Assembly: GCF_023055435.1 (NCBI RefSeq)
Contig: NW_025964383.1
Coordinates: 48,732,001 to 48,796,000 of the forward strand
DNA length: 64,000 nucleotides
Reading direction: 5' to 3'
From: Haliotis rufescens
Lineage: Eukaryota
The position numbers and the translations under genes are program-made. The notes beneath the pieces are model-generated. The model worked only from the letters and a program-made list of their open reading frames with translations. It did not search any database and was not told the origin of the DNA. Below are positions 1-64,000 of this stretch, one piece after another. The number at the start of each line of letters is the position of its first letter. Position 1 is the first letter of the stretch.

Positions 1-2131
1 GGATGTGTGTAAGTGTTGGATGTGTGTAAGTGTTGGAGGTGTGTAAGTGTTGGAGGTGTGTAAGTGTTGGAGGTGTGTAAGTGTTGGATGTGTGTAAGTG
101 TTGGAGGTGTGTAAGTGTTGGATGTGTGTAAGTGGTGGATGTATGTAAGTGGTGGATGTGTGTAAGTGTTGGAGGTGTGTAAGTGTTGGATGTGTGTAAG
201 TGGTGGAGTTGTGTTAGTGGTGGAGGTGTGTATGTGGTGGAGGTGTGTAAGTGGTGGATGTGTGTAAGTGGTGGAGGTGTGTTAGTGGTGGAGGTGTGTA
301 AGTGGTGGGGGTGTGTTAGTGGTGGATGTGTGTAAGTGGTGGAGGTGTGTTAGTGGTGGAGGTGTGTAAGTGTTGGAGGTGTGTAAGTGGCGGAAGTGCG
401 TGAGTATTGGAGGTGTGTAAGTGTTGGAGGTGTGTAAGTGTTGGAGGTTTGTAAGTGTTGGAGGTGTGTAAGTGGCGGAAGTGCTTAAGTGTTGGAGGTG
501 TGTAAGTGTTGGAGGTGTGTAAGTGTTGGATGTGTGTAAGTGTTGGAGGTGTGTAAGTGTTGGAGGTGTGTAAGTGTTGGAGGTGTGTACGTGTTGGAGG
601 TGTGTAAGTGTTGGAGGTGTGTAAGTGTTAGATGTGTGTAAGTGTTGGGTGTGTGTAAGTGTTGGATGTGTGTAAGTGTTGGATGTGTGTAAGTGTTGGA
701 GGTGTGTAAGTGTTGGAGGTGTGTAAGTGTTGGAGGTGTGTAAGTGTTGGATGTGTGTAAGTGTTGGAGGTGTGTAAGTGTTGGATGTGTGTAAGTGGTG
801 GATGTATGTAAGTGGTGGATGTGTGTAAGTGTTGGAGGTGTGTAAGTGTTGGATGTGGGTAAGTGGTGGAGTTGTGTTAGTGGTGGAGGTGTGTATGTGG
901 TGGAGGTGTGTAAGTGGTGGATGTGTGTAAGTGGTGGAGGTGTGTTAGTGGTGGAGGTGTGTAAGTGGTGGGGGTGTGTTAGTGGTGGATGTGTGTAAGT
1001 GGTGGAGGTGTGTTAGTGGTGGAGGTGTGTAAGTGTTGGATGTGTTTAAGTGGTGGATGTGTGTAAGTGGTGGAGGTGTGTAAGTGGTGGAGGTGTGTTA
1101 GTGGTGGAGGTGTGTAAGTGGTGGAGGTGTGTAAGTGGTGGAGGTGTAAGTTGTGGATGTGTGTAAGTGGTGGAGGTGTGTAAATGGTGGATATGTGTAA
1201 GTGGTGGAGGTGTGTAAGTGGTGGATGTGTGTAATCGGTGGATGTGTGTTAGTGGTGGAGTTGTGTAAGTGGTGGAGGTGTGTAAGTGGTGGAGGTGTGT
1301 TAGTGGTGGAGGTGTGTAAGTGGTGGAGGTTTGTTAGTGGTGGAGGTGTGTAAGTGGTGGATGTGTGTAAGTGGTGGAGGTTTGTAAGTGGTGGATGTGT
1401 GTAAGTGGTGGAGATTTATAAGTGGTGGATGTGTGTAAGTGGTGGAGGTGTGTTAGTGGTGGAAGTGTGTAAGTGGTGGAGGTGTGTTAGTGGTGGAGGT
1501 GTGTAAGTGGTGGAGGTGTGTAAGTGGTGGAGGTGTGTAAGTGGTGGATGTGTGTAAGTGGTGGAGGTGTGTAAGTGGTGGATGTGTGTAAGTGGTGGAG
1601 GTGTGTTAGTGGTGGAAGTGTGTAAGTGGTGGAGGTGTGTTAGTGGTGGATGTGTGTAAGTGGTGGATGTGTGTAAGTGGTGGAGGTGTGTAAGTGGTGG
1701 ATGTGTGTAAGTATTGGATGTATGTAAGTGGTGGAGGTGTGTAAGTGTTGGATGTGTGTAAGTGTTGGATGTGTGTAAGTGGTGGAGGTGTGTAAGTGGT
1801 GGATGTGTGTAAGTGGTGGAGGTGTGTTAGTGGTGGAAGTGTGTAAGTGGTGGAGGTGTGTTAGTGGTGGATGTGTGTAAGTGGTGGAGGTGTGTAAGTG
1901 GTGGATGTGTGTAAGTGGTGGATGTGTGTAAGTGGTGGAGGTGTGTAAGTGGTGGAGGTGTGTTAGTGGTGGATGTGTGTAAGTGGTGGAGGTGTGTTAG
2001 TGGTGGAGGTGTGTAAGTGGTGGAGGTGTGTAAGTGGTAGATGTGTGTAAGTGGTGGAGGTGTGTAAGTGTTGGATGTGTGTAAGTGGTGGAGGTGTGTA
2101 AGTGGTGGAGGTGTGTTAGTGGTGGAGGTGT
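1..2131. repeat. 17-bp minisatellite (GGAGGTGTGTAAGTGGT and variants), runs off the window start
   Basis: Tandem 17-bp units; diagnostic variants recur at a 663-bp (39-unit) offset (141 vs 804, 205 vs 868). Confidence 0.97.
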
Positions 2132-2214
2132 GCACGTGTTCGATCACTGAAGATCTGTGATGCCACCAGGTGTTCACGAAATAGGTATACATGTCCTGCT
2201 ACTTCTACTTCAAT

Positions 2215-2345
2215 AGTTCTGCCATACGAAGCATGCCTGTAAACAATCGGGTGTTGACCAGACAATCCACTGACAATATCATGAATAATGATCCACGTCA
2301 TCGGGGTACACTGACCGCTGTCAACCAAGTTTGACCACCGGATCT
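2215..2345 (-). mobile_element. Degenerate copy of SINE-like family B
   Basis: GACCAGACAATCCA...GATCCACG...TCAACCAAGT...GACCACC matches the better-preserved copy at 41045-41265. Confidence 0.6.
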
Positions 2346-4222
2346 AAGCAGCATCTACTCACTAAATGTGCAGTGAAGTGACTGAAACATTCGCAACAGT
2401 CCATGCTATTGGGATACACAAACACAATGAAGCAGGCCACACAGTGACGTCAGTTGCCACAGCACGCATAGCTACAGGAACATATTCTGACCATGAAACC
2501 ACACAGGGCACCTGCTGAATGAGTTTCCACCCTGAGACATGAATATATTTACCCAACCTGTTTTTACTATATACACATTCAGCTATTGGATTTGTTAATG
2601 TTGATAATTTTCTTCTTCCATGTTTAAGACAAAGAACTGCAGGACATGGAACATTGACTGTTGACTTTATCACTACAACACGTGGTACTACGGTTATAAT
2701 TGTGGAGGTATACCACATGAACACATACCTGTAACACGCCCAACTCAATCCTGACACAAAGTCCTCAGACGTGGACGGACGAACCATTAAGCCACACAGG
2801 ACAGCGTTGACAGGCTGCCCCTTGTGTGAGAAGAGCGTGTACTGCATGTCTCAGCATGCAAGACCTGAAAGCAAAGGTTCTCATTGTGTTTGTTGAGCAT
2901 GCCAAGGGGATTGTTACAAACTCCTAGATACATGTATGGGGTACAGCCAGCTGTTAGACAACTATTACAGGGTATTCAGTGTTGTAATTCTGTATGCTGA
3001 GTAGGTAAGGGTTGTTGTTGGGTAGAGAATGTCGTGCGGTGTATTGAGTATAACTGACAGTGTTTAACCCATTCCGGTCACAGTTGTACTGTGATTCATC
3101 AAATTAATGCGACCCCATAGCCTAATGAAATGAATGCGAGTAGGCCTACCTTTATAGTGTTAAAGCAAAAAAAGGAAATTTAGAGCAGCTTAGAATCCTA
3201 TAATATAGCAAAAGAAACGTTTCAAGTATACTGTCACTGTACTTTGTTGCTCTGCGTTTCAATTCAAATCATTCAATTCTCACAGCGCGGTCATTTCGTC
3301 AAACCTGAGAGAAACGTGTCCCGAGATTGATATTTTATATACAACATTTGAATTCATGTGTGTGGTAGATTTATGCCGTTCAAGGATGTCGTCGGGATGC
3401 CCTTACCCATGCAACAATCGTACATTACACGGAACAGGCAAATTAGAAGTCATCAACACACAAGAATATATGGAAAGTTTCAAGCCGCGTTCAAATACAT
3501 TGCACTACGTTTTCAATGTACACAGCTAAATGTTATTATTTGACATCTCTAGACACGGATGTCCTATACTGTAAACAAAAACACAGTAGAAACAATACCA
3601 GCCAACATGGAACAGTCAGATCATTTGAGAGTACGAACAGTTTTGAAACTTTACTGCAGCCCAAGCCCAAGTATTGAAACCTGGTGTGGGTATGTAACAT
3701 TGGGACAATCTGACACGAGTTATGTCCCTTGTGTGGCGTACCCAACCTGGAGGACAGTTACAAGGAACGCGTGCTAAATACCAGTGTTACTTTTACTTGT
3801 TGGTGTGGGGTTCGGCTTCTGATTCTCCTCACAATGACCCCCCCTCCCATCACCCTGTCCGCCCCGGGGATAGTTATGGTCCCAGAACCTGTACACTTCA
3901 TCATTGCTGCAATGTCCAGCACACAGATCCCTCTCCGGACATGCGATCAAGGGGAGGTTATCCCAATCAGTCCGCCAAGGCTGCGGTGCTCTGTGTTGAA
4001 GATGGGTTAGCAAAATATATTTTTGATAAAGTAGATATGATGGAGTTCTGACACTCGCCATCTAAAGACAAACCAAAGTAACCTGATGAAATATTCCATA
4101 TTCTATTTTACCATCAATTCAATGTAGAATCTAAAAATTACATTTACTCATCGTACTATTTTCACAAAGGAACAAGAAAGCAAAACCTGTGATATGACCG
4201 GTGCATTTCAGGGTCGCAGCAG

Positions 4223-4397
4223 GTTAACGCATGTCAGTGTCTTGTGTAGGCGCATTGGGTTAACGCATGTCAGTGTCTTGTGTAGGCGCATTGGGTAAAC
4301 GCATGTCAGTGTCTTGTGTAGGCGCATTGGGTTAACGCATGTCAGTGTCTTGTGTAGGCGCATTGTGTTAACGCATGTCAGTGTCTTGTGTAGGCAC
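4223..4397. repeat. 36-bp tandem repeat, about 5 copies
   Basis: Unit GTTAACGCATGTCAGTGTCTTGTGTAGGCGCATTGG. Confidence 0.95.
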
Positions 4398-4613
4398 ATC
4401 GTATTACCTGGGGAACATGTACACGCATGCTCCTTGTGTTTGTAGTACAGACCTAGGATGAAACAGTGATGAACCACGTTTATATTCATCTGGTAATTAT
4501 CACCTCCTATGTATGACTTAAGGAGTGTAAACGTCCAGAATTCGTGAGATTGTATCCTCTAACCGGACATTAATCAGCTGTTTTAATTTGCTTCTTTCAT
4601 GCTCAGGGAGACA

Positions 4614-4665
4614 ATGTGGCCTTTTGGGGTTACAGTGATTGCATGGATGCTTATCCCCACACAAG
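4614..4665 (+). CDS. Gene A coding exon 1: signal peptide of SCARF/MEGF-like EGF receptor
   Basis: Pyrimidine tract+AG at 4605-6, ATG 4614, MWPFGVTVIAWMLIPTQ-G, donor GTAAG 4666 (phase 1); 52 coding nt, as in gene C exon 1. Confidence 0.8.
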
Positions 4666-5204
4666 GTAAGCAGATTAGTAATCTATATACATTGTGCTAC
4701 ATGAGGTAGGGCATCGTAAAGTGGGTCGCTTGTTGGCAGCGCTTCCAGAATGTTGACATTATTATTAAATTAGTTGATAAAAAACTATGCTCTTTGACGG
4801 TGTCACTCCAGCAAGAATAGACAATGCATTTGATGTCTTTGATGTCTAGTGTATATATAATTGACCCGTTTAAGATACAAATGTTTGATAACAATAATTG
4901 GTATTACTAAATAGCAAGGCGCGAGCGTCTGTAGTGCAGGGACAAGTTTCAATGACAAATACTGAAATCTCCCAACATCGATGGGCTTATTCAATGAGAT
5001 TGTGTGGAGATATAATAGATCGCTGAGAGGAACTTATGCACAACCTCTCCTTGGGCTGGCATCACATGGCATTGTTTAGCGGTGGCTGTTGCTACAATTA
5101 AAGTATGATGATATGGTCTGAGTCGTACAGTGGACTCTGACTTTTAATAGAAGAGATACGTTATGACTAAGGAAATTGTTTTGGTAGCTTTTATTTATTC
5201 TCAG

Positions 5205-6203
5205 GTGGTAAATGTTCCTATAACCAGCACTGCTCCGAGTGTGAGGACCAGACAGGTCGATGCAGCACCAACTGCTCTAAAGGATATTTCGGCCCAAAGT
5301 GCATGGATGTTTGCAGCAGAAGGTGCAGGTACCACACATGTCAGCTGCACCTCGACAGGGGGATTGGGAGATGTACTGATGGCTGCATACCAGGATTCCA
5401 AGGCCCAAACTGCCAGAGACCATGTTACACTCACCAGGTAGACTGTACCAGATGCCCAGGTGGATGTGATGGGAAGTATTGCCAGATGGGTGGAACTTGT
5501 TTCTCTGGCTGCAGCGACTCATACTACGGAGAAGGATGTAGGACGTGTTCCAGCAGATGCAAGTCCTGCAACAGGATCACAGGAACATGTGAGGAGTGTC
5601 AGCCTCCATATTCTGGACTGGACTGTAGATCCTCGTGTGAGCACTGTGTCGGTGGATGTGAGAGTGGCTGCCAACAGGGATGCAGACAAGGATTCTATGG
5701 AGACAACTGTACTGAAGCATGCAGTGACACCTGCCGAGCTGATCCCTCCCTGTCTACTGATGAACGATGTCCTGAGGGAGACTCATGTACCCCAGAGTGC
5801 CACAGCCAGACTGGCGAGTGTGTTCACGGTTGTGTAGATGGCTGGTACGGCCCGAAGTGTTCAAGGCGATGCAACCCTAAATGCACCCATCAAAGGTGCA
5901 ACCGCGCAGGTGCGTGTATTGAAGGATGTGCACCTGGACATGTCAGGTCTGATTGTGAACTGTGTCTGCAGCAATGCCTCAACCTCACCTGTGCCTTAAA
6001 CAACGGATCTTGTTGCAATGGTTGCAGCAGTGGTTTATTGGTAGAAAGCTGCAACCTATCTTGCAACGTATGTCTGGGTGGTATTGTTGGTATGAACACA
6101 AGTGTATGTATACTTGTGAAGAATATCACTCAATACATGTGTGGGTATAACTGTACAAACAACGGCTCATCACCTAGTTGCTCTGCCGGATCTTGTGTTA
6201 CAG
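5205..6203 (+). CDS. Gene A exon 2: multi-EGF-like (SCARF1/MEGF10-type) ectodomain
   Basis: Acceptor TTTATTCTCAG; open frame GKCSYNQHC...CxxGYFGPKC...GWYGPKC...SCVT continuous with ORF 5303-6217; donor GTAAGT 6204, phase 1-1. Confidence 0.93.
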
Positions 6204-6675
6204 GTAAGTCATGCTGATTGGTCTGACATATCGCTTGTTAATACTGATCTGGATTTTTTGGGTTCTTCTTTAATGTTTATCATAACAGCAGTAGTTGTTT
6301 CTGAAACGAAATGTTGAGAAATATTATCATAAAATTCCAAGTCAATATAAAGGTATTCTGAAATGTCACATTGGGAACTGTCTATGGGGGATTGTGAAAC
6401 ATGAAAGCAGTGATTGTGTTGCCTTGGTAATGTGTACTGTGTATTTTGAAAAAAACCCATTTACTTTATTCATGGTTTGAGATAAAGTTAATTAATTTAT
6501 CTTTTCTGAAAATAGATAATGCACCCTAAAACATTCAGAAAGACTTCAAATCAATTTCATGCACGGCGCACAATTTAGATGTTTGCCTGTTTGTAGGGAC
6601 AATAATACTCACTCATGTGGTCTTTGAATGTGAACAGCGCATAATGACCATTCAGCTGTCAGGTGCTCATACGCA

Positions 6676-7559
6676 TTGCCACTCCTTGCTGCAAATAGTC
6701 GCACCGTCGAGATGCTGCAAACAGGAATGGCACAAAAGGAATTTCAGTGTTCAACAAAACACAATATCAGACGTTATCTTCAGCAGGGCAACGCTTATTA
6801 CTTACGTATTAGTCGCCAACAAGTGACGCCATGTCAACAAGACAGCTATATGTGTTTGATGCATTCACGGAATCGATACCAACCTGCCACATTAGCAGCT
6901 CGGACAATTCCTAGGTGGACAGAAAGTAATGGCAGAGCCTTATTGAACCGTCGATACACACAGTAGTGCTTCCGAGCTCGGTGTAGCCAGTAGCTGAGGT
7001 TCGGAAGACAAAACAGGGGCAGTATACTATTCGCAGATGAGTCCAGGTGTCATCTGGACAGCTCTGATGGTCGTGCAAGGGTCTGCTAGCAGGAGGACGT
7101 CGTAAGGACATTTGTGTTACGCAACGTCGTCAGTTTGGGGGTGGAGGTGTAAGGGTGTGGGGTGGCATCACAACTCAAAGGAGAACGTATCTCATCATTG
7201 TTAATGGCAACTTGAATGGGGTACGCTGCCGGGACAACATCGTTCAAGGGCATGTTTCACCCTTCGTCCAAACACAGTGACGTGACGTCACGTTGCAAAA
7301 GGAAAATGCCCCCCCCACACGTTGCACATGTTGTAACAGGATTTTTGAAGCAGCATAACATTGTAACACAGGCCTGGGATGAGATAGGGGACGCCTACGA
7401 CAGGACCCGAACGAGCCTGTAATGCTAGCTCAGTAAAACCAGTATTTGATTTACATGTGGAACAACATCCCCAATCATGTTTTCAATCATGTGGTGTCTT
7501 CAGTTCGCCCCCGCTGCCTCGCATGTATCAACGCACACGGTGGTGTTGCACGATATTGA
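6676..7559 (+). mobile_element. Decayed Tc1/mariner transposase (pseudogene) in gene A intron 2
   Basis: N-terminal MLQTGMAQ...RNRYQPATLAARTIP (Tc1 HTH region), ILFADESR (first catalytic D), FGGGGVRVWGGI, QKENAPPH (QDNARPH-like), AWDEIG, C-terminal RCLACINAHGGVARY*; several stops and frameshifts. Confidence 0.88.
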
Positions 7560-7849
7560 CATTATTAAGTGAGCTGTTTTCTTTTCGGACGTGCCTCTCT
7601 TTGGTGTGGATTTTGTCAATGAATGTGTTATGATTCAGACGGTCGACCAAATATTATGCTGTTATTTTAAATAAGAACATTTACACTACTTTTCATGAAG
7701 CACAGTTACCTTTTCCCGTCAGCATGCCCATTGTAGGAAGTAAAAACTGAAAAAGGCCCTGAACATATCTGATCAATATTTAAAAAATGTACAGAATTGA
7801 CATTTTCAGAAATAGTATTGTACCGACGTAAGTTGTTTATTTCTTTCAG

Positions 7850-7964
7850 ACTCTTCACCAATCGACACAGAGACTGTGAAGTACCTGGTGGTGTTTGTCA
7901 TCTGCATCCTGGCAGCAAGTACAGTTGGCTACTGCTGCTACCGCAGAGGTCTCTCAGCCAAAAT
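7850..7964 (+). CDS. Gene A exon 3: transmembrane exon
   Basis: Acceptor TTTCTTTCAG; DSSPIDTETVKYLVVFVICILAASTVGYCCYRRGLSAK; donor GTACGT 7965; phase 1-2, 115 nt (same length as gene C TM exon). Confidence 0.85.
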
Positions 7965-8154
7965 GTACGTTATATCGCGATCATCACGACTAATTAAACG
8001 ACCATTAAACAAATTGATCAAATTGAATCAGACACTCGTCGTATCTTATTATGGTTTTAGAAAAGATCGGTCGCAATCACCTCCATTAAGTAAACCACTT
8101 TTAAGCGATGAAATTAATTCAGGAAACTATAACTTGTTGTTCATCCAATTTTAG

Positions 8155-8302
8155 AGAGGATACGGGTTCACAGACCGGGACAGAACAACCTGAATCACGC
8201 ACCTGCCACCACAGTCAACGGGACATACAGGGTGACCAGTCCGAACACATTTATGATGACACCGATGAAGAGGACACGGGACCAGTCATTGTATATCTTT
8301 AA
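8155..8302 (+). CDS. Gene A exon 4: acidic cytoplasmic tail with tyrosine motif, stop
   Basis: Acceptor ATTTTAG, phase 2 fits; EDTGSQ...SEHIYDDTDEEDTGPVIVYL*; AATAAA at 8330-8335. Joined CDS 1314 nt = 437 aa. Confidence 0.8.
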
Positions 8303-8523
8303 TTCAGCATGTGAGACTATTCAGAAAGCAATAAAAATATTCTTCATTTTCTGTCGACACAAAATGATCACTAGTAGCATTTATTAGAATGGCGCATAAG
8401 ACGCTTTTTTTCATTTCGTGGAAAAAAACTGATTTGGTATCATGAAGTGACATGCTTCATCAATATCAAGGCCAGTGACACCAGTTAGGCTTCACATATT
8501 AAACCCATTTGAGGACTTGAAAC

Positions 8524-8751
8524 CGGTGTCCCAGGCTTAACCTTCCCCAGGCCAGCTCTTCTCCTAGAACAGTTCTCCTCCGGTGACGACATTGCCTGGA
8601 CTGAAACTTCCCTGGCGAAGGTATATCCTTGGCCAGATCTCTACACTCAATTCGAGGGATTAAAGTCTGGCCAGGGTGGAGGAAAACTGGCCAAGGCTTT
8701 TACTTCCTCCGGGAAGACCTGGCCAGGGGCATGTTTCGGCCTTTCACACCG
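8524..8751. mobile_element. MITE-like non-autonomous element with imperfect TIRs
   Basis: Left CGGTGTCCCAGGCTTAACCTTCCCCAGGCCAG is an imperfect inverted repeat of right CTGGCCAGGGGCATGTTTCGGCCTTTCACACCG; internal repeated CTGGCCA motifs. Confidence 0.65.
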
Positions 8752-8803
8752 TCCTTTTGTGTGATGAGAGGGCGGTTTAAATCACTAGGCTACCCCAACG
8801 CCG

Positions 8804-11800
8804 AACAACACTTGTACTTACAGATAATACAACACTTGTACTTACAGACAACACAACACTTGTACTTACAGACAACACAACACTTGTACTTACAGACAAC
8901 ACAACACTTGTACTTACAGACAACACAACACTTGTACTTACAGACAACACAACACTTGTACTTACAGACAACACAACACTTGTACTTACAGACAACACAA
9001 CACTTGTACTTACAGACAACACAACACTTGTACTTACAGACAACACAACACTTGTACTTACAGACAACACAACACTTGTACTTACAGACAACACAACACT
9101 TGTACTTACAGACAACACAACACTTGTACTTACAGATAATACAACACTTGTACTTACAGACAACACAACACTTGTACTTACAGACAACACAACACTTGTA
9201 CTTACAGATAATACAACACTTGTACTTACAGACAACACAACACTTGTACTTACAGACAACACAACACTTGTACTTACAGACAACACAACACTTGTACTTA
9301 CAGACAACACAACACTTGTACTTACAGACAACACAACACTTGTACTTACAGACAACACAACACTTGTACTTACAGACAACACAACACTTGTACTTACAGA
9401 CAACACAACACTTGTACTTACAGCCAACACAACACTTGTACTTACAGACAACACAACACTTGTACTTACAGACAACACAACACTTGTACTTACAGACAAC
9501 ACAACACTTGTACTTACAGACAACACAACACTTGTACTTACAGACAACACAACACTTGTACTTACAGACAACACAACACTTGTACTTACAGACAACACAA
9601 CACTTGTACTTACAGACAACACAACACTTGTACTTACAGACAACACAACACTTGTACTTACAGACAACACAACACTTGTACTTACAGACAACACAACACT
9701 TGTACTTACAGACAACACAACACTTGTACTTACAGACAACACAACACTTGTACTTACAGATAATACAACACTTGTACTTACAGACAACACAACACTTGTA
9801 CTTACAGATATATACAACACTTGTACTTACAGACAACACAACACTTGTACTTACAGACAACACAACACTTGTACTTACAGACAACACAACACTTGTACTT
9901 ACAGACAACACAACACTTGTACTTACAGACAACACAACACTTGTACTTACAGACAACACAACACTTGTACTTACAGACAACACAACACTTGTACTTACAG
10001 ACAACACAACACTTGTACTTACAGACAACACAACACTTGTACTTACAGACAACACAACACTTGTACTTACAGATAATACAACACTTGTACTTACAGACAA
10101 CACAACACTTGTACTTACAGACAACACAACACTTGTACTTACAGATAATACAACACTTGTACTTACAGACAACACAACACTTGTACTTACAGATATATAC
10201 AACACTTGTACTTACAGACAACACAACACTTGTACTTACAGACAACACAACACTTGTACTTACAGACAACACAACACTTGTACTTACAGACAACACAACA
10301 CTTGTACTTACAGACAACACAACACTTGTACTTACAGACAACACAACACTTGTACTTACAGATAATACAACACTTGTACTTACAGACAACACAACACTTG
10401 TACTTACAGATATATACAACACTTGTACTTACAGACAACACAACACTTGTACTTACAGACAACACAACACTTATACTTACAGACAACACAACACTTGTAC
10501 TTACAGACAACACAACACTTGTACTTACAGACAACACAACACTTGTACTTACAGACAACACAACACTTGTACTTACAGATAATACAACACTTGTACTTAC
10601 AGACAACACAACACTTGTACTTACAGACAACACAACACTTGTACTTACAGATAATACAACACTTGTACTTACAGACAACACAACACTTGTACTTACAGAT
10701 ATATACAACACTTGTACTTACAGACAACACAACACTTGTACTTACAGACAACACAACACTTGTACTTACAGACAACACAACACTTGTACTTACAGATAAT
10801 ACAACACTTGTACTTACAGACAACACAACACTTGTACTTACAGATATATACAACACTTGTACTTACAGACAACACAACACTTGTACTTACAGATATATAC
10901 AACACTTGTACTTACAGATATATACAACACTTGTACTTACAGACAACACAACACTTGTACTTACAGACAACACAACACTTGTACTTACAGACAACACAAC
11001 ACTTGTACTTACAGACAACACAACACTTGTACTTACAGATATATACAACACTTGTACTTACAGACAACACAACACTTGTACTTACAGATATATACAACAC
11101 TTGTACTTACAGATATATACAACACTTGTACTTACAGACAACACAACACTTGTACTTACAGATAATACAACACTTGTACTTACAGACAACACAACACTTG
11201 TACTTACAGACAACACAACACTTGTACTTACAGATAATACAACACTTGTACTTACAGACAACACAACACTTGTACTTACAGATATATACAACACTTGTAC
11301 TTACAGACAACACAACACTTGTACTTACAGACAACACAACACTTGTACTTACAGACAACACAACACTTGTACTTACAGACAACACAACACTTGTACTTAC
11401 AGACAACACAACACTTGTACTTACAGACAACACAACACTTGTACTTACAGATAATACAACACTTGTACTTACAGACAACACAACACTTGTACTTACAGAT
11501 ATATACAACACTTGTACTTACAGACAACACAACACTTGTACTTACAGACAACACAACACTTATACTTACAGACAACACAACACTTGTACTTACAGACAAC
11601 ACAACACTTGTACTTACAGACAACACAACACTTGTACTTACAGACAACACAACACTTGTACTTACAGATAATACAACACTTGTACTTACAGACAACACAA
11701 CACTTGTACTTACAGACAACACAACACTTGTACTTACAGATAATACAACACTTGTACTTACAGACAACACAACACTTGTACTTACAGATATATACAACAC

Positions 11801-13345
11801 TTGTACTTACAGACAACACAACACTTGTACTTACAGACAACACAACACTTGTACTTACAGACAACACAACACTTGTACTTACAGATAATACAACACTTGT
11901 ACTTACAGACAACACAACACTTGTACTTACAGATATATACAACACTTGTACTTACAGACAACACAACACTTGTACTTACAGATATATACAACACTTGTAC
12001 TTACAGATATATACAACACTTGTACTTACAGACAACACAACACTTGTACTTACAGACAACACAACACTTGTACTTACAGACAACACAACACTTGTACTTA
12101 CAGACAACACAACACTTGTACTTACAGATATATACAACACTTGTACTTACAGACAACACAACACTTGTACTTACAGATATATACAACACTTGTACTTACA
12201 GATATATACAACACTTGTACTTACAGACAACACAACACTTGTACTTACAGACAACACAACACTTGTACTTACAGACAACACAACACTTGTACTTACAGAT
12301 AATACAACACTTGTACTTACAGACAACACAACACTTGTACTTACAGATATATACAACACTTGTACTTACAGACAACACAACACTTGTACTTACAGACAAC
12401 ACAACACTTGTACTTACAGACAACACAACACTTGTACTTACAGACAACACAACACTTGTACTTACAGATAATACAACACTTGTACTTACAGACAACACAA
12501 CACTTGTACTTACAGATATATACAACACTTGTACTTACAGACAACACAACACTTGTACTTACAGACAACACAACACTTGTACTTACAGATATATACAACA
12601 CTTGTACTTACAGATAATACAACACTTGTACTTGCAGACAACACAACACTTGTACTTACAGACAACGCAACACTTGTACTTACAGACAACACAACACTTG
12701 TACTTACAGATATATACAACACTTGTACTTACAGATAATACAACACTTGTACTTACAGACAACACAACACTTGTACTTACAGACAACACAACACTTGTAC
12801 TTACAGACAACACAACACTTGTACTTACAGATAATACAACACTTGTACTTACAGACAACACAACACTTGTACTTACAGACAACACAACACTTGTACTTAC
12901 AGACAACACAACACTTGTACTTACAGACAACACAACACTTGTACTTACAGACAACACAACACTTGTACTTACAGACAACACAACACTTGTACTTACAGAT
13001 AATACAACACTTGTACTTACAGACAACACAACACTTGTACTTACAGACAACACAACACTTGTACTTACAGACAACACAACACTTGTACTTACAGACAACA
13101 CAACACTTGTACTTACAGACAACACAACACTTGTACTTACAGACAACACAACACTTGTACTTACAGATAATACAACACTTGTACTTACAGACAACACAAC
13201 ACTTGTACTTACAGATAATACAACAATTGTACTTACAGACAACACAACACTTGTACTTACAGACAACACAACACTTGTACTTACAGACAACACAACACTT
13301 GTACTTACAGACAACACAACACTTGTACTTACAGACAACACAACA
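8804..13345. repeat. 24-bp satellite (CAACACTTGTACTTACAGACAACA) with 24/25-bp variants
   Basis: About 190 near-identical units; variants GATAATA and GATATATA (+1 bp); 1089-bp higher-order duplication. Confidence 0.98.
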
Positions 13346-13570
13346 GTATGAAACTGTACCTGGTGAACCCGGTGAAATAGTCAGATTTGATCATGTGATT
13401 CTGGCCTTGATATTTTCATGGGAGAAATGACTTCTTTGTACCATGAGGAAAGTAAATTCGAACTTGGCCTGACAGTTATAGTACAGCTATCAAAACTAGA
13501 TTATTTATCTAATATGGTTTACATTTCCTGTTGAAAAGTGGCCAATACAACTATTTTAGCAACCATAGAC

Positions 13571-16500
13571 TAGTTGTGTTGTTGTGTCATGTAGCTTTGT
13601 CATGTAGTTGTGTCGTTTTGTTGTGTCGTTTTGTTGTGTCGTGTAGTTGTGTCATATAGTTGTGTCGTGTAGCTGTGTCGTGTAGCTGTGTCGTGTAGCT
13701 GTGTCGTGTAGTTGTGTCGTGTAGTTGTGTCGTGTAGTTGTGTCGTGTAGCTTTGTCATGTAGTTGTGTCATGTAGCTTTGTCGTGTAGCTTTGTCATGT
13801 AGTTGTGTCGTGTAGCTGTGTCGTGTAGTTGTGTCGTGTAGCTTTGTCGTGTAGTTGTGTCATGTAGTTGTGTCGTGTAGCTTTGTCGTGTAGTTGTGTC
13901 ATATAGTTGTGTCGTGTAGCTTTGTCGTGTAGTTGTGTCGTGTAGTTGTGTAGTGTAGTTGTGTCGTGTAGTTGTGTCGTGTAGCTGTGTCGTGTAGCTG
14001 TGTCGTGTAGTTGTGTCGTGTAGTTGTGTCATGTAGTTGTGTCGTGTAGTTGTGTCGTGTAGCTGTGTCGTGTAGCTGTGTCGTGTAGCTGTGTCGTGTA
14101 GTTGTGTCGTGTAGCTGTGTCGTGTAGTTGTGTCGTGTAGCTGTGTCGTGTAGTTGTGTCGTGTAGCTGTGTCGTGTAGTTGTGTCGTGTAGCTGTGTCG
14201 TGTAGCTGTGTCGTGTAGTTGTGTCGTGTAGCTTTGTCATGTAGTTGTGTCATGTAGCTTTGTCGTGTAGCTTTGTCATGTAGTTGTGTCGTGTAGCTGT
14301 GTCATGTAGTTGTGTCGTGTAGCTTTGTCGTGTAGTTGTGTCATATAGTTGTGTCGTGTAGCTTTGTCGTGTAGTTGTGTCGTGTAGTTGTGTAGTGTAG
14401 TTGTGTCGTGTAGTTGTGTCGTGTAGCTGTGTCGTGTAGTTGTGTCGTGTAGTTGTGTCATGTAGTTGTGTCGTGTAGTTGTGTCGTGTAGTTGTGTCGT
14501 GTAGCTGTGTCGTGTAGCTGTGTCGTGTAGCTGTGTCGTGTAGTTGTGTCGTGTAGCTGTGTCGTGTAGTTGTGTCGTGTAGCTGTGTCGTGTAGTTGTG
14601 TCGTGTAGTTGTGTCGTGTAGTTGTGTCGTGTAGCTGTGTCGTGTAGCTGTGTCGTGTAGTTGTGTCGTGTAGTTGTGTCATGTAGTTGTGTCATGTAGT
14701 TGTGTCGTGTAGTTGTGTCGTGTTGTTGTGTCATGTAGCTGTGTCATGTAGTTGTGTCATGTAGTTGTGTCGTGTAGTTGTGTCATGTAGCTGTGTCGTG
14801 TAGTTGTGTCGTGTAGCTGTGTCGTGTAGTTGTGTCGTGTAGTTGTGTCGTGTAGCTGTGTCGTGTAGTTGTGTCATGTAGCTGTGTCGTGTAGTTGTGT
14901 CGTGTAGCTGTGTCATGTAGTTGTGTCGTGTAGTTGTGTCGTGTAGTTGTGTCGTGTAGCTTGTCATGTAGTTGTGTCATGTAGCTTTGTCGTGTAGCTT
15001 TGTCATGTAGTTGTGTCGTGTAGCTGTGTCGTGTAGTTGTGTCGTGTAGTTGTGTCATGTAGTTGTGTCATATAGTTGTGTCGTGTAGCTTTTTCGTGTA
15101 GTTGTGTCGTGTAGCTGTGTCGTGTAGTTGTGTCGTGTAGCTTTGTCGTGTAGTTGTGTCATATAGTTGTGTCGTGTAGCTTTTTCGTGTAGTTGTGTCG
15201 TGTAGTTGTGTAGTGTAGTTGTGTCGTGTAGTTGTGTCGTGTAGCTGTGTCGTGTAGTTGTGTCGTGTAGTTGTGTCATGTAGTTGTGTCATATAGTTGT
15301 GTCGTGTAGCTTTGTCGTGTAGTTGTGTCGTGTAGTTGTGTAGTGTAGTTGTGTCGTGTAGTTGTGTCGTGTAGCTGTGTCGTGTAGTTGTGTCGTGTAG
15401 CTGTGTAGTGTAGTTGTGTCGTGTAGTTGTGTCGTGTAGCTGTGTCGTGTAGTTGTGTCGTGTAGTTGTGTCATGTAGTTGTGTCATATAGTTGTGTCGT
15501 GTAGCTTTGTCGTGTAGTTGTGTCGTGTAGTTGTGTAGTGTAGTTGTGTCGTGTAGTTGTGTCGTGTAGCTGTGTCGTGTAGTTGTGTCGTGTAGCTGTG
15601 TCGTGTAGCTGTGTCGTGTAGCTGTGTCGTGTAGTTGTGTCGTGTAGCTGTGTCGTGTAGTTGTGTCGTGTAGTTGTGTCGTGTAGCTGTGTCGTGTAGC
15701 TGTGTCGTGTAGTTGTGTCGTGTAGTTGTGTCATGTAGTTGTGTCATGTAGTTGTGTCGTGTAGTTGTGTCGTGTTGTTGTGTCATGTAGCTGTGTCATG
15801 TAGTTGTGTCATGTAGTTGTGTCGTGTAGTTGTGTCATGTAGCTGTGTCGTGTAGTTGTGTCGTGTAGCTGTGTCGTGTAGTTGTGTCGTGTAGTTGTGT
15901 CGTGTAGCTGTGTCGTGTAGTTGTGTCATGTAGCTGTGTCGTGTAGTTGTGTCGTGTAGCTTTGGCATGTAGTTGTGTCGTGTAGCTGTGTCATGTAGTT
16001 GTGTCGTGTAGCTTTGTCGTGTAGTTGTGTCATATAGTTGTGTCGTGTAGCTTTGTCGTGTAGTTGTGTCGTGTAGTTGTGTAGTGTAGTTGTATCGTGT
16101 AGTTGTGTCGTGTAGCTGTGTCGTGTAGTTGTGTCGTGTAGTTGTGTCATGTAGTTGTGTCATGTAGCTGTGTCGTGTAGTTGTGTCGTGTAGCTGTGTC
16201 GTGTAGTTGTGTCGTGTAGTTGTGTCGTGTAGCTGTGTCGTGTAGTTGTGTCATGTAGCTGTGTCGTGTAGTTGTGTCGTGTAGCTGTGTCGTGTAGTTG
16301 TGTCGTGTAGTTGTGTCGTGTAGTTGTGTCGTGTAGCTTTGTCATGTAGTTGTGTCATGTAGCTTTGTCGTGTAGCTTTGTCATGTAGTAGTGTCGTGTA
16401 GCTGTGTCATGTAGTTGTGTCGTGTAGCTTTGTCGTGTAGTTGTGTCATATAGTTGTGTCGTGTAGCTTTGTCGTGTAGTTGTGTCGTGTAGTTGTGTAG

Positions 16501-19500
16501 TGTAGTTGTGTCGTGTAGTTGTGTCGTGTAGCTGTGTCGTGTAGTTGTGTCGTGTAGTTGTGTCATGTAGTTGTGTCATATAGTTGTGTCGTGTAGCTTT
16601 GTCGTGTAGTTGTGTCGTGTAGTTGTGTAGTGTAGTTGTGTCGTGTAGTTGTGTCGTGTAGCTGTGTCGTGTAGTTGTGTCGTGTAGCTGTGTAGTGTAG
16701 TTGTGTCGTGTAGTTGTGTCGGGTAGCTGTGTCGTTTAGTTGTGTCGTGTAGTTGTGTCATGTAGTTGTGTCATATAGTTGTGTCGTGTAGCTTTGTCGT
16801 GTAGTTGTGTCGTGTAGTTGTGTAGTGTAGTTGTGTCGTGTAGTTGTGTCGTGTAGCTGTGTCGTGTAGTTGTGTCGTGTAGTTGTGTCGTGTAGCTGTG
16901 TCGTGTAGCTGTGTCGTGTAGCTGTGTCGTGTAGTTGTGTCGTGTAGCTGTGTCGTGTAGTTGTGTCGTGTAGTTGTGTCGTGTAGCTGTGTCGTGTAGC
17001 TGTGTCGTGTAGTTGTGTTGTGTAGTTGTGTCATGTAGTTGTGTCATGTAGTTGTGTCGTGTAGTTGTGTCGTGTTGTTGTGTCATGTAGCTGTGTCATG
17101 TAGTTGTGTCATGTAGTTGTGTCGTGTAGTTGTGTCATGTAGCTGTGTCGTGTAGTTGTGTCGTGTAGCTGTGTCGTGTAGTTGTGTCGTGTAGTTGTGT
17201 CGTGTAGCTGTGTCGTGTAGTTGTGTCATGTAGCTATGTCGTGTAGTTGTGTCGTGTAGCTGTGTCGTGTAGTTGTGTCGTGTAGTTGTGTCGTGTAGTT
17301 GTGTCGTGTAGCTTTGTCATGTAGTTGTGTCATGTAGCTTTGTCGTGTAGCTTTGTCATGTAGTTGTGTCGTGTAGCTGTGTCATGTAGTTGTGTCGTGT
17401 AGCTTTGTCGTGTAGTTGTGTCATATAGTTGTGTCGTGTAGCTTTGTCGTGTAGTTGTGTCGTGTAGTTGTGTAGTGTAGCTGTGTCGTGTAGTTGTGTC
17501 GTGTAGTTGTGTCATGTAGTTGTGTCGTGTAGTTGTGTCGTGTAGTTGTGTCGTGTAGCTGTGTCGTGTAGTTGTGTCGTGTAGCTGTGTCGTGTAGTTG
17601 TGTCGTGTAGCTGTGTCGTGTAGTTGTGTCGTGTAGCTGTGTCGTGTAGTTGTGTCGTGTAGCTGTGTCGTGTAGTTGTGTCGTGTAGCTGTGTCATGTA
17701 GTTGTGTCGTGTAGTTGTGTCGTGTAGCTGTGTCGTGTAGCTGTGTCGTGTAGTTGTGTCGTGTAGTTGTGTCATGTAGTTGTGTCATGTAGTTGTGTCG
17801 TGTAGTTGTGTCGTGTTGTTGTGTCATGTAGCTGTGTCATGTAGTTGTGTCGTGTAGTTGTGTCATGTAGCTGTGTCGTGTAGTTGTGTCGTGTAGCTGT
17901 GGCATGTAGTTGTGTCGTGTAGTTGTGTCGTGTCGCTGTGTCGTGTAGTTGTGTCGTGTAGCTGTGTCGTGTAGTTGTGTCGTGTAGCTGTGTCGTGTAG
18001 TTGTGTCGTGTAGTTGTGTCGTGTAGTTGTGTCGTGTAGCTTTGTTATGTAGTTGTGTCATGTAGCTTTGTCGTGTAGCTTTGTCATGTAGTTGTGTCGT
18101 GTAGCTGTGTCATGTAGTTGTGTCGTGTAGCTTTGTCGTGTAGTTGTGTCATATAGTTGTGTCGTGTAGCTTTGTCGTGTAGTTGTGTCGTGTAGTTGTG
18201 TAGTGTAGTTGTATCGTGTAGTTGTGTCGTGTAGCTGTGTCGTGTAGTTGTGTCGTGTAGTTGTGTCATGTAGTTGTGTCGTGTAGTTGTGTCGTGTAGT
18301 TGTGTCGTGTAGCTGTGTCGTGTAGTTGTGTCGTGTAGCTGTGTCGTGTTGTTGTGTCGTGTAGCTGTGTCGTGTAGTTGTGTCGTGTAGCTGTGTCGTG
18401 TAGTTGTGTCGTGTAGCTGTGTCGTGTAGTTGTGTCGTGTAGCTGTGTCGTGTAGTTGTGTCTTGTAGCTGTGTCATGTAGTTGTGTCGTGTAGTTGTGT
18501 CGTGTAGCTGTGTCGTGTAGCTGTGTCGTGTAGTTGTGTCGTGTAGTTGTGTCGTGTAGTTGTGTCATGTAGTTGTGTCGTGTAGTTGTGTCGTGTAGCT
18601 GTGTCGTGTAGTTGTGTCGTGTAGCTGTGTCGTGTAGATGTGTCGTGTAGCTGTGTCGTGTAGTTGTGTCGTGTAGCTGTGTCGTGTAGTTGTGTCTTGT
18701 AGCTGTGTCATGTAGTTGTGTCGTGTAGTTGTGTCGTGTAGCTGTGTCGTGTAGCTATGTCGTGTAGTTGTGTCGTGTAGTTGTGTCGTGTAGTTGTGTC
18801 ATGTAGTTGTGTCGTGTAGTTGTGTCGTGTAGTTGTGTCGTGTAGCTGTGTCGTGTAGTTGTGTCGTGTAGCTGTGTCGTGTAGTTGTGTCGTGTAGTTG
18901 TGTCGTGTAGCTGTGTCGTGTAGTTGTGTCGTGTAGCTGTGTCGTGTAGTTGTGTCGTGTAGCTGTGTCGTGTAGTTGTGTCGTGTAGCTGTGTCGTGTA
19001 GTTGTGTCTTGTAGCTGTGTCATGTAGTTGTGTCGTGTAGTTGTGTCGTGTAGCTGTGTCGTGTAGCTGTGTCGTGTAGTTGTGTCGTGTAGTTGTGTCG
19101 TGTAGTTGTGTCATGTAGTTGTGTCGTGTAGTTGTGTCGTGTTGTTGTGTCATGTAGCTGTGTCATGTAGTTGTGTCGTGTAGTTGTGTCGTGTAGTTGT
19201 GTCATGTAGCTGTGTCGTGTAGCTGTGTCGTGTAGTTGTGTCGTGTAGTTGTGTCGTGTAGCTGTGTCGTGTAGTTGTGTCGTGTAGCTGTGTCGTGTAG
19301 TTGTGTCGTGTAGTTGTGTCGTGTAGTTGTGTCGTGTAGCTTTGTCATGTAGTTGTGTCATGTAGCTTTGTCGTGTAGCTTTGTCATGTAGTTGTGTCGT
19401 GTAGCTGTGTCATGTAGTTGTGTCGTGTAGCTTTGTCGTGTAGTTGTGTCATATAGTTGTGTCGTGTAGCTTTGTCGTGTAGTTGTGTCGTGTAGTTGTG

Positions 19501-20498
19501 TCGTGTAGTTGTATCGTGTAGTTGTGTCGTGTAGCTGTGTCGTGTAGTTGTGTCGTGTAGTTGTGTCATGTAGTTGTGTCGTGTAGTTGTGTCGTGTAGT
19601 TGTGTCGTGTAGCTGTGTCGTGTAGTTGTGTCGTGTAGCTGTGTCGTGTAGTTGTGTCGTGTAGCTGTGTCGTGTAGTTGTGTCGTGTAGCTGTGTCGTG
19701 TAGTTGTGTCGTGTAGCTGTGTCGTGCAGTTGTGTCGTGTAGCTGTGTCGTGTAGTTGTGTCGTGTAGTTGTGTCGTGTAGTTGTGTCGTGTAGCTTTGT
19801 CATGTAGTTGTGTCATGTAGCTTTGTCGTGTAGCTTTGTCATGTAGTTGTGTCGTGTAGCTGTGTCATGTAGTTGTGTCGTGTAGCTTTGTCGTGTAGTT
19901 GTGTCATATAGTTGTGTCGTGTAGCTTTGTCGTGTAGTTGTGTCGTGTAGTTGTGTAGTGTAGTTGTATCGTGTAGTTGTGTCGTGTAGCTGTGTCGTGT
20001 AGTTGTGTCGTGTAGTTGTGTCATGTAGTTGTGTCGTGTAGTTGTGTCGTGTAGTTGTGTCGTGTAGCTGTGTCGTGTAGTTGTGTCGTGTAGCTGTGTC
20101 GTGTAGTTGTGTCGTGTAGCTGTGTCGTGTAGTTGTGTCGTGTAGCTGTGTCGTGTAGTTGTGTCGTGTAGCTGTGTCGTGTAGTTGTGTCGTGTAGCTG
20201 TGTCGTGTAGTTGTGTCGTGTAGCTGTGTCATGTAGTTGTGTCGTGTAGTTGTGTCGTGTAGCTGTGTCGTGTAGCTGTGTCGTGTAGTTGTGTCGTGTA
20301 GTTGTGTCATGTAGTTGTGTCATGTAGTTGTGTCGTGTAGTTGTGTCGTGTTGTTGTGTCATGTAGCTGTGTCATGTAGTTGTGTCGTGTAGTTGTGTCG
20401 TGTAGTTGTGTCATGTAGCTGTGTCGTGTAGCTGTGTCGTGTAGTTGTGTCGTGTAGTTGTGTCGTGTAGCTGTGTCGTGTAGTTGTGTCGTGTAGTT
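13571..20498. repeat. 13-bp satellite (GTAGTTGTGTCGT)
   Basis: About 530 units with point variants GTAGCT, GTCAT, GCTTT. Confidence 0.98.
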
Positions 20499-21056
20499 GA
20501 GTCACGTGTCATAAACATGGAAGAAGAACATATTTCCACAATGATAAGAATTCTCTTCTAACAGCTGCGTCCGTTGTACGGTTCCGACTACATTATAAGC
20601 ATGTGTTCATGATTGTGTCATTTCTCCCGTGTTAGTTAGAAATATTAATCATTGTCTTTGTATTGCAAATGATAGCTTCATTGTAAGCTGCACTCATTAC
20701 CAGATATGAGATTGAATGATGCAATGAACAGCATGTACGTTCCGAATTATAGAAAGTGAGGAAATGATTAGAGACGGATTTTAACCAAATCAATATGACA
20801 CCTACTGCACTCACACTTATCATTAGGTTAAACATGTCAGATTAATAGTGTATATCTGAAAGGCGCCTGTAAATGATCACGTCCAGACCTTCAAAACCAA
20901 TGTTATATAATGAGTAGCTATAGACGTCGTCAGGGGGCGATGACACACGATCAGCCAGGTCACTGAGACTGACACCCCGATCTCCTCAGTCGCCTTTATA
21001 ACAAGCTGAGGTTACTTGGAATATCTGACACGGGATACCCAGGGGGATAAGCACAC

Positions 21057-21233
21057 GTAAATCAGAGCACATGTATATAATTATACCTAACAGGAAACTG
21101 TAAGAGACAAGACTGCAGGGTCACACCTTGACGTCATCTTTGTAAATCAGAGCACATGTATATAATTATACGTAACAGGGAACTCTTAGAGACAAGTCTG
21201 CAGGGTCACATCTTGAAGTCATCTTTGTAAATC
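21057..21233. repeat. 85-bp direct tandem duplication, 2 copies
   Basis: GTAAATCAGAGCACATGTATATAATTATAC...GTCATCTTT at 21057 and 21142. Confidence 0.9.
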
Positions 21234-23115
21234 GGGTGGTGCTGTCATGTAAAATCACGTTGTCACAATACTTCTGCAGCGATATTAATTACTGCTTGTT
21301 ACTCATCTGGCGTGCTTAATGAATCAATCATTACATTTTCAGTTGTTAACAGGTGCTTCGGGAGAAGTGTCTTCTGTCCTTACAGATAACACATGTTTCC
21401 TTTTGAAATGTTTGAGAATAACCATCCGTCAATACTGTGCATGATATTCATTGATGTGTAAACACAAGGCATATGGTGAATAAACAAACGCACGCTCCAC
21501 CCGAACTCACGCTTCATGTATTCCTGTATTGCACCTCCCAGGACCACAGACACATCTCAGTTGTCTCCCTTGTCCCACGATAACGAAAGAGGGATGTGAT
21601 GTGTATTTACCATCAACATTGCCGAGACATTCGCGGGCAAAGACAACAAGCTCATTGGTAGGTTCTAACATGCAGTTCGATCTTTCATATTCTACATACT
21701 GATAGTGTCATCATTCAGGTCATTAAACACCAGCTTGAAGCTAATGTCAGGTCTATTTCTAGGATCACTGAATAGAATTAGGGCGTGTGTGTGTGTTGAT
21801 ATGATCAGCAGATAGCGATACCCGTTACATGATGTACATGTTACGTGCTGGGGCCGAACAACGGAATAGTCGTCATGAAACTCGCTGTCTCTGAAGGTAG
21901 GCATGTGACAAGGCATGAGGAAATGAACGTCGGATTGCGAACAGACAGTGTATTTGTTGACAATCCTTTATGTAGGTCATTTGGCCGTAGTGTCGGTGGA
22001 TTTGAGATATCGTTTGTTACGTTGCGTCATTCAACATTTGAGTGAGTGGGTGAGTCACTGTGCTTTACCGGCTTTGACAGTCTTTCAGTTACGTTGTATC
22101 ACTCCTGTCAGCTGGATGTGTGAGGAACGCCCGAAGTGATGTCCCGAACTGTACGCAGGGAGTATTCATACTGGGCAGGTTCCCCCTTTGAAATGACAAT
22201 AACAGGATTAGAAAAATGTAATGTTTGAGGGGCACAGCGATAATAAAAAAGATGTTCATCAACCGGGATATCGGACCAGTCACATCGACCCTCCGTTGTT
22301 GCTTGACGTGGACCATCTGGCAACTGTCCGTTCTGGTCGTATCCAAGGGACGTGGGTGCTAGGGTTGCTGCAGTAGTTGTATAACTGACCATTCTGGACC
22401 ACCAATTGCTGTAGACCTAACATGGGAATCATGTCATCCTCCACACAATATCAGGGCAATTGTTGTAATTTTGCATGCCATCCACACAATCCCAGTGTGT
22501 TTGTTTTAGTAACGTTACGACAAAGGATACATATGTGAGGGTTGGTAGAACACGTGGAACCTTAACGCAACATGTGTGACCGTAGAACTTTACTTACTGA
22601 AAACATGTACAGAACATAGACATACTAAGTAATTCCATGACAATATATTCTGCAGAGAGATGGGAACCAGTCCTGTACTATTACACTGACCGACCAATTC
22701 CAGGTTACCTAGCCTTACTCCTATCACAGCTGTAAGTGATCGATGTTTCTTATGATAAATAGTGTGCGCCCTCACACAAATTACGCTTTTTTTAGACAAT
22801 ATCTATTTTAGGCTGATGCGTATCAAGTTTCTTTAAAAACAACCCAGTAAAACAACAAGAGATTTTTTGTGCGCGTGCTTGAGAGTAAGATTTAACACTG
22901 AATCGCTTGAAAAAGGTCAGTTTCCTCATTTCCAATCAGCTTTCTGTACTCAATGTGTCACATCATGTTATTGCAGATAAGTACAAGAACATGTATTGCC
23001 TAGTCATGTCCTATGTGTTTTTACTCGCTCAAGTCAAGTGTAGTTAACGTGGAAGCTACAATGATTGAGAGCACTCAAGTAAATTTATTAAACATGTATA
23101 GCATCCACGTAAGAA

Positions 23116-23240
23116 TGAGTGAGTGTGGTTTAACACTGCTTTTAGCGATATCACGGCGGGAGTACAGCGCAAAACGGCTACACAAGTTGTACCAATCAAA
23201 CCTGGGCCTTCGAATGAACTACGAGGCTTCCTCACCGCCC
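23116..23240 (-). mobile_element. Degenerate tRNA-derived SINE (family A)
   Basis: GAGT repeats followed by GCTTTTAGCGATATCACGGCGGG and ending ACCGCCC, the reverse complement of the family A tail and head. Confidence 0.55.
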
Positions 23241-23595
23241 ATCCTTTAGATATCGCAGACGCCTTGCCCAAAGACTGTTTACCCAATGTAATCAATTAAA
23301 CACTCGCAATGTTGATTTGTAGATGAACACATCTCTCCCCGACACCCCACTCCACCCGCCAAAGTCATCCCCGGTCAAGTCAAGTCCCGACCCCAAGGCC
23401 GCTGGTTGCTGTGACAGCCACGTGTACATGTACGACACACAATGAATGAAAATAGTAAACACGTGTCCTTAATTCACATAGAGGTCACATGTTAAGACAA
23501 TACTTTCCCTTTATGAACACTTATTAATTAGTCAACACGTGAAATATTCCTTGTGTTTCTTCTCTCTCACCCAGGGGCAAAGCACAGAACAAGAC

Positions 23596-23629
23596 ATGTT
23601 GCGACACGGTCTGCTGACCTCTTTATTTG
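23596..23629 (+). CDS. Gene B coding exon 1: signal peptide start (EGF-TM-ankyrin receptor)
   Basis: Strong acceptor TTCTTCTCTCTCACCCAG; ATG 23596 MLRHGLLTSLF-G; donor GTGAGT 23630, phase 1. Confidence 0.8.
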
Positions 23630-23929
23630 GTGAGTGCTGAGCTGTTTTAACTTCATTGACCAACATGCAATGATTACTCTGCTGTGCTGGTAAAATAATT
23701 GTTGTTGGGATGTTTGGGGAGTGTCCCAAAAGTCACTTAGCATTAATCCGCCATGACAAAGCACACGCATCGTGCTTTCTTAAAACAGTTTAGGTTTTAT
23801 AAGCGTTTTATTTTCGACTAAAGGTTTCTGGATCTAGAAATGGCGCCTACAAGAAGATATAACAAGGTATATTTTGACAAGTAGACCGCCAAGTATTGTG
23901 GGAAAATTAACTTCTTGCTCCTTTTTCAG

Positions 23930-24217
23930 GAGTGGGCGTATTGGGCGTACTGGGCCAGGAGTGTCCAGTGGGCAAATATGGAGAACACTGTCAACTGAAC
24001 TGCAGCCGTTCCTGTTTCCCCCATTCCGGCCAGGATGTGCACTGTGACAGACACAGTGGTAGATGCTCTGAGGGATGCGTGGCTGGACGGTTTGGTGCTC
24101 AGTGCCAACTCCCCTGCAGCAGGAACTGCCGGGGACACATCTGCAATCACCAGACCGGCCAGTGCACCCAGGGCTGTACAGGACACAATACGGGGGATTT
24201 CTGTGAAATACACCAAG
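23930..24217 (+). CDS. Gene B exon 2: rest of signal peptide plus short EGF-like ectodomain (14 Cys)
   Basis: Acceptor CTCCTTTTTCAG; VGVLGVLG-QECPVGKYGEHC...GRFGAQC...GDFCEIHQ; donor GTATGT 24218; phase 1-1. Confidence 0.92.
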
Positions 24218-24504
24218 GTATGTATATTGTTATGGGAAGAGAATCGGATACAAAATCCGTGACATTACATTGACTAAGTTTGACATGCTTGTCGTCCATC
24301 ACCGACTCCATGTGTATGTCCTCTCTTCCAAAATGGTAATCGAAGTAGATTTTTTCATAAACTGAACAATGTTCACTTCCTGTGGAGAATGAAATGCCGG
24401 TAACAGAGAAGGTGCATTAGGTATCTTACTAATTAAGGTAAGGACACTTCCAACATCAAGATTCCAGTTTGGAAATATATACGTCTAAGGGATCAGTCAC
24501 ATTC

Positions 24505-24970
24505 GGAGGAGGTGGTGTGGTGTGCTGGGTGTGGGGTGTGTGGAGTGCTAAGGGTGGGGTGTGTAGAGTGCTGGGGGTGTGGTGTGTGGTGTGCTGGGGT
24601 GTGTGGAGTGGTGAGGGTGGGGTGTGTGGAGTGGTGGGTGTGGGGGATGTGGAGTGGTGATGGTGGGGTGTGTCGAGTGCTGGGGGTGGGGTGCGTGGAG
24701 TGCTTGGTGTGGGGTGTGTGGATTGCTGGGTGTGGGGTGTGTGTGGTGTGTGGATGTTTGTGTGAGTGTCTGGGGGTTGTGTGGGGTGGGGTTGGGCTGG
24801 TGTGTGGAAGGGTCTGGGTGGGGTGTGTTTGGTTGGGTTTGGGTGTGTTGGGGTCAGGCTGTGTAGGGTGGGTGTGTGGGTGTGTGGGGTCGGTGGGGTA
24901 GGGTGTGGGGGACGTGGGCGAGGGTAAGGGGGTGTGTGGGTGTGTGTGGGTGGGGTGGGGTGGGGTGGGT
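24505..24970. repeat. G/GT-rich low-complexity tract
   Basis: Degenerate GGGGTGTG/TGGGG runs in gene B intron 2. Confidence 0.85.
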
Positions 24971-25537
24971 CTTCCGAGGTTTAAAGTCGTATTTGTCTTG
25001 CTACTTTAATAAGAACATATGTTCACTTTAGATTTAATAAGATACAACACAGGACTGAATCAGTGCACAGAGAGAAAGAGCCAGCCATTACCTTCAGTGT
25101 CGATCAAAAAATCAAACCGTACGCTCTCCCTGCGCCATCCTGAGAGAACATGTCCTGTTTGACCTCTGTTCAAGGGCCACACTGGTCGTATGCCACTGTA
25201 TAATTGCCGCTTGCACTGATGTTTTCCAAGACCATTGGTCACAATCCAACAAAGTAATATGGCTTACATGGCTTAAGGTCGAATATATACAGTGGGTTGT
25301 CTGGCGTGGTTACTTGACTGATTGTTTGGCATTGGCCCGATAGTGTGGATCATATTTCATCATACTTTCAATCACTGGTTGGTCCATTGTCGACTACGAA
25401 ATGGTTGGAATGTTACCGACTGCATTAAAATTAGCTTCGTCCTTCAATCACAATTCCCAGAGCAGTAGTCGGACAAACATTAGGATGTGTATGTAGTTGT
25501 GTTTGGTGACTGGACATAAGAGAGTCTTTTATTACAG

Positions 25538-25703
25538 AAAATGATCAGAAAGGTAATGACAACGGGAGGTCTGTAAATAAGACGGCTGAGTGGAGAAGAT
25601 CAGAACAGACTGCACCAACACCAATGGTTGCGATACTTGTCCCTGTGTTCGTCACAATCTTTCTGATAATCGGCGTCATCGTCACAGTGATTGTCTACAG
25701 AAG
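25538..25703 (+). CDS. Gene B exon 3: stalk and transmembrane helix
   Basis: Acceptor TTTTATTACAG; ENDQKG...TAPTP-MVAILVPVFVTIFLIIGVIVTVIVY-RR; donor GTACGA 25704; phase 1-2. Confidence 0.88.
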
Positions 25704-26100
25704 GTACGATTTCGGCTCAACTATCCAAATATGAATGTTTTGGGGCAATAACACACACACTTAAACTACAAACATATCGAGATGAATCACCCAATACACC
25801 CACAGTTTCACTACAAACCTGGTGATACATCCTGGATGTATGTCTTTAACTTGTACCCCGTGCCAGGCAGGAGAAGGTGTGTTTATATTTTCCATTAATG
25901 GAAAAGTAACGGGAAGAGGCATATTTACTAAAATATTAAAACAAAAACAGTTTCCAAATCGATGTTACTAATTCGTGGTTTTGTTGGAGGCGTGGCATTC
26001 AGAAACGTGTTTATGGTTGTAAAGTTTACACATCATATATATTTGATTTTAATTCACATCACCATTTGCAAGAACATTTTACTTAAATATTTGGACATGG

Positions 26101-29100
26101 CACCACAAGGACAGTGTAGGTATAGTGCAAGTGCAGAGAGGTGACATATCAGCCAACACACCATCAGGACAGTGTAGGTATAGTGCAAGTGCAGAGAGGT
26201 GACATATCAGCCAACACACCATCAGGACAGTGTAGGTATAGTGCAAGTGCAGAGAGGTGACATATCAGCCAACACACCATCAGGACAGTGTAGGTATAGT
26301 GCAAGTGCAGAGAGGTGACATATCAGCCAACACACCATCAGGACAGTGTAGGTATAGTGCAAGTGCAGAGAGGTGACATATCCGCCAACACACAATCAGG
26401 ACAGTGTAGGTATAGTGCAAGTGCAGAGAGGTGACATATCAGCCAACACACCATCAGGACAGGAAGGGAAAAGTGCAAGTGCAGAGAGGTGACATATCAG
26501 CCAACACACCATCAGGACAGTGTAGGTATAGTGCAAGTGCAGAGAGGTGACATATCAGCCAACACACCATCAGGACAGTGTAGGTATAGTGCAAGTGCAG
26601 AGAGGTGACATATCAGCCAACACACCATCAGGACAGTGTAGGTATAGTGCAAGTGCAGAGAGGTGACATATCAGCCAACACACCATCAGGACAGTGTAGG
26701 TATAGTGCAAGTGCAGATAGGTGACATATCAGCCAACACACCATCAGGACAGTGTAGGTATAGTGCAAGTGCAGAGAGGTGACATAGCCAACACACCATC
26801 AGGACAGTGTAGGTATAGTGCAAGTGCAGAGAGGTGACATATCAGCCAACACACCATCAGGACAGTGTAGGTATAGTGCAAGTGCAGAGAGGTGACATAT
26901 CAGCCAACACACCATCAGGACAATGTAGGTATAGTGCAAGTGCAGAGAGGTGACATATCAGCCAACACACCATCAGGACAGTGTAGGTATAGTGCAAGTG
27001 CAGAGAGGTGACATATCAGCCAACACACCATCAAGACAGTGTAGGTATAGTGCAAGTGCAGAGAGGTGACATATCAGCCAACACACCATCAGGACAGTGT
27101 AGGTATAGTGCAAGTGCAGAGAGGTGACATATCCGCCAACACACAATCAGGACAGTGTAGGTATAGTGCAAGTGCAGAGAGGTGACATATCAGACAACAC
27201 ACCATCAGGACAGGAAGGGAAAAGTGCAAGTGCAGAGAGGTGACATATCAGCCAACACACCATCAGGACAGTGTAGGTATAGTGCAAGTGCAGAGAGGTG
27301 ACATATCAGCCAACACACCATCAGGACAGTGTAGGTATAGTGCAAGTGCAGAGAGGTGACATATCAGCCAACACACCATCAGGACAGTGTAGGTATAGTG
27401 CAAGTGCAGAGAGGTGACATATCAGCCAACACACCATCAGGACAGTGTAGGTATAGTGCAAGTGCAGAGAGGTGACATAGCCAACACACCATCAGGACAG
27501 TGTAGGTATAGTGCAAGTGCAGAGAGGTGACATATCAGCCAACACACCATCAGGACAGTGTAGGTATAGTGCAAGTGCAGAGAGGTGACATATCAGCCAA
27601 CACACCATCAGGACAATGTAGGTATAGTGCAAGTGCAGAGAGGTGACATATCAGCCAACACACCATCAGGACAGTGTAGGTATAGTGCAAGTGCAGAGAG
27701 GTGACATATCAGCCAACACACCATCAGGACAGTGTAGGTATAGTGCAAGTGCAGGGAGGTGACATATCAGCCAACACACCATCAGCACAGTGTAGGTATA
27801 GTGCAAGTGTAGGGAGGTGACATAGCCAACACACAATCAGGACAGTGTAGGTATAGTGCAAGTGCAGAGAGGTGACATATCAGCCAACACACCATCAGGA
27901 CAGGAAGGGAAAAGTGCAAGTGCAGAGAGGTGACATAGCCAACACACCATCAGGACAGTGTAGGTATAGTGCAAGTGCAGATAGGTGACATATCAGCCAA
28001 CACACCATCAGGACAGTGTAGGTATAGTGCAAGTGCAGAGGGGTGACATAGCCAACACACCATCAGGACAGAGTAGGTATAGTGCAAGTGCAGAGAGGTG
28101 ACATAGCCAACACACCATCAGGACAGTGTAGGTATAGTGCAAGTGCAGATAGGTGACATATCAGCCAACACACCATCAGGACAGTGTAGGTATAGTGCAA
28201 GTGCAGAGAGGTGACATATCAGCCAACACACCATCAGGAGAGTGTAGGTATAGTGCAAGTGCAGAGAGGTGACATATCAGCCAACACTCCATCAGGACAG
28301 TGTAGGTATAGTGCAAGTGCAGAGAGGTGACATATCAGCCAACACTCCATCAGGACAGTGTAGGTATAGTGCAAGTGCAGAGAGGTGACATATCAGCCAA
28401 CACACCATCAGGACAGTGTAGGTATGGTGCAAGTGCAGGGAGGTGACATATCAGCCAACACACCATCAGCACAGTGTAGGTATAGTGCAAGTGTAGGGAG
28501 GTGACATAGCCAACACACAATCAGGACAGTGTAGGTATAGTGCAAGTGCAGAGAGGTGACATATCAGCCAACACACCATCAGGACAGGAAGGGAAAAGTG
28601 CAAGTGCAGAGAGGTGACATATCAGCCAACACACCATCAGGACAGAGTAGGTATAGTGCAAGTGCAGAGAGGTGACATATCAGCCAACACACCATCAGGA
28701 CAGTGTAGGTATGGTGCAAGTGCAGGGAGGTGACATATCAGCCAACACACCATCAGCACAGTGTAGGTATAGTGCAAGTGTAGGGAGGTGACATAGCCAA
28801 CACACAATCAGGACAGTGTAGGTATAGTGCAAGTGCAGAGAGGTGACATATCAGCCAACACACCATCAGGACAGGAAGGGAAAAGTGCAAGTGCAGAGAG
28901 GTGACATAGCCAACACACCATCAGGACAGTGTAGGTATAGTGCAAGTGCAGATAGGTGACATATCAGCCAACACACCATCAGGACAGTGTAGGTATAGTG
29001 CAAGTGCAGAGGGGTGACATAGCCAACACACCATCAGGACAGAGTAGGTATAGTGCAAGTGCAGAGAGGTGACATAGCCAACACACCATCAGGACAGAGT

Positions 29101-31661
29101 AGGTATAGTGCAAGTGCAGGGAGGTGACATAGCCAACACACCATCAGGACAGTGTAGGTATAGTGCAAGTGCAGAGAGGTGACATAGCCAACACACCATC
29201 AGGACAGTGTAGGTATGGTGCAAGTGCAGAGAGGTGGCATATCAGCCAACACACCATCAGGACAGTGTAGGTGTAGTGTAAGTGCAGAAAGGTGACATAT
29301 CAGCCAACACACAATCAGGACAGTGTAGGTATAGTGCAAGTGCAGAGAGGTGAGATAGCCAACACACCATCAGGACAGTGTAGGTATAGTGCAAGTGCAG
29401 AGAGGTGACATATCAGCCAACACACCATCAGGACAGTGTAGGTATAGTGCAAGTGCAGAGAGGTGACATATCAGCCAACACACCATCAGGAGAGTGTAGG
29501 TATAGTGCAAGTGCAGAGAGGTGACATAGCCAACACACCATCAGGACAGTGTAGGTATAGTGCAAGTGCAGAGAGGTGACATATCAGCCAACACACCATC
29601 AGGACAGTGTAGGTATAGTGCAAGTGCAGAGAGGTGACATATCAGCCAACACACCATCAGGAGAGTGTAGGTATAGTGCAAGTGCAGAGAGGTGACATAT
29701 CAGCCAACACACCATCAGGACAGTGTAGGTATAGTGCAAGTGCAGAGAGGTGACATATCAGCCAACACACCATCAGGACAGAGTAGGTATAGTGCAAGTG
29801 CAGAGAGGTGACATATCAGCCAACACACCATCAGGACAGTGTAGGTATGGTGCAAGTGCAGGGAGGTGACATATCAGCCAACACACCGTCAGCACAGTGT
29901 AGGTATAGTGCAACTGTAGGGAGGTGACATAGCCAACACACAATCAGGACAGTGTAGGTATAGTGCAAGTGCAGAGAGGTGACATATCAGCCAACACACC
30001 ATCAGGACAGGAAGGGAAAAGTGCAAGTGCAGAGAGGTGACATAGCCAACACACCATCAGGACAGTGTAGGTATAGTGCAAGTGCAGATAGGTGACATAT
30101 CAGCCAACACACCATCAGGACAGTGTAGGTATAGTGCAAGTGCAGAGAGGTGACATATCAGCCAACACACCATCAGGACAGAGTAGGTATAGTGCAAGTG
30201 CAGAGAGGTGACATAGCCAACACACCATCAGGACAGTGTAGGTATAGTGCAAGTGCAGAGAGGTGACATAGCCAACACACCATCAGGACAGTGTAGGTAT
30301 GGTGCAAGTGCAGAGAGGTGGCATATCAGCCAACACACCATCAGGACAGTGTAGGTGTAGTGTAAGTGCAGAAAGGTGACATATCAGCCAACACACCATC
30401 AGGACAGTGTAGGTATAGTGCAAGTGCAGAGAGGTGACATAGCCAACACACCATCAGGACAGTGTAGGTATAGTGCAAGTGCAGAGAGGTGACATATCAG
30501 CCAACACACCATCAGGACAGTGTAGGTATAGTGCAAGTGCAGAGAGGTGACATATCAGCCAACACACCATCAGGAGAGTGTAGGTATAGTGCAAGTGCAG
30601 AGAGGTGACATAGCCAACACACCATCAGGACAGTGTAGGTATAGTGCAAGTGCAGAGAGGTGACATATCAGCCAACACACCATCAGGAGAGTGTAGGTAT
30701 AGTGCAAGTGCAGAGAGGTGACATATCAGCCAACACACCATCAGGACAGTGTAGGTATAGTGCAAGTGCAGAGAGGTGACATATCAGCCAACACACCATC
30801 AGGACAGTGTAGGTATAGTGCAAGTGCAGAGAGGTGACATATCAGCCAACACACCATCAGGACAGTGTAGGTATAGTGCAAGTGCAGAGAGGTGACATAT
30901 CAGCCAACCCACCATCAGGACAGTGTAGGTATAGTGCAAGTGCAGAGAGGTGACATATCAGCCAACACACCATCAGGACAGTGTAGGTATGGTGCAAGTG
31001 CAGGGAGGTGACATATCAGCCAACACACCATCAGCACAGTGTAGGTATAGTGCAAGTGCAGAGAGGTGACATAGCCAACACACAATCAGGACAGTGTAGG
31101 TATAGTGCAAGTGCAGAGAGGTGACATATCAGCCAACACACCATCAGGACAGGAAGGGAAAAGTGCAAGTGCAGAGAGGTGACATATCAGCCAACACACC
31201 ATCAGGACAGTGTAGGTATAGTGCAAGTGCAGAGAGGTGACATATCAGCCAACACACCATCAGGACAGTGTAGGTATAGTGCAAGTGCAGAGAGGTGACA
31301 TATCAGCCAACACACCATCAGGACAGTGTAGGTATAGTGCAAGTGCAGAGAGGTGACATATCAGCCAACACACCATCAGGACAGGAAGGGAAAAGTGCAA
31401 GTGCAGAGAGGTGACATATCAGCCAACACACCATCAGGACAATGTAGGTATAGTGCAAGTGCAGAGAGGTGACATATCAGCCAACACACCATCAGGACAG
31501 TGTAGGTATAGTGCAAGTGCAGAGAGGTGACATATCCGCCAACACACCATCAGGACAGTGTAGGTATAGTGCAAGTGCAGAGAGGTGACATATCAGCCAA
31601 CACACCATCAGGAGAGTGTAGGTATAGTGCAAGTGCAGAGAGGTGACATAGCCAACACACC
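26101..31661. repeat. 58-bp satellite in gene B intron 3
   Basis: Unit CAGGACAGTGTAGGTATAGTGCAAGTGCAGAGAGGTGACATATCAGCCAACACACCAT; 55-bp deletion variant and GGAAGGGAAAA variant; about 97 units. Confidence 0.98.
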
Positions 31662-31851
31662 TATGATAACAACAGCAGAAAGCAAGACAACGGGACCGGA
31701 AGCGAGGTATAACACACTTCCGCGTATCGTTGATTCTACACTTGATGAGACACGGAAAGTTGCGGGACATACGCAAACCAAGCAGCTTAATTCCCTTATC
31801 TACCGACTTTGCTTGTCAACGAATATGAAAGGCGAATACTGGATTCTCTGG

Positions 31852-33980
31852 TCCATCACGTGGTTGTCTGGTTTGTTTGGGGGCGGCGTCAGGCAACACA
31901 CAAACTCTTACATTTTTATACAAATTGTGTGAGTGGCGCATGGAACCGGCGGGGCAGGAACCTTGTCGTGGGCACCTGGTGTCATCACTGATTGTTAGTG
32001 CCCCATTCATACACAATGCACGTGCTACCGGCGGGGCGGGAACCTTGTCGTGGGCACCGGGTGTCATCACTGATTGTTAGTGCCCCATTCATACACAATG
32101 TACGTGCTACCGGCGGGGCGGGAACCTTATCGTGGGCACCGGGTGTCATCACTGATTGTTAGTGCCCCATTCATACACAATGTACGTGCTACCGGCGGGG
32201 CAGGAACCTTGTCGTGGGCACCTGGTGTCATCACTGATTGTTAGTGCCCCCTTCATACACAATGTACGTGCTACCGGCGGGGCGGGAACCTTGTCGTGGG
32301 CACCGGGTGTCATCACTGATTGTTAGTGCCCCCTTCATACACAATGTACGTGCTACCGGCGGGGCGGGAACCTTGTCGTGGGCACCGGGTGTCATCACTG
32401 ATTGTTAGTGCCCCCTTCATACACAATGTACGTGCTACCGGCGGGGCGGGAACCTTGTCGTGGGCACCGGGTGTCATCACTGATTGTTAGTGCCCCATTC
32501 ATACACAATGTACGTGCTACCGGCGGGGCGGGAACCTTGTCGTGGGCACCGGGTGTCATCACTGATTGTTAGTGCCCCATTCATACACAATGTACGTGCT
32601 ACCGGCGGGGCGGGAACCTTGTCGTGGGCACCGGGTGTCATCACTGATTGTTAGTGCCCCATTCATACACAATGTACGTGCTACCGGCAGGGCGGGAACC
32701 TTGTCGTGGGCACCGGGTGTCATCACTGATTGTTAGTGCCCCATTCATACACAATGTACGTGCTACCGGCGGGGCGGGAACCTTGTCGTGGGCACCGGGT
32801 GTCATCACTGATTGTTAGTGCCCCATTCATACACAATGTACGTGCTACCGGCGGGGCGGGAACCTTGTCGTGGGCACCGGGTGTCATCACTGATTGTTAG
32901 TGCCCCATTCATACACAATGTACGTGCTACCGGCGGGGCGGGAACCTTGTCGTGGGCACCGGGTGTCATCACTGATTGTTAGTGCCCCCTTCATACACAA
33001 TGTACGTGCTACCGGCGGGGCGGGAACCTTATCGTGGGCACCGGGTGTCATCACTTTAATGTTAGTGCCCCATTCATACACAATGTACGTGCTACCGGCG
33101 GGGCGGGAACCTTGTCGTGGGCACCTGGTGTCATCACTGATTGTTAGTGCCCCCTTCATACACAATGTACGTGCTACCGGCGGGGCGGGAACCTTATCGT
33201 GGGCACCGGGTGTCATCACTTTAATGTTAGTGCCCCATTCATACACAATGTACGTGCTACCGGCGGGGCGGGAACCTTGTCGTGGGCACCGGGTGTCATC
33301 ACTGATTGTTAGTGCCCCATTCATACACAATGCACGTGCTACCGGCGGGGCGGGAACCTTGTCGTGGGCACCGGGTGTCATCACTGATTGTTAGTGCCCC
33401 ATTCATACACAATGTACGTGCTACCGGCGGGGCAGGAACCTTGTCGTGGGCACCTGGTGTCATCACTGATTGTTAGTGCCCCATTCATACACAATGCACG
33501 TGCTACCGGCGGGGCGGGAACCTTGTCGTGGGCACCGGGTGTCATCACTGATTGTTAGTGCCCCATTCATACACAATGTACGTGCTACCGGCGGGGCGGG
33601 AACCTTGTCGTGGGCACCGGGCGTCATCACTGATTGTTAGTGCCCCATTCATACACAATGTACGTGCTACCGGCGGGGCAGGAACCTTGTCGTGGGCACC
33701 GGGTGTCATCACTGATTGTTAGTGCCCCATTCATACACAATGTACGTGCTACCGGCGGGGCGGGAACCTTGTCGTGGGCACCGGGTGTCATCACTGATTG
33801 TTAGTGCCCCATTCATACACAATGTACGTGCTACCGGCGGGGCGGGAACCTTGTCGTGGGCACCGGGTGTCATCACTGATTGTTAGTGCCCCATTCATAC
33901 ACAATGTACGTGCTACCGCTAGTTTGCCGTTTGTTCCCAATGGAATCTGTTTCGATGGATAATCAAGAAAACATTCAGGT
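31852..33980 (+). mobile_element. Dispersed repeat (family C composite) hosting the 82-bp satellite
   Basis: Both flanks of the array align with single-unit copies at 38848-39003 (+) and 40771-41010 (-). Confidence 0.7.
31946..33918. repeat. 82-bp GC-rich satellite, about 24 copies
   Basis: Unit ACCGGCGGGGCGGGAACCTTGTCGTGGGCACCGGGTGTCATCACTGATTGTTAGTGCCCCATTCATACACAATGTACGTGCT. Confidence 0.98.
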
Positions 33981-34105
33981 CGATTTAAATCAATTATGTT
34001 CCAAATACCATTCCTTTCATGGATATGTCCTTCATGTATGTCAATATGTAGCTAGATCTTTTGAAGTAAATGGACTTCCAAAGATTATTTTCTTTCTTCT
34101 TACAG

Positions 34106-34135
34106 ACACAGAAAAGCAAGAAGAGGACAAACAAG
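34106..34135 (+). CDS. Gene B exon 4: basic juxtamembrane segment
   Basis: Strong acceptor TTTTCTTTCTTCTTACAG; HRKARRGQT; donor GTAAAA 34136; phase 2-2. Confidence 0.72.
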
Positions 34136-34479
34136 GTAAAACCAGAACACGGTGAACATTTCATCACCGTCAACGAGTACATGTTCATGAATGATGTGTT
34201 CAGTGGTAAATACATACAGAGGGTTGAGTGAATGGCATTACGCATCAGGAAGCAGTCATCGAGCTCAGAGTCTCTATAGGCATTCAGAAGTTGGTTGTAA
34301 ACATCACATGGAGATTTAATGTTGATAACAACTTCTTTATTATTCTTATCATGGTTAACTATTGCAAATGCAAGTAATTAATATATGTACATTTACTATG
34401 CTTGAAAAGGATCAATTATCTTTTGATTGTTTGTTTAAATGCCATCAACTACTTATGTGTGTTTTCTGTCATTTTGCAG

Positions 34480-34487
34480 TTCGGCTG
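34480..34487 (+). CDS. Gene B exon 5: 8-nt microexon (TTCGGCTG)
   Basis: Acceptor GTTTTCTGTCATTTTGCAG and donor GTGAGT flank 8 nt that convert phase 2 to phase 1, as needed to reach the ankyrin exon. Confidence 0.62.
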
Positions 34488-35084
34488 GTGAGTGCTCAAA
34501 CGTCACTTTGAAAATATACAGCCGTCGTATTGAAAAGTTATAGCAGTAGGTATTGGTCCTCAGCAACTGGTGACCGGGTAAGAAATTACAGTGGTATGCA
34601 CACAGCATTACAATGCGAGGACATTTTTCACATTAGAAAGAAGGTAAGCTCAGCTGTGTCGCCTACAGTGAATTTAACTACATCAGCAATGTCGCGGAAA
34701 TCATCTTATTATGGCCATCGTCCAAAATATGTTAATAACTATCAATCGTATCAATCAAATGTATCAGGGCTTACAATTATTTACCATGTCAGGGAAGCAT
34801 GGCGACAACCACAGTATTGTATGGATGATATTTAGAAATAGCTTTGCAGCATGGACTCCATCAATTATCTAGTTGCATGTCTGAGACGTGACATAATTGG
34901 CGGGTTTCGTGGGTAAACGTCTCAGCCTGCATCACACAAGGCTTTCCTCCAACTTGTGACAAAGACTCACCTTTATTGTTAGCCAAATTGGCCAGTATTT
35001 AGGTCATTAGAGTTTAGTACTGTAGACAAAATAATTTATATATGATGTAAATTCATGCAGATACCTTTAACGTCTCATTCACAG

Positions 35085-35120
35085 ATGGACCCGTCCCTGA
35101 CGGAGAGACTTTACTTCCAG
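35085..35120 (+). CDS. Gene B exon 6: 36-nt linker exon
   Basis: Acceptor TCTCATTCACAG; DGPVPDGETLLP-G; donor CAG|GTAAGT; phase 1-1. Confidence 0.75.
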
Positions 35121-35519
35121 GTAAGTTTAGACACATCTACATAAACCAGACAGTTTTGCTGAAGTAAGCACTTTCTATAATGAACTCCTACATTGGATTA
35201 CATGACTAGCTCGCTGTCATTCTCATATAAAGGATCTCCTCTGGTCATTAAAAGGAGAGAGGTGTAAATTGATAGCTGCAATACTATTCCTTTACACCAT
35301 TAAAAGTATATCATCAAATTGCGAACTTAAAAACGAAGAGAACCCCTCCGAAGGTATATGGATCAGAGTTAAATGTATTACAACTACATTATGTTTTATC
35401 AAATATGATAGTCATTGTATCAGATTAAGATACCTTTTTCAACGTAGTCCAGTACTAAAATAATATTTGAATACTGACAGTAAATGTCTTTGTCGACAAA
35501 TAAAACGACCAATGACATG

Positions 35520-35740
35520 ATCGTGCTCACCTTTTCGTGAAGACCTGGTGTCATCACTATTTGATGGAGATTAACACATTCACGCTCATGATGTACGGAA
35601 GTGTAAAATCGATCTCTTATGATAATGGAAAGGACATCGCCGGTTATATTTTATGAATCGCTAACAAATTGTGATGATGCCAGGACCTGGTGTCCGCGAA
35701 CAGGTGCGCCCATCCTGTCTCACCGCGGTGCCCGTCACAA
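35520..35740. mobile_element. Family C element with two inverted arms (MITE-like)
   Basis: GCTCACCTTTTCGTGAAGACCTGGTGTCATCACTATTT is inverted relative to AAATTGTGATGATGCCAGG...CCGCGAACAGGTGCGC. Confidence 0.55.
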
Positions 35741-36052
35741 ACACATGCAACACCAAGTCAATTGTTCACGGGCACACGGGAACTTATGGTACACGTCAAG
35801 AGAGGGATTTGTATCGGAACTGATTTTTATCACAAATGCACCAGTTATTATTGTGATGAAGTTTGAAATTAGTAACAATAAGTTGACATTCATTCCCAAG
35901 TATTTTCTGCTGAACGTAAGCCATGTTCGTGTATTATCTTGTAGAAACATGCAAAGACTTGTAAACTGTGGGAGAGTTCAGGTACTCGTCATACGATCGA
36001 AATTTTATTTCATATTAAAAATTTAATTAAAATAACCATGTTTCGTCACCAG

Positions 36053-36636
36053 GAGAACAATGCAGTATGGACACCAGGCTGAGTAGTGCTTGTCATAAGG
36101 GAGATCTAAGCCTGGTTAAACAGATGTTATCTGAGAGCCCCGAGGACATCAACAAGCGCGGCCAGTGCGGGAGGACATCCGTGATGGCGGCAGTGTACCG
36201 AGGACATACACACATAGTGAAGTTACTTGTGAGTCGTGGAGGCGACCTGTCCCTCGTTGATGATAATGGCGACAACATCCTTCACTTGGCGTGTGGTGGA
36301 GGCCATGAGAGCACGGTGAGGTATCTCCTGTCACAGGACGTTCCAGACATCAACAGCAGAGGCCAGAAGGGAAAGACTCCCGTCATGACGGCAGCCTACA
36401 TCGGGTATAAAGAAATGTTTGACTTACTTGTTTTAAAAGGCGCTGATGTGTCACTCGTGGACAATGACGGCAATAACATCCTCCACCATGCTTGTAAGGG
36501 CGGGGATGTACAGATAGTGAAGTATGTCCTCTCGCAGGACAAGGTGAACATCAGCACAAAGAACAATGCTGGGCAAACAGCAGCCATGATAGCGAAACAC
36601 CACGGCCATAATTCACTGTGCAGTCTTCTGTTATGA
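36053..36636 (+). CDS. Gene B exon 7: cytoplasmic ankyrin-repeat domain (about 6 repeats), stop
   Basis: Acceptor CGTCACCAG, phase 1; GRTSVMAA, GDNILHLAC, GKTPVMTAA, GNNILHHAC, GQTAAMIA ankyrin motifs; AATAAA near 36986. Joined CDS 1146 nt = 381 aa. Confidence 0.93.
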
Positions 36637-37366
36637 GCCGGTCACGTGGGCGACTTGAGTATGATGCTGTATCGGACATTCTAGACATGGTGTATACAAC
36701 AGTGCAATACAACAGTGCAATACAACGATGTACAACAACATACACGTCATTGTTATACATGTGTGCATCCGAGTAGAACACAGACAGGTCTCACATGACA
36801 CAGGGAAAAAGGACAGCTGATTTCTGCCGATTTGAATCATGCATTTCCAGAACCAATTGTGGTTCACTTTATTCTACGAATACTCATTACCCCAAATTAC
36901 AAATATTGAACATTTGGGGGATTTATAAAATCGGGAAATACAATGTTGAAGAAATGTTTAGACACCCTATCTAATAATAACAACGAATAAATCGATTTTT
37001 TAATATTTCTTTTCATCTTTCATCTTTTCATCGCAAGTCGCCCTTAACAATTGTATTTATTGATGTTTCCCAGACATGTGTTTTGCTTAATAAATCGGGA
37101 TCAAGTTTTATTTTAAATTTGAATGCGGTTGTGTCTCAGAAGACGGTATTATATCTGCTAATGTCTGCAAAACTTCCTAAATTCCATTTAATATTTCTCA
37201 ATTCAGGGAATCATTAATTAAGATTTAAGTCGGTACAGTTCAGTCATAGTGTGATTTTGTGAGGGAGGCTTGTTTGTGGCTGAGCACATGACAAATAAAG
37301 AATACAAAACTTGGCGTTTTCTCGTTTGTGTGACATTTACTATCTAATGCAAAACTCGTTCTATTG

Positions 37367-37505
37367 GGATCCATCGTACCCCGACATGTGGATCGTTGTT
37401 CATAATATCAATCACTGGTTTGTCTGGTCCAGACTCGATTAATTACAGGCGGACGTCATACAGGTGAAATGTTGCCTTTGCGCCAAAAGAAAGTCAAACA
37501 AACAA
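37367..37505 (+). mobile_element. SINE-like family B, 3' part
   Basis: GGATCGTTGTTCATAATATCAATCACTGGTTTGTCTGGTCCAGACTCGATT...CAAACAAACA. Confidence 0.7.
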
Positions 37506-38338
37506 GGAAAGCAAAATAGAAAGAAGCTTTCATATACACATGATTAAACACAGAGTAAGCTATGAGCCTTTATGTAACTAGAATATTGCGTCTGAAATCG
37601 TCATGTCCAATTATTGTACCCCTTGATGTTTCAGTTCAATCTTAATATCAGTTATACTTATCTGTTTGTATACGTAGCTATACGGACATTCTGATTGACA
37701 CCCATCATGCCTTATCCATATGTGCGCAATGGTTTCATGAGTTTTTCGGGGTAAAAACACCCGAGAAAAATGTTCATGAAAAGATCAACTGAAACTTCAG
37801 ACAATGTTTGTTGATATTTATTATCAGTAAATGACAACAGTTATCACAGGCGCCTCTTGAAACATGTCAAAATATCGGGCGTCAAAAACGGAACTAACTT
37901 GAACGATATTATACAATCAGAACACTGCTGACATGTTGAGGGAAAGGATCGGTCAAATCCTACTTATAGAGTTGTCTCCCCTCGTGCTCTGTGCCCTTGG
38001 GAGACAATAAGGTTTGTGGTTCTGCCACCTTCCGTCATCTTTATTAGTTTGGTATGGAAATAGAAATAGAAACAAGATTGGCCGGATGACAAATATTTCC
38101 CGTATCCCGATATTTATGGAAAGAAATGATAAGAGGCGTATATTTACAGCATCCCACTGAATATGAATATTTGTGGACTTCTCTTTCTTCGCTGACATTC
38201 CATTCACAGGTACGTGGGTGTGTTTTACTCAATATGATATTGTCCAACCTCACAAACACTAACGTCTGTTCCTATAAATTTGCAAAGCTCTTGGGAATCC
38301 ACATGTAACATGGCATAACACGGGTCCTTGACAGATCA

Positions 38339-38462
38339 CGCCGAAGACCCGGGTTCCATTCCCGACATGGGTACAATGTGTGAAGCCCATTTCTGGTGTC
38401 CCCCGCCGTGAAATTGCTGGAATATTGCTAAAAGCGGCGTAAAATCAAACTCACTCACTCAC
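38339..38462 (+). mobile_element. 5'-truncated tRNA-derived SINE (family A)
   Basis: B-box-like GGTTCCATTCC, (ACTC)n tail, TSD TCCTT(G/A)ACAGATCA at 38325-38338 and 38463-38476. Confidence 0.88.
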
Positions 38463-38847
38463 TCCTTAACAGATCAACAGTGATATTGGATGTGAGCCAA
38501 GCGAGTTGGTCGTGACGTGTTTGTCGTCTTCTGTCGCCCAGGTCGGCAGTCATAGACAACTTTGGTGTCTGGATACTGGGGATTAATGGTCTTCTGTTTT
38601 GAAGAATATTTACATTTTCCGACACAATTAACTACTCTACTTAGACGCCTTGAACCTCATATTCATTGTTTGTCATTCGTGGCATTGTGCAGGAAACAGA
38701 AAGCGATTGTTGAAGACGTGTGCTTATAATGAAACCAGTAATCTGATTCGCGCCATGTACGTGATTTTCAGAGTGAGGACGATCTCCAATATAAGTATTA
38801 TGTCTGTAAAGAGCAGCAATCACATGAAGTAGATTCACCAGATACTA

Positions 38848-39003
38848 GTGAGTGGTGCGGCTACCGGCAGGATATGTTTTCCCTCTTCGCGAACACCTGG
38901 TATCATCACTGATTTACGGTGATCCATTCATAGTATTTTTGCAACACTATCTTGCCATTTTCGGCCAATGGAATCTGCGTTGTCGGATAATAGTGAAAAC
39001 ATT
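38848..39003 (+). mobile_element. Family C dispersed repeat, single-unit copy
   Basis: GTGAGTGG...CTACCGGC...CACCTGGTATCATCACTGATT...CCATTCATA...CCAATGGAATCTG...GGATAAT...GAAAACATT. Confidence 0.7.
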
Positions 39004-39589
39004 AAACACAAAGAGTGACATTGTTGCCTTTCTGACTTGACAACATCTATATCAAGCAGAGAGAAACACTCGCGGGTACTTACACAAACAATGAACGAGT
39101 TTGTTAGACAATATCGCCTCCCCTAGGACTATGTTGAAACTATTTTAATGCGGGCAACTGTTTTCTATGCGGGGCTCGTTGCTTCGATCACTTCGAATCT
39201 CCGTTTAACTGTTTCAAAACCTCGTCGCAGTTACAGAAGCCCTCGATCATTGTAATGTGTTGACAAATTGTATGACTTCCTTTCACGGGTGTTCTAATTC
39301 TTTAAACAATTGCTCGAACAATAACATCGTTTAACACACAGTGCACCGACAATAAAACATATATAATATCTATAAGTTTGCTTTCAAATCAACATTGCTA
39401 CATGCACTCGCTATTCAACTATGGATTGTAATATTTGTCTGTCCTCACCACAATGGCGGACATATAACTCAGGGACCGACAACAGCCATTGCTGGACCAG
39501 TGATTACATTACCATCAGTCTGTAAAGAATCATTTCATTAAATAGTTTTTTTCCATGTGAACAATCAGTTAATTGTCACAGAATAGTTC

Positions 39590-39760
39590 GGGGGCGGTCG
39601 GGTAGCCTAGTGGTTAAAGCGTTCGCTCGTCAGGCCGAAGACCCGGGTTCGATTCCCAACATGGGTAGAATGTGTGAAGCCCATTTCTGGTGTCCCCCGC
39701 CTCGATATTGCTGGAATATTGCTAAAAGCGGCGTAAAACCATACTCACTAACTTACTAAC
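39590..39760 (+). mobile_element. Full-length tRNA-derived SINE (family A)
   Basis: A box TAGCCTAGTGG, B box GGTTCGATTCC, tail GCTGGAATATTGCTAAAAGCGGCGTAAAAC plus ACTC-like repeats; perfect 14-bp TSD TCACAGAATAGTTC (39576-89, 39761-74). Confidence 0.92.
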
Positions 39761-39789
39761 TCACAGAATAGTTCATCCACGTGAAGGTG

Positions 39790-39910
39790 TCGTAGATCGA
39801 TGTTTATGATGTCGATCACTGGTTGTATGATCCAGACTCCATTATTTGCAGACGGCCGTCACACAGCTGAAATATTGCTGAGTGCGGCGTTAAACAACAA
39901 ACAAACAAGC
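39790..39910 (+). mobile_element. SINE-like family B, 3' part
   Basis: GATCGATG...TCACTGG...CCAGACTC...ATATTGCTGAGTGCGGCGTTAAACAACAAACAAAC. Confidence 0.75.
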
Positions 39911-40309
39911 AAGCATGACAACACACGGATGGACGAACGATTACCACATGTTCTAGTTATCATCATTCAGGATATTTGAACATGATTCCGTTTTATTTTG
40001 GTTTAGTTTCAATAATGATTATTTTATGCAATACGAGTATACTTTGTATCATTATTGAAACTTTACGGAATGCATGTGGGCCGACTTTGGTTTAAGTCGT
40101 GGGGGTGCTGTAATGCCCCACTTGAGTTGTTACAAGAAATTAGATTGTACCAAAAAATTATCATGTTCTTAAATCACGCTGGTCAACATTGAAATCAACT
40201 GCACCTGTGTATCGTTCATGTAGGGAATTCTCAGATGTGGCATGTATAATGTCACGTGGACGTTCTCATTGTTATTTACCAATCCGTCTTATTCTTTTCC
40301 AGACCAACT

Positions 40310-40361
40310 ATGAAGTTTGTGAAGCTCTTACTGCTGCTCTGTCAAGCTGCACACTCACCGG
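40310..40361 (+). CDS. Gene C coding exon 1: signal peptide
   Basis: Acceptor TTCTTTTCCAG; MKFVKLLLLLCQAAHSP-G; donor GTAAGA 40362, phase 1. Confidence 0.85.
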
Positions 40362-40770
40362 GTAAGACACCACCTTTTACAAAACTGAAGAGATTTGTGC
40401 TGTTGACAAAAGTATATGTTTTTCCGAAATTCGCAGAAATGTTGAGGCAACCTTTGTGTTTGACAGTTGACAGTTTGACAGACACTCAAGAGAACTGTTC
40501 TGGATCAAACTGTTTAAGTAATATTGAATACGAAATGATCTCCATTATGTGCTACAAAAATGTCGGCAAAAGGTATACTAGGTCGACCCCATTGTTATTG
40601 TATAAGTATACTTAGCATCCTGGCTTCCACAGGTGATATCGATGGATTAGATCAAGCGATCGGCAAGCCTCGGAATGTTTCCACTTTTATCAACTCGTGT
40701 TGATATATTTGATATCAAAAGACACTCGGGTGAGATTCTCTATATGTAAAACGGCAGTTTTTATCCAGCC

Positions 40771-41010
40771 TCGATTATCCTCCGACAGGGTCCATCTGGC
40801 GCGTAAGGCAACATTGCGGTGAACATGGTAGGAAAGGATCACTGAAAATCAGTGATGACACCAGGTAATCGCTAAAAGGGTAAACATGACTGATAGCACC
40901 CGCCACTCACATAATCTACATAAAACTAAGTGTTTGTTGCCTGATGTCGCACACCAGTACTGCTGCCACGCGGGAGCGGCCTGTAAACAAACACGACAAT
41001 CAAGAGATGG
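40771..41010 (-). mobile_element. Family C composite repeat, inverted single-unit copy
   Basis: Reverse complement aligns with 31852-31990 and 33920-33970 (CAGGCAACA...TGTGAGTGGCG...ACCTGGTGTCATCACTGATT...GGATAATC). Confidence 0.7.
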
Positions 41011-41044
41011 GTCGGGGCAGTTTCTGTCTTTAGGCAGGGTAAGA

Positions 41045-41265
41045 TTGGTTGGTTTGTTGCTTAACGCCGCACCAGCTATATGACGGAGGTCTGTGAATAA
41101 TCGAGTCTGGACCAGACAATCCAGTGATTGATATCATGAGCATCGATCCACGCAGTTGGGATCGATGACATGTATCAACCAAGTCAGCGAGCCTGACCAC
41201 CCGATCCCGTTAGTCGCCTTTTACGGCAAGCATGGGTTGCTGAAGACCTATTCTACCCCGGAATC
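41045..41265 (-). mobile_element. SINE-like family B
   Basis: (TTGG/TTTG) tail, body matching 55841 and 57255 copies; perfect 13-bp TSD AGGCAGGGTAAGA (41032-44, 41266-78). Confidence 0.9.
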
Positions 41266-42226
41266 AGGCAGGGTAAGAACAAATATTATCTTTTAAGGTC
41301 ATTTTTGAATGTCCCGGCACCGACATTCCTCTGCCTGGGCAGACGTTACATCCACTAGATCACGGTGGCCGTAACGATTGAAAAAAATGAAAATCTAAAA
41401 TGTTTTTCGTAAAAGATATTACAGTTTGTACTAGTCTGAGCAAAATCCCATGCCAAACTTTCAGTTTCCTGGAGTGTTGTCTATTTCTTGGAAGACCTTT
41501 CAAGAATTCTTCTACAATATAAGTTAATCTATTCAGTTGGTTCATATAAGTAGAGTCACGGATCATAAAGCTTATAATGACCAGATAATTAGATTTGTCA
41601 TATATAATGGCAAATATGCGGACCTCGCGTTCGAAAGGTCACGCGTGCATCCCAAGTACCAAGTTGTCCGACTCCCGATGGTTCTTGGTGCCTTAGGTTT
41701 GGTACCTCCCAATCTGGTGATTGACATTGGGAGAGTACCCGTGTTTTCTACCAGGAATACAGCCCTCATGATAATCTGGGTAATGCAGAAGTCTGCAGCG
41801 TACATTCGGTGGATTTGACAAGACGACGCTTCCTGGGAGAAGTTCCATTCGCTGTCTGGGCTGCGTGTAGAGGGGGCAAGGGCCCTGAGCTGATGATGAG
41901 CCTAACCAGCCTGACTGTGCCAGGGTCACTCAAACCCTCTTTGCTGCATGTTTTATTTTTAATCTGTACATAATAATAATGATAATATATGATACATGGG
42001 AGCGTCGGCGAGGCCGACACCTTTAAGAACAGATGGTGGTCGTGCTGCCAGGCAGACATGCCAGTCTTTGTTTTGATAACGAAGGGACCGTGGCACCAGT
42101 AGGAACCAGTGAAATGAGTTACCTGATTTTAGATGATTTGTTTTTTTTGTGACAGACATATTTAACGGAAGCAATATAGACTTTGATGGAAGTATTTATG
42201 GCAAACTGTTTCAATTGTTCTGACAG

Positions 42227-43192
42227 GTGCTCGATGTAGGGACAACCAGCAGTGTTCTGACTGTGATGACAACACCGCCAACTGCCTCACACAGTGCCAC
42301 AAAGGATACTTCGGCCAGACATGCAGATCCGTGTGCAGCAGTAACTGTAGGAATAACACCTGTCAGCTCATTGCCAGCAGAGGTATTGGTAGGTGCACTG
42401 AAGGCTGCGAGCCAGGATACCAGGGCTACAACTGCATCCGACCGTGTGGCCGCCACATTGTCACCTGTACACCATGTCCAGGTGGGTGTGACGGGAACTA
42501 CTGCCACATTGGCCGAACCTGTTATGAAGGATGTAAAGAGTCTTTCTACGGGTTAGAGTGTAAGACCTGTTCTGACGAATGCAAAGTTTGCAACAGAAAG
42601 ACAGGAATATGTGAGGAATGTCGTCCACCACATTTTGGTCCTAACTGTGAACACTCGTGCGTGAACTGTTTAGGTTCATGCGAGGATGGGTGTACCATTG
42701 GCTGTGTTCCTGGGTTCTATGGGAATTTCTGTACCGAGATTTGCAGCGAAGGTTGTCGACCTCCTTACTCCATCTATACAGTTGACGAGTGTCAGGCGGA
42801 TGATGTCAATCTGTCGGCCGACTGTAGACCTGAGTGTCACAACCAGAGTGGTGAATGTGTTTATGGTTGTTTAGATGGTTGGTATGGTCCACAGTGCTCC
42901 TCCCAGTGTAGCCCTCGCTGTGCACATCAACGTTGTGATGGTGTTGGAGATTGTGTAGAAGGATGTGTTGTTGGTCGGTGGGGCTCTAGCTGTGAGTCAT
43001 GTTCTGAGAATTGTCTCCATCAAGCGTGCCACACCAACAGCGGTCTGTGCCTGCATGGCTGCTCCAGCGGCCACCATGGGGAATACTGTAACCTGACTTG
43101 TACGTCGTGTTCAACTGACGGATGTCAGCAAACTGTCAACTGTACAAGCAACTATACACTACCAGAGGACCTTGCAGGATCTTTCAACACAA
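42227..43192 (+). CDS. Gene C exon 2: multi-EGF-like (SCARF1/MEGF10-type) ectodomain
   Basis: Acceptor TTCTGACAG; ARCRDNQQC... in frame with ORF 42331-43314; Cys pattern collinear with gene A exon 2; donor GTAAGT 43193; phase 1-1. Confidence 0.93.
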
Positions 43193-43281
43193 GTAAGTGT
43201 GAAGGAAGTAGATTGCATACATATGTTTCTCCCATTGATGTCTGCAACCAGGAAGCAAACCAGATAGTTTGGAAAATGATG

Positions 43282-43735
43282 GATGGTTTTCTACAGGTTT
43301 TACCTAATTTGTAGATGGTTTTCTACAGGTTTTACCTAATCTGTAAATGGTTTTCTACAAGTTTTACCTAATCTGTAGATGGTTTTCTACAAGTTTTACC
43401 TAATCTGTAGATGGTTTTCTACAAGTTTTACCTAATCTGTAGATGGTTTTCTACAAGTTTTACCTAATTTGTAGATGGTTTTCTACAGGTTTTACCTAAT
43501 TTGTAGATGATTTTCTACAAGTTTTACCTAATCTGTAGATGGTTTTCTACAAGTTTTACCTAATCTGTAGATGGTTTTCTACAAGTTTTACCTAATCTGT
43601 AGATGGTTTCCTACAAGTTTTACCTAATCTGTAGATGGTTTTCTACAAGTTTTACCTAATTTGTAGAGTGTTTCCTACAGGTTTTACCTAATCTGTAGAT
43701 GGTTTTCTACAAGTTTTACCTAATCTGTAGATGGT
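43282..43735. repeat. 32-bp minisatellite, about 14 copies
   Basis: Unit AGATGGTTTTCTACAAGTTTTACCTAATCTGT. Confidence 0.96.
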
Positions 43736-44530
43736 CTTGAGGACAGGCTGTACACTATTCCACGACACTTAAGAAAACTCCACAATATGCTGGAATAAAA
43801 TCATTGTGTAAACGGTTCATGGTTTATATACCTCTGTAAAAATGCTTTGTCTCCACCAGCATAAATTAGATTAATTAATTGTCAATGATATGGGCGTTTG
43901 GATATCAAATGTCTCGACCCTAACAATGATTGAATGATATATGGAGTTTAATGTTTTGGATATGAACAGTCTTCATGAAAGCAATAAACGTAAATCTGGA
44001 GATAATGTTAGTAAGAAACATATTTACGTGTATTTTGAATCAATACGATGGCACAGTAAATATAATGTAATTGATATTATGTCCATGGATTCTATTATTT
44101 ATAGTACAGTGCGTCAATGATTTCAACGATAGATATTTTACGTGATCCACAACATTTGCATCGAAATATTGGCAGCGGGCAATGGACACTTGCGATGCAT
44201 CGATAGTTAGGCAAACTGTAACACCAATACCACATAGCAGTGTTGAGCTCATTCATGCAACGTTTCAGTTTCATTATAAGAATGGTTTATGTAGATGATA
44301 CACTTAAGGCATTGAAACAATCCTTAGGTGAGGGGAGGTGAAATGGGGTTTAACGTTGCGTCCAAGGTTATTGCACTTATATAGCGACGTTAAACAATCC
44401 TTAACTTGTGTCTTGAATTATGTTTATTCTACACTTAGGTTTGGGTAGATTGCCATTCGTAGATTCAAACTTGATCAAAAAGAGATTGACTGACAGTTTT
44501 CTATTTTCTTACTGTCCATTTCTTATGCAG

Positions 44531-44545
44531 CCATATTGCAGACAG
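44531..44545 (+). CDS. Gene C putative 15-nt stalk microexon (T-ILQT-G)
   Basis: Long pyrimidine tract ending TCTTATGCAG, donor CAG|GTAGGT, frame-neutral phase 1-1. Confidence 0.55.
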
Positions 44546-45308
44546 GTAGGTACAAGCTATAACAATAAGAAATGTTGCAACTTGTGACTAACTTACAAGG
44601 TATGTGCAATGATTACAGCAAAACACACATTTTCCGGATGTTTATGCAGCTAGCTGTTACACACACTTCAACAGGAATTTTCACTTTTACAACATTGACA
44701 TTTGTTACAACATTGCTGTTTATGATTTACAGATTGTTTGTATTTTGTGTACATACTCGCATGGTTAACCAGGAAAAATCGAAATATATATTAACTAAAA
44801 ATATAAAAACACACACATAACAGAACCATATTGATAGGCTCACAACATGGCTGACAGTTTCTCCGAAAGCGTTAGAAACGGGAAACGTTCACAGGGGAGA
44901 AAGACGGAAACAGAAACGCCAGAAAACAATCCAGTCTGTCTTCTCCCAACTGAACGTATAATGGATTTATACACAACAATCAGTTTAATACCAGTTTCAT
45001 TACCATAACACCCAAGGCCAGTAGCTTGCTCAGGCCCAATATTATTTGTGTGAGACGAAACCACCCATTGCTGGCTTGGGGAATAAGGTATTTGCCTGAC
45101 ATAAATTGACGATTGTGAAATCTAGGGTTATATAGTTTGCGATTGGATATATGTGTGTAGACATGTTCTAACGCCTTGAACTGCTTTGCGTTAATCAGTG
45201 CCGTTGGAATCCTGGATTGCTAATGCCAAGAAATTAAGTTAATATTGCAGAGACAGCATACTGATACATACATGCAGTATCATGTGTTGCTTCAATTTTA
45301 TTTGTCAG

Positions 45309-45423
45309 GCGCTGCAAGGACTGGTGAAACCCTGACAGTAACTGTGACAGTGATTGTGTTGTTTGTCCCCATCATCCTGGTGGCATGCTGTATCTGGTAC
45401 TGGAGACGCAGATATAAAAGAAG
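45309..45423 (+). CDS. Gene C transmembrane exon
   Basis: Acceptor TTTATTTGTCAG; AARTGETLTVTVTVIVLFVPIILVACCIWYWRRRYKR; donor GTCAGT 45424; phase 1-2, 115 nt. Confidence 0.9.
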
Positions 45424-45599
45424 GTCAGTATAGTCATGACCGCAGGCACCCTGTTAAGTCTCTCACAACGTTTTTACATATCTTAGTTCATTTAAACAAT
45501 TACACATTCCTTACACAGTCTGTCGAGTTATACATTTGGTTTGACATTGAAAAGGGCGATATTCACTCCATCAGAGTTGACGTCGTTTACAAAGCATTA

Positions 45600-45815
45600 G
45601 GGGGCACGGTGGCCCAGCCGTATAAGGCGCCGCTATTCGCTGTGCAGAGTTGCCGTCCCTTGGGCACGACAGAAACCTATGATTGTGGGTTCGCAACTCG
45701 GTTCGCTTGATTAAGTTTCTAGGTTTATCAGCACCATACCTGTGCTGACACGCCGTGATATAAGTGGAATACTGTTCAAAGCGGCGTTAAAGCCAGCTCG
45801 GGCACTCACTCACAC
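45600..45815 (+). mobile_element. Degenerate tRNA-headed SINE in gene C last intron
   Basis: GGGGCACGGTGGCCCAG head, GGGTTCG B-box-like, tail CGCCGTGATAT...GGAATA...AGCGGCGTTAAA...CACTCACTCAC. Confidence 0.55.
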
Positions 45816-45937
45816 ACAATGCATTCACGCCTGTATGTTAGCGCATGAAACGAGATGTAACGTTTCTGCCACCACCTATTATTGATGTTAATAACCAACA
45901 GTAAAGACTGAATCTCTTGACATCTTTGTTACAACAG

Positions 45938-46262
45938 ACAACACGAGAGCGAAGGGGCATTTGATGATATTCCCAGACGGAGGGACACCTCTTCAGCGGT
46001 GTACCAGACGATAGAGCTGTACTGGGAGATCAAAGACGAAGATATAGACATCCATATTCCCTCCCAGAACAAAGAAACTGCCGGTGAAGATGGTGACACT
46101 GATTTGCCTGTTTTAGCTGATTGCTATCCAGGAGGTGAAGCTGTTGATGAAGCTGGCGATGACGCACCAGGCACATCTACCAAGGATTACGGTCACTTGG
46201 AGAGGGGTGTTCACGTTGATCCGAAGATTGTTGTCAGCTATATATCTCCAGTGGACGATTAA
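45938..46262 (+). CDS. Gene C last exon: acidic cytoplasmic tail with YxxI/L motifs, stop
   Basis: Acceptor TTTGTTACAACAG, phase 2; QHESEG...VYQTIELYWEIKDED...DYGHL...VSYISPVDD*. Joined CDS 1473 nt = 490 aa with the microexon. Confidence 0.88.
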
Positions 46263-46870
46263 CTAGTCTTCTATGCCGGACATTTACCCAAATCTCTACA
46301 ACTAACAACTGAGGTTCAAATCAAAATTGATGGGTCAAAATGAAACTATATCGTGTTTATAAAACCTTTGATTCAAGATCCCAGATCTACCGTTATTTGG
46401 AAATACCTCTGAACCATCCTCAGTACAAAAGGTCCTCCTTGTAGTTCAGTTTGCAGCACTGCACATTACTCATCAGACGTTCAAATGAACAAAGTTACTG
46501 GCAACCTGTTTCAGTGTAACGGCGAATGGTATTTATACAAAGAATTAAATAACAAGTCTACTTGTATCTGCCATGTAGCTTTAAACTAGCAGTCCAGTAT
46601 AATACGTTGTAATTCATGTTCTATGCAAATCTTGTAATGTTGTGTTACAAACAAGTATGTAAATTTGTACATTATTCCCTTGATGTCAATGTGCACTTTG
46701 CCATTACAAGGGAAGTAATTGTGTACTTGGTGGGGAGCAATTTGTAACTACAGTCAACACTTGTACAGATTCTTGTCCAGCCATCCACAATAACAATTGT
46801 GTCTATTCTGTTGTGTAGCCCTGAGGTAGGGGTAATGTTCCTCTCTGTTATAACATGTACAAGGGTGTAC

Positions 46871-49800
46871 ACTGCTGTCACCGAGTCGTTATACTGCTTG
46901 TGTCACGGTCAAGTGACCGAGTGGTTATACTGCTCGGGTCACGGTCTAGTGACCGAGTCGTTATACCGCTTGTGTCACGGTCTAGTGACCGAGTCGCTAT
47001 ACTGCTTGTGACACGGTCTAGTGACCGAGTCGCTCTACTGCTTGTGTCACGGTCTAGTCACCGAGTCGTTATACTGCTTGTGTTACGTTCTAGTCACCGA
47101 GTCGTTATACTGCTTGTGTCACGGTCTAGTCACCGAGTCGTTATACTGCTTGTGTCACGGTCTAGTGACCGAGTCGTTATACTGCTTGTGTCACGCTCTG
47201 GTGACCGAGTCGCTATACTGCTTGTGACACGGTCTAGTGACCGAGTCGCTCTACTGCTTGTGTCACGGTCTAGTCACCGAGTCGTTATACTGCTTGTGTT
47301 ACGTTCTAGTCACCGAGTCGTCATACTGCTTGTGTCACGGTCCAGTCACCGAGTCGTTATACTGCTTGTGTCACGGTCCAGTCACGGAGTCGTTATACTG
47401 CTTGTGTCACGGTCTAGTCACCGAGTCGTTATACTGCTTGTGTCACGGTCTAGTCACCGAGTCGTTATACTGCTTGTGTCACGGTCTAGTCACCGAGTCG
47501 TTATACTGCTTGTGTCACGGTCTAGTCACCGAGTCGTTATACTGCTTGTGTCACGGTCTAGTCATCGAGTCGTTATACTGCTTGTGTCACGGTCTAGTCC
47601 CCGAATCGTTATACTGCTTGTGTCACGGTCTAGTGACCGAGTCGTTATACTGCTTGTGTCACGGTCTACTGACCGAGTCGTTATACTGCTTGTGTCACGG
47701 TCTAGTGACCGAGTCGTTATACTGCTTGTGTCACGGTCCAGTCACCGAGTCGTTATACTGCTTGTGTCACGGTCTAGTGACCGAGTCGTTATACTGCTTG
47801 TGTCACGGTCTAGTCACCGAGTCGTTATACTGCTTGTGTCACGGTCCAGTCACCGAGTCGTTATACTGCTTGTGTCACGGTCTAGTCACCGAGTCGTTAT
47901 ACTGCTTGTGTCACGGTCTAGTCACGGAGTCGTTATACTGCTTGTGTCACGGTCCAGTCACCGAGTCGTTATACTGCTTGTGTCACGGTCTAGTCACCGA
48001 GTCGTTATACTGCTTGTGTCACGGTCTAGTGACCGAGTCGTTATACTGCTTGTGTCCCGGTCTAGGCACCGAGTCGTTATACTGCTTGTGTCACGGTCTA
48101 GTGACCGAGTCGTTATACTGCTTGTGTCACGGTCCAGTCACCGAGTCGTTATACTGCTTGTGTCACGGTCTAGTCACCGAGTCGTTATACTGCTTGTGTC
48201 ACGGTCCAGTCACCGAGTCGTTATACTGCTTGTGTTACGTTCTAGTCACCGAGTCGTTATACTGCTTGTGTTACGTTCTAGTCACCGAGTCGTTTTACTG
48301 CTTGTGTCACGGTCTAGTGACCGAGTCGTTTTACTGCTTGTGTCACGGTCTAGTCACCGATTCGTTTTACTGCTTGTGTCACGGTCTAGTCACCGAGTCG
48401 TTATACTGCTTGTGTCACGGTCCAGTCACCGAGTCGTTATACTGCTTGTGTCACGGTCTAGTGACCGAGTCGTTATACTGCTTGTGTCACGGTCCAGTGA
48501 CCGAGTCGTTATACTGCCTGTGTCACGATCGAGTCACCGATTCGTTATACTGCCTGTGTCACGGTCTAGTGACCGAGTCGTTATAATGCTTGTGTCACGG
48601 TCTAGTCACCGAGTCATTATACTGCTTGTGTCACGGTCTAGTCACCGAGTCGTTATACTGCTTGTGTCACGGTCTAGTCACCGAGTCGTTAAACTGCTAT
48701 TGTCACGCTCTGGTAACCGAGTCGTTATACTGCTTGTGTCACGGTCTAGTCACCGAGTCGTTATACTGCTTGTGTCACGGTCTAGTCACCGAGTCGTTAT
48801 ACTGCTTGTGTCACGGTCTAGTCACCGAGTCGCGATACTGCTTGTGTCACGGTCTAGTGACCGAGTGGTTATACTGCTTGTGTCACGGTCTAGTGACCGA
48901 GTCGTTATACTGCTTGTGTCACGGTCTAGTGACCGAGTCGTTATACTGCTTGTGTCACGGTCCAGTGACCGAGTCGTTATACTGCTCGTGTCACGGTCTA
49001 GTCACTGAGTAGTTATACTGCTTGTGTCACGGTCTAGTGACCGAGTCGTTATACTGCTTGTGTCACGGTCCAGTGACCGAGTCGTTATACTGCTTGTGTC
49101 ACGGTCTAGGCACCGAGTCGTTATACTGCTTGTGTCACGGTCTAGTGACCGAGTCGTTATACTGCTTGTGTCACGGTCTAGTCACCGAGTCGTTATACTG
49201 CTTGTGTCACGGTCTAGGCACCGAGTCGTTATACTGCTTGTGTCACGGTCTAGTGACCGAGTCGTTATACTGCTTGTGTCACGATCGAGTCACCGATTCG
49301 TTATACTGCCTGTGTCACGGTCTAGTGACCGAGTCGTTATAATGCTTGTGTCACGGTCTAGTCACCGAGTCGTTATACTGCTTGTGTCACGGTCTAGTCA
49401 CCGAGTCGTTATACTGCTTGTGTCACGGTCTAGTCACCGAGTCGTTAAACTGCTATTGTCACGCTCTGGTGACCGAGTCGTTATACTGCTTGTGTCACGG
49501 TCTAGTCACCGAGTCGTTAAACTGCTATTGTCACGCTCTGGTGACCGAGTCGTTATACTGCTTGTGTCACGGTCCAGTGACCGAGTCGTTATACTGCTCG
49601 TGTCACGGTCTAGTGACCGAGTCGTTATACTGCTTGTGTCACGGTCCAGTGACCGAGTCGTTATACTGCTTGTGTCACGGTCTAGGCACCGAGTCGTTAT
49701 ACTGCTTGTGTCACGGTCTAGTCACCGAGGCGTTATACTGCTTGTGTCACGGTCTAGGCACCGCGTCGTTATACTGCTTGTGTCACGGTCTAGTGACCGA

Positions 49801-50922
49801 GTCGTTATACTGCTTGTGTCACGGTCTACTCACCGAGACGTTATACTGCTTGTGTCACGGTCTAGTCACCGAGTCGTTATACTGCTTGTGTTACGTTCTA
49901 GTCACCGAGTCGTTATACTGCTTGTGTCACGGTCTAGTCACCGAGTCGTTATACTGCTTGTGTCACGGTCTAGTCACCGAGTCGTTAAACTGCTATTGTC
50001 ACGCTCTGGTAACCGAGTCGTTATACTGCTTGTGTCACGGTCTAGTCACCGAGTCGTTAAACTGCTATTGTCACGCTCTGGTGACCGAGTCGTTATACTG
50101 CTTGTGTCACGGTCCAGTGACCGAGTCGTTATACTGCTCGTGTCACGGTCTAGTCACTGAGTAGTTATACTGCTTGTGTCACGGTCTAGTCACCGAGTCG
50201 TTATACTGCTTGTGTCACGGTCCAGTGACCGAGTCGTTATACTGCTTGTGTCACGGTCTAGGCACCGAGTCGTTATACTGCTTGTGTCACGGTCTAGTGA
50301 CCGAGTCGTTATACTGCTTGTGTCACGGTCTAGTCACCGAGTCGTTATACTGCTTGTGTCACGGTCTAGGCACCGAGTCGTTATACTGCTTGTGTCACGG
50401 TCTAGTGACCGAGTCGTTATACTGCTTGTGTCACGGTCTACTCACCGAGACGTTATACTGCTTGTGTCACGGTCTAGTCACCGAGTCGTTATACTGCTTG
50501 TGTTACGTTCTAGTCACCGAGTCGTTATACTGCTTGTGTCACGGTCTAGTGACCGAGTCGTTATACTGCTTGTGTCACGGTCTAGTCACCGAGTCGTTAT
50601 ACTGCTTGTGTCACGGTCTAGTGACCGAGTCGTTATACTGCTTGTGTCACGGTCTAGTCACCGAGTCGTTATACTGCTTGTGTCACGGTCTAGTGACCGA
50701 GTCGTTATACTGCTTGTGTCACGGTCTAGTGACCGAGTCGTTATACTGCTTGTGTCACGGTCTAGTCACCGAGTCGTTATACTGCTTGTGTCACGGTCTA
50801 GTGACCGAGTCGTTGTACTGCTTGTGTCACGGTCTAGTCACCGAGTCGTTATACTGCTTGTGTCACGGTCTAGTGACCGAGTCGTAATACTGCTTGTGTC
50901 ACGGTCTAGTGACCGAGTCGCT
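46871..50922. repeat. 36-bp satellite, about 112 copies
   Basis: Unit GTCACCGAGTCGTTATACTGCTTGTGTCACGGTCTA. Confidence 0.98.
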
Positions 50923-52149
50923 ACCCCCGCTTCACTGTCCAGTTTCCGACACCTTTCGGCAAAGCCGGCGGTCGCTGTTGTAAAGTGTCATTGCTTTCTT
51001 AGTGAGAGAATTCGTTACCCTTATACTTTGTTCTCTTGTGGTTAAATGACACACTCAAACCATGTATTGATTTGAACTTTGTTATCTCTTATAAGTTCGG
51101 TACCTTATTTATGTGTTGAAAATGTTTTTTTGACTATGATTTTCAAACATAAGGGTAATTTTTACGTACACTCAGATATTCTCATGCATTTGTGGTCATT
51201 GGTCCCCCCCTCCTCAACTAATGTACAGAGCTTGTTGTAAATCTTAAATGATACTATTTCATAACTTGATCATCTTTTTGTTTGGATTCTTATACCTACC
51301 GTATGGATATTGTAGTTTGTTTGCTATCGGTGTTTTTCAGAAACACACACTGGCTAGTGCCTCAGACTTTCTGTATTCCCCGATTGTCCAGAAGAGGTTG
51401 ACCCCTCCTCGGGCGATATAATAGTATATATTTACACTTTGTCAGGATCGTGTGTCGTTAACGCTACGATTTGTTTGGCCGTTTTAGGGGTCAGTGTGCT
51501 AATGAGTGGTCGCTTAAAACTCTGATTTCGTTAGTAAGAGATTATATGGCACTTTGGACCTAGTAATGACTGCCTGTATTGAGGTAAACTCAGTAACTAG
51601 GGTTTCCAATACTAAGTTTGTCAAGTAATCCGTGGATAACCAACCTTCCTGTGATTCTCTAGCTTTGGGGGACTTTTCGAATGTCCTTGCTAAGTCAAAG
51701 TGACTGAATCTACGGTCAATCACATTCTTTTGCTATGCAGACGTCTCGTCTATTTTATTGTCCGAGTGAATTATTTTAGGGATAGGCCCTGTGTGTTTAT
51801 TTCTCGTAATTTAACTTCCACGAGATCATTCACTCCTCAGAGTGTTGAGTTAATTTCCTTGGGTGTTAGTTGGTTGCAGCCGACTTAATGTGCTGTCATA
51901 GTGTAGTTTTATCTACTCTCATTTTATTACTCTAATACAGTTGCTTAGCTAAGCCGCTTTTGTATTTATTGTGGTATAATTAATCATTGATCTTTGTTGG
52001 CGCAACTTTAGCTTATTTGATCCTTTTATTGCCGTCTATTGGTAAAATAAATTGTTAATAATAAACCTGTGAAGTTATTTCCACGTTTTCATTGTTACTT
52101 TACTCATGTGTTATGATGCCCCTGATCACTGGATCGAAGCTCCGCGACA
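50897..52149 (+). mobile_element. Probable solo LTR
   Basis: Starts TGTCACGG, ends CCGCGACA (TG..CA, 7/8 inverted match); T-rich non-coding body; AATAAA twice about 90-100 bp before the end; no clear TSD. Confidence 0.5.
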
Positions 52150-52226
52150 TCTACTGATACATCATGTCTTTCCAGTAAATAATAAATAGCTGTTCACTAA
52201 CTATACAATAGTTTCGGTCTGTATTT

Positions 52227-52490
52227 GGGTGGTGGGGTAGCCTTGTTATTTAGGCGTTCTCTCGTCACGCAGAAGGCCCGGGTTTTATCTTCACATTGTG
52301 TGAGGCCCGTGTCCTGTGTCCCCACCATCATGCTGCTGGAATTGTCCTGGGCCCCGTTCCTCAAAGCGATCTTAGCGCTACGATGATCGTAAGCCTATGC
52401 TACAGTATGGGACTTACGATCACCTTAGCGCTAAGTTCGCTTTGTGGGACGGGGCTCTGGAGCAGCGTAAAACAATACCCTTTCACTGTT
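52227..52490 (+). mobile_element. Degenerate family A SINE interrupted by a MITE
   Basis: GGTGGGGTAGCC...CTCGTCACGCAGAAGGCCCGGGTT...GCTGGAAT [insert] GCAGCGTAAAACAATAC. Confidence 0.7.
52350..52456. mobile_element. 107-bp palindromic MITE, PIF/Harbinger-like
   Basis: Near whole-length hairpin GGCCCCGTTCCTCAAAGCGATCTTAGCGCTA...TAGCGCTAAGTTCGCTTTGTGGGACGGGGCT; CTG duplicated on both sides (3-bp CWG-type TSD). Confidence 0.8.
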
Positions 52491-52629
52491 TCTGTGAGTG
52501 GTAACATATTGCATAATCCATTTATACATGTGGGAAGATAAAACTGTTTTCAGTCGTGTCCAGTGACCATATCTAAAATTAGATCTTGCTTCACTGAGAC
52601 ATACTGGACAGGAACGATTTTGCTGTGTA

Positions 52630-52790
52630 AACGTCAGACGAATATTAATATATAATGGACAGTTGAATATGACATCACTTTCATCTCTGAGGACATTACA
52701 CCTGTAATTCACAACATACACATTCACGTGACAATGGTGTATTTCAACTGCATTGAGTCTCTGATAACAAGATGGTTGAAAACGATGTTA
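52630..52790 (-). mobile_element. Possible eroded non-LTR retrotransposon ORF2 C-terminal fragment
   Basis: RCNVLRDESDVIFNCPLYINIR resembles the C..EDExHF..xCPxYxxxR knuckle at the end of LINE ORF2. Confidence 0.4.
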
Positions 52791-52871
52791 TTGATGGCGC
52801 TAGCCCGTGTAACGCATGCAAAGACGAACATAACAAAGGAGAACAAAGCTATCACTGAACAGATTATATTG

Positions 52872-52901
52872 TAACCCTAACCCTGACCCTGACCCTGACC
52901 C
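52872..52901. repeat. Short interstitial telomere-like repeat (TAACCC)2(TGACCC)3
   Basis: Read directly from the sequence. Confidence 0.7.
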
Positions 52902-54747
52902 AGTGTAGATCAAGCTAAGATGGACACAACAATAAAGAACAAAGCTGTCAATGCACGTGCTGCCCCAACGTAAGTGGTGTCCATGGCGTTAGTCAAGTTG
53001 CAGTTTGGCCGAATCTGTTGGGAATCTGAACAACCTACTAGAATTATCCATCTTCTTCCAGATTTCCTGGATCCAAACTCCATGTCACTCCAATAGACAT
53101 TCAACCTTTCAAGAATAAATGCAGATGGCTGTCAGTCTATCTATCTAGCACAAGAATTATATACTAAATCAGAATTCCGGCAATAGTATAAGCACATGAT
53201 TATGAATCACTATCAAGTGATGATACCAGGTGTTCTCGGAAAGGTGAGCAAGCCCTGCCACATAGAGACACCCGTCACAAACACATGCAAAGGCAAGTGA
53301 AGTGTTCATCCAAACAAATACTGGAACACGCCACTGTGGGAACCGCATCAGACTCCAATGCTTCCAAATTGCTTTATAATAATTAAAAATGATATAAGCA
53401 ATTAAACATGTTGACTCGTTCCCCAACGAATGGATCTTGACATTGTTTGCGTCTCTGCTTTGCCCACATGCGCGCATTCTACCGCCGATGGTGTAACAGA
53501 ATATCATTGTACCAGGTCAAGTTCACTGTAGTCCGGCGTTATGAGGTGCACAGCAAGAGACATTAACGTTACAAGTCACAGTCCGTCCCCGATCCCCGGA
53601 CATTGGGCAGTAAGAGGTGAATGACCTTGTTTAACCAGCAGCAGCACACATACATTGTGCCCTTAACATGGTCAGGTCAATTCTACGCTGACTACTTGTT
53701 GTATAAGGACGATGGTTGCTCCCCAAAGTAAAACTACACTCGTCTCTACACAACTGGAAATACATCTTTCTAAGGCAAGGGAGTTAACTGACTATTAAAA
53801 TCCAGTTTCCATCCTTGACGAACAAGGCTAGAATTTCCAGGCTCGATCATTGTGCCGCCAGTGGCTATTACGAGTTATGCCCCTTCTATGTCACTTCTAC
53901 TGACCAATCAGATTCCACGTCTTATATCACTGGCCTTTGCTTCAAATAAAATGGCGGCGCCCTGTCAAAACGATTTGATCGATCATCAAGATCTATATTG
54001 TAAAAAAACGGGTCTTGCCTCGTGAGGTTGATCTTAATCACTTGAGCACCTTGAATAAAACACGATAAGATTTGCAAAAGATCTGTCGACGCCCAGTTTT
54101 GCACATGTTTTGTAAATCCTGCAGTCGACCGAAATCTGCTCGCCGAAATCTGCTCCAAGCTGTTTGCGAACCGGATGTCAAGTTCGTTACGCGATTTTGA
54201 TTGGTCGATACATAGACTCGTTAGTCCAGCCAAAATGTAGCTAGTTCGGCTTGGGTGGAAACTTGGCTTTTTTAGTCAGCTAACGCCCACGCCTGGGGGA
54301 GATGCTCCAATATGTGTGCACTGAATGTATGTAAAGAAAAGTATAGAATCTCGTCTATGTGGTTCGGACACTTGACCTTGGTTGGTCAGGGTACAGCGAC
54401 GCACGACCCTCAAGGCGCAGTGCAGGTGTGGGGTAGATGCCGGCTGAGGTGTGAGTAGGAGTTGGTTTCATCTCACACAAAGGATGGTTGTCTAAACCTC
54501 TCCTGTACTTGTGTTTGACTGGTCATGTCTTATCTTGAACAACCAATAACATTTTCCTCGCCGGAAGTGCAAATACTCGGTGTCCTATCTCTACATGGCG
54601 TACGTTATTGATTCATGAACGGGGTCCTTCATTCGTTTTATGGCAGTCCCATCCGATTCGTCGGAGTTCTGATACTGTTTTAAGACTTTGTTACAAATGT
54701 GTTGCACTGACCCAATGTCACGGGATCGCGCGTCCTTTCTGTAGTGA

Positions 54748-54888
54748 GGGGCGGTGGGGTAGCCTCGAGGTTAAATCGTTCGCTCGTCACGCCTAAGACC
54801 CGGGTTCGATTCCCGACATGGGCTCATTTCTGGTGTCCCCCTCGCTGATATTGCTGGAATATTGCTAAAAACCATACTCACTCACTCA
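54748..54888 (+). mobile_element. tRNA-derived SINE (family A)
   Basis: A/B boxes, (ACTC)n tail, TSD TTCTG(T/A)AGTG. Confidence 0.88.
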
Positions 54889-55840
54889 GTTCTGAAGTGG
54901 CAGCACTCAATTTTATTTCCTCGCCAGCCAATAGTTTTAAACGCTGACACCCTGTTATTATTAACGAGCATATGTTCTTAATATCGTTGTGCTGCCCTTT
55001 GTGTGAAGACGTCACTAACATACTATATCAAAGAGAACTAGACCACCCGATCAATCTAGTCGCCTCGTGCGATAAGCCCAGGTTGCCTGTAATGCCTGTC
55101 CCGGGATCACTCCGGCTCCTTCTCAGGGAGCAGCGCTGTTCCTGGAGTACGTGTTTTGTGGGTTGTACTGCACATGAACAGTTTTGTGTCGGAATAACTA
55201 TTAGTTGAAGCAATACACATGTTAATCCGTGATACTGTCATTATTCATATACACAAACAAACCCACTTTATTAATATTTATGCAAGACGTGTCAGCAATG
55301 CCCTTATTCAGGCTAAAGTATATTCACGCAACCGAATTTCAAATTTGAATTTCAAGATCTGTTAAACAACGAAAATTTTCTTTTTTAAAGAACTGACCCC
55401 ATATGTTTTATAGATAAGGGTAAAAAAGCCGGTTTGGACGCTGTTAATCTGCGAAGTCAATTTTTATCAATACAACATAACGTTTGTTAACGCAGCACAT
55501 GCCCCGTCGTTTATATTATCAGTCAATCCGGAAACAGTAGTCCTCTAGTTGGTGTGGGGTAAATGCTTTAGGTTCTTGGATCCAAAACGAAATAATATAT
55601 TGCTTTGTTAGCCTAAGAAATACCATGGATCTACACACAAGTTGTTTAATTTGAATGTTCATATGACGTCGTCATTATATAAAACACAGCACTTTTTCTC
55701 GTTGGGACTGAAAGTTTACTGTCACATGGCAAAATATAATTTGCGTATTATTAATGATCGGAGACAAAGGTATCTGATATATATCAAATGGTAAATGGTT
55801 CTTCTTCCTTACTCTGATAAACATATATATTAATGTATTC

Positions 55841-56100
55841 AGACCCGTGAAACTCCGGGTTAGAATTAGCCTTAAATTCAGCAACCCATGCTTGTCGTAA
55901 GAGGCGACTAACGGGATCGAGTGGTCAGGCTCGGTTGCTGGGTTGATGCATGTCATCGACTCTCAATAATAGCGTGGATCGATGCTCATAATGACAAACA
56001 CTGGTTTTTCTGGTCAAGTCTCAATTTACAAACCGCCGTCATATAGCTGTAATTTTGCTGAGTGCGGCGTTTAACAGCAAACAAACAACCAAACAAACAG
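55841..56100 (+). mobile_element. SINE-like family B, near full length
   Basis: AGACCCGTGAA...CATGCTTGTCGTAAGAGGCGACTAACGGG...GCTGAGTGCGGCGTT plus (AAAC)n. Confidence 0.88.
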
Positions 56101-57254
56101 TAATATTTTATTGATGCCGTTTTCGCGAAAAGAACTCTGGCGTCGTCTTGAAACAGTTGCGGTTTAGCCTGATCCCATCCAACTAGCACAGTGTGTAAAC
56201 AGGGGATGTTAGACTAACATATAGTCTCTGAAATGAACATATCATACAGAAAAAACAGTTGTTCAGTTATCTTAATAAAAATCTAATAAAAAGGGAGCCA
56301 AGTGATTCTCTTCATTTCCTGATACTGCAGTAATCTAGACTTGCCAAACATTATAGACTTGCATGGGCTGTAGTTGATATAAATTTACAGGGTCTGTAAG
56401 ACAGACTAAGGGGATGTCTGCTGTGTGAATCAACTCGCTACCACCTCAACTGCCACCAGGCAAGGATTAGACTGCGAACGCGGTGACGACGACAACAATC
56501 CCTGATGCAGCGCTAAATATAGATTTGTTCCGCGAGACCAGGCACGGATTCGGCGTCAGTGTTTCTATTGTGTTGTGATTCAAAGTCGTATTCACAGTCA
56601 AGACTCGCGGGTATGTAGGCGGATTGTGACGTTAGTTTCATGTCAGACTCGCGTGATAACATCCATATTTCCAAACCTAACATCCGTGGTTCTACTTTTA
56701 GCACGGGTTTTCCGTTTGTCTATTTATAGATACAGATCAGCGGCGTTTCCGCTTCTCCGTGTTACCAGCTGGCGAGGCGATCTGACAAGTAGCATCTGAC
56801 CTAGGGCATGTAACCGATCACCCTTCACAGCTTAGGAATACCGGTGGAGACGAGGTGAGATATGCCGGGTATTTGACTAATCTATATGTCACGTTTACCT
56901 CATTAAGTGATCTTACAATGTTTGCAAGTTTCGCGACTGAAACTATGATATATTTATCAATATCAGGTCATGCGATGAGATATGAACTTGCAATCTGACA
57001 CCTCAGTGTTTCTATCCCTCTCTTCTGTTTTGTTGAGAGAGCCGAATGAAAAGAGAATATTTTATATGCGGGGTACAAATTTTGTTAATAAGATGTAATG
57101 ATTCATACACATCTGTCTGTTAACTAATTCTTCTCTAACAACCTTATAAATACTTAAAACATTAAAAAATAATTGTGAGAAATGTCAATGTTCTTCTATG
57201 GTTAGCTAATAGTCACATGCCTTGACTGGTTACTCCACTTGCCTTGCCGTCACC

Positions 57255-57510
57255 AGACCCGTGAAGATCCGGGGTAGAATAGGCCTTCGGCAACCCATGC
57301 TTACGTAAAAGGCGACTAACGGGATCGGGTGGACAGGCTCGCTGACTTGCTTGATGCATGTAATGGTATCCCAGTTCCGTGGATCGATGCTCATGATATC
57401 AATCACCGGAGTGTCTGTTCCATACTCGATTATTTACAGACTGCCGTCATATAGCTGTAATATTGCTGAGTGCTGCTTTAAACAACAAACAAACAAACAA
57501 ACAAACAAAC
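57255..57510 (+). mobile_element. SINE-like family B, near full length
   Basis: Same body as 55841; (CAAA)n tail. Confidence 0.88.
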
Positions 57511-57833
57511 TCATTTTGAGTGATATATCATGTAATATTCACCACTAATGTGTCAGATAATCGAGACTGGTTATTCCCGGACGTTGACGTTGTATATTAG
57601 AAAGATGTCGCAAGCATGAACAAGATAAAGCTGCTTATCTTTATTGACATCGTTCCGGATTTGGATAAATTCAAACATTTGGCATCTGTCAGTCTGCGTC
57701 AAGGTCAGCTCATACAATTACTCCACTCATGAAAGCTTTTGATGTGAAAACAGAAATTGTGATAATTTTGAACGATTCCCTATCAATAGCATAAATAAAT
57801 AGAACGGCATGACTTGGTGTCGTTTCAGGAGCG

Positions 57834-57879
57834 ATGAATTCAGAACTGCTGATAATCCTCAATCTGTGCCTGACATTTG
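57834..57879 (+). CDS. Gene D coding exon 1: signal peptide start (paralogue of gene B)
   Basis: Acceptor CGTTTCAG; MNSELLIILNLCLTF; donor TTTG|GTAAGT (gene B: TTTG|GTGAGT), phase 1. Confidence 0.8.
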
Positions 57880-57896
57880 GTAAGTTGTAACATTCT

Positions 57897-59347
57897 GTTT
57901 GCTTGTCTAGGTCGGTTACACGTACTCAGTGTCCATGCTTGCTTGTCTAGGTCGGTTACACGTACTCAGTGTCCATGCTTGCTTGTCCAGGTCGGTTACA
58001 CGTACTCAGTGTCCATGTTTGCTTGTCTAGGTCGGTTACACGTACTCAGTGTCCATGCTTGCTTGTCCAGGTCGGTTACACGTACTCAGTGTCCATATTT
58101 GCTTGTCTAGGTCGGTTACACGTACTCAGTGTCCATGCTTGCTTGTCCAGGTCGGTTACACGTACTCAGTGTCCATGCTTGCTTGTCCAGGTCGGTTACA
58201 CGTACTCAGTGTCCATGCTTGCTTGTCTAGGTCGGTTACACGTACTCAGTGTCCATGCTTGCTTGTCTAGGTCGGTTACACGTACTCAGTGTCCATGCTT
58301 GCTTGTCTAGGTCGGTTACACGTACTCAGTGTCCATGCTTGCTTGTCTAAGTCGGTTACACGTACTCAGTGTCCATGCTTGCTTGTCTAGGTCGGTTACA
58401 CGTACTCAGTGTCCATGCTTGCTTGTCTAGGTCGGTTACACGTACTCAGTGTCCATGCTTGCTTGTCTAGGTCGGTTACACGTACTCAGTGTCCATGCTT
58501 GCTTGTCTAGGTCGGTTACACGTACTCAGTGTCCATGTTTGCTTGTCTAGGTCGGTTACACGTACTCAGTGTCCATGCTTGCTTGTCCAGGTCGGTTACA
58601 CGTACTCAGTGTCCATGCTTGCTTGTCCAGGTCGGTTACACGTACTCAGTGTCCATGCTTGCTTGTCTAGGTCGGTTACACGTACTCAGTGTCCATGCTT
58701 GCTTGTCTAGGTCGGTTACACGTACTCAGTGTCCATGCTTGCTTGTCTAGGTCGGTTACACGTACTCAGTGTCCATGCTTGCTTGTCTAGGTCGGTTACA
58801 CGTACTCAGTGTCCATGCTTGCTTGTCCAGGTCGGTTACACGTACTCAGTGTCCATGCTTGCTTGTCTAGGTCGGTTACACGTACTCAGTGTCCATGCTT
58901 GCTTGTCCAGGTCGGTTACACGTACTCAGTGTCCATGCTTGCTTGTCTAGGTCGGTTACACGTACTCAGTGTCCATGCTTGCTTGTCTAGGTCGGTTACA
59001 CGTACTCAGTGTCCATGCTTGCTTGTCTAGGTCGGTTACACGTACTCAGTGTCCATGCTTGCTTGTCCAGGTCGGTTACACGTACTCAGTGTCCATGCTT
59101 GCTTGTCTAGGTCGGTTACACGTACTCAGTGTCCATGCTTGCTTGTCCAGGTCGGTTACACGTACTCAGTGTCCATGCTTGCTTGTCCAGGTCGGTTACA
59201 CGTACTCAGTGTCCATGCTTGCTTGTCTAGGTCGGTTACACGTACTCAGTGTCCATGCTTGCTTGTCTAGGTCGGTTACACGTACTCAGTGTCCATGCTT
59301 GCTTGTCCAGGTCGGTTACACGTACTCAGTGTCCATGCTTGCTTGTT
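57897..59347. repeat. 40-bp satellite, about 36 copies, in gene D intron 1
   Basis: Unit GCTTGTCTAGGTCGGTTACACGTACTCAGTGTCCATGCTT. Confidence 0.98.
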
Positions 59348-59415
59348 CAGCACCTCCCCCCTGACGCACGGACCACGCCATGAGACGAGGCACAGGACAG
59401 GGAAGTTATCAGAAG

Positions 59416-59479
59416 GAATGTGAAAGTAACTGGTAGTCTGGTAATTGTGCTTGCGTGACTAAACTGGGGGAATTTCCCC
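59416..59479. promoter_or_regulatory. Candidate NF-kB site with adjacent IRF-like site
   Basis: GGGAATTTCC (59468-77) matches the kB consensus exactly; GAATGTGAAAGT (59416-27) is one mismatch from an IRF element. Motif match only. Confidence 0.3.
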
Positions 59480-59619
59480 AATGTCTTTGTGTCGGAAAGC
59501 ACGGCATATCCTATAGTTACGCCACCGCTGGTAAAGGGTTTGTGGGTGTTCTAGACGTGTATCTTCATGGTCGTATTGGCAGGGCGACAACACGTTTCAA
59601 CACGTGGTATTAGGCCGCC

Positions 59620-61890
59620 ATACAATGCATGATACAAAACACGATACACTACATCACATAAGACATGATACAGCGTGAGATACAATACATGATACAATAC
59701 ATGATACGATACACGATACAATACATGATACAATACATGACACCATACATGATACAATACATGATTCAATACATGGTGCAGGTACGATACAATATATGAT
59801 ACAATACATCATACATTACATGATACAATACATGGTGCAAAGTACGATACAATACATCATACAATACATCATACATTACATGATACAATACTTAATACAA
59901 TGTACGATACAGTAAATGATACAATACATGAAGCAAAATACGATACATTCATGATACAATACATCATACATGATACAATACTTGATACAATGTACGATAC
60001 AATACATGACACAATACCTGATACAATACATGATACAATGTACGATAAATACACGATACAATACATGATACTATACATCATACATTGCATGATACAATAC
60101 TTAATACAATGTACGATACAGTAAATGATACAATACATGATGCAAAATACGATACATTCATGATACAATACATCATACATGATACAATACTTGATACAAT
60201 GTACGATACAATACATGACACAATACCTGATACAATACATGATACAATGTACGATAAATACACGATACAATACATGATACTATACATGATACAATACAAT
60301 ATTACACTACACGATACAATACATGATACAATTTACGATAAATACATGATACAATAAATGAAACAATGCATGATAAAATACATAATACAATGTGCGATAC
60401 AATACATAATACAATGCACGATACAATACATGATACAGTGAACGATACAATACATGATACAATACATGATTCAATACATAATATAATGTGTGATACAATG
60501 CACGATGCAACGTACGATACAACACATGATGTAAAACATGACACAATACATTATACACTACATGATACAATACAATACATGATACAATATACGATACATT
60601 GTACGATACAATACATGCTACAATACATAATACAATGTGTGATACAATGCACGGTACAATACATGATGCAATACAATATTACAATACACGATACAATACA
60701 TGATACAAAACATGATACAATACACGATACAATACATGATACAATACATAATACAATGTGTGATACAATGCACGGTACAATACATGATACAATACATGAT
60801 GCAATACAATATTACAATACACGACACAATACATGATACAAAACATGATACAATACATGGTACAATACATGATACAATACACGATACAATACAATATAAC
60901 AATACACGATAAATACATGATACAATACATGATACAATACATAATACAATACATGACACAATTACGAAACAATACATGATACAATGTACGATACAACACA
61001 TGATACAACACATGATACGATACATCATACAATGTACTATACAATAGGTAATAAATTTACGATACAATACATGATACAATGTACGTTACAATACATGATA
61101 AAATGTACGATACAATACGTGATACAATGCAGGATACAATGCAAGATACAATCCATGATACACTGTACGATATAATACACAATACAATACATGATACAAT
61201 TTACGATACAATATATGATACAATACATGATACAGTGTAAGATACAAAACATGATACTATGTACGATAGAATACATTATACAATACACGATGCAATACAT
61301 GATTCAATGTACGATATAATACATGATGCAATGTACGATACAATAAATGCTGCACTACACGATACAATGTGCGATACAATACACGATACAAAACATGATG
61401 CAATACACGATACAATGTGCGATACAATACGCGATACAATGCATGATACAATATATGATACAATGCATGAAAGAATGTATGCTAGAATACATGATACAAT
61501 ACTCGATACGATGCATGATACAATGTGCAATGCAATACATGATACAATGTACAATACAATATATGATACAATGTACGATGCGATATATGATACAATACAT
61601 GATACAATGTACGATACAATAGATGAAACAATGTACGATACAATATATATTACAATACCTGATACAATGTACGATACAATACATGATACAGTGTACGATA
61701 CAATATATGACACAATGCATGATACATTGTACGATACAATCCATGATACAATTTCACGAAACAATACATGATACAGTACATGATACAATGTACGATACAA
61801 TACTCGATACAATACATGATACAATGTACGATACAATACGTGATACAATAATCGATGCACTACATGATGCAATAAACGATACAATACATG
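59620..61890. repeat. Degenerate ~12-bp (GATACAATACAT) minisatellite
   Basis: Diverged units; internal 209-bp duplication (59891 vs 60100). Confidence 0.95.
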
Positions 61891-62135
61891 ACGCCCTACA
61901 CTTGGCATGATAAAAAAACGTTCCCACTTTCAAGGGAAGTGAAAGTAGACTAAAGCATGTTTCATAGATTCGAGTCTATTAATCAAAAGGCGACTTGAGA
62001 CCAGAAGACATATGTTCATTTTATGTTCTTATCATGTATATCAGCCTTATATATCCATGCATCGTGTTGATGAATCGAGCAAGTTATTGCATTGTTTTGA
62101 CCGTTTTACTGGAATGTCTGTTTCTCCCCCTGCAG

Positions 62136-62408
62136 TGGTGTTCGGTGTATCGGGGAGCTGTGACCTAGGGACATATGGTCGGAACTGCGAGAAGAACTGC
62201 AGTCAGTACTGTGCCTCGGACATAGACGAGTATGTGCACTGTGATCAGTGGACTGGCCGTTGCTCTGAAGGGTGTGTTCCTGGCTGGTATGGTGGGACGT
62301 GTAACATTCCTTGCAGCAGCCACTGCAACAACAGGACCTGCAGCCAGCAAACTGGAAGCTGCACTCTGGGCTGCACAGAGAACCACACAGGGGATGACTG
62401 TGAGACAG
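62136..62408 (+). CDS. Gene D exon 2: short EGF-like ectodomain; rest of gene lies beyond the window or is lost
   Basis: Acceptor TTTCTCCCCCTGCAG; VVFGVSGSCDLGTYGRNC...VHCDQWTGRCSEGCV...GDDCET with 14 Cys collinear with gene B; ends CAG|GCATGT (GC donor, phase 1). Confidence 0.9.
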
Positions 62409-62632
62409 GCATGTTCAGCTTTGATTCAGTATTTTGAAGTAAATTACAATTGAAAAAATATATACCTCCACATCCAATGTGCTCACAGCACGACATTAAG
62501 ACACTGGGCAATGGATCAGAATGCAATCCAATTGCTGTCTCACTTCCCATACAACCACGGCTTACTTGTTCGTGCTGTTCTATCCACGATGCCGTACGTC
62601 GCTGGCATGCCATGGGATAGATGTCAAATTCA

Positions 62633-63040
62633 CACTGGGACTACTTTCACCAACTGGGATAGGGTATTCACTAAGTAGGACTATTTCACCAACTGGGATA
62701 GGGTATTCACTAAGTAGGACTATTTCACCAACTGGGATAGGGTATTCACTAAGTAGGACTATTTCACCAACTGGGATAGGGTATTCACTAAGTAGGACTA
62801 TTTCACCAACTGGGATAGGGTATTCACTAAGTAGGACTATTTCACCAACTGGGATAGGGTATTCACTAAGTAGGACTATTTCACCAACTGGGATAGGGTA
62901 TTCACTAAGTAGGACTATTTCACCAACTGGGATAGGGTATTCACTAAGTAGGACTATTTCACCAACTGGGATAGGGTATTCACTAAGTAGGACTATTTCA
63001 CCAACTGGGATAGGGTATTCACTAAGTAGGACTACTTCAT
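62633..63040. repeat. Homogeneous 39-bp satellite, about 10 copies
   Basis: Unit CTGGGATAGGGTATTCACTAAGTAGGACTATTTCACCAA. Confidence 0.97.
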
Positions 63041-64000
63041 CCAGGTGGGATAAGGTATTGACAAAGTGGGATTATCACATCAAGCTGGGATAAGGTATGG
63101 ACTAAGTGGGATTACCACATTAAGCTGGGATAAGGTATGGACTAAGTGGGATTACCACATTAAGCTGGGATAAGGTATGGACTAACTGGGATTACCACAT
63201 TAAGCTGGGATAAGGTATGGACTAAGTGGGATTACCACATTAAGCTGGGATAAGGTATGGACTAACTGGGATTATCACATTAAGCTGGGATAAGGTATGG
63301 ACTAACTGGGATTACAACATCAAGGTGGGATAAGGTATGGACTAAGTGGGATTACTTCATTTAAGTGGGATAAGTTATTGACTAAGTGGAATTACCACAT
63401 CTAGGTTGGAAAAGGCATTGAAAAAGTGGGATTACCACATATAGGTTAGGTAAAGTATTAACTAACTGGGATTACTACATTTAGCTTGGATAAGATATTG
63501 ACTAAGTGGGATTACTTCATCCAAGTGTGATAAGTTATTGTCTAAGGGGGATTACCACATCTAGGTTGGATAAGGCATAGACACAGTTGGATTACCACAT
63601 CTAGGTTAGGTAAAGTATTAACTAAGTGGGATTACCACATCTAGGTTGGATAAGGTATTGACTAAGTGGGATTACCACATCTAGGTTGGATAAGGTATTG
63701 ACTAAGTGGGATTATCACATCTTGCAGGGAAAAGGTATTTACTAAGTGGGATTACTTCATCCAAGTTGGATAAGGTATGGACTAAGTTGGTTTTCCACAT
63801 ATAGCTAGGATAAGGTATAGACTAAGGGAGATTACCTCCTTTAGCTGGAAGAAGGTATTGACTTTGTGGGATTACCATATCCAGCTGGGATAAGGTATTG
63901 ACTAAGTGGCATTACTGCATCCAAATTGGATAAGGTATGGACTAAGTGGGATTATTACATCTAGCTGGGATAAGGTCTGGACTAAGTGCGACTACTTCCT
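63041..64000. repeat. 40-bp satellite, diverged, related to the 39-bp unit; runs off the window end
   Basis: Unit CTGGGATAAGGTATGGACTAAGTGGGATTACCACATTAAG. Confidence 0.95.

Follow-up and report, generated by a model that had tools for sequence, protein, structure and literature searches.

Alternating EGF-repeat and EGF-ankyrin receptor-type genes in Haliotis rufescens: a probable old two-gene unit of duplication

Four co-oriented genes in the window

The window, a stretch of 64,000 nucleotides (C605:48,732,001-48,796,000) of the Haliotis rufescens genome, holds four co-oriented genes, A, B, C and D, each with an open, phase-consistent exon model (Table 1), and the predicted proteins are 437, 381, 485 and 425 aa long, respectively. 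Introns have an AG acceptor and a GT donor throughout, the sole exception being a GC donor after exon 2 of gene D; phases agree, and each model sums to a multiple of 3 nt. The original prediction of co-oriented genes alternating in type holds, with all elements located where it had placed them. The exon models also agree with the parts it described as common to A and C (a 52-nt signal exon, a collinear ~1-kb EGF exon and a 115-nt transmembrane exon) and to B and D (a signal peptide split over two exons and a 14-Cys EGF exon). Moreover, the transmembrane and ankyrin exons that it expected for D beyond position 64000 were both found, the first 1.1 kb past the window and the second 44 kb past it, behind a 41-kb satellite. 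The transmembrane exons of B and D are homologous, with matching phases, an EN[DE] start and a YRR end.

Table 1. Exons of the four genes; positions are those of the window, or window-equivalent where they lie outside it
Feature	Position	Strand	Remarks
Gene A exon 1, ATG and signal peptide	4614..4665	+	52 nt, phase-1 end; phases and splice sites checked
Gene A exon 2, ~8 SCARF/MEGF-type EGF-like repeats	5205..6203	+	999 nt
Gene A exon 3, stalk and transmembrane helix	7850..7964	+	115 nt
Gene A exon 4, short cytoplasmic tail	8155..8302	+	HIYDD..., C-terminal GPVIVYL-stop
Gene B exon 1, ATG and first half of signal peptide	23596..23629	+	identical to RefSeq P0035
Gene B exon 2, remainder of signal peptide and 14-Cys EGF module	23930..24217	+	
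Gene B exon 3, stalk and transmembrane helix	25538..25703	+	
Gene B exon 4, polybasic juxtamembrane stretch	34106..34135	+	30 nt
Gene B exon 5, microexon	34480..34487	+	8 nt, maintains ankyrin-exon frame; residues ..TSSAD.. present in RefSeq P0035
Gene B exon 6, linker	35085..35120	+	36 nt
Gene B exon 7, ankyrin-repeat cytoplasmic domain and stop	36053..36636	+	Pfam Ank_2, E 1.9e-51
Gene C exon 1, ATG and signal peptide	40310..40361	+	52 nt; identical to RefSeq P0310
Gene C exon 2, EGF-like repeats	42227..43192	+	966 nt, collinear with A exon 2
Gene C exon 3, transmembrane exon	45309..45423	+	115 nt
Gene C exon 4, 108-aa tail	45938..46262	+	motifs YQTIELYWEIKDED, DCYPGG, DYGHL, SYISPVDD
Gene D exon 1, ATG and first half of signal peptide	57834..57879	+	46 nt
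Gene D exon 2, 14-Cys EGF module	62136..62408	+	GC donor 62409-62410
Gene D transmembrane exon	65146-65272	+	outside window
Gene D further exons	106643-106674, 107236-107307	+	outside window
Gene D ankyrin exon and stop	107732-108459	+	outside window

Residue for residue, the B protein is RefSeq XP_048246865.1 (P0035) and the C protein is RefSeq P0310, named MEGF10; the RefSeq name of the former, "palmitoyltransferase AKR1-like", is a misnomer. For gene A, a database search gave no 100% protein match, so that this gene may be unannotated or silent. The H. cracherodii orthologue P0005 has the same four-exon structure, as does the paralogue P0001, to whose first exon A exon 1 is 88% identical. 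Judging by its GC donor and by the 41-kb satellite within one intron, D could be poorly expressed.

Duplication of the two-gene unit

The EGF exons of A and C are 51-54% identical (E 2e-95) and those of B and D 50% (E 2e-29). The start spacings are similar, as had been noted, at 35,696 nt from A to C and 34,238 nt from B to D. The satellites between the genes indeed belong to different families, with seven distinct unit lengths (24, 26, 58, 82, 36, 40 and 12 nt), and satellite DNA makes up 42% of the 214 kb around the window. Exon-wide dN/dS in the EGF exons is 0.19-0.75, which indicates that the genes are under constraint.

This amount of satellite DNA, the splice donor and satellite-laden intron of D, the missing protein match of A and the in-frame stops seen in several family members elsewhere in the genome could all suggest that the array consists largely of decaying duplicates, a pattern without present function. 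We regard this as very unlikely, since no reading frame or splice site is broken in any of the window's four models, B and C exist as RefSeq protein models, dN/dS is as given above, and tail and C-terminal motifs are kept between species.

A third A-B pair lies on the plus strand, with an A-type exon at window-equivalent position 129,500 and B-type modules at 158,446 and 159,814, and a nearby minus-strand series reads A A B A B A B A B A B A A A A B A B A B B, with ~9 A-B adjacencies. Thus the further alternating genes that had been expected were found on both strands, but the alternation is imperfect, with runs such as A-A-A-A and with clusters of B-type genes only. When the best 121-150 of more than 1,000 candidates in the H. 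rufescens genome were scored, a B-type exon was found within 60 kb of 69 of the 85 A-type exons (38 tandem A to B, 11 B to A, 19 head-to-head and one tail-to-tail). Heterotypic adjacencies numbered 91 of 145, against 73 ± 5 with labels shuffled within clusters, a test that, like the alternation runs, includes block-duplicated, non-independent copies. Among these top-scored candidates there are also an A-only cluster on C605 at 15.5 Mb and B-only clusters on C603 and C614. Two layouts occur: tandem, ~19-24 kb apart, at the window, and head-to-head on C46, where the EGF exons are 2.2-2.7 kb apart.

The two gene types have diverged in step. The identity of A-type exons to A and that of the adjacent B-type exons to B were 87/83, 81/79, 76/74, 76/72, 56/51 and 55/49%. 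Identity matrices and ML trees gave three A clades and three B clades (SH-aLRT 95-100), and each of the three A lineages adjoins its own B lineage, so that the mirrored topologies anticipated for the two types hold at the lineage level. These pair lineages are A1-B1 (genes A and B), A2-B2 (genes C and D) and A3-B3. In the trees, A groups with an H. cracherodii protein, as does B, while H. asinina relatives fall inside the C and D lineages, the A1 clade and the B3 clade, and those splits are therefore older than the divergence of H. rufescens and H. asinina. The D EGF and ankyrin exons are 66 and 59% identical, respectively, to those of the H. asinina D-type P0130, to which this ankyrin exon is the best match.

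The mirrored trees indicate that A and B have long been duplicated together as a block: their order had a single origin and was later block-copied, confirming the proposal of an old tandem duplication with its order kept. The ~0.9 Mb array was built by later segmental duplications and one inversion. On balance, we think that the window probably contains two out of three successive copies of an old gene pair duplicated as a unit, within a large family expansion seen here only in Haliotis. We found no paper in the literature describing the A/B family.

The encoded proteins and a possible partnership

The A-type product would be a type-I membrane protein with ~8 SCARF/MEGF-style EGF-like repeats, one transmembrane helix and a short, variable tail carrying a YxxI and acidic-cluster motif, to which long forms would add YxxL and YxSP. 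The B-type product would consist of a signal peptide followed by a 14-Cys EGF module (in some cases several), a transmembrane helix, a polybasic stretch and, in the cytoplasm, an array of ankyrin repeats. RefSeq relatives of the A EGF exon show 77-92% identity, the A transmembrane segment is identical in P0005, and the short-tail form ending in GP[VE]IV[FY]L recurs in P0005, P0006, P0009, P0012, P0016, P0020 and P0026. The "phosphotyrosine tail" attributed to A is weak, since the tail has 49 aa and just one of its two tyrosines is conserved in the sister species. The C tail has two YxxI motifs 2 residues apart and a YxxL ~70 residues further on, with motifs conserved in H. asinina P0311 and across the family. 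As sequence motifs, the family's tyrosines (YxEI with an acidic cluster, YxxL) would be equally compatible with endocytic YxxPhi sorting signals and with SH2 sites.

It is possible, though rather unlikely in our view, that A and the neighbouring B act together as a true paired receptor, either as a cis heterocomplex of a long, nearly or wholly tailless EGF sensor and an ankyrin-tailed signalling partner, or as a ligand and its receptor, encoded by linked genes and used in self/non-self or gamete recognition. A need for matched alleles or co-regulation would then keep the linkage. Indeed, the adjacency survives ~50% protein divergence and occurs in two layouts; however, the same order and the mirrored trees are predicted by block duplication alone, and the head-to-head set may stem from one inversion that was copied afterwards. 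The A1 paralogues P0002 and P0003 are almost without a cytoplasmic tail and would need a partner for signalling, but the transmembrane helices of A and B both lack a charged residue of the activating-receptor-adaptor kind. Architectural relatives do bind via their ectodomains, as reported for the two human paralogues SR-F1 and SREC-II (PMC8487046) and for Notch, which directly binds the MEGF10-family receptor Draper (PMC13346508). The orthologues are unusually diverged (B and H. cracherodii P0184 share 93% identity across their EGF modules and 81% across their ankyrin domains), yet exon-wide dN/dS stays below 1, and A-only runs and B-only clusters also speak against a paired receptor.

Since block duplication alone explains the A-B order, the fixed order is not proof of a heteromeric receptor; it is most simply a record of that duplication, perhaps with shared regulation. 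From their domain architecture, we infer that the A and B proteins are cell-surface recognition or uptake receptors, in which A would be of scavenger or endocytic type and B a membrane-tethered ankyrin platform whose head is related to that of abalone membrane-anchored STAND/NLR-like proteins.

Comparison with known systems

Linked paired receptors are known as head-to-head NLR pairs in plants, as activating/inhibitory pairs in vertebrates and as linked self-incompatibility pairs. The A-B pairs resemble them in that two receptor-type genes are adjacent and multiplied together, with one sub-cluster head-to-head, a likeness that is one of analogy only.

The original assignment of A to a SCARF1/MEGF10/CED-1/Draper type stands in its SCARF part. 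No PDB chain or Pfam family matched the A type at the sequence level, and the best PDB match of an AF2 model of the A ectodomain was human SCARF1 (8HNA, E 1.4e-5), so SCARF-like is the better label on the strength of that model. SCARF1 (SR-F1/SREC-I) and SCARF2 (SREC-II) share with the A type a type-I membrane topology and EGF-like repeats right after the signal peptide, without an EMI domain, and RefSeq labels many A-type genes 'SCARF1-like'. Human SCARF1/2 have long cytoplasmic tails, whereas A-type tails are ~10-110 aa. In a single genome the A type occurs in more than 85 copies with ankyrin-tailed genes as neighbours, and we know of no such multicopy arrangement for SCARF1/2. With CED-1/Draper/MEGF10 the A type shares the EGF-repeat ectodomain, the single transmembrane helix and, in long-tail forms such as C, YxxI and YxxL; however, its tyrosine motifs are not at ITAM spacing, and membership is ruled out because A has neither the N-terminal EMI domain nor NPxY.

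Like Notch, the B type has extracellular EGF, one transmembrane helix, a basic juxtamembrane stretch and cytoplasmic ankyrin repeats, in the same order, and its nearest ESM-Atlas feature clusters are Notch proteins, albeit at a score of 0.90 with 125 shared features, a range reached by chance matches. One might then see B as a miniature Notch-type receptor, cleaved upon ligand binding to send its ankyrin domain to the nucleus, A being unrelated or its ligand. We consider this extremely improbable. Only ankyrin families are recorded for B, which was rejected as a Notch for its missing LNR, NOD/NODP and RAM domains, and PEST is likewise absent from the B type; there are 2-3 EGF-like units against ~30 in Notch, and dozens of copies per genome. 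Furthermore, the ankyrin repeat number varies between close B-type paralogues, which suits a binding platform more than a conserved transcription cofactor.

A B-type head (EGF and transmembrane helix) also precedes an nSTAND3 NTPase-ankyrin array in the NLR-like abalone protein P0143 (E 1.3e-16 to the B EGF exon; nSTAND3, E 1.1e-23). No nSTAND3 was found in the 304 kb around the window, nor among the scored genome matches near the cluster. While B and D are without the NTPase, the B type has in common with these abalone membrane-anchored STAND/NLR-like proteins both the N-terminal 14-Cys EGF module with its transmembrane helix and the C-terminal ankyrin array.

Four co-oriented genes and the continuation of gene D

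Exon reading, with a script check of each exon, bore out the prediction of four co-oriented genes that alternate in type: A and C are A-type genes (EGF exon, TM exon and short tail), while B and D are B-type (14-Cys EGF module, TM exon and ankyrin repeats). Across these models AG stands at every acceptor and GT at every donor apart from one GC after D exon 2, the phases are consistent, and each total is divisible by 3 nt. The parts said to be common to A and C, a 52-nt signal exon, a ~1-kb EGF exon (51-54% identity, E 2e-95) and a 115-nt TM exon, were all recovered, as were the split signal peptide and 14-Cys module of B and D (50% identity, E 2e-29). The start-to-start spacings are indeed similar, 35,696 nt from A to C and 34,238 nt from B to D, and the satellites lying between the genes belong to unrelated families, as had been stated.

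Coordinates of the genes in and beyond the window (positions past 64000 continue the window numbering and are called window-equivalent)
Feature	Position	Strand	Remarks
Gene A	4614-4665, 5205-6203, 7850-7964, 8155-8302	+	437 aa; read from sequence, script-checked
Gene B	23596-23629, 23930-24217, 25538-25703, 34106-34135, 34480-34487, 35085-35120, 36053-36636	+	381 aa; script-checked
Gene C	40310-40361, 42227-43192, 45309-45423, 45938-46262	+	485 aa; script-checked
Gene D, in-window part	57834-57879, 62136-62408	+	rest beyond window; script-checked
Gene D, 3' exons	106643-106674, 107236-107307, 107732-108459 (window-equivalent)	+	32 nt, basic; 72 nt; 728 nt, ankyrin and stop
B-type gene past D	158,446; 159,814; 161,979 (window-equivalent)	+	EGF modules at 158,446 and 159,814; TM exon at 161,979

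Searches were run with single exons, and full-length comparisons used the database proteins P0035, P0310, P0130 and P0005. The B model is residue-identical, microexon of 8 nt included, to P0035 (XP_048246865.1, "palmitoyltransferase AKR1-like"), and C is residue-identical to P0310, named "MEGF10"; both are RefSeq proteins of H. rufescens. The database protein search returned no 100% match for A; in P0005, the orthologue from H. cracherodii, the ectodomain is 92% identical, the TM segment is unchanged and the tail is related, and the four-exon plan of A is also found in its paralogue P0001.

Beyond position 64000, gene D was predicted to hold a TM exon and an ankyrin exon, and we found both. 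The TM exon lies at window-equivalent 65146-65272, and its phases, EN[DE] start and YRR end match the TM exon of B; the ankyrin exon is terminated by a stop codon. Compared with P0130, a D-type protein of H. asinina, the D ankyrin exon shows 59% identity to the ankyrin part (other nearby ankyrin exons at most 45%) and the D EGF exon 66%. The D intron that separates the TM exon from the basic exon is filled by one array, 41 kb long, of a 32-bp satellite (window-equivalent 65,427-106,415), and the equivalent B intron (compare window 26101-33918) carries 58-mer and 82-mer arrays; of the 214 kb surrounding the window, 42% is tandem repeat. The GC donor of D exon 2 (window 62409-62410) reads CAG|GCATGT where the B counterpart is GTATGT, and if D intron 2 were left unspliced the frame would close 9 codons on. 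The phase change made in B by exons of 30 and 8 nt (microexon 34480-34487) is made in D by one 32-nt exon, without the microexon. Past D the alternation continues as anticipated, with an A-type exon (window-equivalent 129,500) and its tail exons followed by a B-type gene, so that the plus-strand order is A-B, C-D, A-B.

Block duplication of the A/B unit

The two-gene A/B unit was duplicated as a block. In an identity matrix of the six A-type and seven B-type exons within 304 kb, the A-type exons form the groups {A, 48703, 48525} at 71-78%, {48483, 48861} at 86%, and C by itself at ~53%, and the B-type exons form {B, 48501} at 75%, {48453, 48445, 48890, 48891} at 65-84%, and D by itself at ~50%; every A-type group stands beside its own B-type group. 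The mirrored topologies that the original prediction had proposed as a check emerged from maximum-likelihood trees with RefSeq proteins of other species, in which the same clades were recovered with SH-aLRT values of 95-100. Divergence from A and B also proceeds in step among their neighbours, the percent identities of each A-type gene to A and of the B-type gene downstream of it to B being 87/83, 81/79, 76/74, 76/72, 56/51 and 55/49. In the trees the H. cracherodii proteins P0005 and P0184 are the partners of A and B, respectively, and H. asinina proteins fall within four of the six pair lineages, namely A1, C, B3 and D (A and B belong to A1-B1, C and D to A2-B2, and the third pair is A3-B3); thus the separation of at least those lineages is older than the divergence of H. 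asinina from H. rufescens. An 'A2' class uniting C and the divergent A-type genes of the minus strand was rejected, because the identity matrix and the tree make C its own lineage.

The array extends far beyond the window, which occupies C605:48,732,001-48,796,000. The genomic search with the A exon gave at least 135 matches and that with the B exon at least 150, in each case the best-scoring of more than 1,000 candidates. On the minus strand of C605, between 47.97 and 48.70 Mb, the order is A A B A B A B A B A B A A A A B A B A B B. From the scored coordinates, a script placed a B-type exon within 60 kb of an A-type exon in 69 of 85 cases (median distance 21 kb), of which 38 are tandem A->B, 11 B->A, 19 head-to-head and one tail-to-tail. 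Unlike types are adjacent in 91 of 145 instances against 73 +/- 5 with labels shuffled within clusters (p about 0.0004), a count that is not one of independent events since the copies are related by block duplication. Clusters with A-type genes only (C605 at 15.5 Mb) or B-type genes only (C603 and C614) are also present. The fixed A-then-B order would be an inheritance from the block duplication, possibly with shared regulation.

The switch from the minus-strand to the plus-strand array lies just upstream of the window, where an ankyrin-only array stands between two divergent A-type genes, the minus-strand P0001 gene (C605:48701871-48704783) and gene A. The long open frames of this array are on the minus strand at C605:48720271-48729258, between 11.7 and 2.7 kb ahead of the window start, and a search for an EGF exon belonging to these frames found none. 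Elsewhere, at C46:2.89-3.33 Mb, coordinates place at least six A-type(-)/B-type(+) pairs head-to-head with EGF exons 2.2-2.7 kb apart, gaps that could accommodate a bidirectional promoter common to both genes.

Features of the A-type and B-type proteins

The A-type ectodomain is made of about eight C-x-x-G-[WFY]-x-G-x-x-C units, preceded by a signal peptide and followed by one hydrophobic helix and basic residues; in A and C the EGF-like repeats start 2-3 residues past the signal-peptide exon. Pfam assigned no family to A exon 2 or to the whole C protein P0310, and phmmer with A exon 2 as the query, run over the complete set of PDB chains, SCARF1 fragments included, gave nothing at E <= 0.01. 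At the level of predicted structure, an AF2 model of the A ectodomain (mean pLDDT 67) had as its top Foldseek match in the PDB 8HNA, residues 20-221 of human SCARF1 (E 1.4e-5, probability 1.00), followed by laminin-type EGF modules, the TM-scores being low as rod-like repeats would give.

Three forms of A-type tail were found: long, as in C, with YxEI[RK]DED, PVLADCF, YxxL and YxSPxxD in that order; short, as in A, with one tyrosine in an acidic context and the end GP[VE]IV[FY]L; and almost absent, as in P0002 and P0003. The tyrosine motifs of the A tail are HIYDD and VIVYL only, and its second tyrosine is a phenylalanine in the sister species. The tails had been predicted to carry phosphotyrosine signals; the motifs do suit such signalling, but they would suit YxxPhi or acidic endocytic signals equally. 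GP[VE]IV[FY]L-COOH is kept among the short-tail relatives of A (P0005, P0006, P0009, P0012, P0016, P0020 and P0026) and is possibly a PDZ-type motif; other A1 paralogues, P0002 and P0003 among them, end about 10 residues past the membrane. When A was compared with the P0001 gene, its 78%-identical paralogue, DNA aligned (87-88%) only over window 4530-4790 (promoter and exon 1) and 5198-6250 (EGF exon), and the TM exons, tail exons and introns gave no DNA alignment, the 3' halves being unrelated. This suggests that A may be of mosaic origin or that its 5' half may have undergone gene conversion.

In the B-type proteins, divergence is faster in the ankyrin domain than in the extracellular EGF module. 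B and P0184, the orthologue from H. cracherodii, are 81% identical in the ankyrin domain and 93% in the EGF module, and among B-type paralogues the values are 44% and 75%, with about five ankyrin repeats in one gene and at least nine in another (window 36053-36636 and C605:48494270-48495160). RefSeq labels P0035, P0130, P0134, P0171 and P0184 as AKR1-like, EHMT1-like, ANKRD50-like, Kidins220-like or RF_0381, names which are all driven by the ankyrin repeats and none of which reflects the signal peptide-EGF-TM architecture. All EGF-TM-ankyrin proteins that could be named among the top matches are from Haliotis. A protein of 1623 aa from H. cracherodii, P0143, has the B-type EGF module and TM segment followed by an nSTAND3 NTPase (Pfam E 1.1e-23) and then an ankyrin array with Ank_2 matches in 15 stretches. 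A search for nSTAND3 in the 304 kb around the cluster found none; the H. rufescens genome holds at least 21 nSTAND3 matches (351 candidates), and none of those scored lies near the A/B cluster.

Functional pairing and comparison with known receptors

From their domain architecture, we infer that both gene types would encode surface receptors for recognition or uptake. Whether an A-type gene and the neighbouring B-type gene form a functionally paired receptor is a separate matter, which we judged by adjacency and co-duplication of both genes, and both were found. The adjacency is retained in two layouts, A-type members almost without a tail exist, and ectodomain binding has precedents in SR-F1 with SREC-II (PMC8487046) and in Notch with Draper (PMC13346508). 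However, block duplication accounts for everything seen, the TM helices lack charged residues, and dN/dS of the EGF exons is 0.19-0.75, with no strong positive selection seen across whole exons; we consider a functional pairing rather unlikely. A fuller proposal, which we also regard as unlikely, would make the A-B unit a two-component system of surface recognition, specific to abalone and massively diversified, whose SCARF-like EGF sensor and the EGF-TM-ankyrin protein linked to it would bind each other, either in cis or from cell to cell. Specificity or signalling inside the cell would then fall to the fast-evolving ankyrin array, a module with kinship to membrane-anchored STAND/NLR-like receptors, and linkage would keep matched partners inherited and expressed together, like paired NLRs or self-incompatibility loci.

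Lineage-specific large expansions of EGF-repeat scavenger or engulfment-type receptors recur in mollusc genomes, and both such expansions and the present genes, as automatic RefSeq models, were already known. Our literature search found no paper on an EGF-TM-ankyrin family in molluscs, nor any that describes such a family as systematically paired with SCARF-like genes. What is new is that in Haliotis a second architecture (EGF module, TM segment and ankyrin array), masked by misleading RefSeq names, systematically flanks the SCARF-like gene, that both genes were copied jointly as a unit with H. asinina relatives already in most pair lineages, those of C and D included, and that the head of the B-type gene is common to NLR-like STAND proteins. 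The block duplication offers a clean case of mirrored gene trees, and the unit gives a candidate, open to concrete tests, for an innate recognition module with two components in a mollusc of commercial and ecological importance. Even if the pairing were only historical, a useful re-annotation of a large family would stand.

The original prediction likened the genes to SCARF1/MEGF10/CED-1/Draper-type receptors. Like SCARF1 and SCARF2, A has an ectodomain made entirely of EGF-like repeats with a fold resembling the SCARF1 N-terminal fragment, but the long cytoplasmic domain is theirs, the tails here being 49 aa in A, 108 aa in C and about 10 aa in some paralogues; the 'SCARF1-like' RefSeq names are a product of the NCBI pipeline. 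With CED-1, Draper and MEGF10 the A-type proteins share atypical EGF-like repeats, a single TM segment and type-I topology. However, A and C have no N-terminal EMI domain ahead of the EGF repeats, NPxY is absent from both tails, and YQTI, YWEI and YGHL of C are not at ITAM spacing. The SCARF-like part of the comparison stands on the fold match, and the absence of the EMI domain and NPxY places the A-type proteins outside the CED-1/Draper/MEGF10 family.

As for the B-type proteins, their order of EGF ectodomain, TM segment and cytoplasmic ankyrin repeats is that of Notch, and the Atlas feature neighbours of B were Notch clusters at 0.90, which we took as a lead only. Unlike Notch, however, neither B (P0035) nor the D-type P0130 has LNR repeats, a NOD/NODP heterodimerisation domain or RAM, Pfam giving ankyrin families only, and the identification of B as Notch was rejected. 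So was that of B as the DHHC palmitoyltransferase AKR1, given a single TM helix and no DHHC domain in P0035; the "AKR1-like" name, driven by the ankyrin repeats, is misplaced. B and D lack the nSTAND3 NTPase of the membrane-anchored STAND NLR-like proteins. The B-type head is shared with P0143, and its presence on an nSTAND3-ankyrin protein ties the B-type family to membrane-anchored STAND/NLR-like proteins.

What the first reader, a model, noticed from the sequence alone, without database searches (positions are those of the whole stretch)
23596..36636. 'Mini-Notch'-like architecture: signal peptide - EGF - TM - basic motif - ankyrin repeats
Seen: seven exons join in frame to a 381-aa protein with a short EGF ectodomain, a Val/Ile-rich TM (…LIIGVIVTVIVY), a basic stretch RRHRKARR and about 6 ankyrin repeats. 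The ORF track alone would split this into unrelated EGF and ankyrin ORFs 12 kb apart. Known: extracellular EGF with intracellular ankyrin is the Notch layout, but LNR/NOD, a RAM WxP motif and PEST are not visible here and the EGFs are SCARF/MEGF type. Inference: convergent assembly by exon shuffling. The basic stretch might act as an NLS if intramembrane proteolysis released the ankyrin domain, or the tail may be a membrane-tethered scaffold.
Basis: partly seen in the sequence, partly recalled or inferred. Interest (0 to 1): 0.8.

Follow-up and report, generated by a model that had tools for sequence, protein, structure and literature searches.

The report
Abalone EGF-membrane-ankyrin receptor gene
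The seven exons do form one real, expressed red-abalone gene for a small membrane protein with an EGF-like outside and an ankyrin-repeat inside. It is already in RefSeq under a misleading name, belongs to an abalone gene family, and is not a Notch relative.

Summary
The window is Haliotis rufescens chromosome contig C605.

RNA assemblies from four runs in two studies join exon 4, the 8-nt microexon, exon 6 and the ankyrin exon at GT..AG borders. Each full contig carries about 390-400 more letters 5' of exon 4. The black-abalone orthologue has the same joins and has Ile where the supposed separate start (ATG 36067) would be.

Five close paralogues nearby, and 16 database proteins from four Haliotis species, share the layout: signal peptide, 14-Cys EGF-like module, TM, basic stretch, short linker, ankyrin repeats. 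They also share the intron phases and a frame-fixing micro-exon.

It is not Notch. There is no LNR, NOD, RAM or PEST. The ectodomain is nearest to SCARF1 and laminin-type EGF, though weakly. The ankyrin repeats are nearest to abalone's own hugely expanded ankyrin genes.

The likeliest role is a membrane-tethered receptor or scaffold, with a conserved acidic-dileucine-like sorting motif in the linker. Cleavage-and-release signalling is not excluded but has no support. This is a new variant of a known kind, of modest interest. Another report of this scan describes a related EGF-TM-NTPase-ankyrin family in the same genome; I did not test that link.

The parts
23596..23629 (+). Exon 1: start codon and most of the signal peptide (MLRHGLLTSLF + 1 nt), leaves in phase 1
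   Evidence: Sequence. Equals residues 1-11 of XP_048246865.1.
23930..24217 (+). Exon 2: end of the signal peptide plus a 14-cysteine EGF-like module, a symmetric phase 1-1 exon
   Evidence: The 14 Cys are invariant in 23 paralogous exons. AF2 pLDDT is 88. The best PDB match is SCARF1 8hna, Foldseek E 3e-3 and VIA Z 3.8.
25538..25703 (+). Exon 3: stalk with an NKT glycosylation sequon, the TM helix and the first two Arg; phase 1 in, phase 2 out
   Evidence: Hydrophobic segment at 133-162. Helix at 138-171 in the model. The donor is homologous to those of the paralogous TM exons.
25704..34105 (+). Intron 3 (8.4 kb), swollen by a 58-bp x97 minisatellite (26101-31661) and an 82-bp x24 minisatellite (31945-33918)
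   Evidence: Tandem Repeats Finder. The many short ORFs here are repeat read-through.
34106..34135 (+). Exon 4 (30 nt): basic stretch HRKARRGQT, phase 2-2
   Evidence: Present in the RNA contigs of 4 runs, joined onward at 34135.
34480..34487 (+). Exon 5: 8-nt microexon TTCGGCTG that moves the frame from phase 2 to phase 1
   Evidence: The letters TTCGGCT, plus a G laid on position 35084, lie between 34135 and 35085 in contigs of X1, X4 and X7; X2 has TTCGCCT (tables 5 and 5c). Paralogues have an 11-nt or 20-nt exon with the same phase change.
35085..35120 (+). Exon 6 (36 nt): linker GPVPDGETLLP carrying a [DE]xxxL[LI] motif (DGETLL), phase 1-1
   Evidence: The joint 35120>36053 is GT..AG in 4 runs. 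The motif is kept in 11 of 16 family proteins.
36053..36636 (+). Exon 7: six ankyrin repeats and the stop codon
   Evidence: Pfam Ank_2 at E 2e-51. Six helix pairs at pLDDT above 90. RNA contigs cover it.
36637..37229 (+). 3' untranslated region as far as the RNA contigs reach
   Evidence: Contigs end at 37196 (X1), 37229 (X2), 37205 (X4) and 37001 (X7) (table 8).

Best explanation
Shown: window 23596-36636 (+) is one expressed seven-exon gene of Haliotis rufescens (RefSeq XP_048246865.1, 381 aa). It encodes a type I membrane protein with these parts: a signal peptide, one exon with a 14-cysteine SCARF/laminin-type EGF-like module, a short disordered stalk, one TM helix, a juxtamembrane basic stretch, a roughly 25-residue disordered linker, and six ankyrin repeats that end the protein. 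It is the short-tailed member of a tandem cluster on this chromosome (six close copies between 47.95 and 48.77 Mb of C605). It belongs to a family present in at least four Haliotis species. Family members share the exon order, the intron phases and a small phase-correcting exon.

Inferred: the protein sits in the plasma or endosomal membrane with the EGF module outside as a binding surface. The basic residues act as the positive-inside stop-transfer signal. The conserved acidic-dileucine-like motif of the linker exon directs adaptor-mediated sorting or endocytosis. The ankyrin stack serves as a membrane-tethered docking platform for cytosolic partners. This would make it a lineage-specific recognition receptor or scaffold of the kind that expands in invertebrate defence-type gene clusters. 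It arose by joining two modules that are each massively amplified in abalone, not by descent from Notch.
For: Gene model: exon borders and phases. Every exon translation is found in P0121, which is XP_048246865.1.

RNA: one contig per run in four runs from two studies joins e4, the microexon, e6 and e7 at GT..AG borders. The X1 and X2 contigs carry 388 and 400 unplaced letters 5' of e4. That fits e3 (166 nt) plus most of e2.

Orthologue: P0140 (H. cracherodii, 94% identical) has the same joins and reads SIDTRL where the window has SMDTRL, so the putative internal start is not conserved. No stand-alone ankyrin protein of 106-338 aa matches e7 at high identity; the best is 58%.

Family: all five closest EGF-exon paralogues have a TM exon and an ankyrin exon downstream on the same strand. 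RefSeq models P0001, P0026 and P0020, plus models from H. cracherodii, H. rubra and H. asinina, show the same layout. Micro- or mini-exons of 11 and 20 nt keep the phase 2 to 1 step.

Fold: EGF module; TM helix and six ankyrin repeats.

Sorting motif: [DE]xxxL[LI] at the aligned linker position in 11 of 16 members.

Not Notch: no LNR, NOD or NODP by Pfam. The genome's only LNR hits lie on C594 and C556. The best solved relatives of the ankyrin exon are NOMPC, ankyrin-1/2 and DARPins, with no Notch or IkB in the first 60. The closest ankyrin relatives are all Haliotis proteins.

Context: ankyrin genes are expanded and clustered on one abalone chromosome and are discussed as defence-related (PMC12627906; PMC5405107).
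Against: The e3>e4 join was not seen in reads. It rests on RefSeq models in two species, on frame logic and on contig length. No ligand, partner, location or tissue is known, so the receptor/scaffold role and the sorting motif are inferences from sequence. The EGF assignment is weak by score (Foldseek E 3e-3, Z 3.8, no Pfam hit). This copy has 6 ankyrin repeats against about 10 in its relatives, its intron 3 is bloated by minisatellites, and its C-terminus differs from the orthologue's; it could be a drifting member. Five of 16 family members lack the dileucine-like motif.
Confidence: 0.6

Rival explanations
1. Convergent mini-Notch. Ligand binding leads to shedding and gamma-secretase-type cleavage in the Val/Ile-rich TM. 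The freed basic-stretch-plus-ankyrin fragment then enters the nucleus or cytosol to signal.
For: The layout EGF - single TM - ankyrin is otherwise typical of Notch. A protein-language-model search puts Notch clusters nearest to the whole protein, at score 0.90 but with only 118-127 of 256 shared features. The protein is type I with a small ectodomain and a basic cluster after the TM.
Against: There is no LNR/NOD negative regulatory region, no RAM WxP, and no PEST or transactivation region. The basic residues abut the membrane and are not conserved in sequence or spacing among paralogues. The ankyrin repeats are of the generic abalone-expanded type, not the Notch or IkB type. The Atlas score lies in the range the tool itself calls a lead only. 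Nothing tests cleavage.
Confidence: 0.08
2. Two genes: an EGF-TM gene ending near 25.7 kb and a separate ankyrin gene starting at ATG 36067 or in exons 4-6. The joined model would then be an annotation or read-through artefact.
For: A gene caller run on one RNA assembly called only the 189-aa ORF from the internal ATG (P0141). The e3>e4 junction was not observed directly. Tandem duplication could copy a two-gene unit.
Against: Exons 4, 5 and 6 have no usable start codon in frame, yet they are spliced to e7 in four runs. The contigs continue 388-400 nt further 5' onto sequence that does not lie in 33930-34105. The orthologue has Ile at that ATG. The ankyrin exons of the paralogues begin in phase 1 without an ATG. 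RefSeq models in four species join the parts. No separate ankyrin model exists for this locus in the 106-338 aa range.
Confidence: 0.03
3. A transcribed but functionally drifting by-product of a fast-shuffling gene cluster. This copy would be a shortened mosaic with no specific role of its own.
For: It has six repeats against about ten in relatives. The ectodomain is 76-79% identical to P0001 and P0026, but the ankyrin part is only 45-47% identical. The ankyrin tree places it outside the 100/100 clade that holds its ectodomain relatives. The 8.4-kb intron is full of minisatellites. The C-terminus differs from that of the H. cracherodii model.
Against: The ORF is intact and 94-96% identical between two species in every part, including the linker and the microexon. 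It is expressed in four runs from two studies. All splice sites are canonical. The AU test does not reject the ankyrin part grouping with its ectodomain relatives, either nested among them or as sister to their clade (p 0.26-0.27), so a fast-evolving rather than swapped tail is equally possible.
Confidence: 0.2

Closest known systems
Notch receptors
   Same: Type I membrane protein with EGF-type modules outside, one TM helix and an ankyrin-repeat domain inside. Both were assembled by domain shuffling from widespread modules (Gazave et al. 2009, PMC2770060).
   Different: It has no LNR, NOD/NODP, RAM, PEST or TAD. It has one 14-Cys SCARF/laminin-type module instead of 10-36 hEGF/cbEGF repeats. 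It has six generic ankyrin repeats that end the protein. The true Notch LNR exons of this genome lie on other contigs.
SCARF1/SREC-I and MEGF10/MEGF11/Draper/CED-1 scavenger and engulfment receptors
   Same: The ectodomain cysteine pattern and predicted fold are nearest to the SCARF1 N-terminal EGF-like region (8hna) and to laminin-type EGF. The nearest Atlas clusters for residues 1-170 are molluscan 'MEGF10' and 'scavenger receptor class F member 1-like'. Both are single-pass type I proteins.
   Different: The ectodomain is much shorter and has no EMI domain. The tail has ankyrin repeats instead of NPxY/YxxL or a Ser/Pro-rich tail (read from the sequence). Similarity scores are weak: E 3e-3, Z 3.8, and no Pfam EGF hit.
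Abalone-expanded soluble ankyrin-repeat proteins (RefSeq 'ANKRD50-like', 'RF_0381-like', 'PPP6 ankyrin subunit-like')
   Same: The ankyrin exon is 44-59% identical to hundreds of ORFs in this genome and to Haliotis proteins only. It shares their two-repeat periodicity and clustered chromosomal location (PMC12627906).
   Different: Those proteins lack a signal peptide, EGF module and TM. Only 15 of the 121 proteins screened (the hits) carried them.
Abalone membrane-anchored STAND/NLR-like receptors (SP-EGF-TM-NTPase-ankyrin), reported elsewhere in this scan (s1-812734)
   Same: The same genome, and by that note the same kind of small EGF ectodomain, TM anchor and ankyrin array.
   Different: No NTPase domain is present here (Pfam).

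Membership tests
Notch | LNR (Lin-12/Notch) repeats, one of the three core domains EGF+LNR+ANK (PMC2770060) | tested here: not met
   There is no PF00066 hit on P0121 at E up to 5. A six-frame search of the whole genome finds LNR only at C594:27.69 Mb and C556:29.29 Mb, and none on C605.
Notch | NOD/NODP heterodimerisation region | tested here: not met
   No Pfam hit. Only about 45 disordered residues lie between the EGF module and the TM.
Notch | RAM region with WxP after the TM | tested here: not met
   Residues 163-193 (RRHRKARRGQTSSADGPVPDGETLLPGEQCS) contain no Trp.
Notch | Tandem hEGF/cbEGF repeats | tested here: not met
   Pfam EGF, hEGF and EGF_CA give no hit. One 14-Cys module is nearest to SCARF1 and laminin-type EGF.
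Notch | Intracellular ankyrin domain | tested here: met
   There are six repeats, but Notch is not among the 60 best solved relatives.
Notch | C-terminal TAD/PEST | tested here: not met
   The protein ends at the last ankyrin helix, residue 381.
Notch | Ligand-dependent S2/S3 cleavage | not testable with these tools
   This needs biochemistry.
SCARF / MEGF10 / Draper scavenger-engulfment receptors | Interlocked EGF-like modules of SCARF/MEGF type in the ectodomain | tested here: inconclusive
   SCARF1 8hna is the top hit in Foldseek (E 3e-3, probability 1.00) and in VIA-align (Z 3.8, 81 residues). A profile search of PDB lists SCARF1 only at E 0.22. The nearest Atlas clusters are molluscan MEGF10-like and SCARF1-like at 0.87.
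SCARF / MEGF10 / Draper scavenger-engulfment receptors | Cytoplasmic NPxY / YxxL (MEGF10, Draper) or long Ser/Pro-rich tail (SCARF1) | tested here: not met
   Reading residues 163-381 of P0121 shows no NPxY and no YxxL/I. The tail is ankyrin repeats.
AKR1-type ankyrin palmitoyltransferase (the RefSeq name) | DHHC zinc-finger acyltransferase domain with multiple TM helices | tested here: not met
   There is no DHHC hit by Pfam and only one TM helix. The name reflects ankyrin similarity only.
Haliotis EGF-TM-ankyrin family (RefSeq 'ANKRD17/50-like', XP_048246276, XP_048246506, XP_048246507 and others) | Same exon order and intron phases: SP | EGF (1-1) | stalk+TM (1-2) | micro/mini-exon (2-1) | linker (1-1) | ankyrin (1-) | tested here: met
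   Window exons. Paralogues P2 and P3 were mapped exon by exon. The full-length alignment has 14 invariant Cys and an aligned TM, linker and ankyrin N-cap. The ectodomain clade has 100/98 support.

The most novel reading that the evidence does not exclude
The family is a convergent, minimal Notch-like signalling device. Binding at the EGF module triggers shedding and intramembrane cleavage, and the released ankyrin fragment signals in the cytosol or nucleus. The 8-nt microexon could also act as a switch, because skipping it gives a stop five codons into exon 6 and so a tail-less receptor.
Probability: 0.07. Interest if true: 0.8.

Novelty: new variant of a known kind. Interest (0 to 1): 0.33.

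Why it matters
The result shows that the ORF track would indeed mislead here: EGF and ankyrin ORFs 12 kb apart belong to one protein. It corrects a misleading RefSeq name, since the protein has no DHHC domain and is not a palmitoyltransferase.

It defines a family in at least four Haliotis species that couples a scavenger-receptor-like ectodomain to an ankyrin platform. The family lies in the ankyrin-rich, structurally unstable chromosome region that abalone papers link to defence and stress resilience.

It also gives a clean natural example of receptor assembly from phase-compatible exons, including a conserved frame-setting microexon. The interest is modest. New domain combinations are expected in expanded invertebrate gene clusters, and no function has been shown.

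Tried and rejected
1. Pfam on the EGF exon and on the whole protein gave no EGF-family hit. Sequence and profile searches of PDB with the EGF exon gave only chance-level hits. The EGF call therefore rests on the cysteine pattern and the fold.

2. I considered a direct in-frame splice from e3 (phase 2) to the AG at 36064-36065. It is possible on paper, but no contig shows it; all four use 36053.

3. I tested whether the ankyrin tail was swapped in from another lineage. The trees disagree, but the AU tests do not reject common descent (p 0.27 and 0.26). This stays open.

4. I asked whether EGF and ankyrin adjacency is just chance in an ankyrin-rich region. Of the nine further EGF exons checked in this region, only two had an ankyrin exon downstream in the stretch fetched (about 11-18 kb). 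All six of the close subfamily have one. So the link is specific to the subfamily.

5. I looked at an EGF hit inside a 1784-aa open frame (L060) as a possible EGF-TM-NTPase relative. It is an EGF exon running into a 21-bp minisatellite.

6. Pfam on L006 failed because I chose the wrong frame, and I did not pursue it.

8. I did not use the big protein search. Its list of 150 best hits would be filled by Haliotis paralogues and could not settle whether the layout exists outside the genus.

9. I never joined the exons into a query myself. All searches of the window used single exons. The joined protein turned up as a public record through a search with a paralogue, and I used it only by its database id.

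Full report
**What the window is.** A search with an ankyrin exon of a nearby paralogue returned a 100% identical RefSeq protein of Haliotis rufescens, on a contig of 49,480,045 bases. That is the length of contig C605, which holds the window at 48,732,001-48,796,000. The window is rich in minisatellites, with 19 tandem-array rows.

**Checking the observation.**
- I read the seven exons in the sequence and verified borders and phases by script.
- The exons are e1 23596-23629, e2 23930-24217, e3 25538-25703, e4 34106-34135, e5 34480-34487, e6 35085-35120 and e7 36053-36636.
- All acceptors are pyrimidine-rich and end in AG. All donors are GT, mostly GTAAGT- or GTGAGT-like.
- The phases run 0>1>1>2>2>1>1 and the sum is 1146 nt, or 381 aa plus a stop.
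- The joined protein appeared on its own as a database record. A search with residues 1-170 of the paralogue protein P0001 returned P0121, 381 aa, from the same contig.
- Each exon's translation occurs in P0121 at residues 1, 13, 109, 164, 174, 177 and 189.
- P0121 is XP_048246865.1, "palmitoyltransferase AKR1-like [Haliotis rufescens]".

**RNA evidence.**
- Eighteen public runs hold at least part of the ankyrin exon and its 3' flank.
- I laid the contigs of four of them (two studies) on window 33930-37300.
- In each run one contig skips 34135>35084. The letters TTCGGCT lie in between (TTCGCCT in X2), followed by a G laid on 35084. That is the microexon TTCGGCTG.
- Each contig also skips 35120>36053 with GT..AG ends, then covers e7 and about 560 nt of 3' UTR. 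The runs are therefore RNA.
- The X1 contig (1610 nt) and the X2 contig (1655 nt) have 462 and 474 letters before e7. That is 388 and 400 letters beyond e4+e5+e6 (74 nt), and these letters do not lie on 33930-34105.
- This length fits e3 (166 nt) plus most of e2, but I could not read those letters.
- So e4-e5-e6-e7 is shown directly.

**The orthologue argues against a separate ankyrin gene.**
- The 90%-identity cluster of P0121 holds a Haliotis cracherodii protein, XP_071085549.1 (P0140, 426 aa).
- Its sequence runs …VIVYRRHRKARRGQTSSPDGPVPDGETLLPGEQCSIDTRL….
- All the joins are the same. The Met of "ATG 36067" is Ile, so that start is not conserved.
- A search with e7 over the 106-338 aa range found no near-identical stand-alone ankyrin protein; the best hit is 58% identical.
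- The one 189-aa ORF in the cluster (P0141) is a gene call on an RNA assembly contig of 1642 nt. That is what an ORF caller does with a transcript that is incomplete at its 5' end.

**The family.**
- The EGF exon has five close paralogues on C605 (72-83% identical by genome search).
- Each is followed on the same strand by a TM exon and an ankyrin exon within 5-13 kb.
- RefSeq proteins for two of them (P0001, P0026), for P0020, and for H. cracherodii, H. rubra and H. asinina genes show signal peptide, EGF module, TM, basic residues, linker and ankyrin repeats.
- A simple screen found this layout in 15 of 121 ankyrin hits. With P0140 that makes 16 proteins, which I aligned.
- In paralogues P2, P3, P4 and P5 the TM exon ends …RHRK or …RRRK; in P1 and in the window gene it ends …RR. 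In every case the donor follows in phase 2. The ankyrin exons start in phase 1 without an ATG.
- Between the TM exon and the ankyrin exon lie a small exon of length 2 mod 3 and a phase 1-1 linker exon. The small exon is 11 nt (ATCTAATCAGG) in P2 and 20 nt in P3.
- The window gene has the same plan, with an extra 30-nt exon (e4) and an 8-nt microexon. The microexon is thus a family feature and not an artefact.
- Among nine further EGF exons in the region, only two have an ankyrin exon downstream in the 11-18 kb fetched. The pairing is therefore specific to this family and not a by-product of ankyrin density.

**What the parts are.**
- *Ectodomain:* Pfam's EGF models do not score, and sequence searches of PDB give nothing significant.
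- An alignment of 23 paralogous exons has 14 invariant cysteines in a pattern repeated twice. AlphaFold gives a confident model (pLDDT 88).
- Its best Foldseek match is the N-terminal EGF-like fragment of human SCARF1 (8hna, E 3e-3, probability 1.00). Behind it come only EGF arrays: Notch, Jagged, laminin LE and Tie2.
- VIA-align gives Z 3.8 for SCARF1 and 3.0-3.4 for laminin-type EGF and netrin. These scores are low, as expected for a thin, extended module.
- The Atlas feature search with residues 1-170 lists molluscan "MEGF10" and "scavenger receptor class F member 1-like" clusters.
- *Whole protein:* the full-length model shows a disordered stalk, a helix at 138-171 (TM plus basic stretch), a disordered linker and six ankyrin helix pairs at pLDDT above 90.
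- *Ankyrin exon:* its best solved relatives are NOMPC, ankyrin-1/2, DARPins, latrotoxins, Kidins220 and TRPA1, with no Notch or IkB in the first 60. In the protein database its closest relatives are all Haliotis proteins at no more than 58% identity. In the genome it matches 273 places, out of 2349 candidate sites.

**Not Notch.**
- Gazave et al. (PMC2770060) give EGF, LNR and ANK as the core of Notch.
- LNR, NOD and NODP are absent from the protein. The only LNR matches in the genome are on C594 and C556.
- There is no Trp in the juxtamembrane region, so no WxP, and the protein stops at the last ankyrin helix.
- The Atlas search with the whole protein does put Notch clusters first. The score is 0.90 with only 118-127 of 256 shared features, which the tool flags as a lead and which reflects the shared layout.
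- The RefSeq name is also wrong in substance: there is no DHHC domain and only one TM helix.

**How it most likely works (inference).**
- The basic residues lie directly after the TM helix and differ freely among paralogues. That fits a positive-inside stop-transfer signal better than a conserved NLS.
- The linker exon carries DGETLL, which fits the acidic dileucine pattern [DE]xxxL[LI].
- The same pattern stands at the aligned place in 11 of 16 family members (ESGELL, EGTQLL, EGDSLI, ESDGLI, EGIALI). This suggests adaptor-dependent sorting or endocytosis.
- Together with a SCARF-like ectodomain and a terminal ankyrin stack, the simplest reading is a membrane-tethered recognition receptor or scaffold.
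- Abalone papers describe expanded, clustered ankyrin genes on a structurally unstable chromosome and link them to defence and resilience (PMC12627906; PMC5405107). None of the four literature searches turned up a description of this EGF-TM-ankyrin layout.

**Origin.**
- e2 is a symmetric phase 1-1 exon of a type with 1548 candidate sites in the genome, so module shuffling is plausible.
- The ectodomain tree groups the window protein with P0001-3, P0026 and P0022 (100/98). The ankyrin tree leaves it outside a 100/100 clade that holds those proteins together with ones whose ectodomains are only about 50% identical.
- AU tests do not reject the ankyrin part grouping with its ectodomain relatives, either nested among them or as sister to their clade (p 0.26-0.27).
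- A swapped tail and a fast-evolving, shortened tail therefore both remain possible.

**Limits.**
- The distribution outside Haliotis was not tested.
- The big protein search was not used, because its top 150 would be filled by Haliotis paralogues.
- A note from this scan describes an EGF-TM-NTPase-ankyrin family in the same genome (s1-812734).

**Verdict.** This is a RefSeq-annotated but mis-named member of a family known so far only from Haliotis. It is a new variant of single-pass EGF receptors, not a Notch relative, and of modest interest.

Noticed in passing
window 5303-6217 (+) and 42331-43314 (+): Two paralogous open frames of about 300 aa, packed with EGF-like cysteine repeats (MEGF/SCARF-like). 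One lies upstream and one downstream of the gene, on the same strand.
   Followed up: partly
window 62138-62407 (+), and C605:48796001-48812000 (L051, L052): A further 14-Cys EGF exon of the same type, 51% identical to e2. No ankyrin exon like e7 was found in the 16 kb after the window's end.
   Followed up: partly
window 26101-31661 and 31945-33918: Intron 3 holds a 58-bp x97 minisatellite and an 82-bp x24 minisatellite. Arrays of 12- to 85-bp units fill large parts of the whole window.
   Followed up: no
window 34106-34114 compared with L019, L020/L015 and L022 TM-exon ends: The first nine bases of e4 (ACACAGAAA) equal the last nine bases of the TM exon in paralogues P2, P3 and P5. The spliced window mRNA thus recreates what is one exon there. 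e4 may be a displaced or duplicated exon end.
   Followed up: no
window 35524-35572 and 35731-35769 (intron 6): Two short stretches are covered by many unrelated RNA contigs at high depth, and one joint links them on opposite strands. This looks like the inverted ends of a high-copy transcribed repeat.
   Followed up: no
window 34480-34487 and 36209: Run X2 reads the microexon as TTCGCCT(G), giving Pro instead of Ala, as in the H. cracherodii protein (SSP). Runs X4 and X7 read A for C at 36209, giving Lys instead of Thr, as in P0140 and P0141.
   Followed up: partly
window 36620-36776: The H. cracherodii orthologue continues for 45 aa in the frame of window ORF 36618-36776 (SRSRGRLEYDAVS…). 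An indel near the stop, with a length that is not a multiple of three, separates the two species' C-termini.
   Followed up: partly
L060 (C568:1811800-1817300), ORF 87-5399: A signal peptide and an EGF exon of the same type run in frame into about 1650 aa of TTGTQIQ heptads coded by a 21-bp minisatellite. This is either a mucin-like stalk or an intronic array read through.
   Followed up: no
P0035 (H. cracherodii): Its ectodomain groups with P0020 (99/95) but its ankyrin part groups with P0022 and P0026 (100/100). This is either a module swap between family members or a chimeric gene model.
   Followed up: no
L022 (C605:48493000-48502999), paralogue P5: The ankyrin open frame of paralogue P5 stops after 46 aa, although ankyrin similarity continues beyond. 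The copy may carry a frameshift or an extra intron.
   Followed up: no
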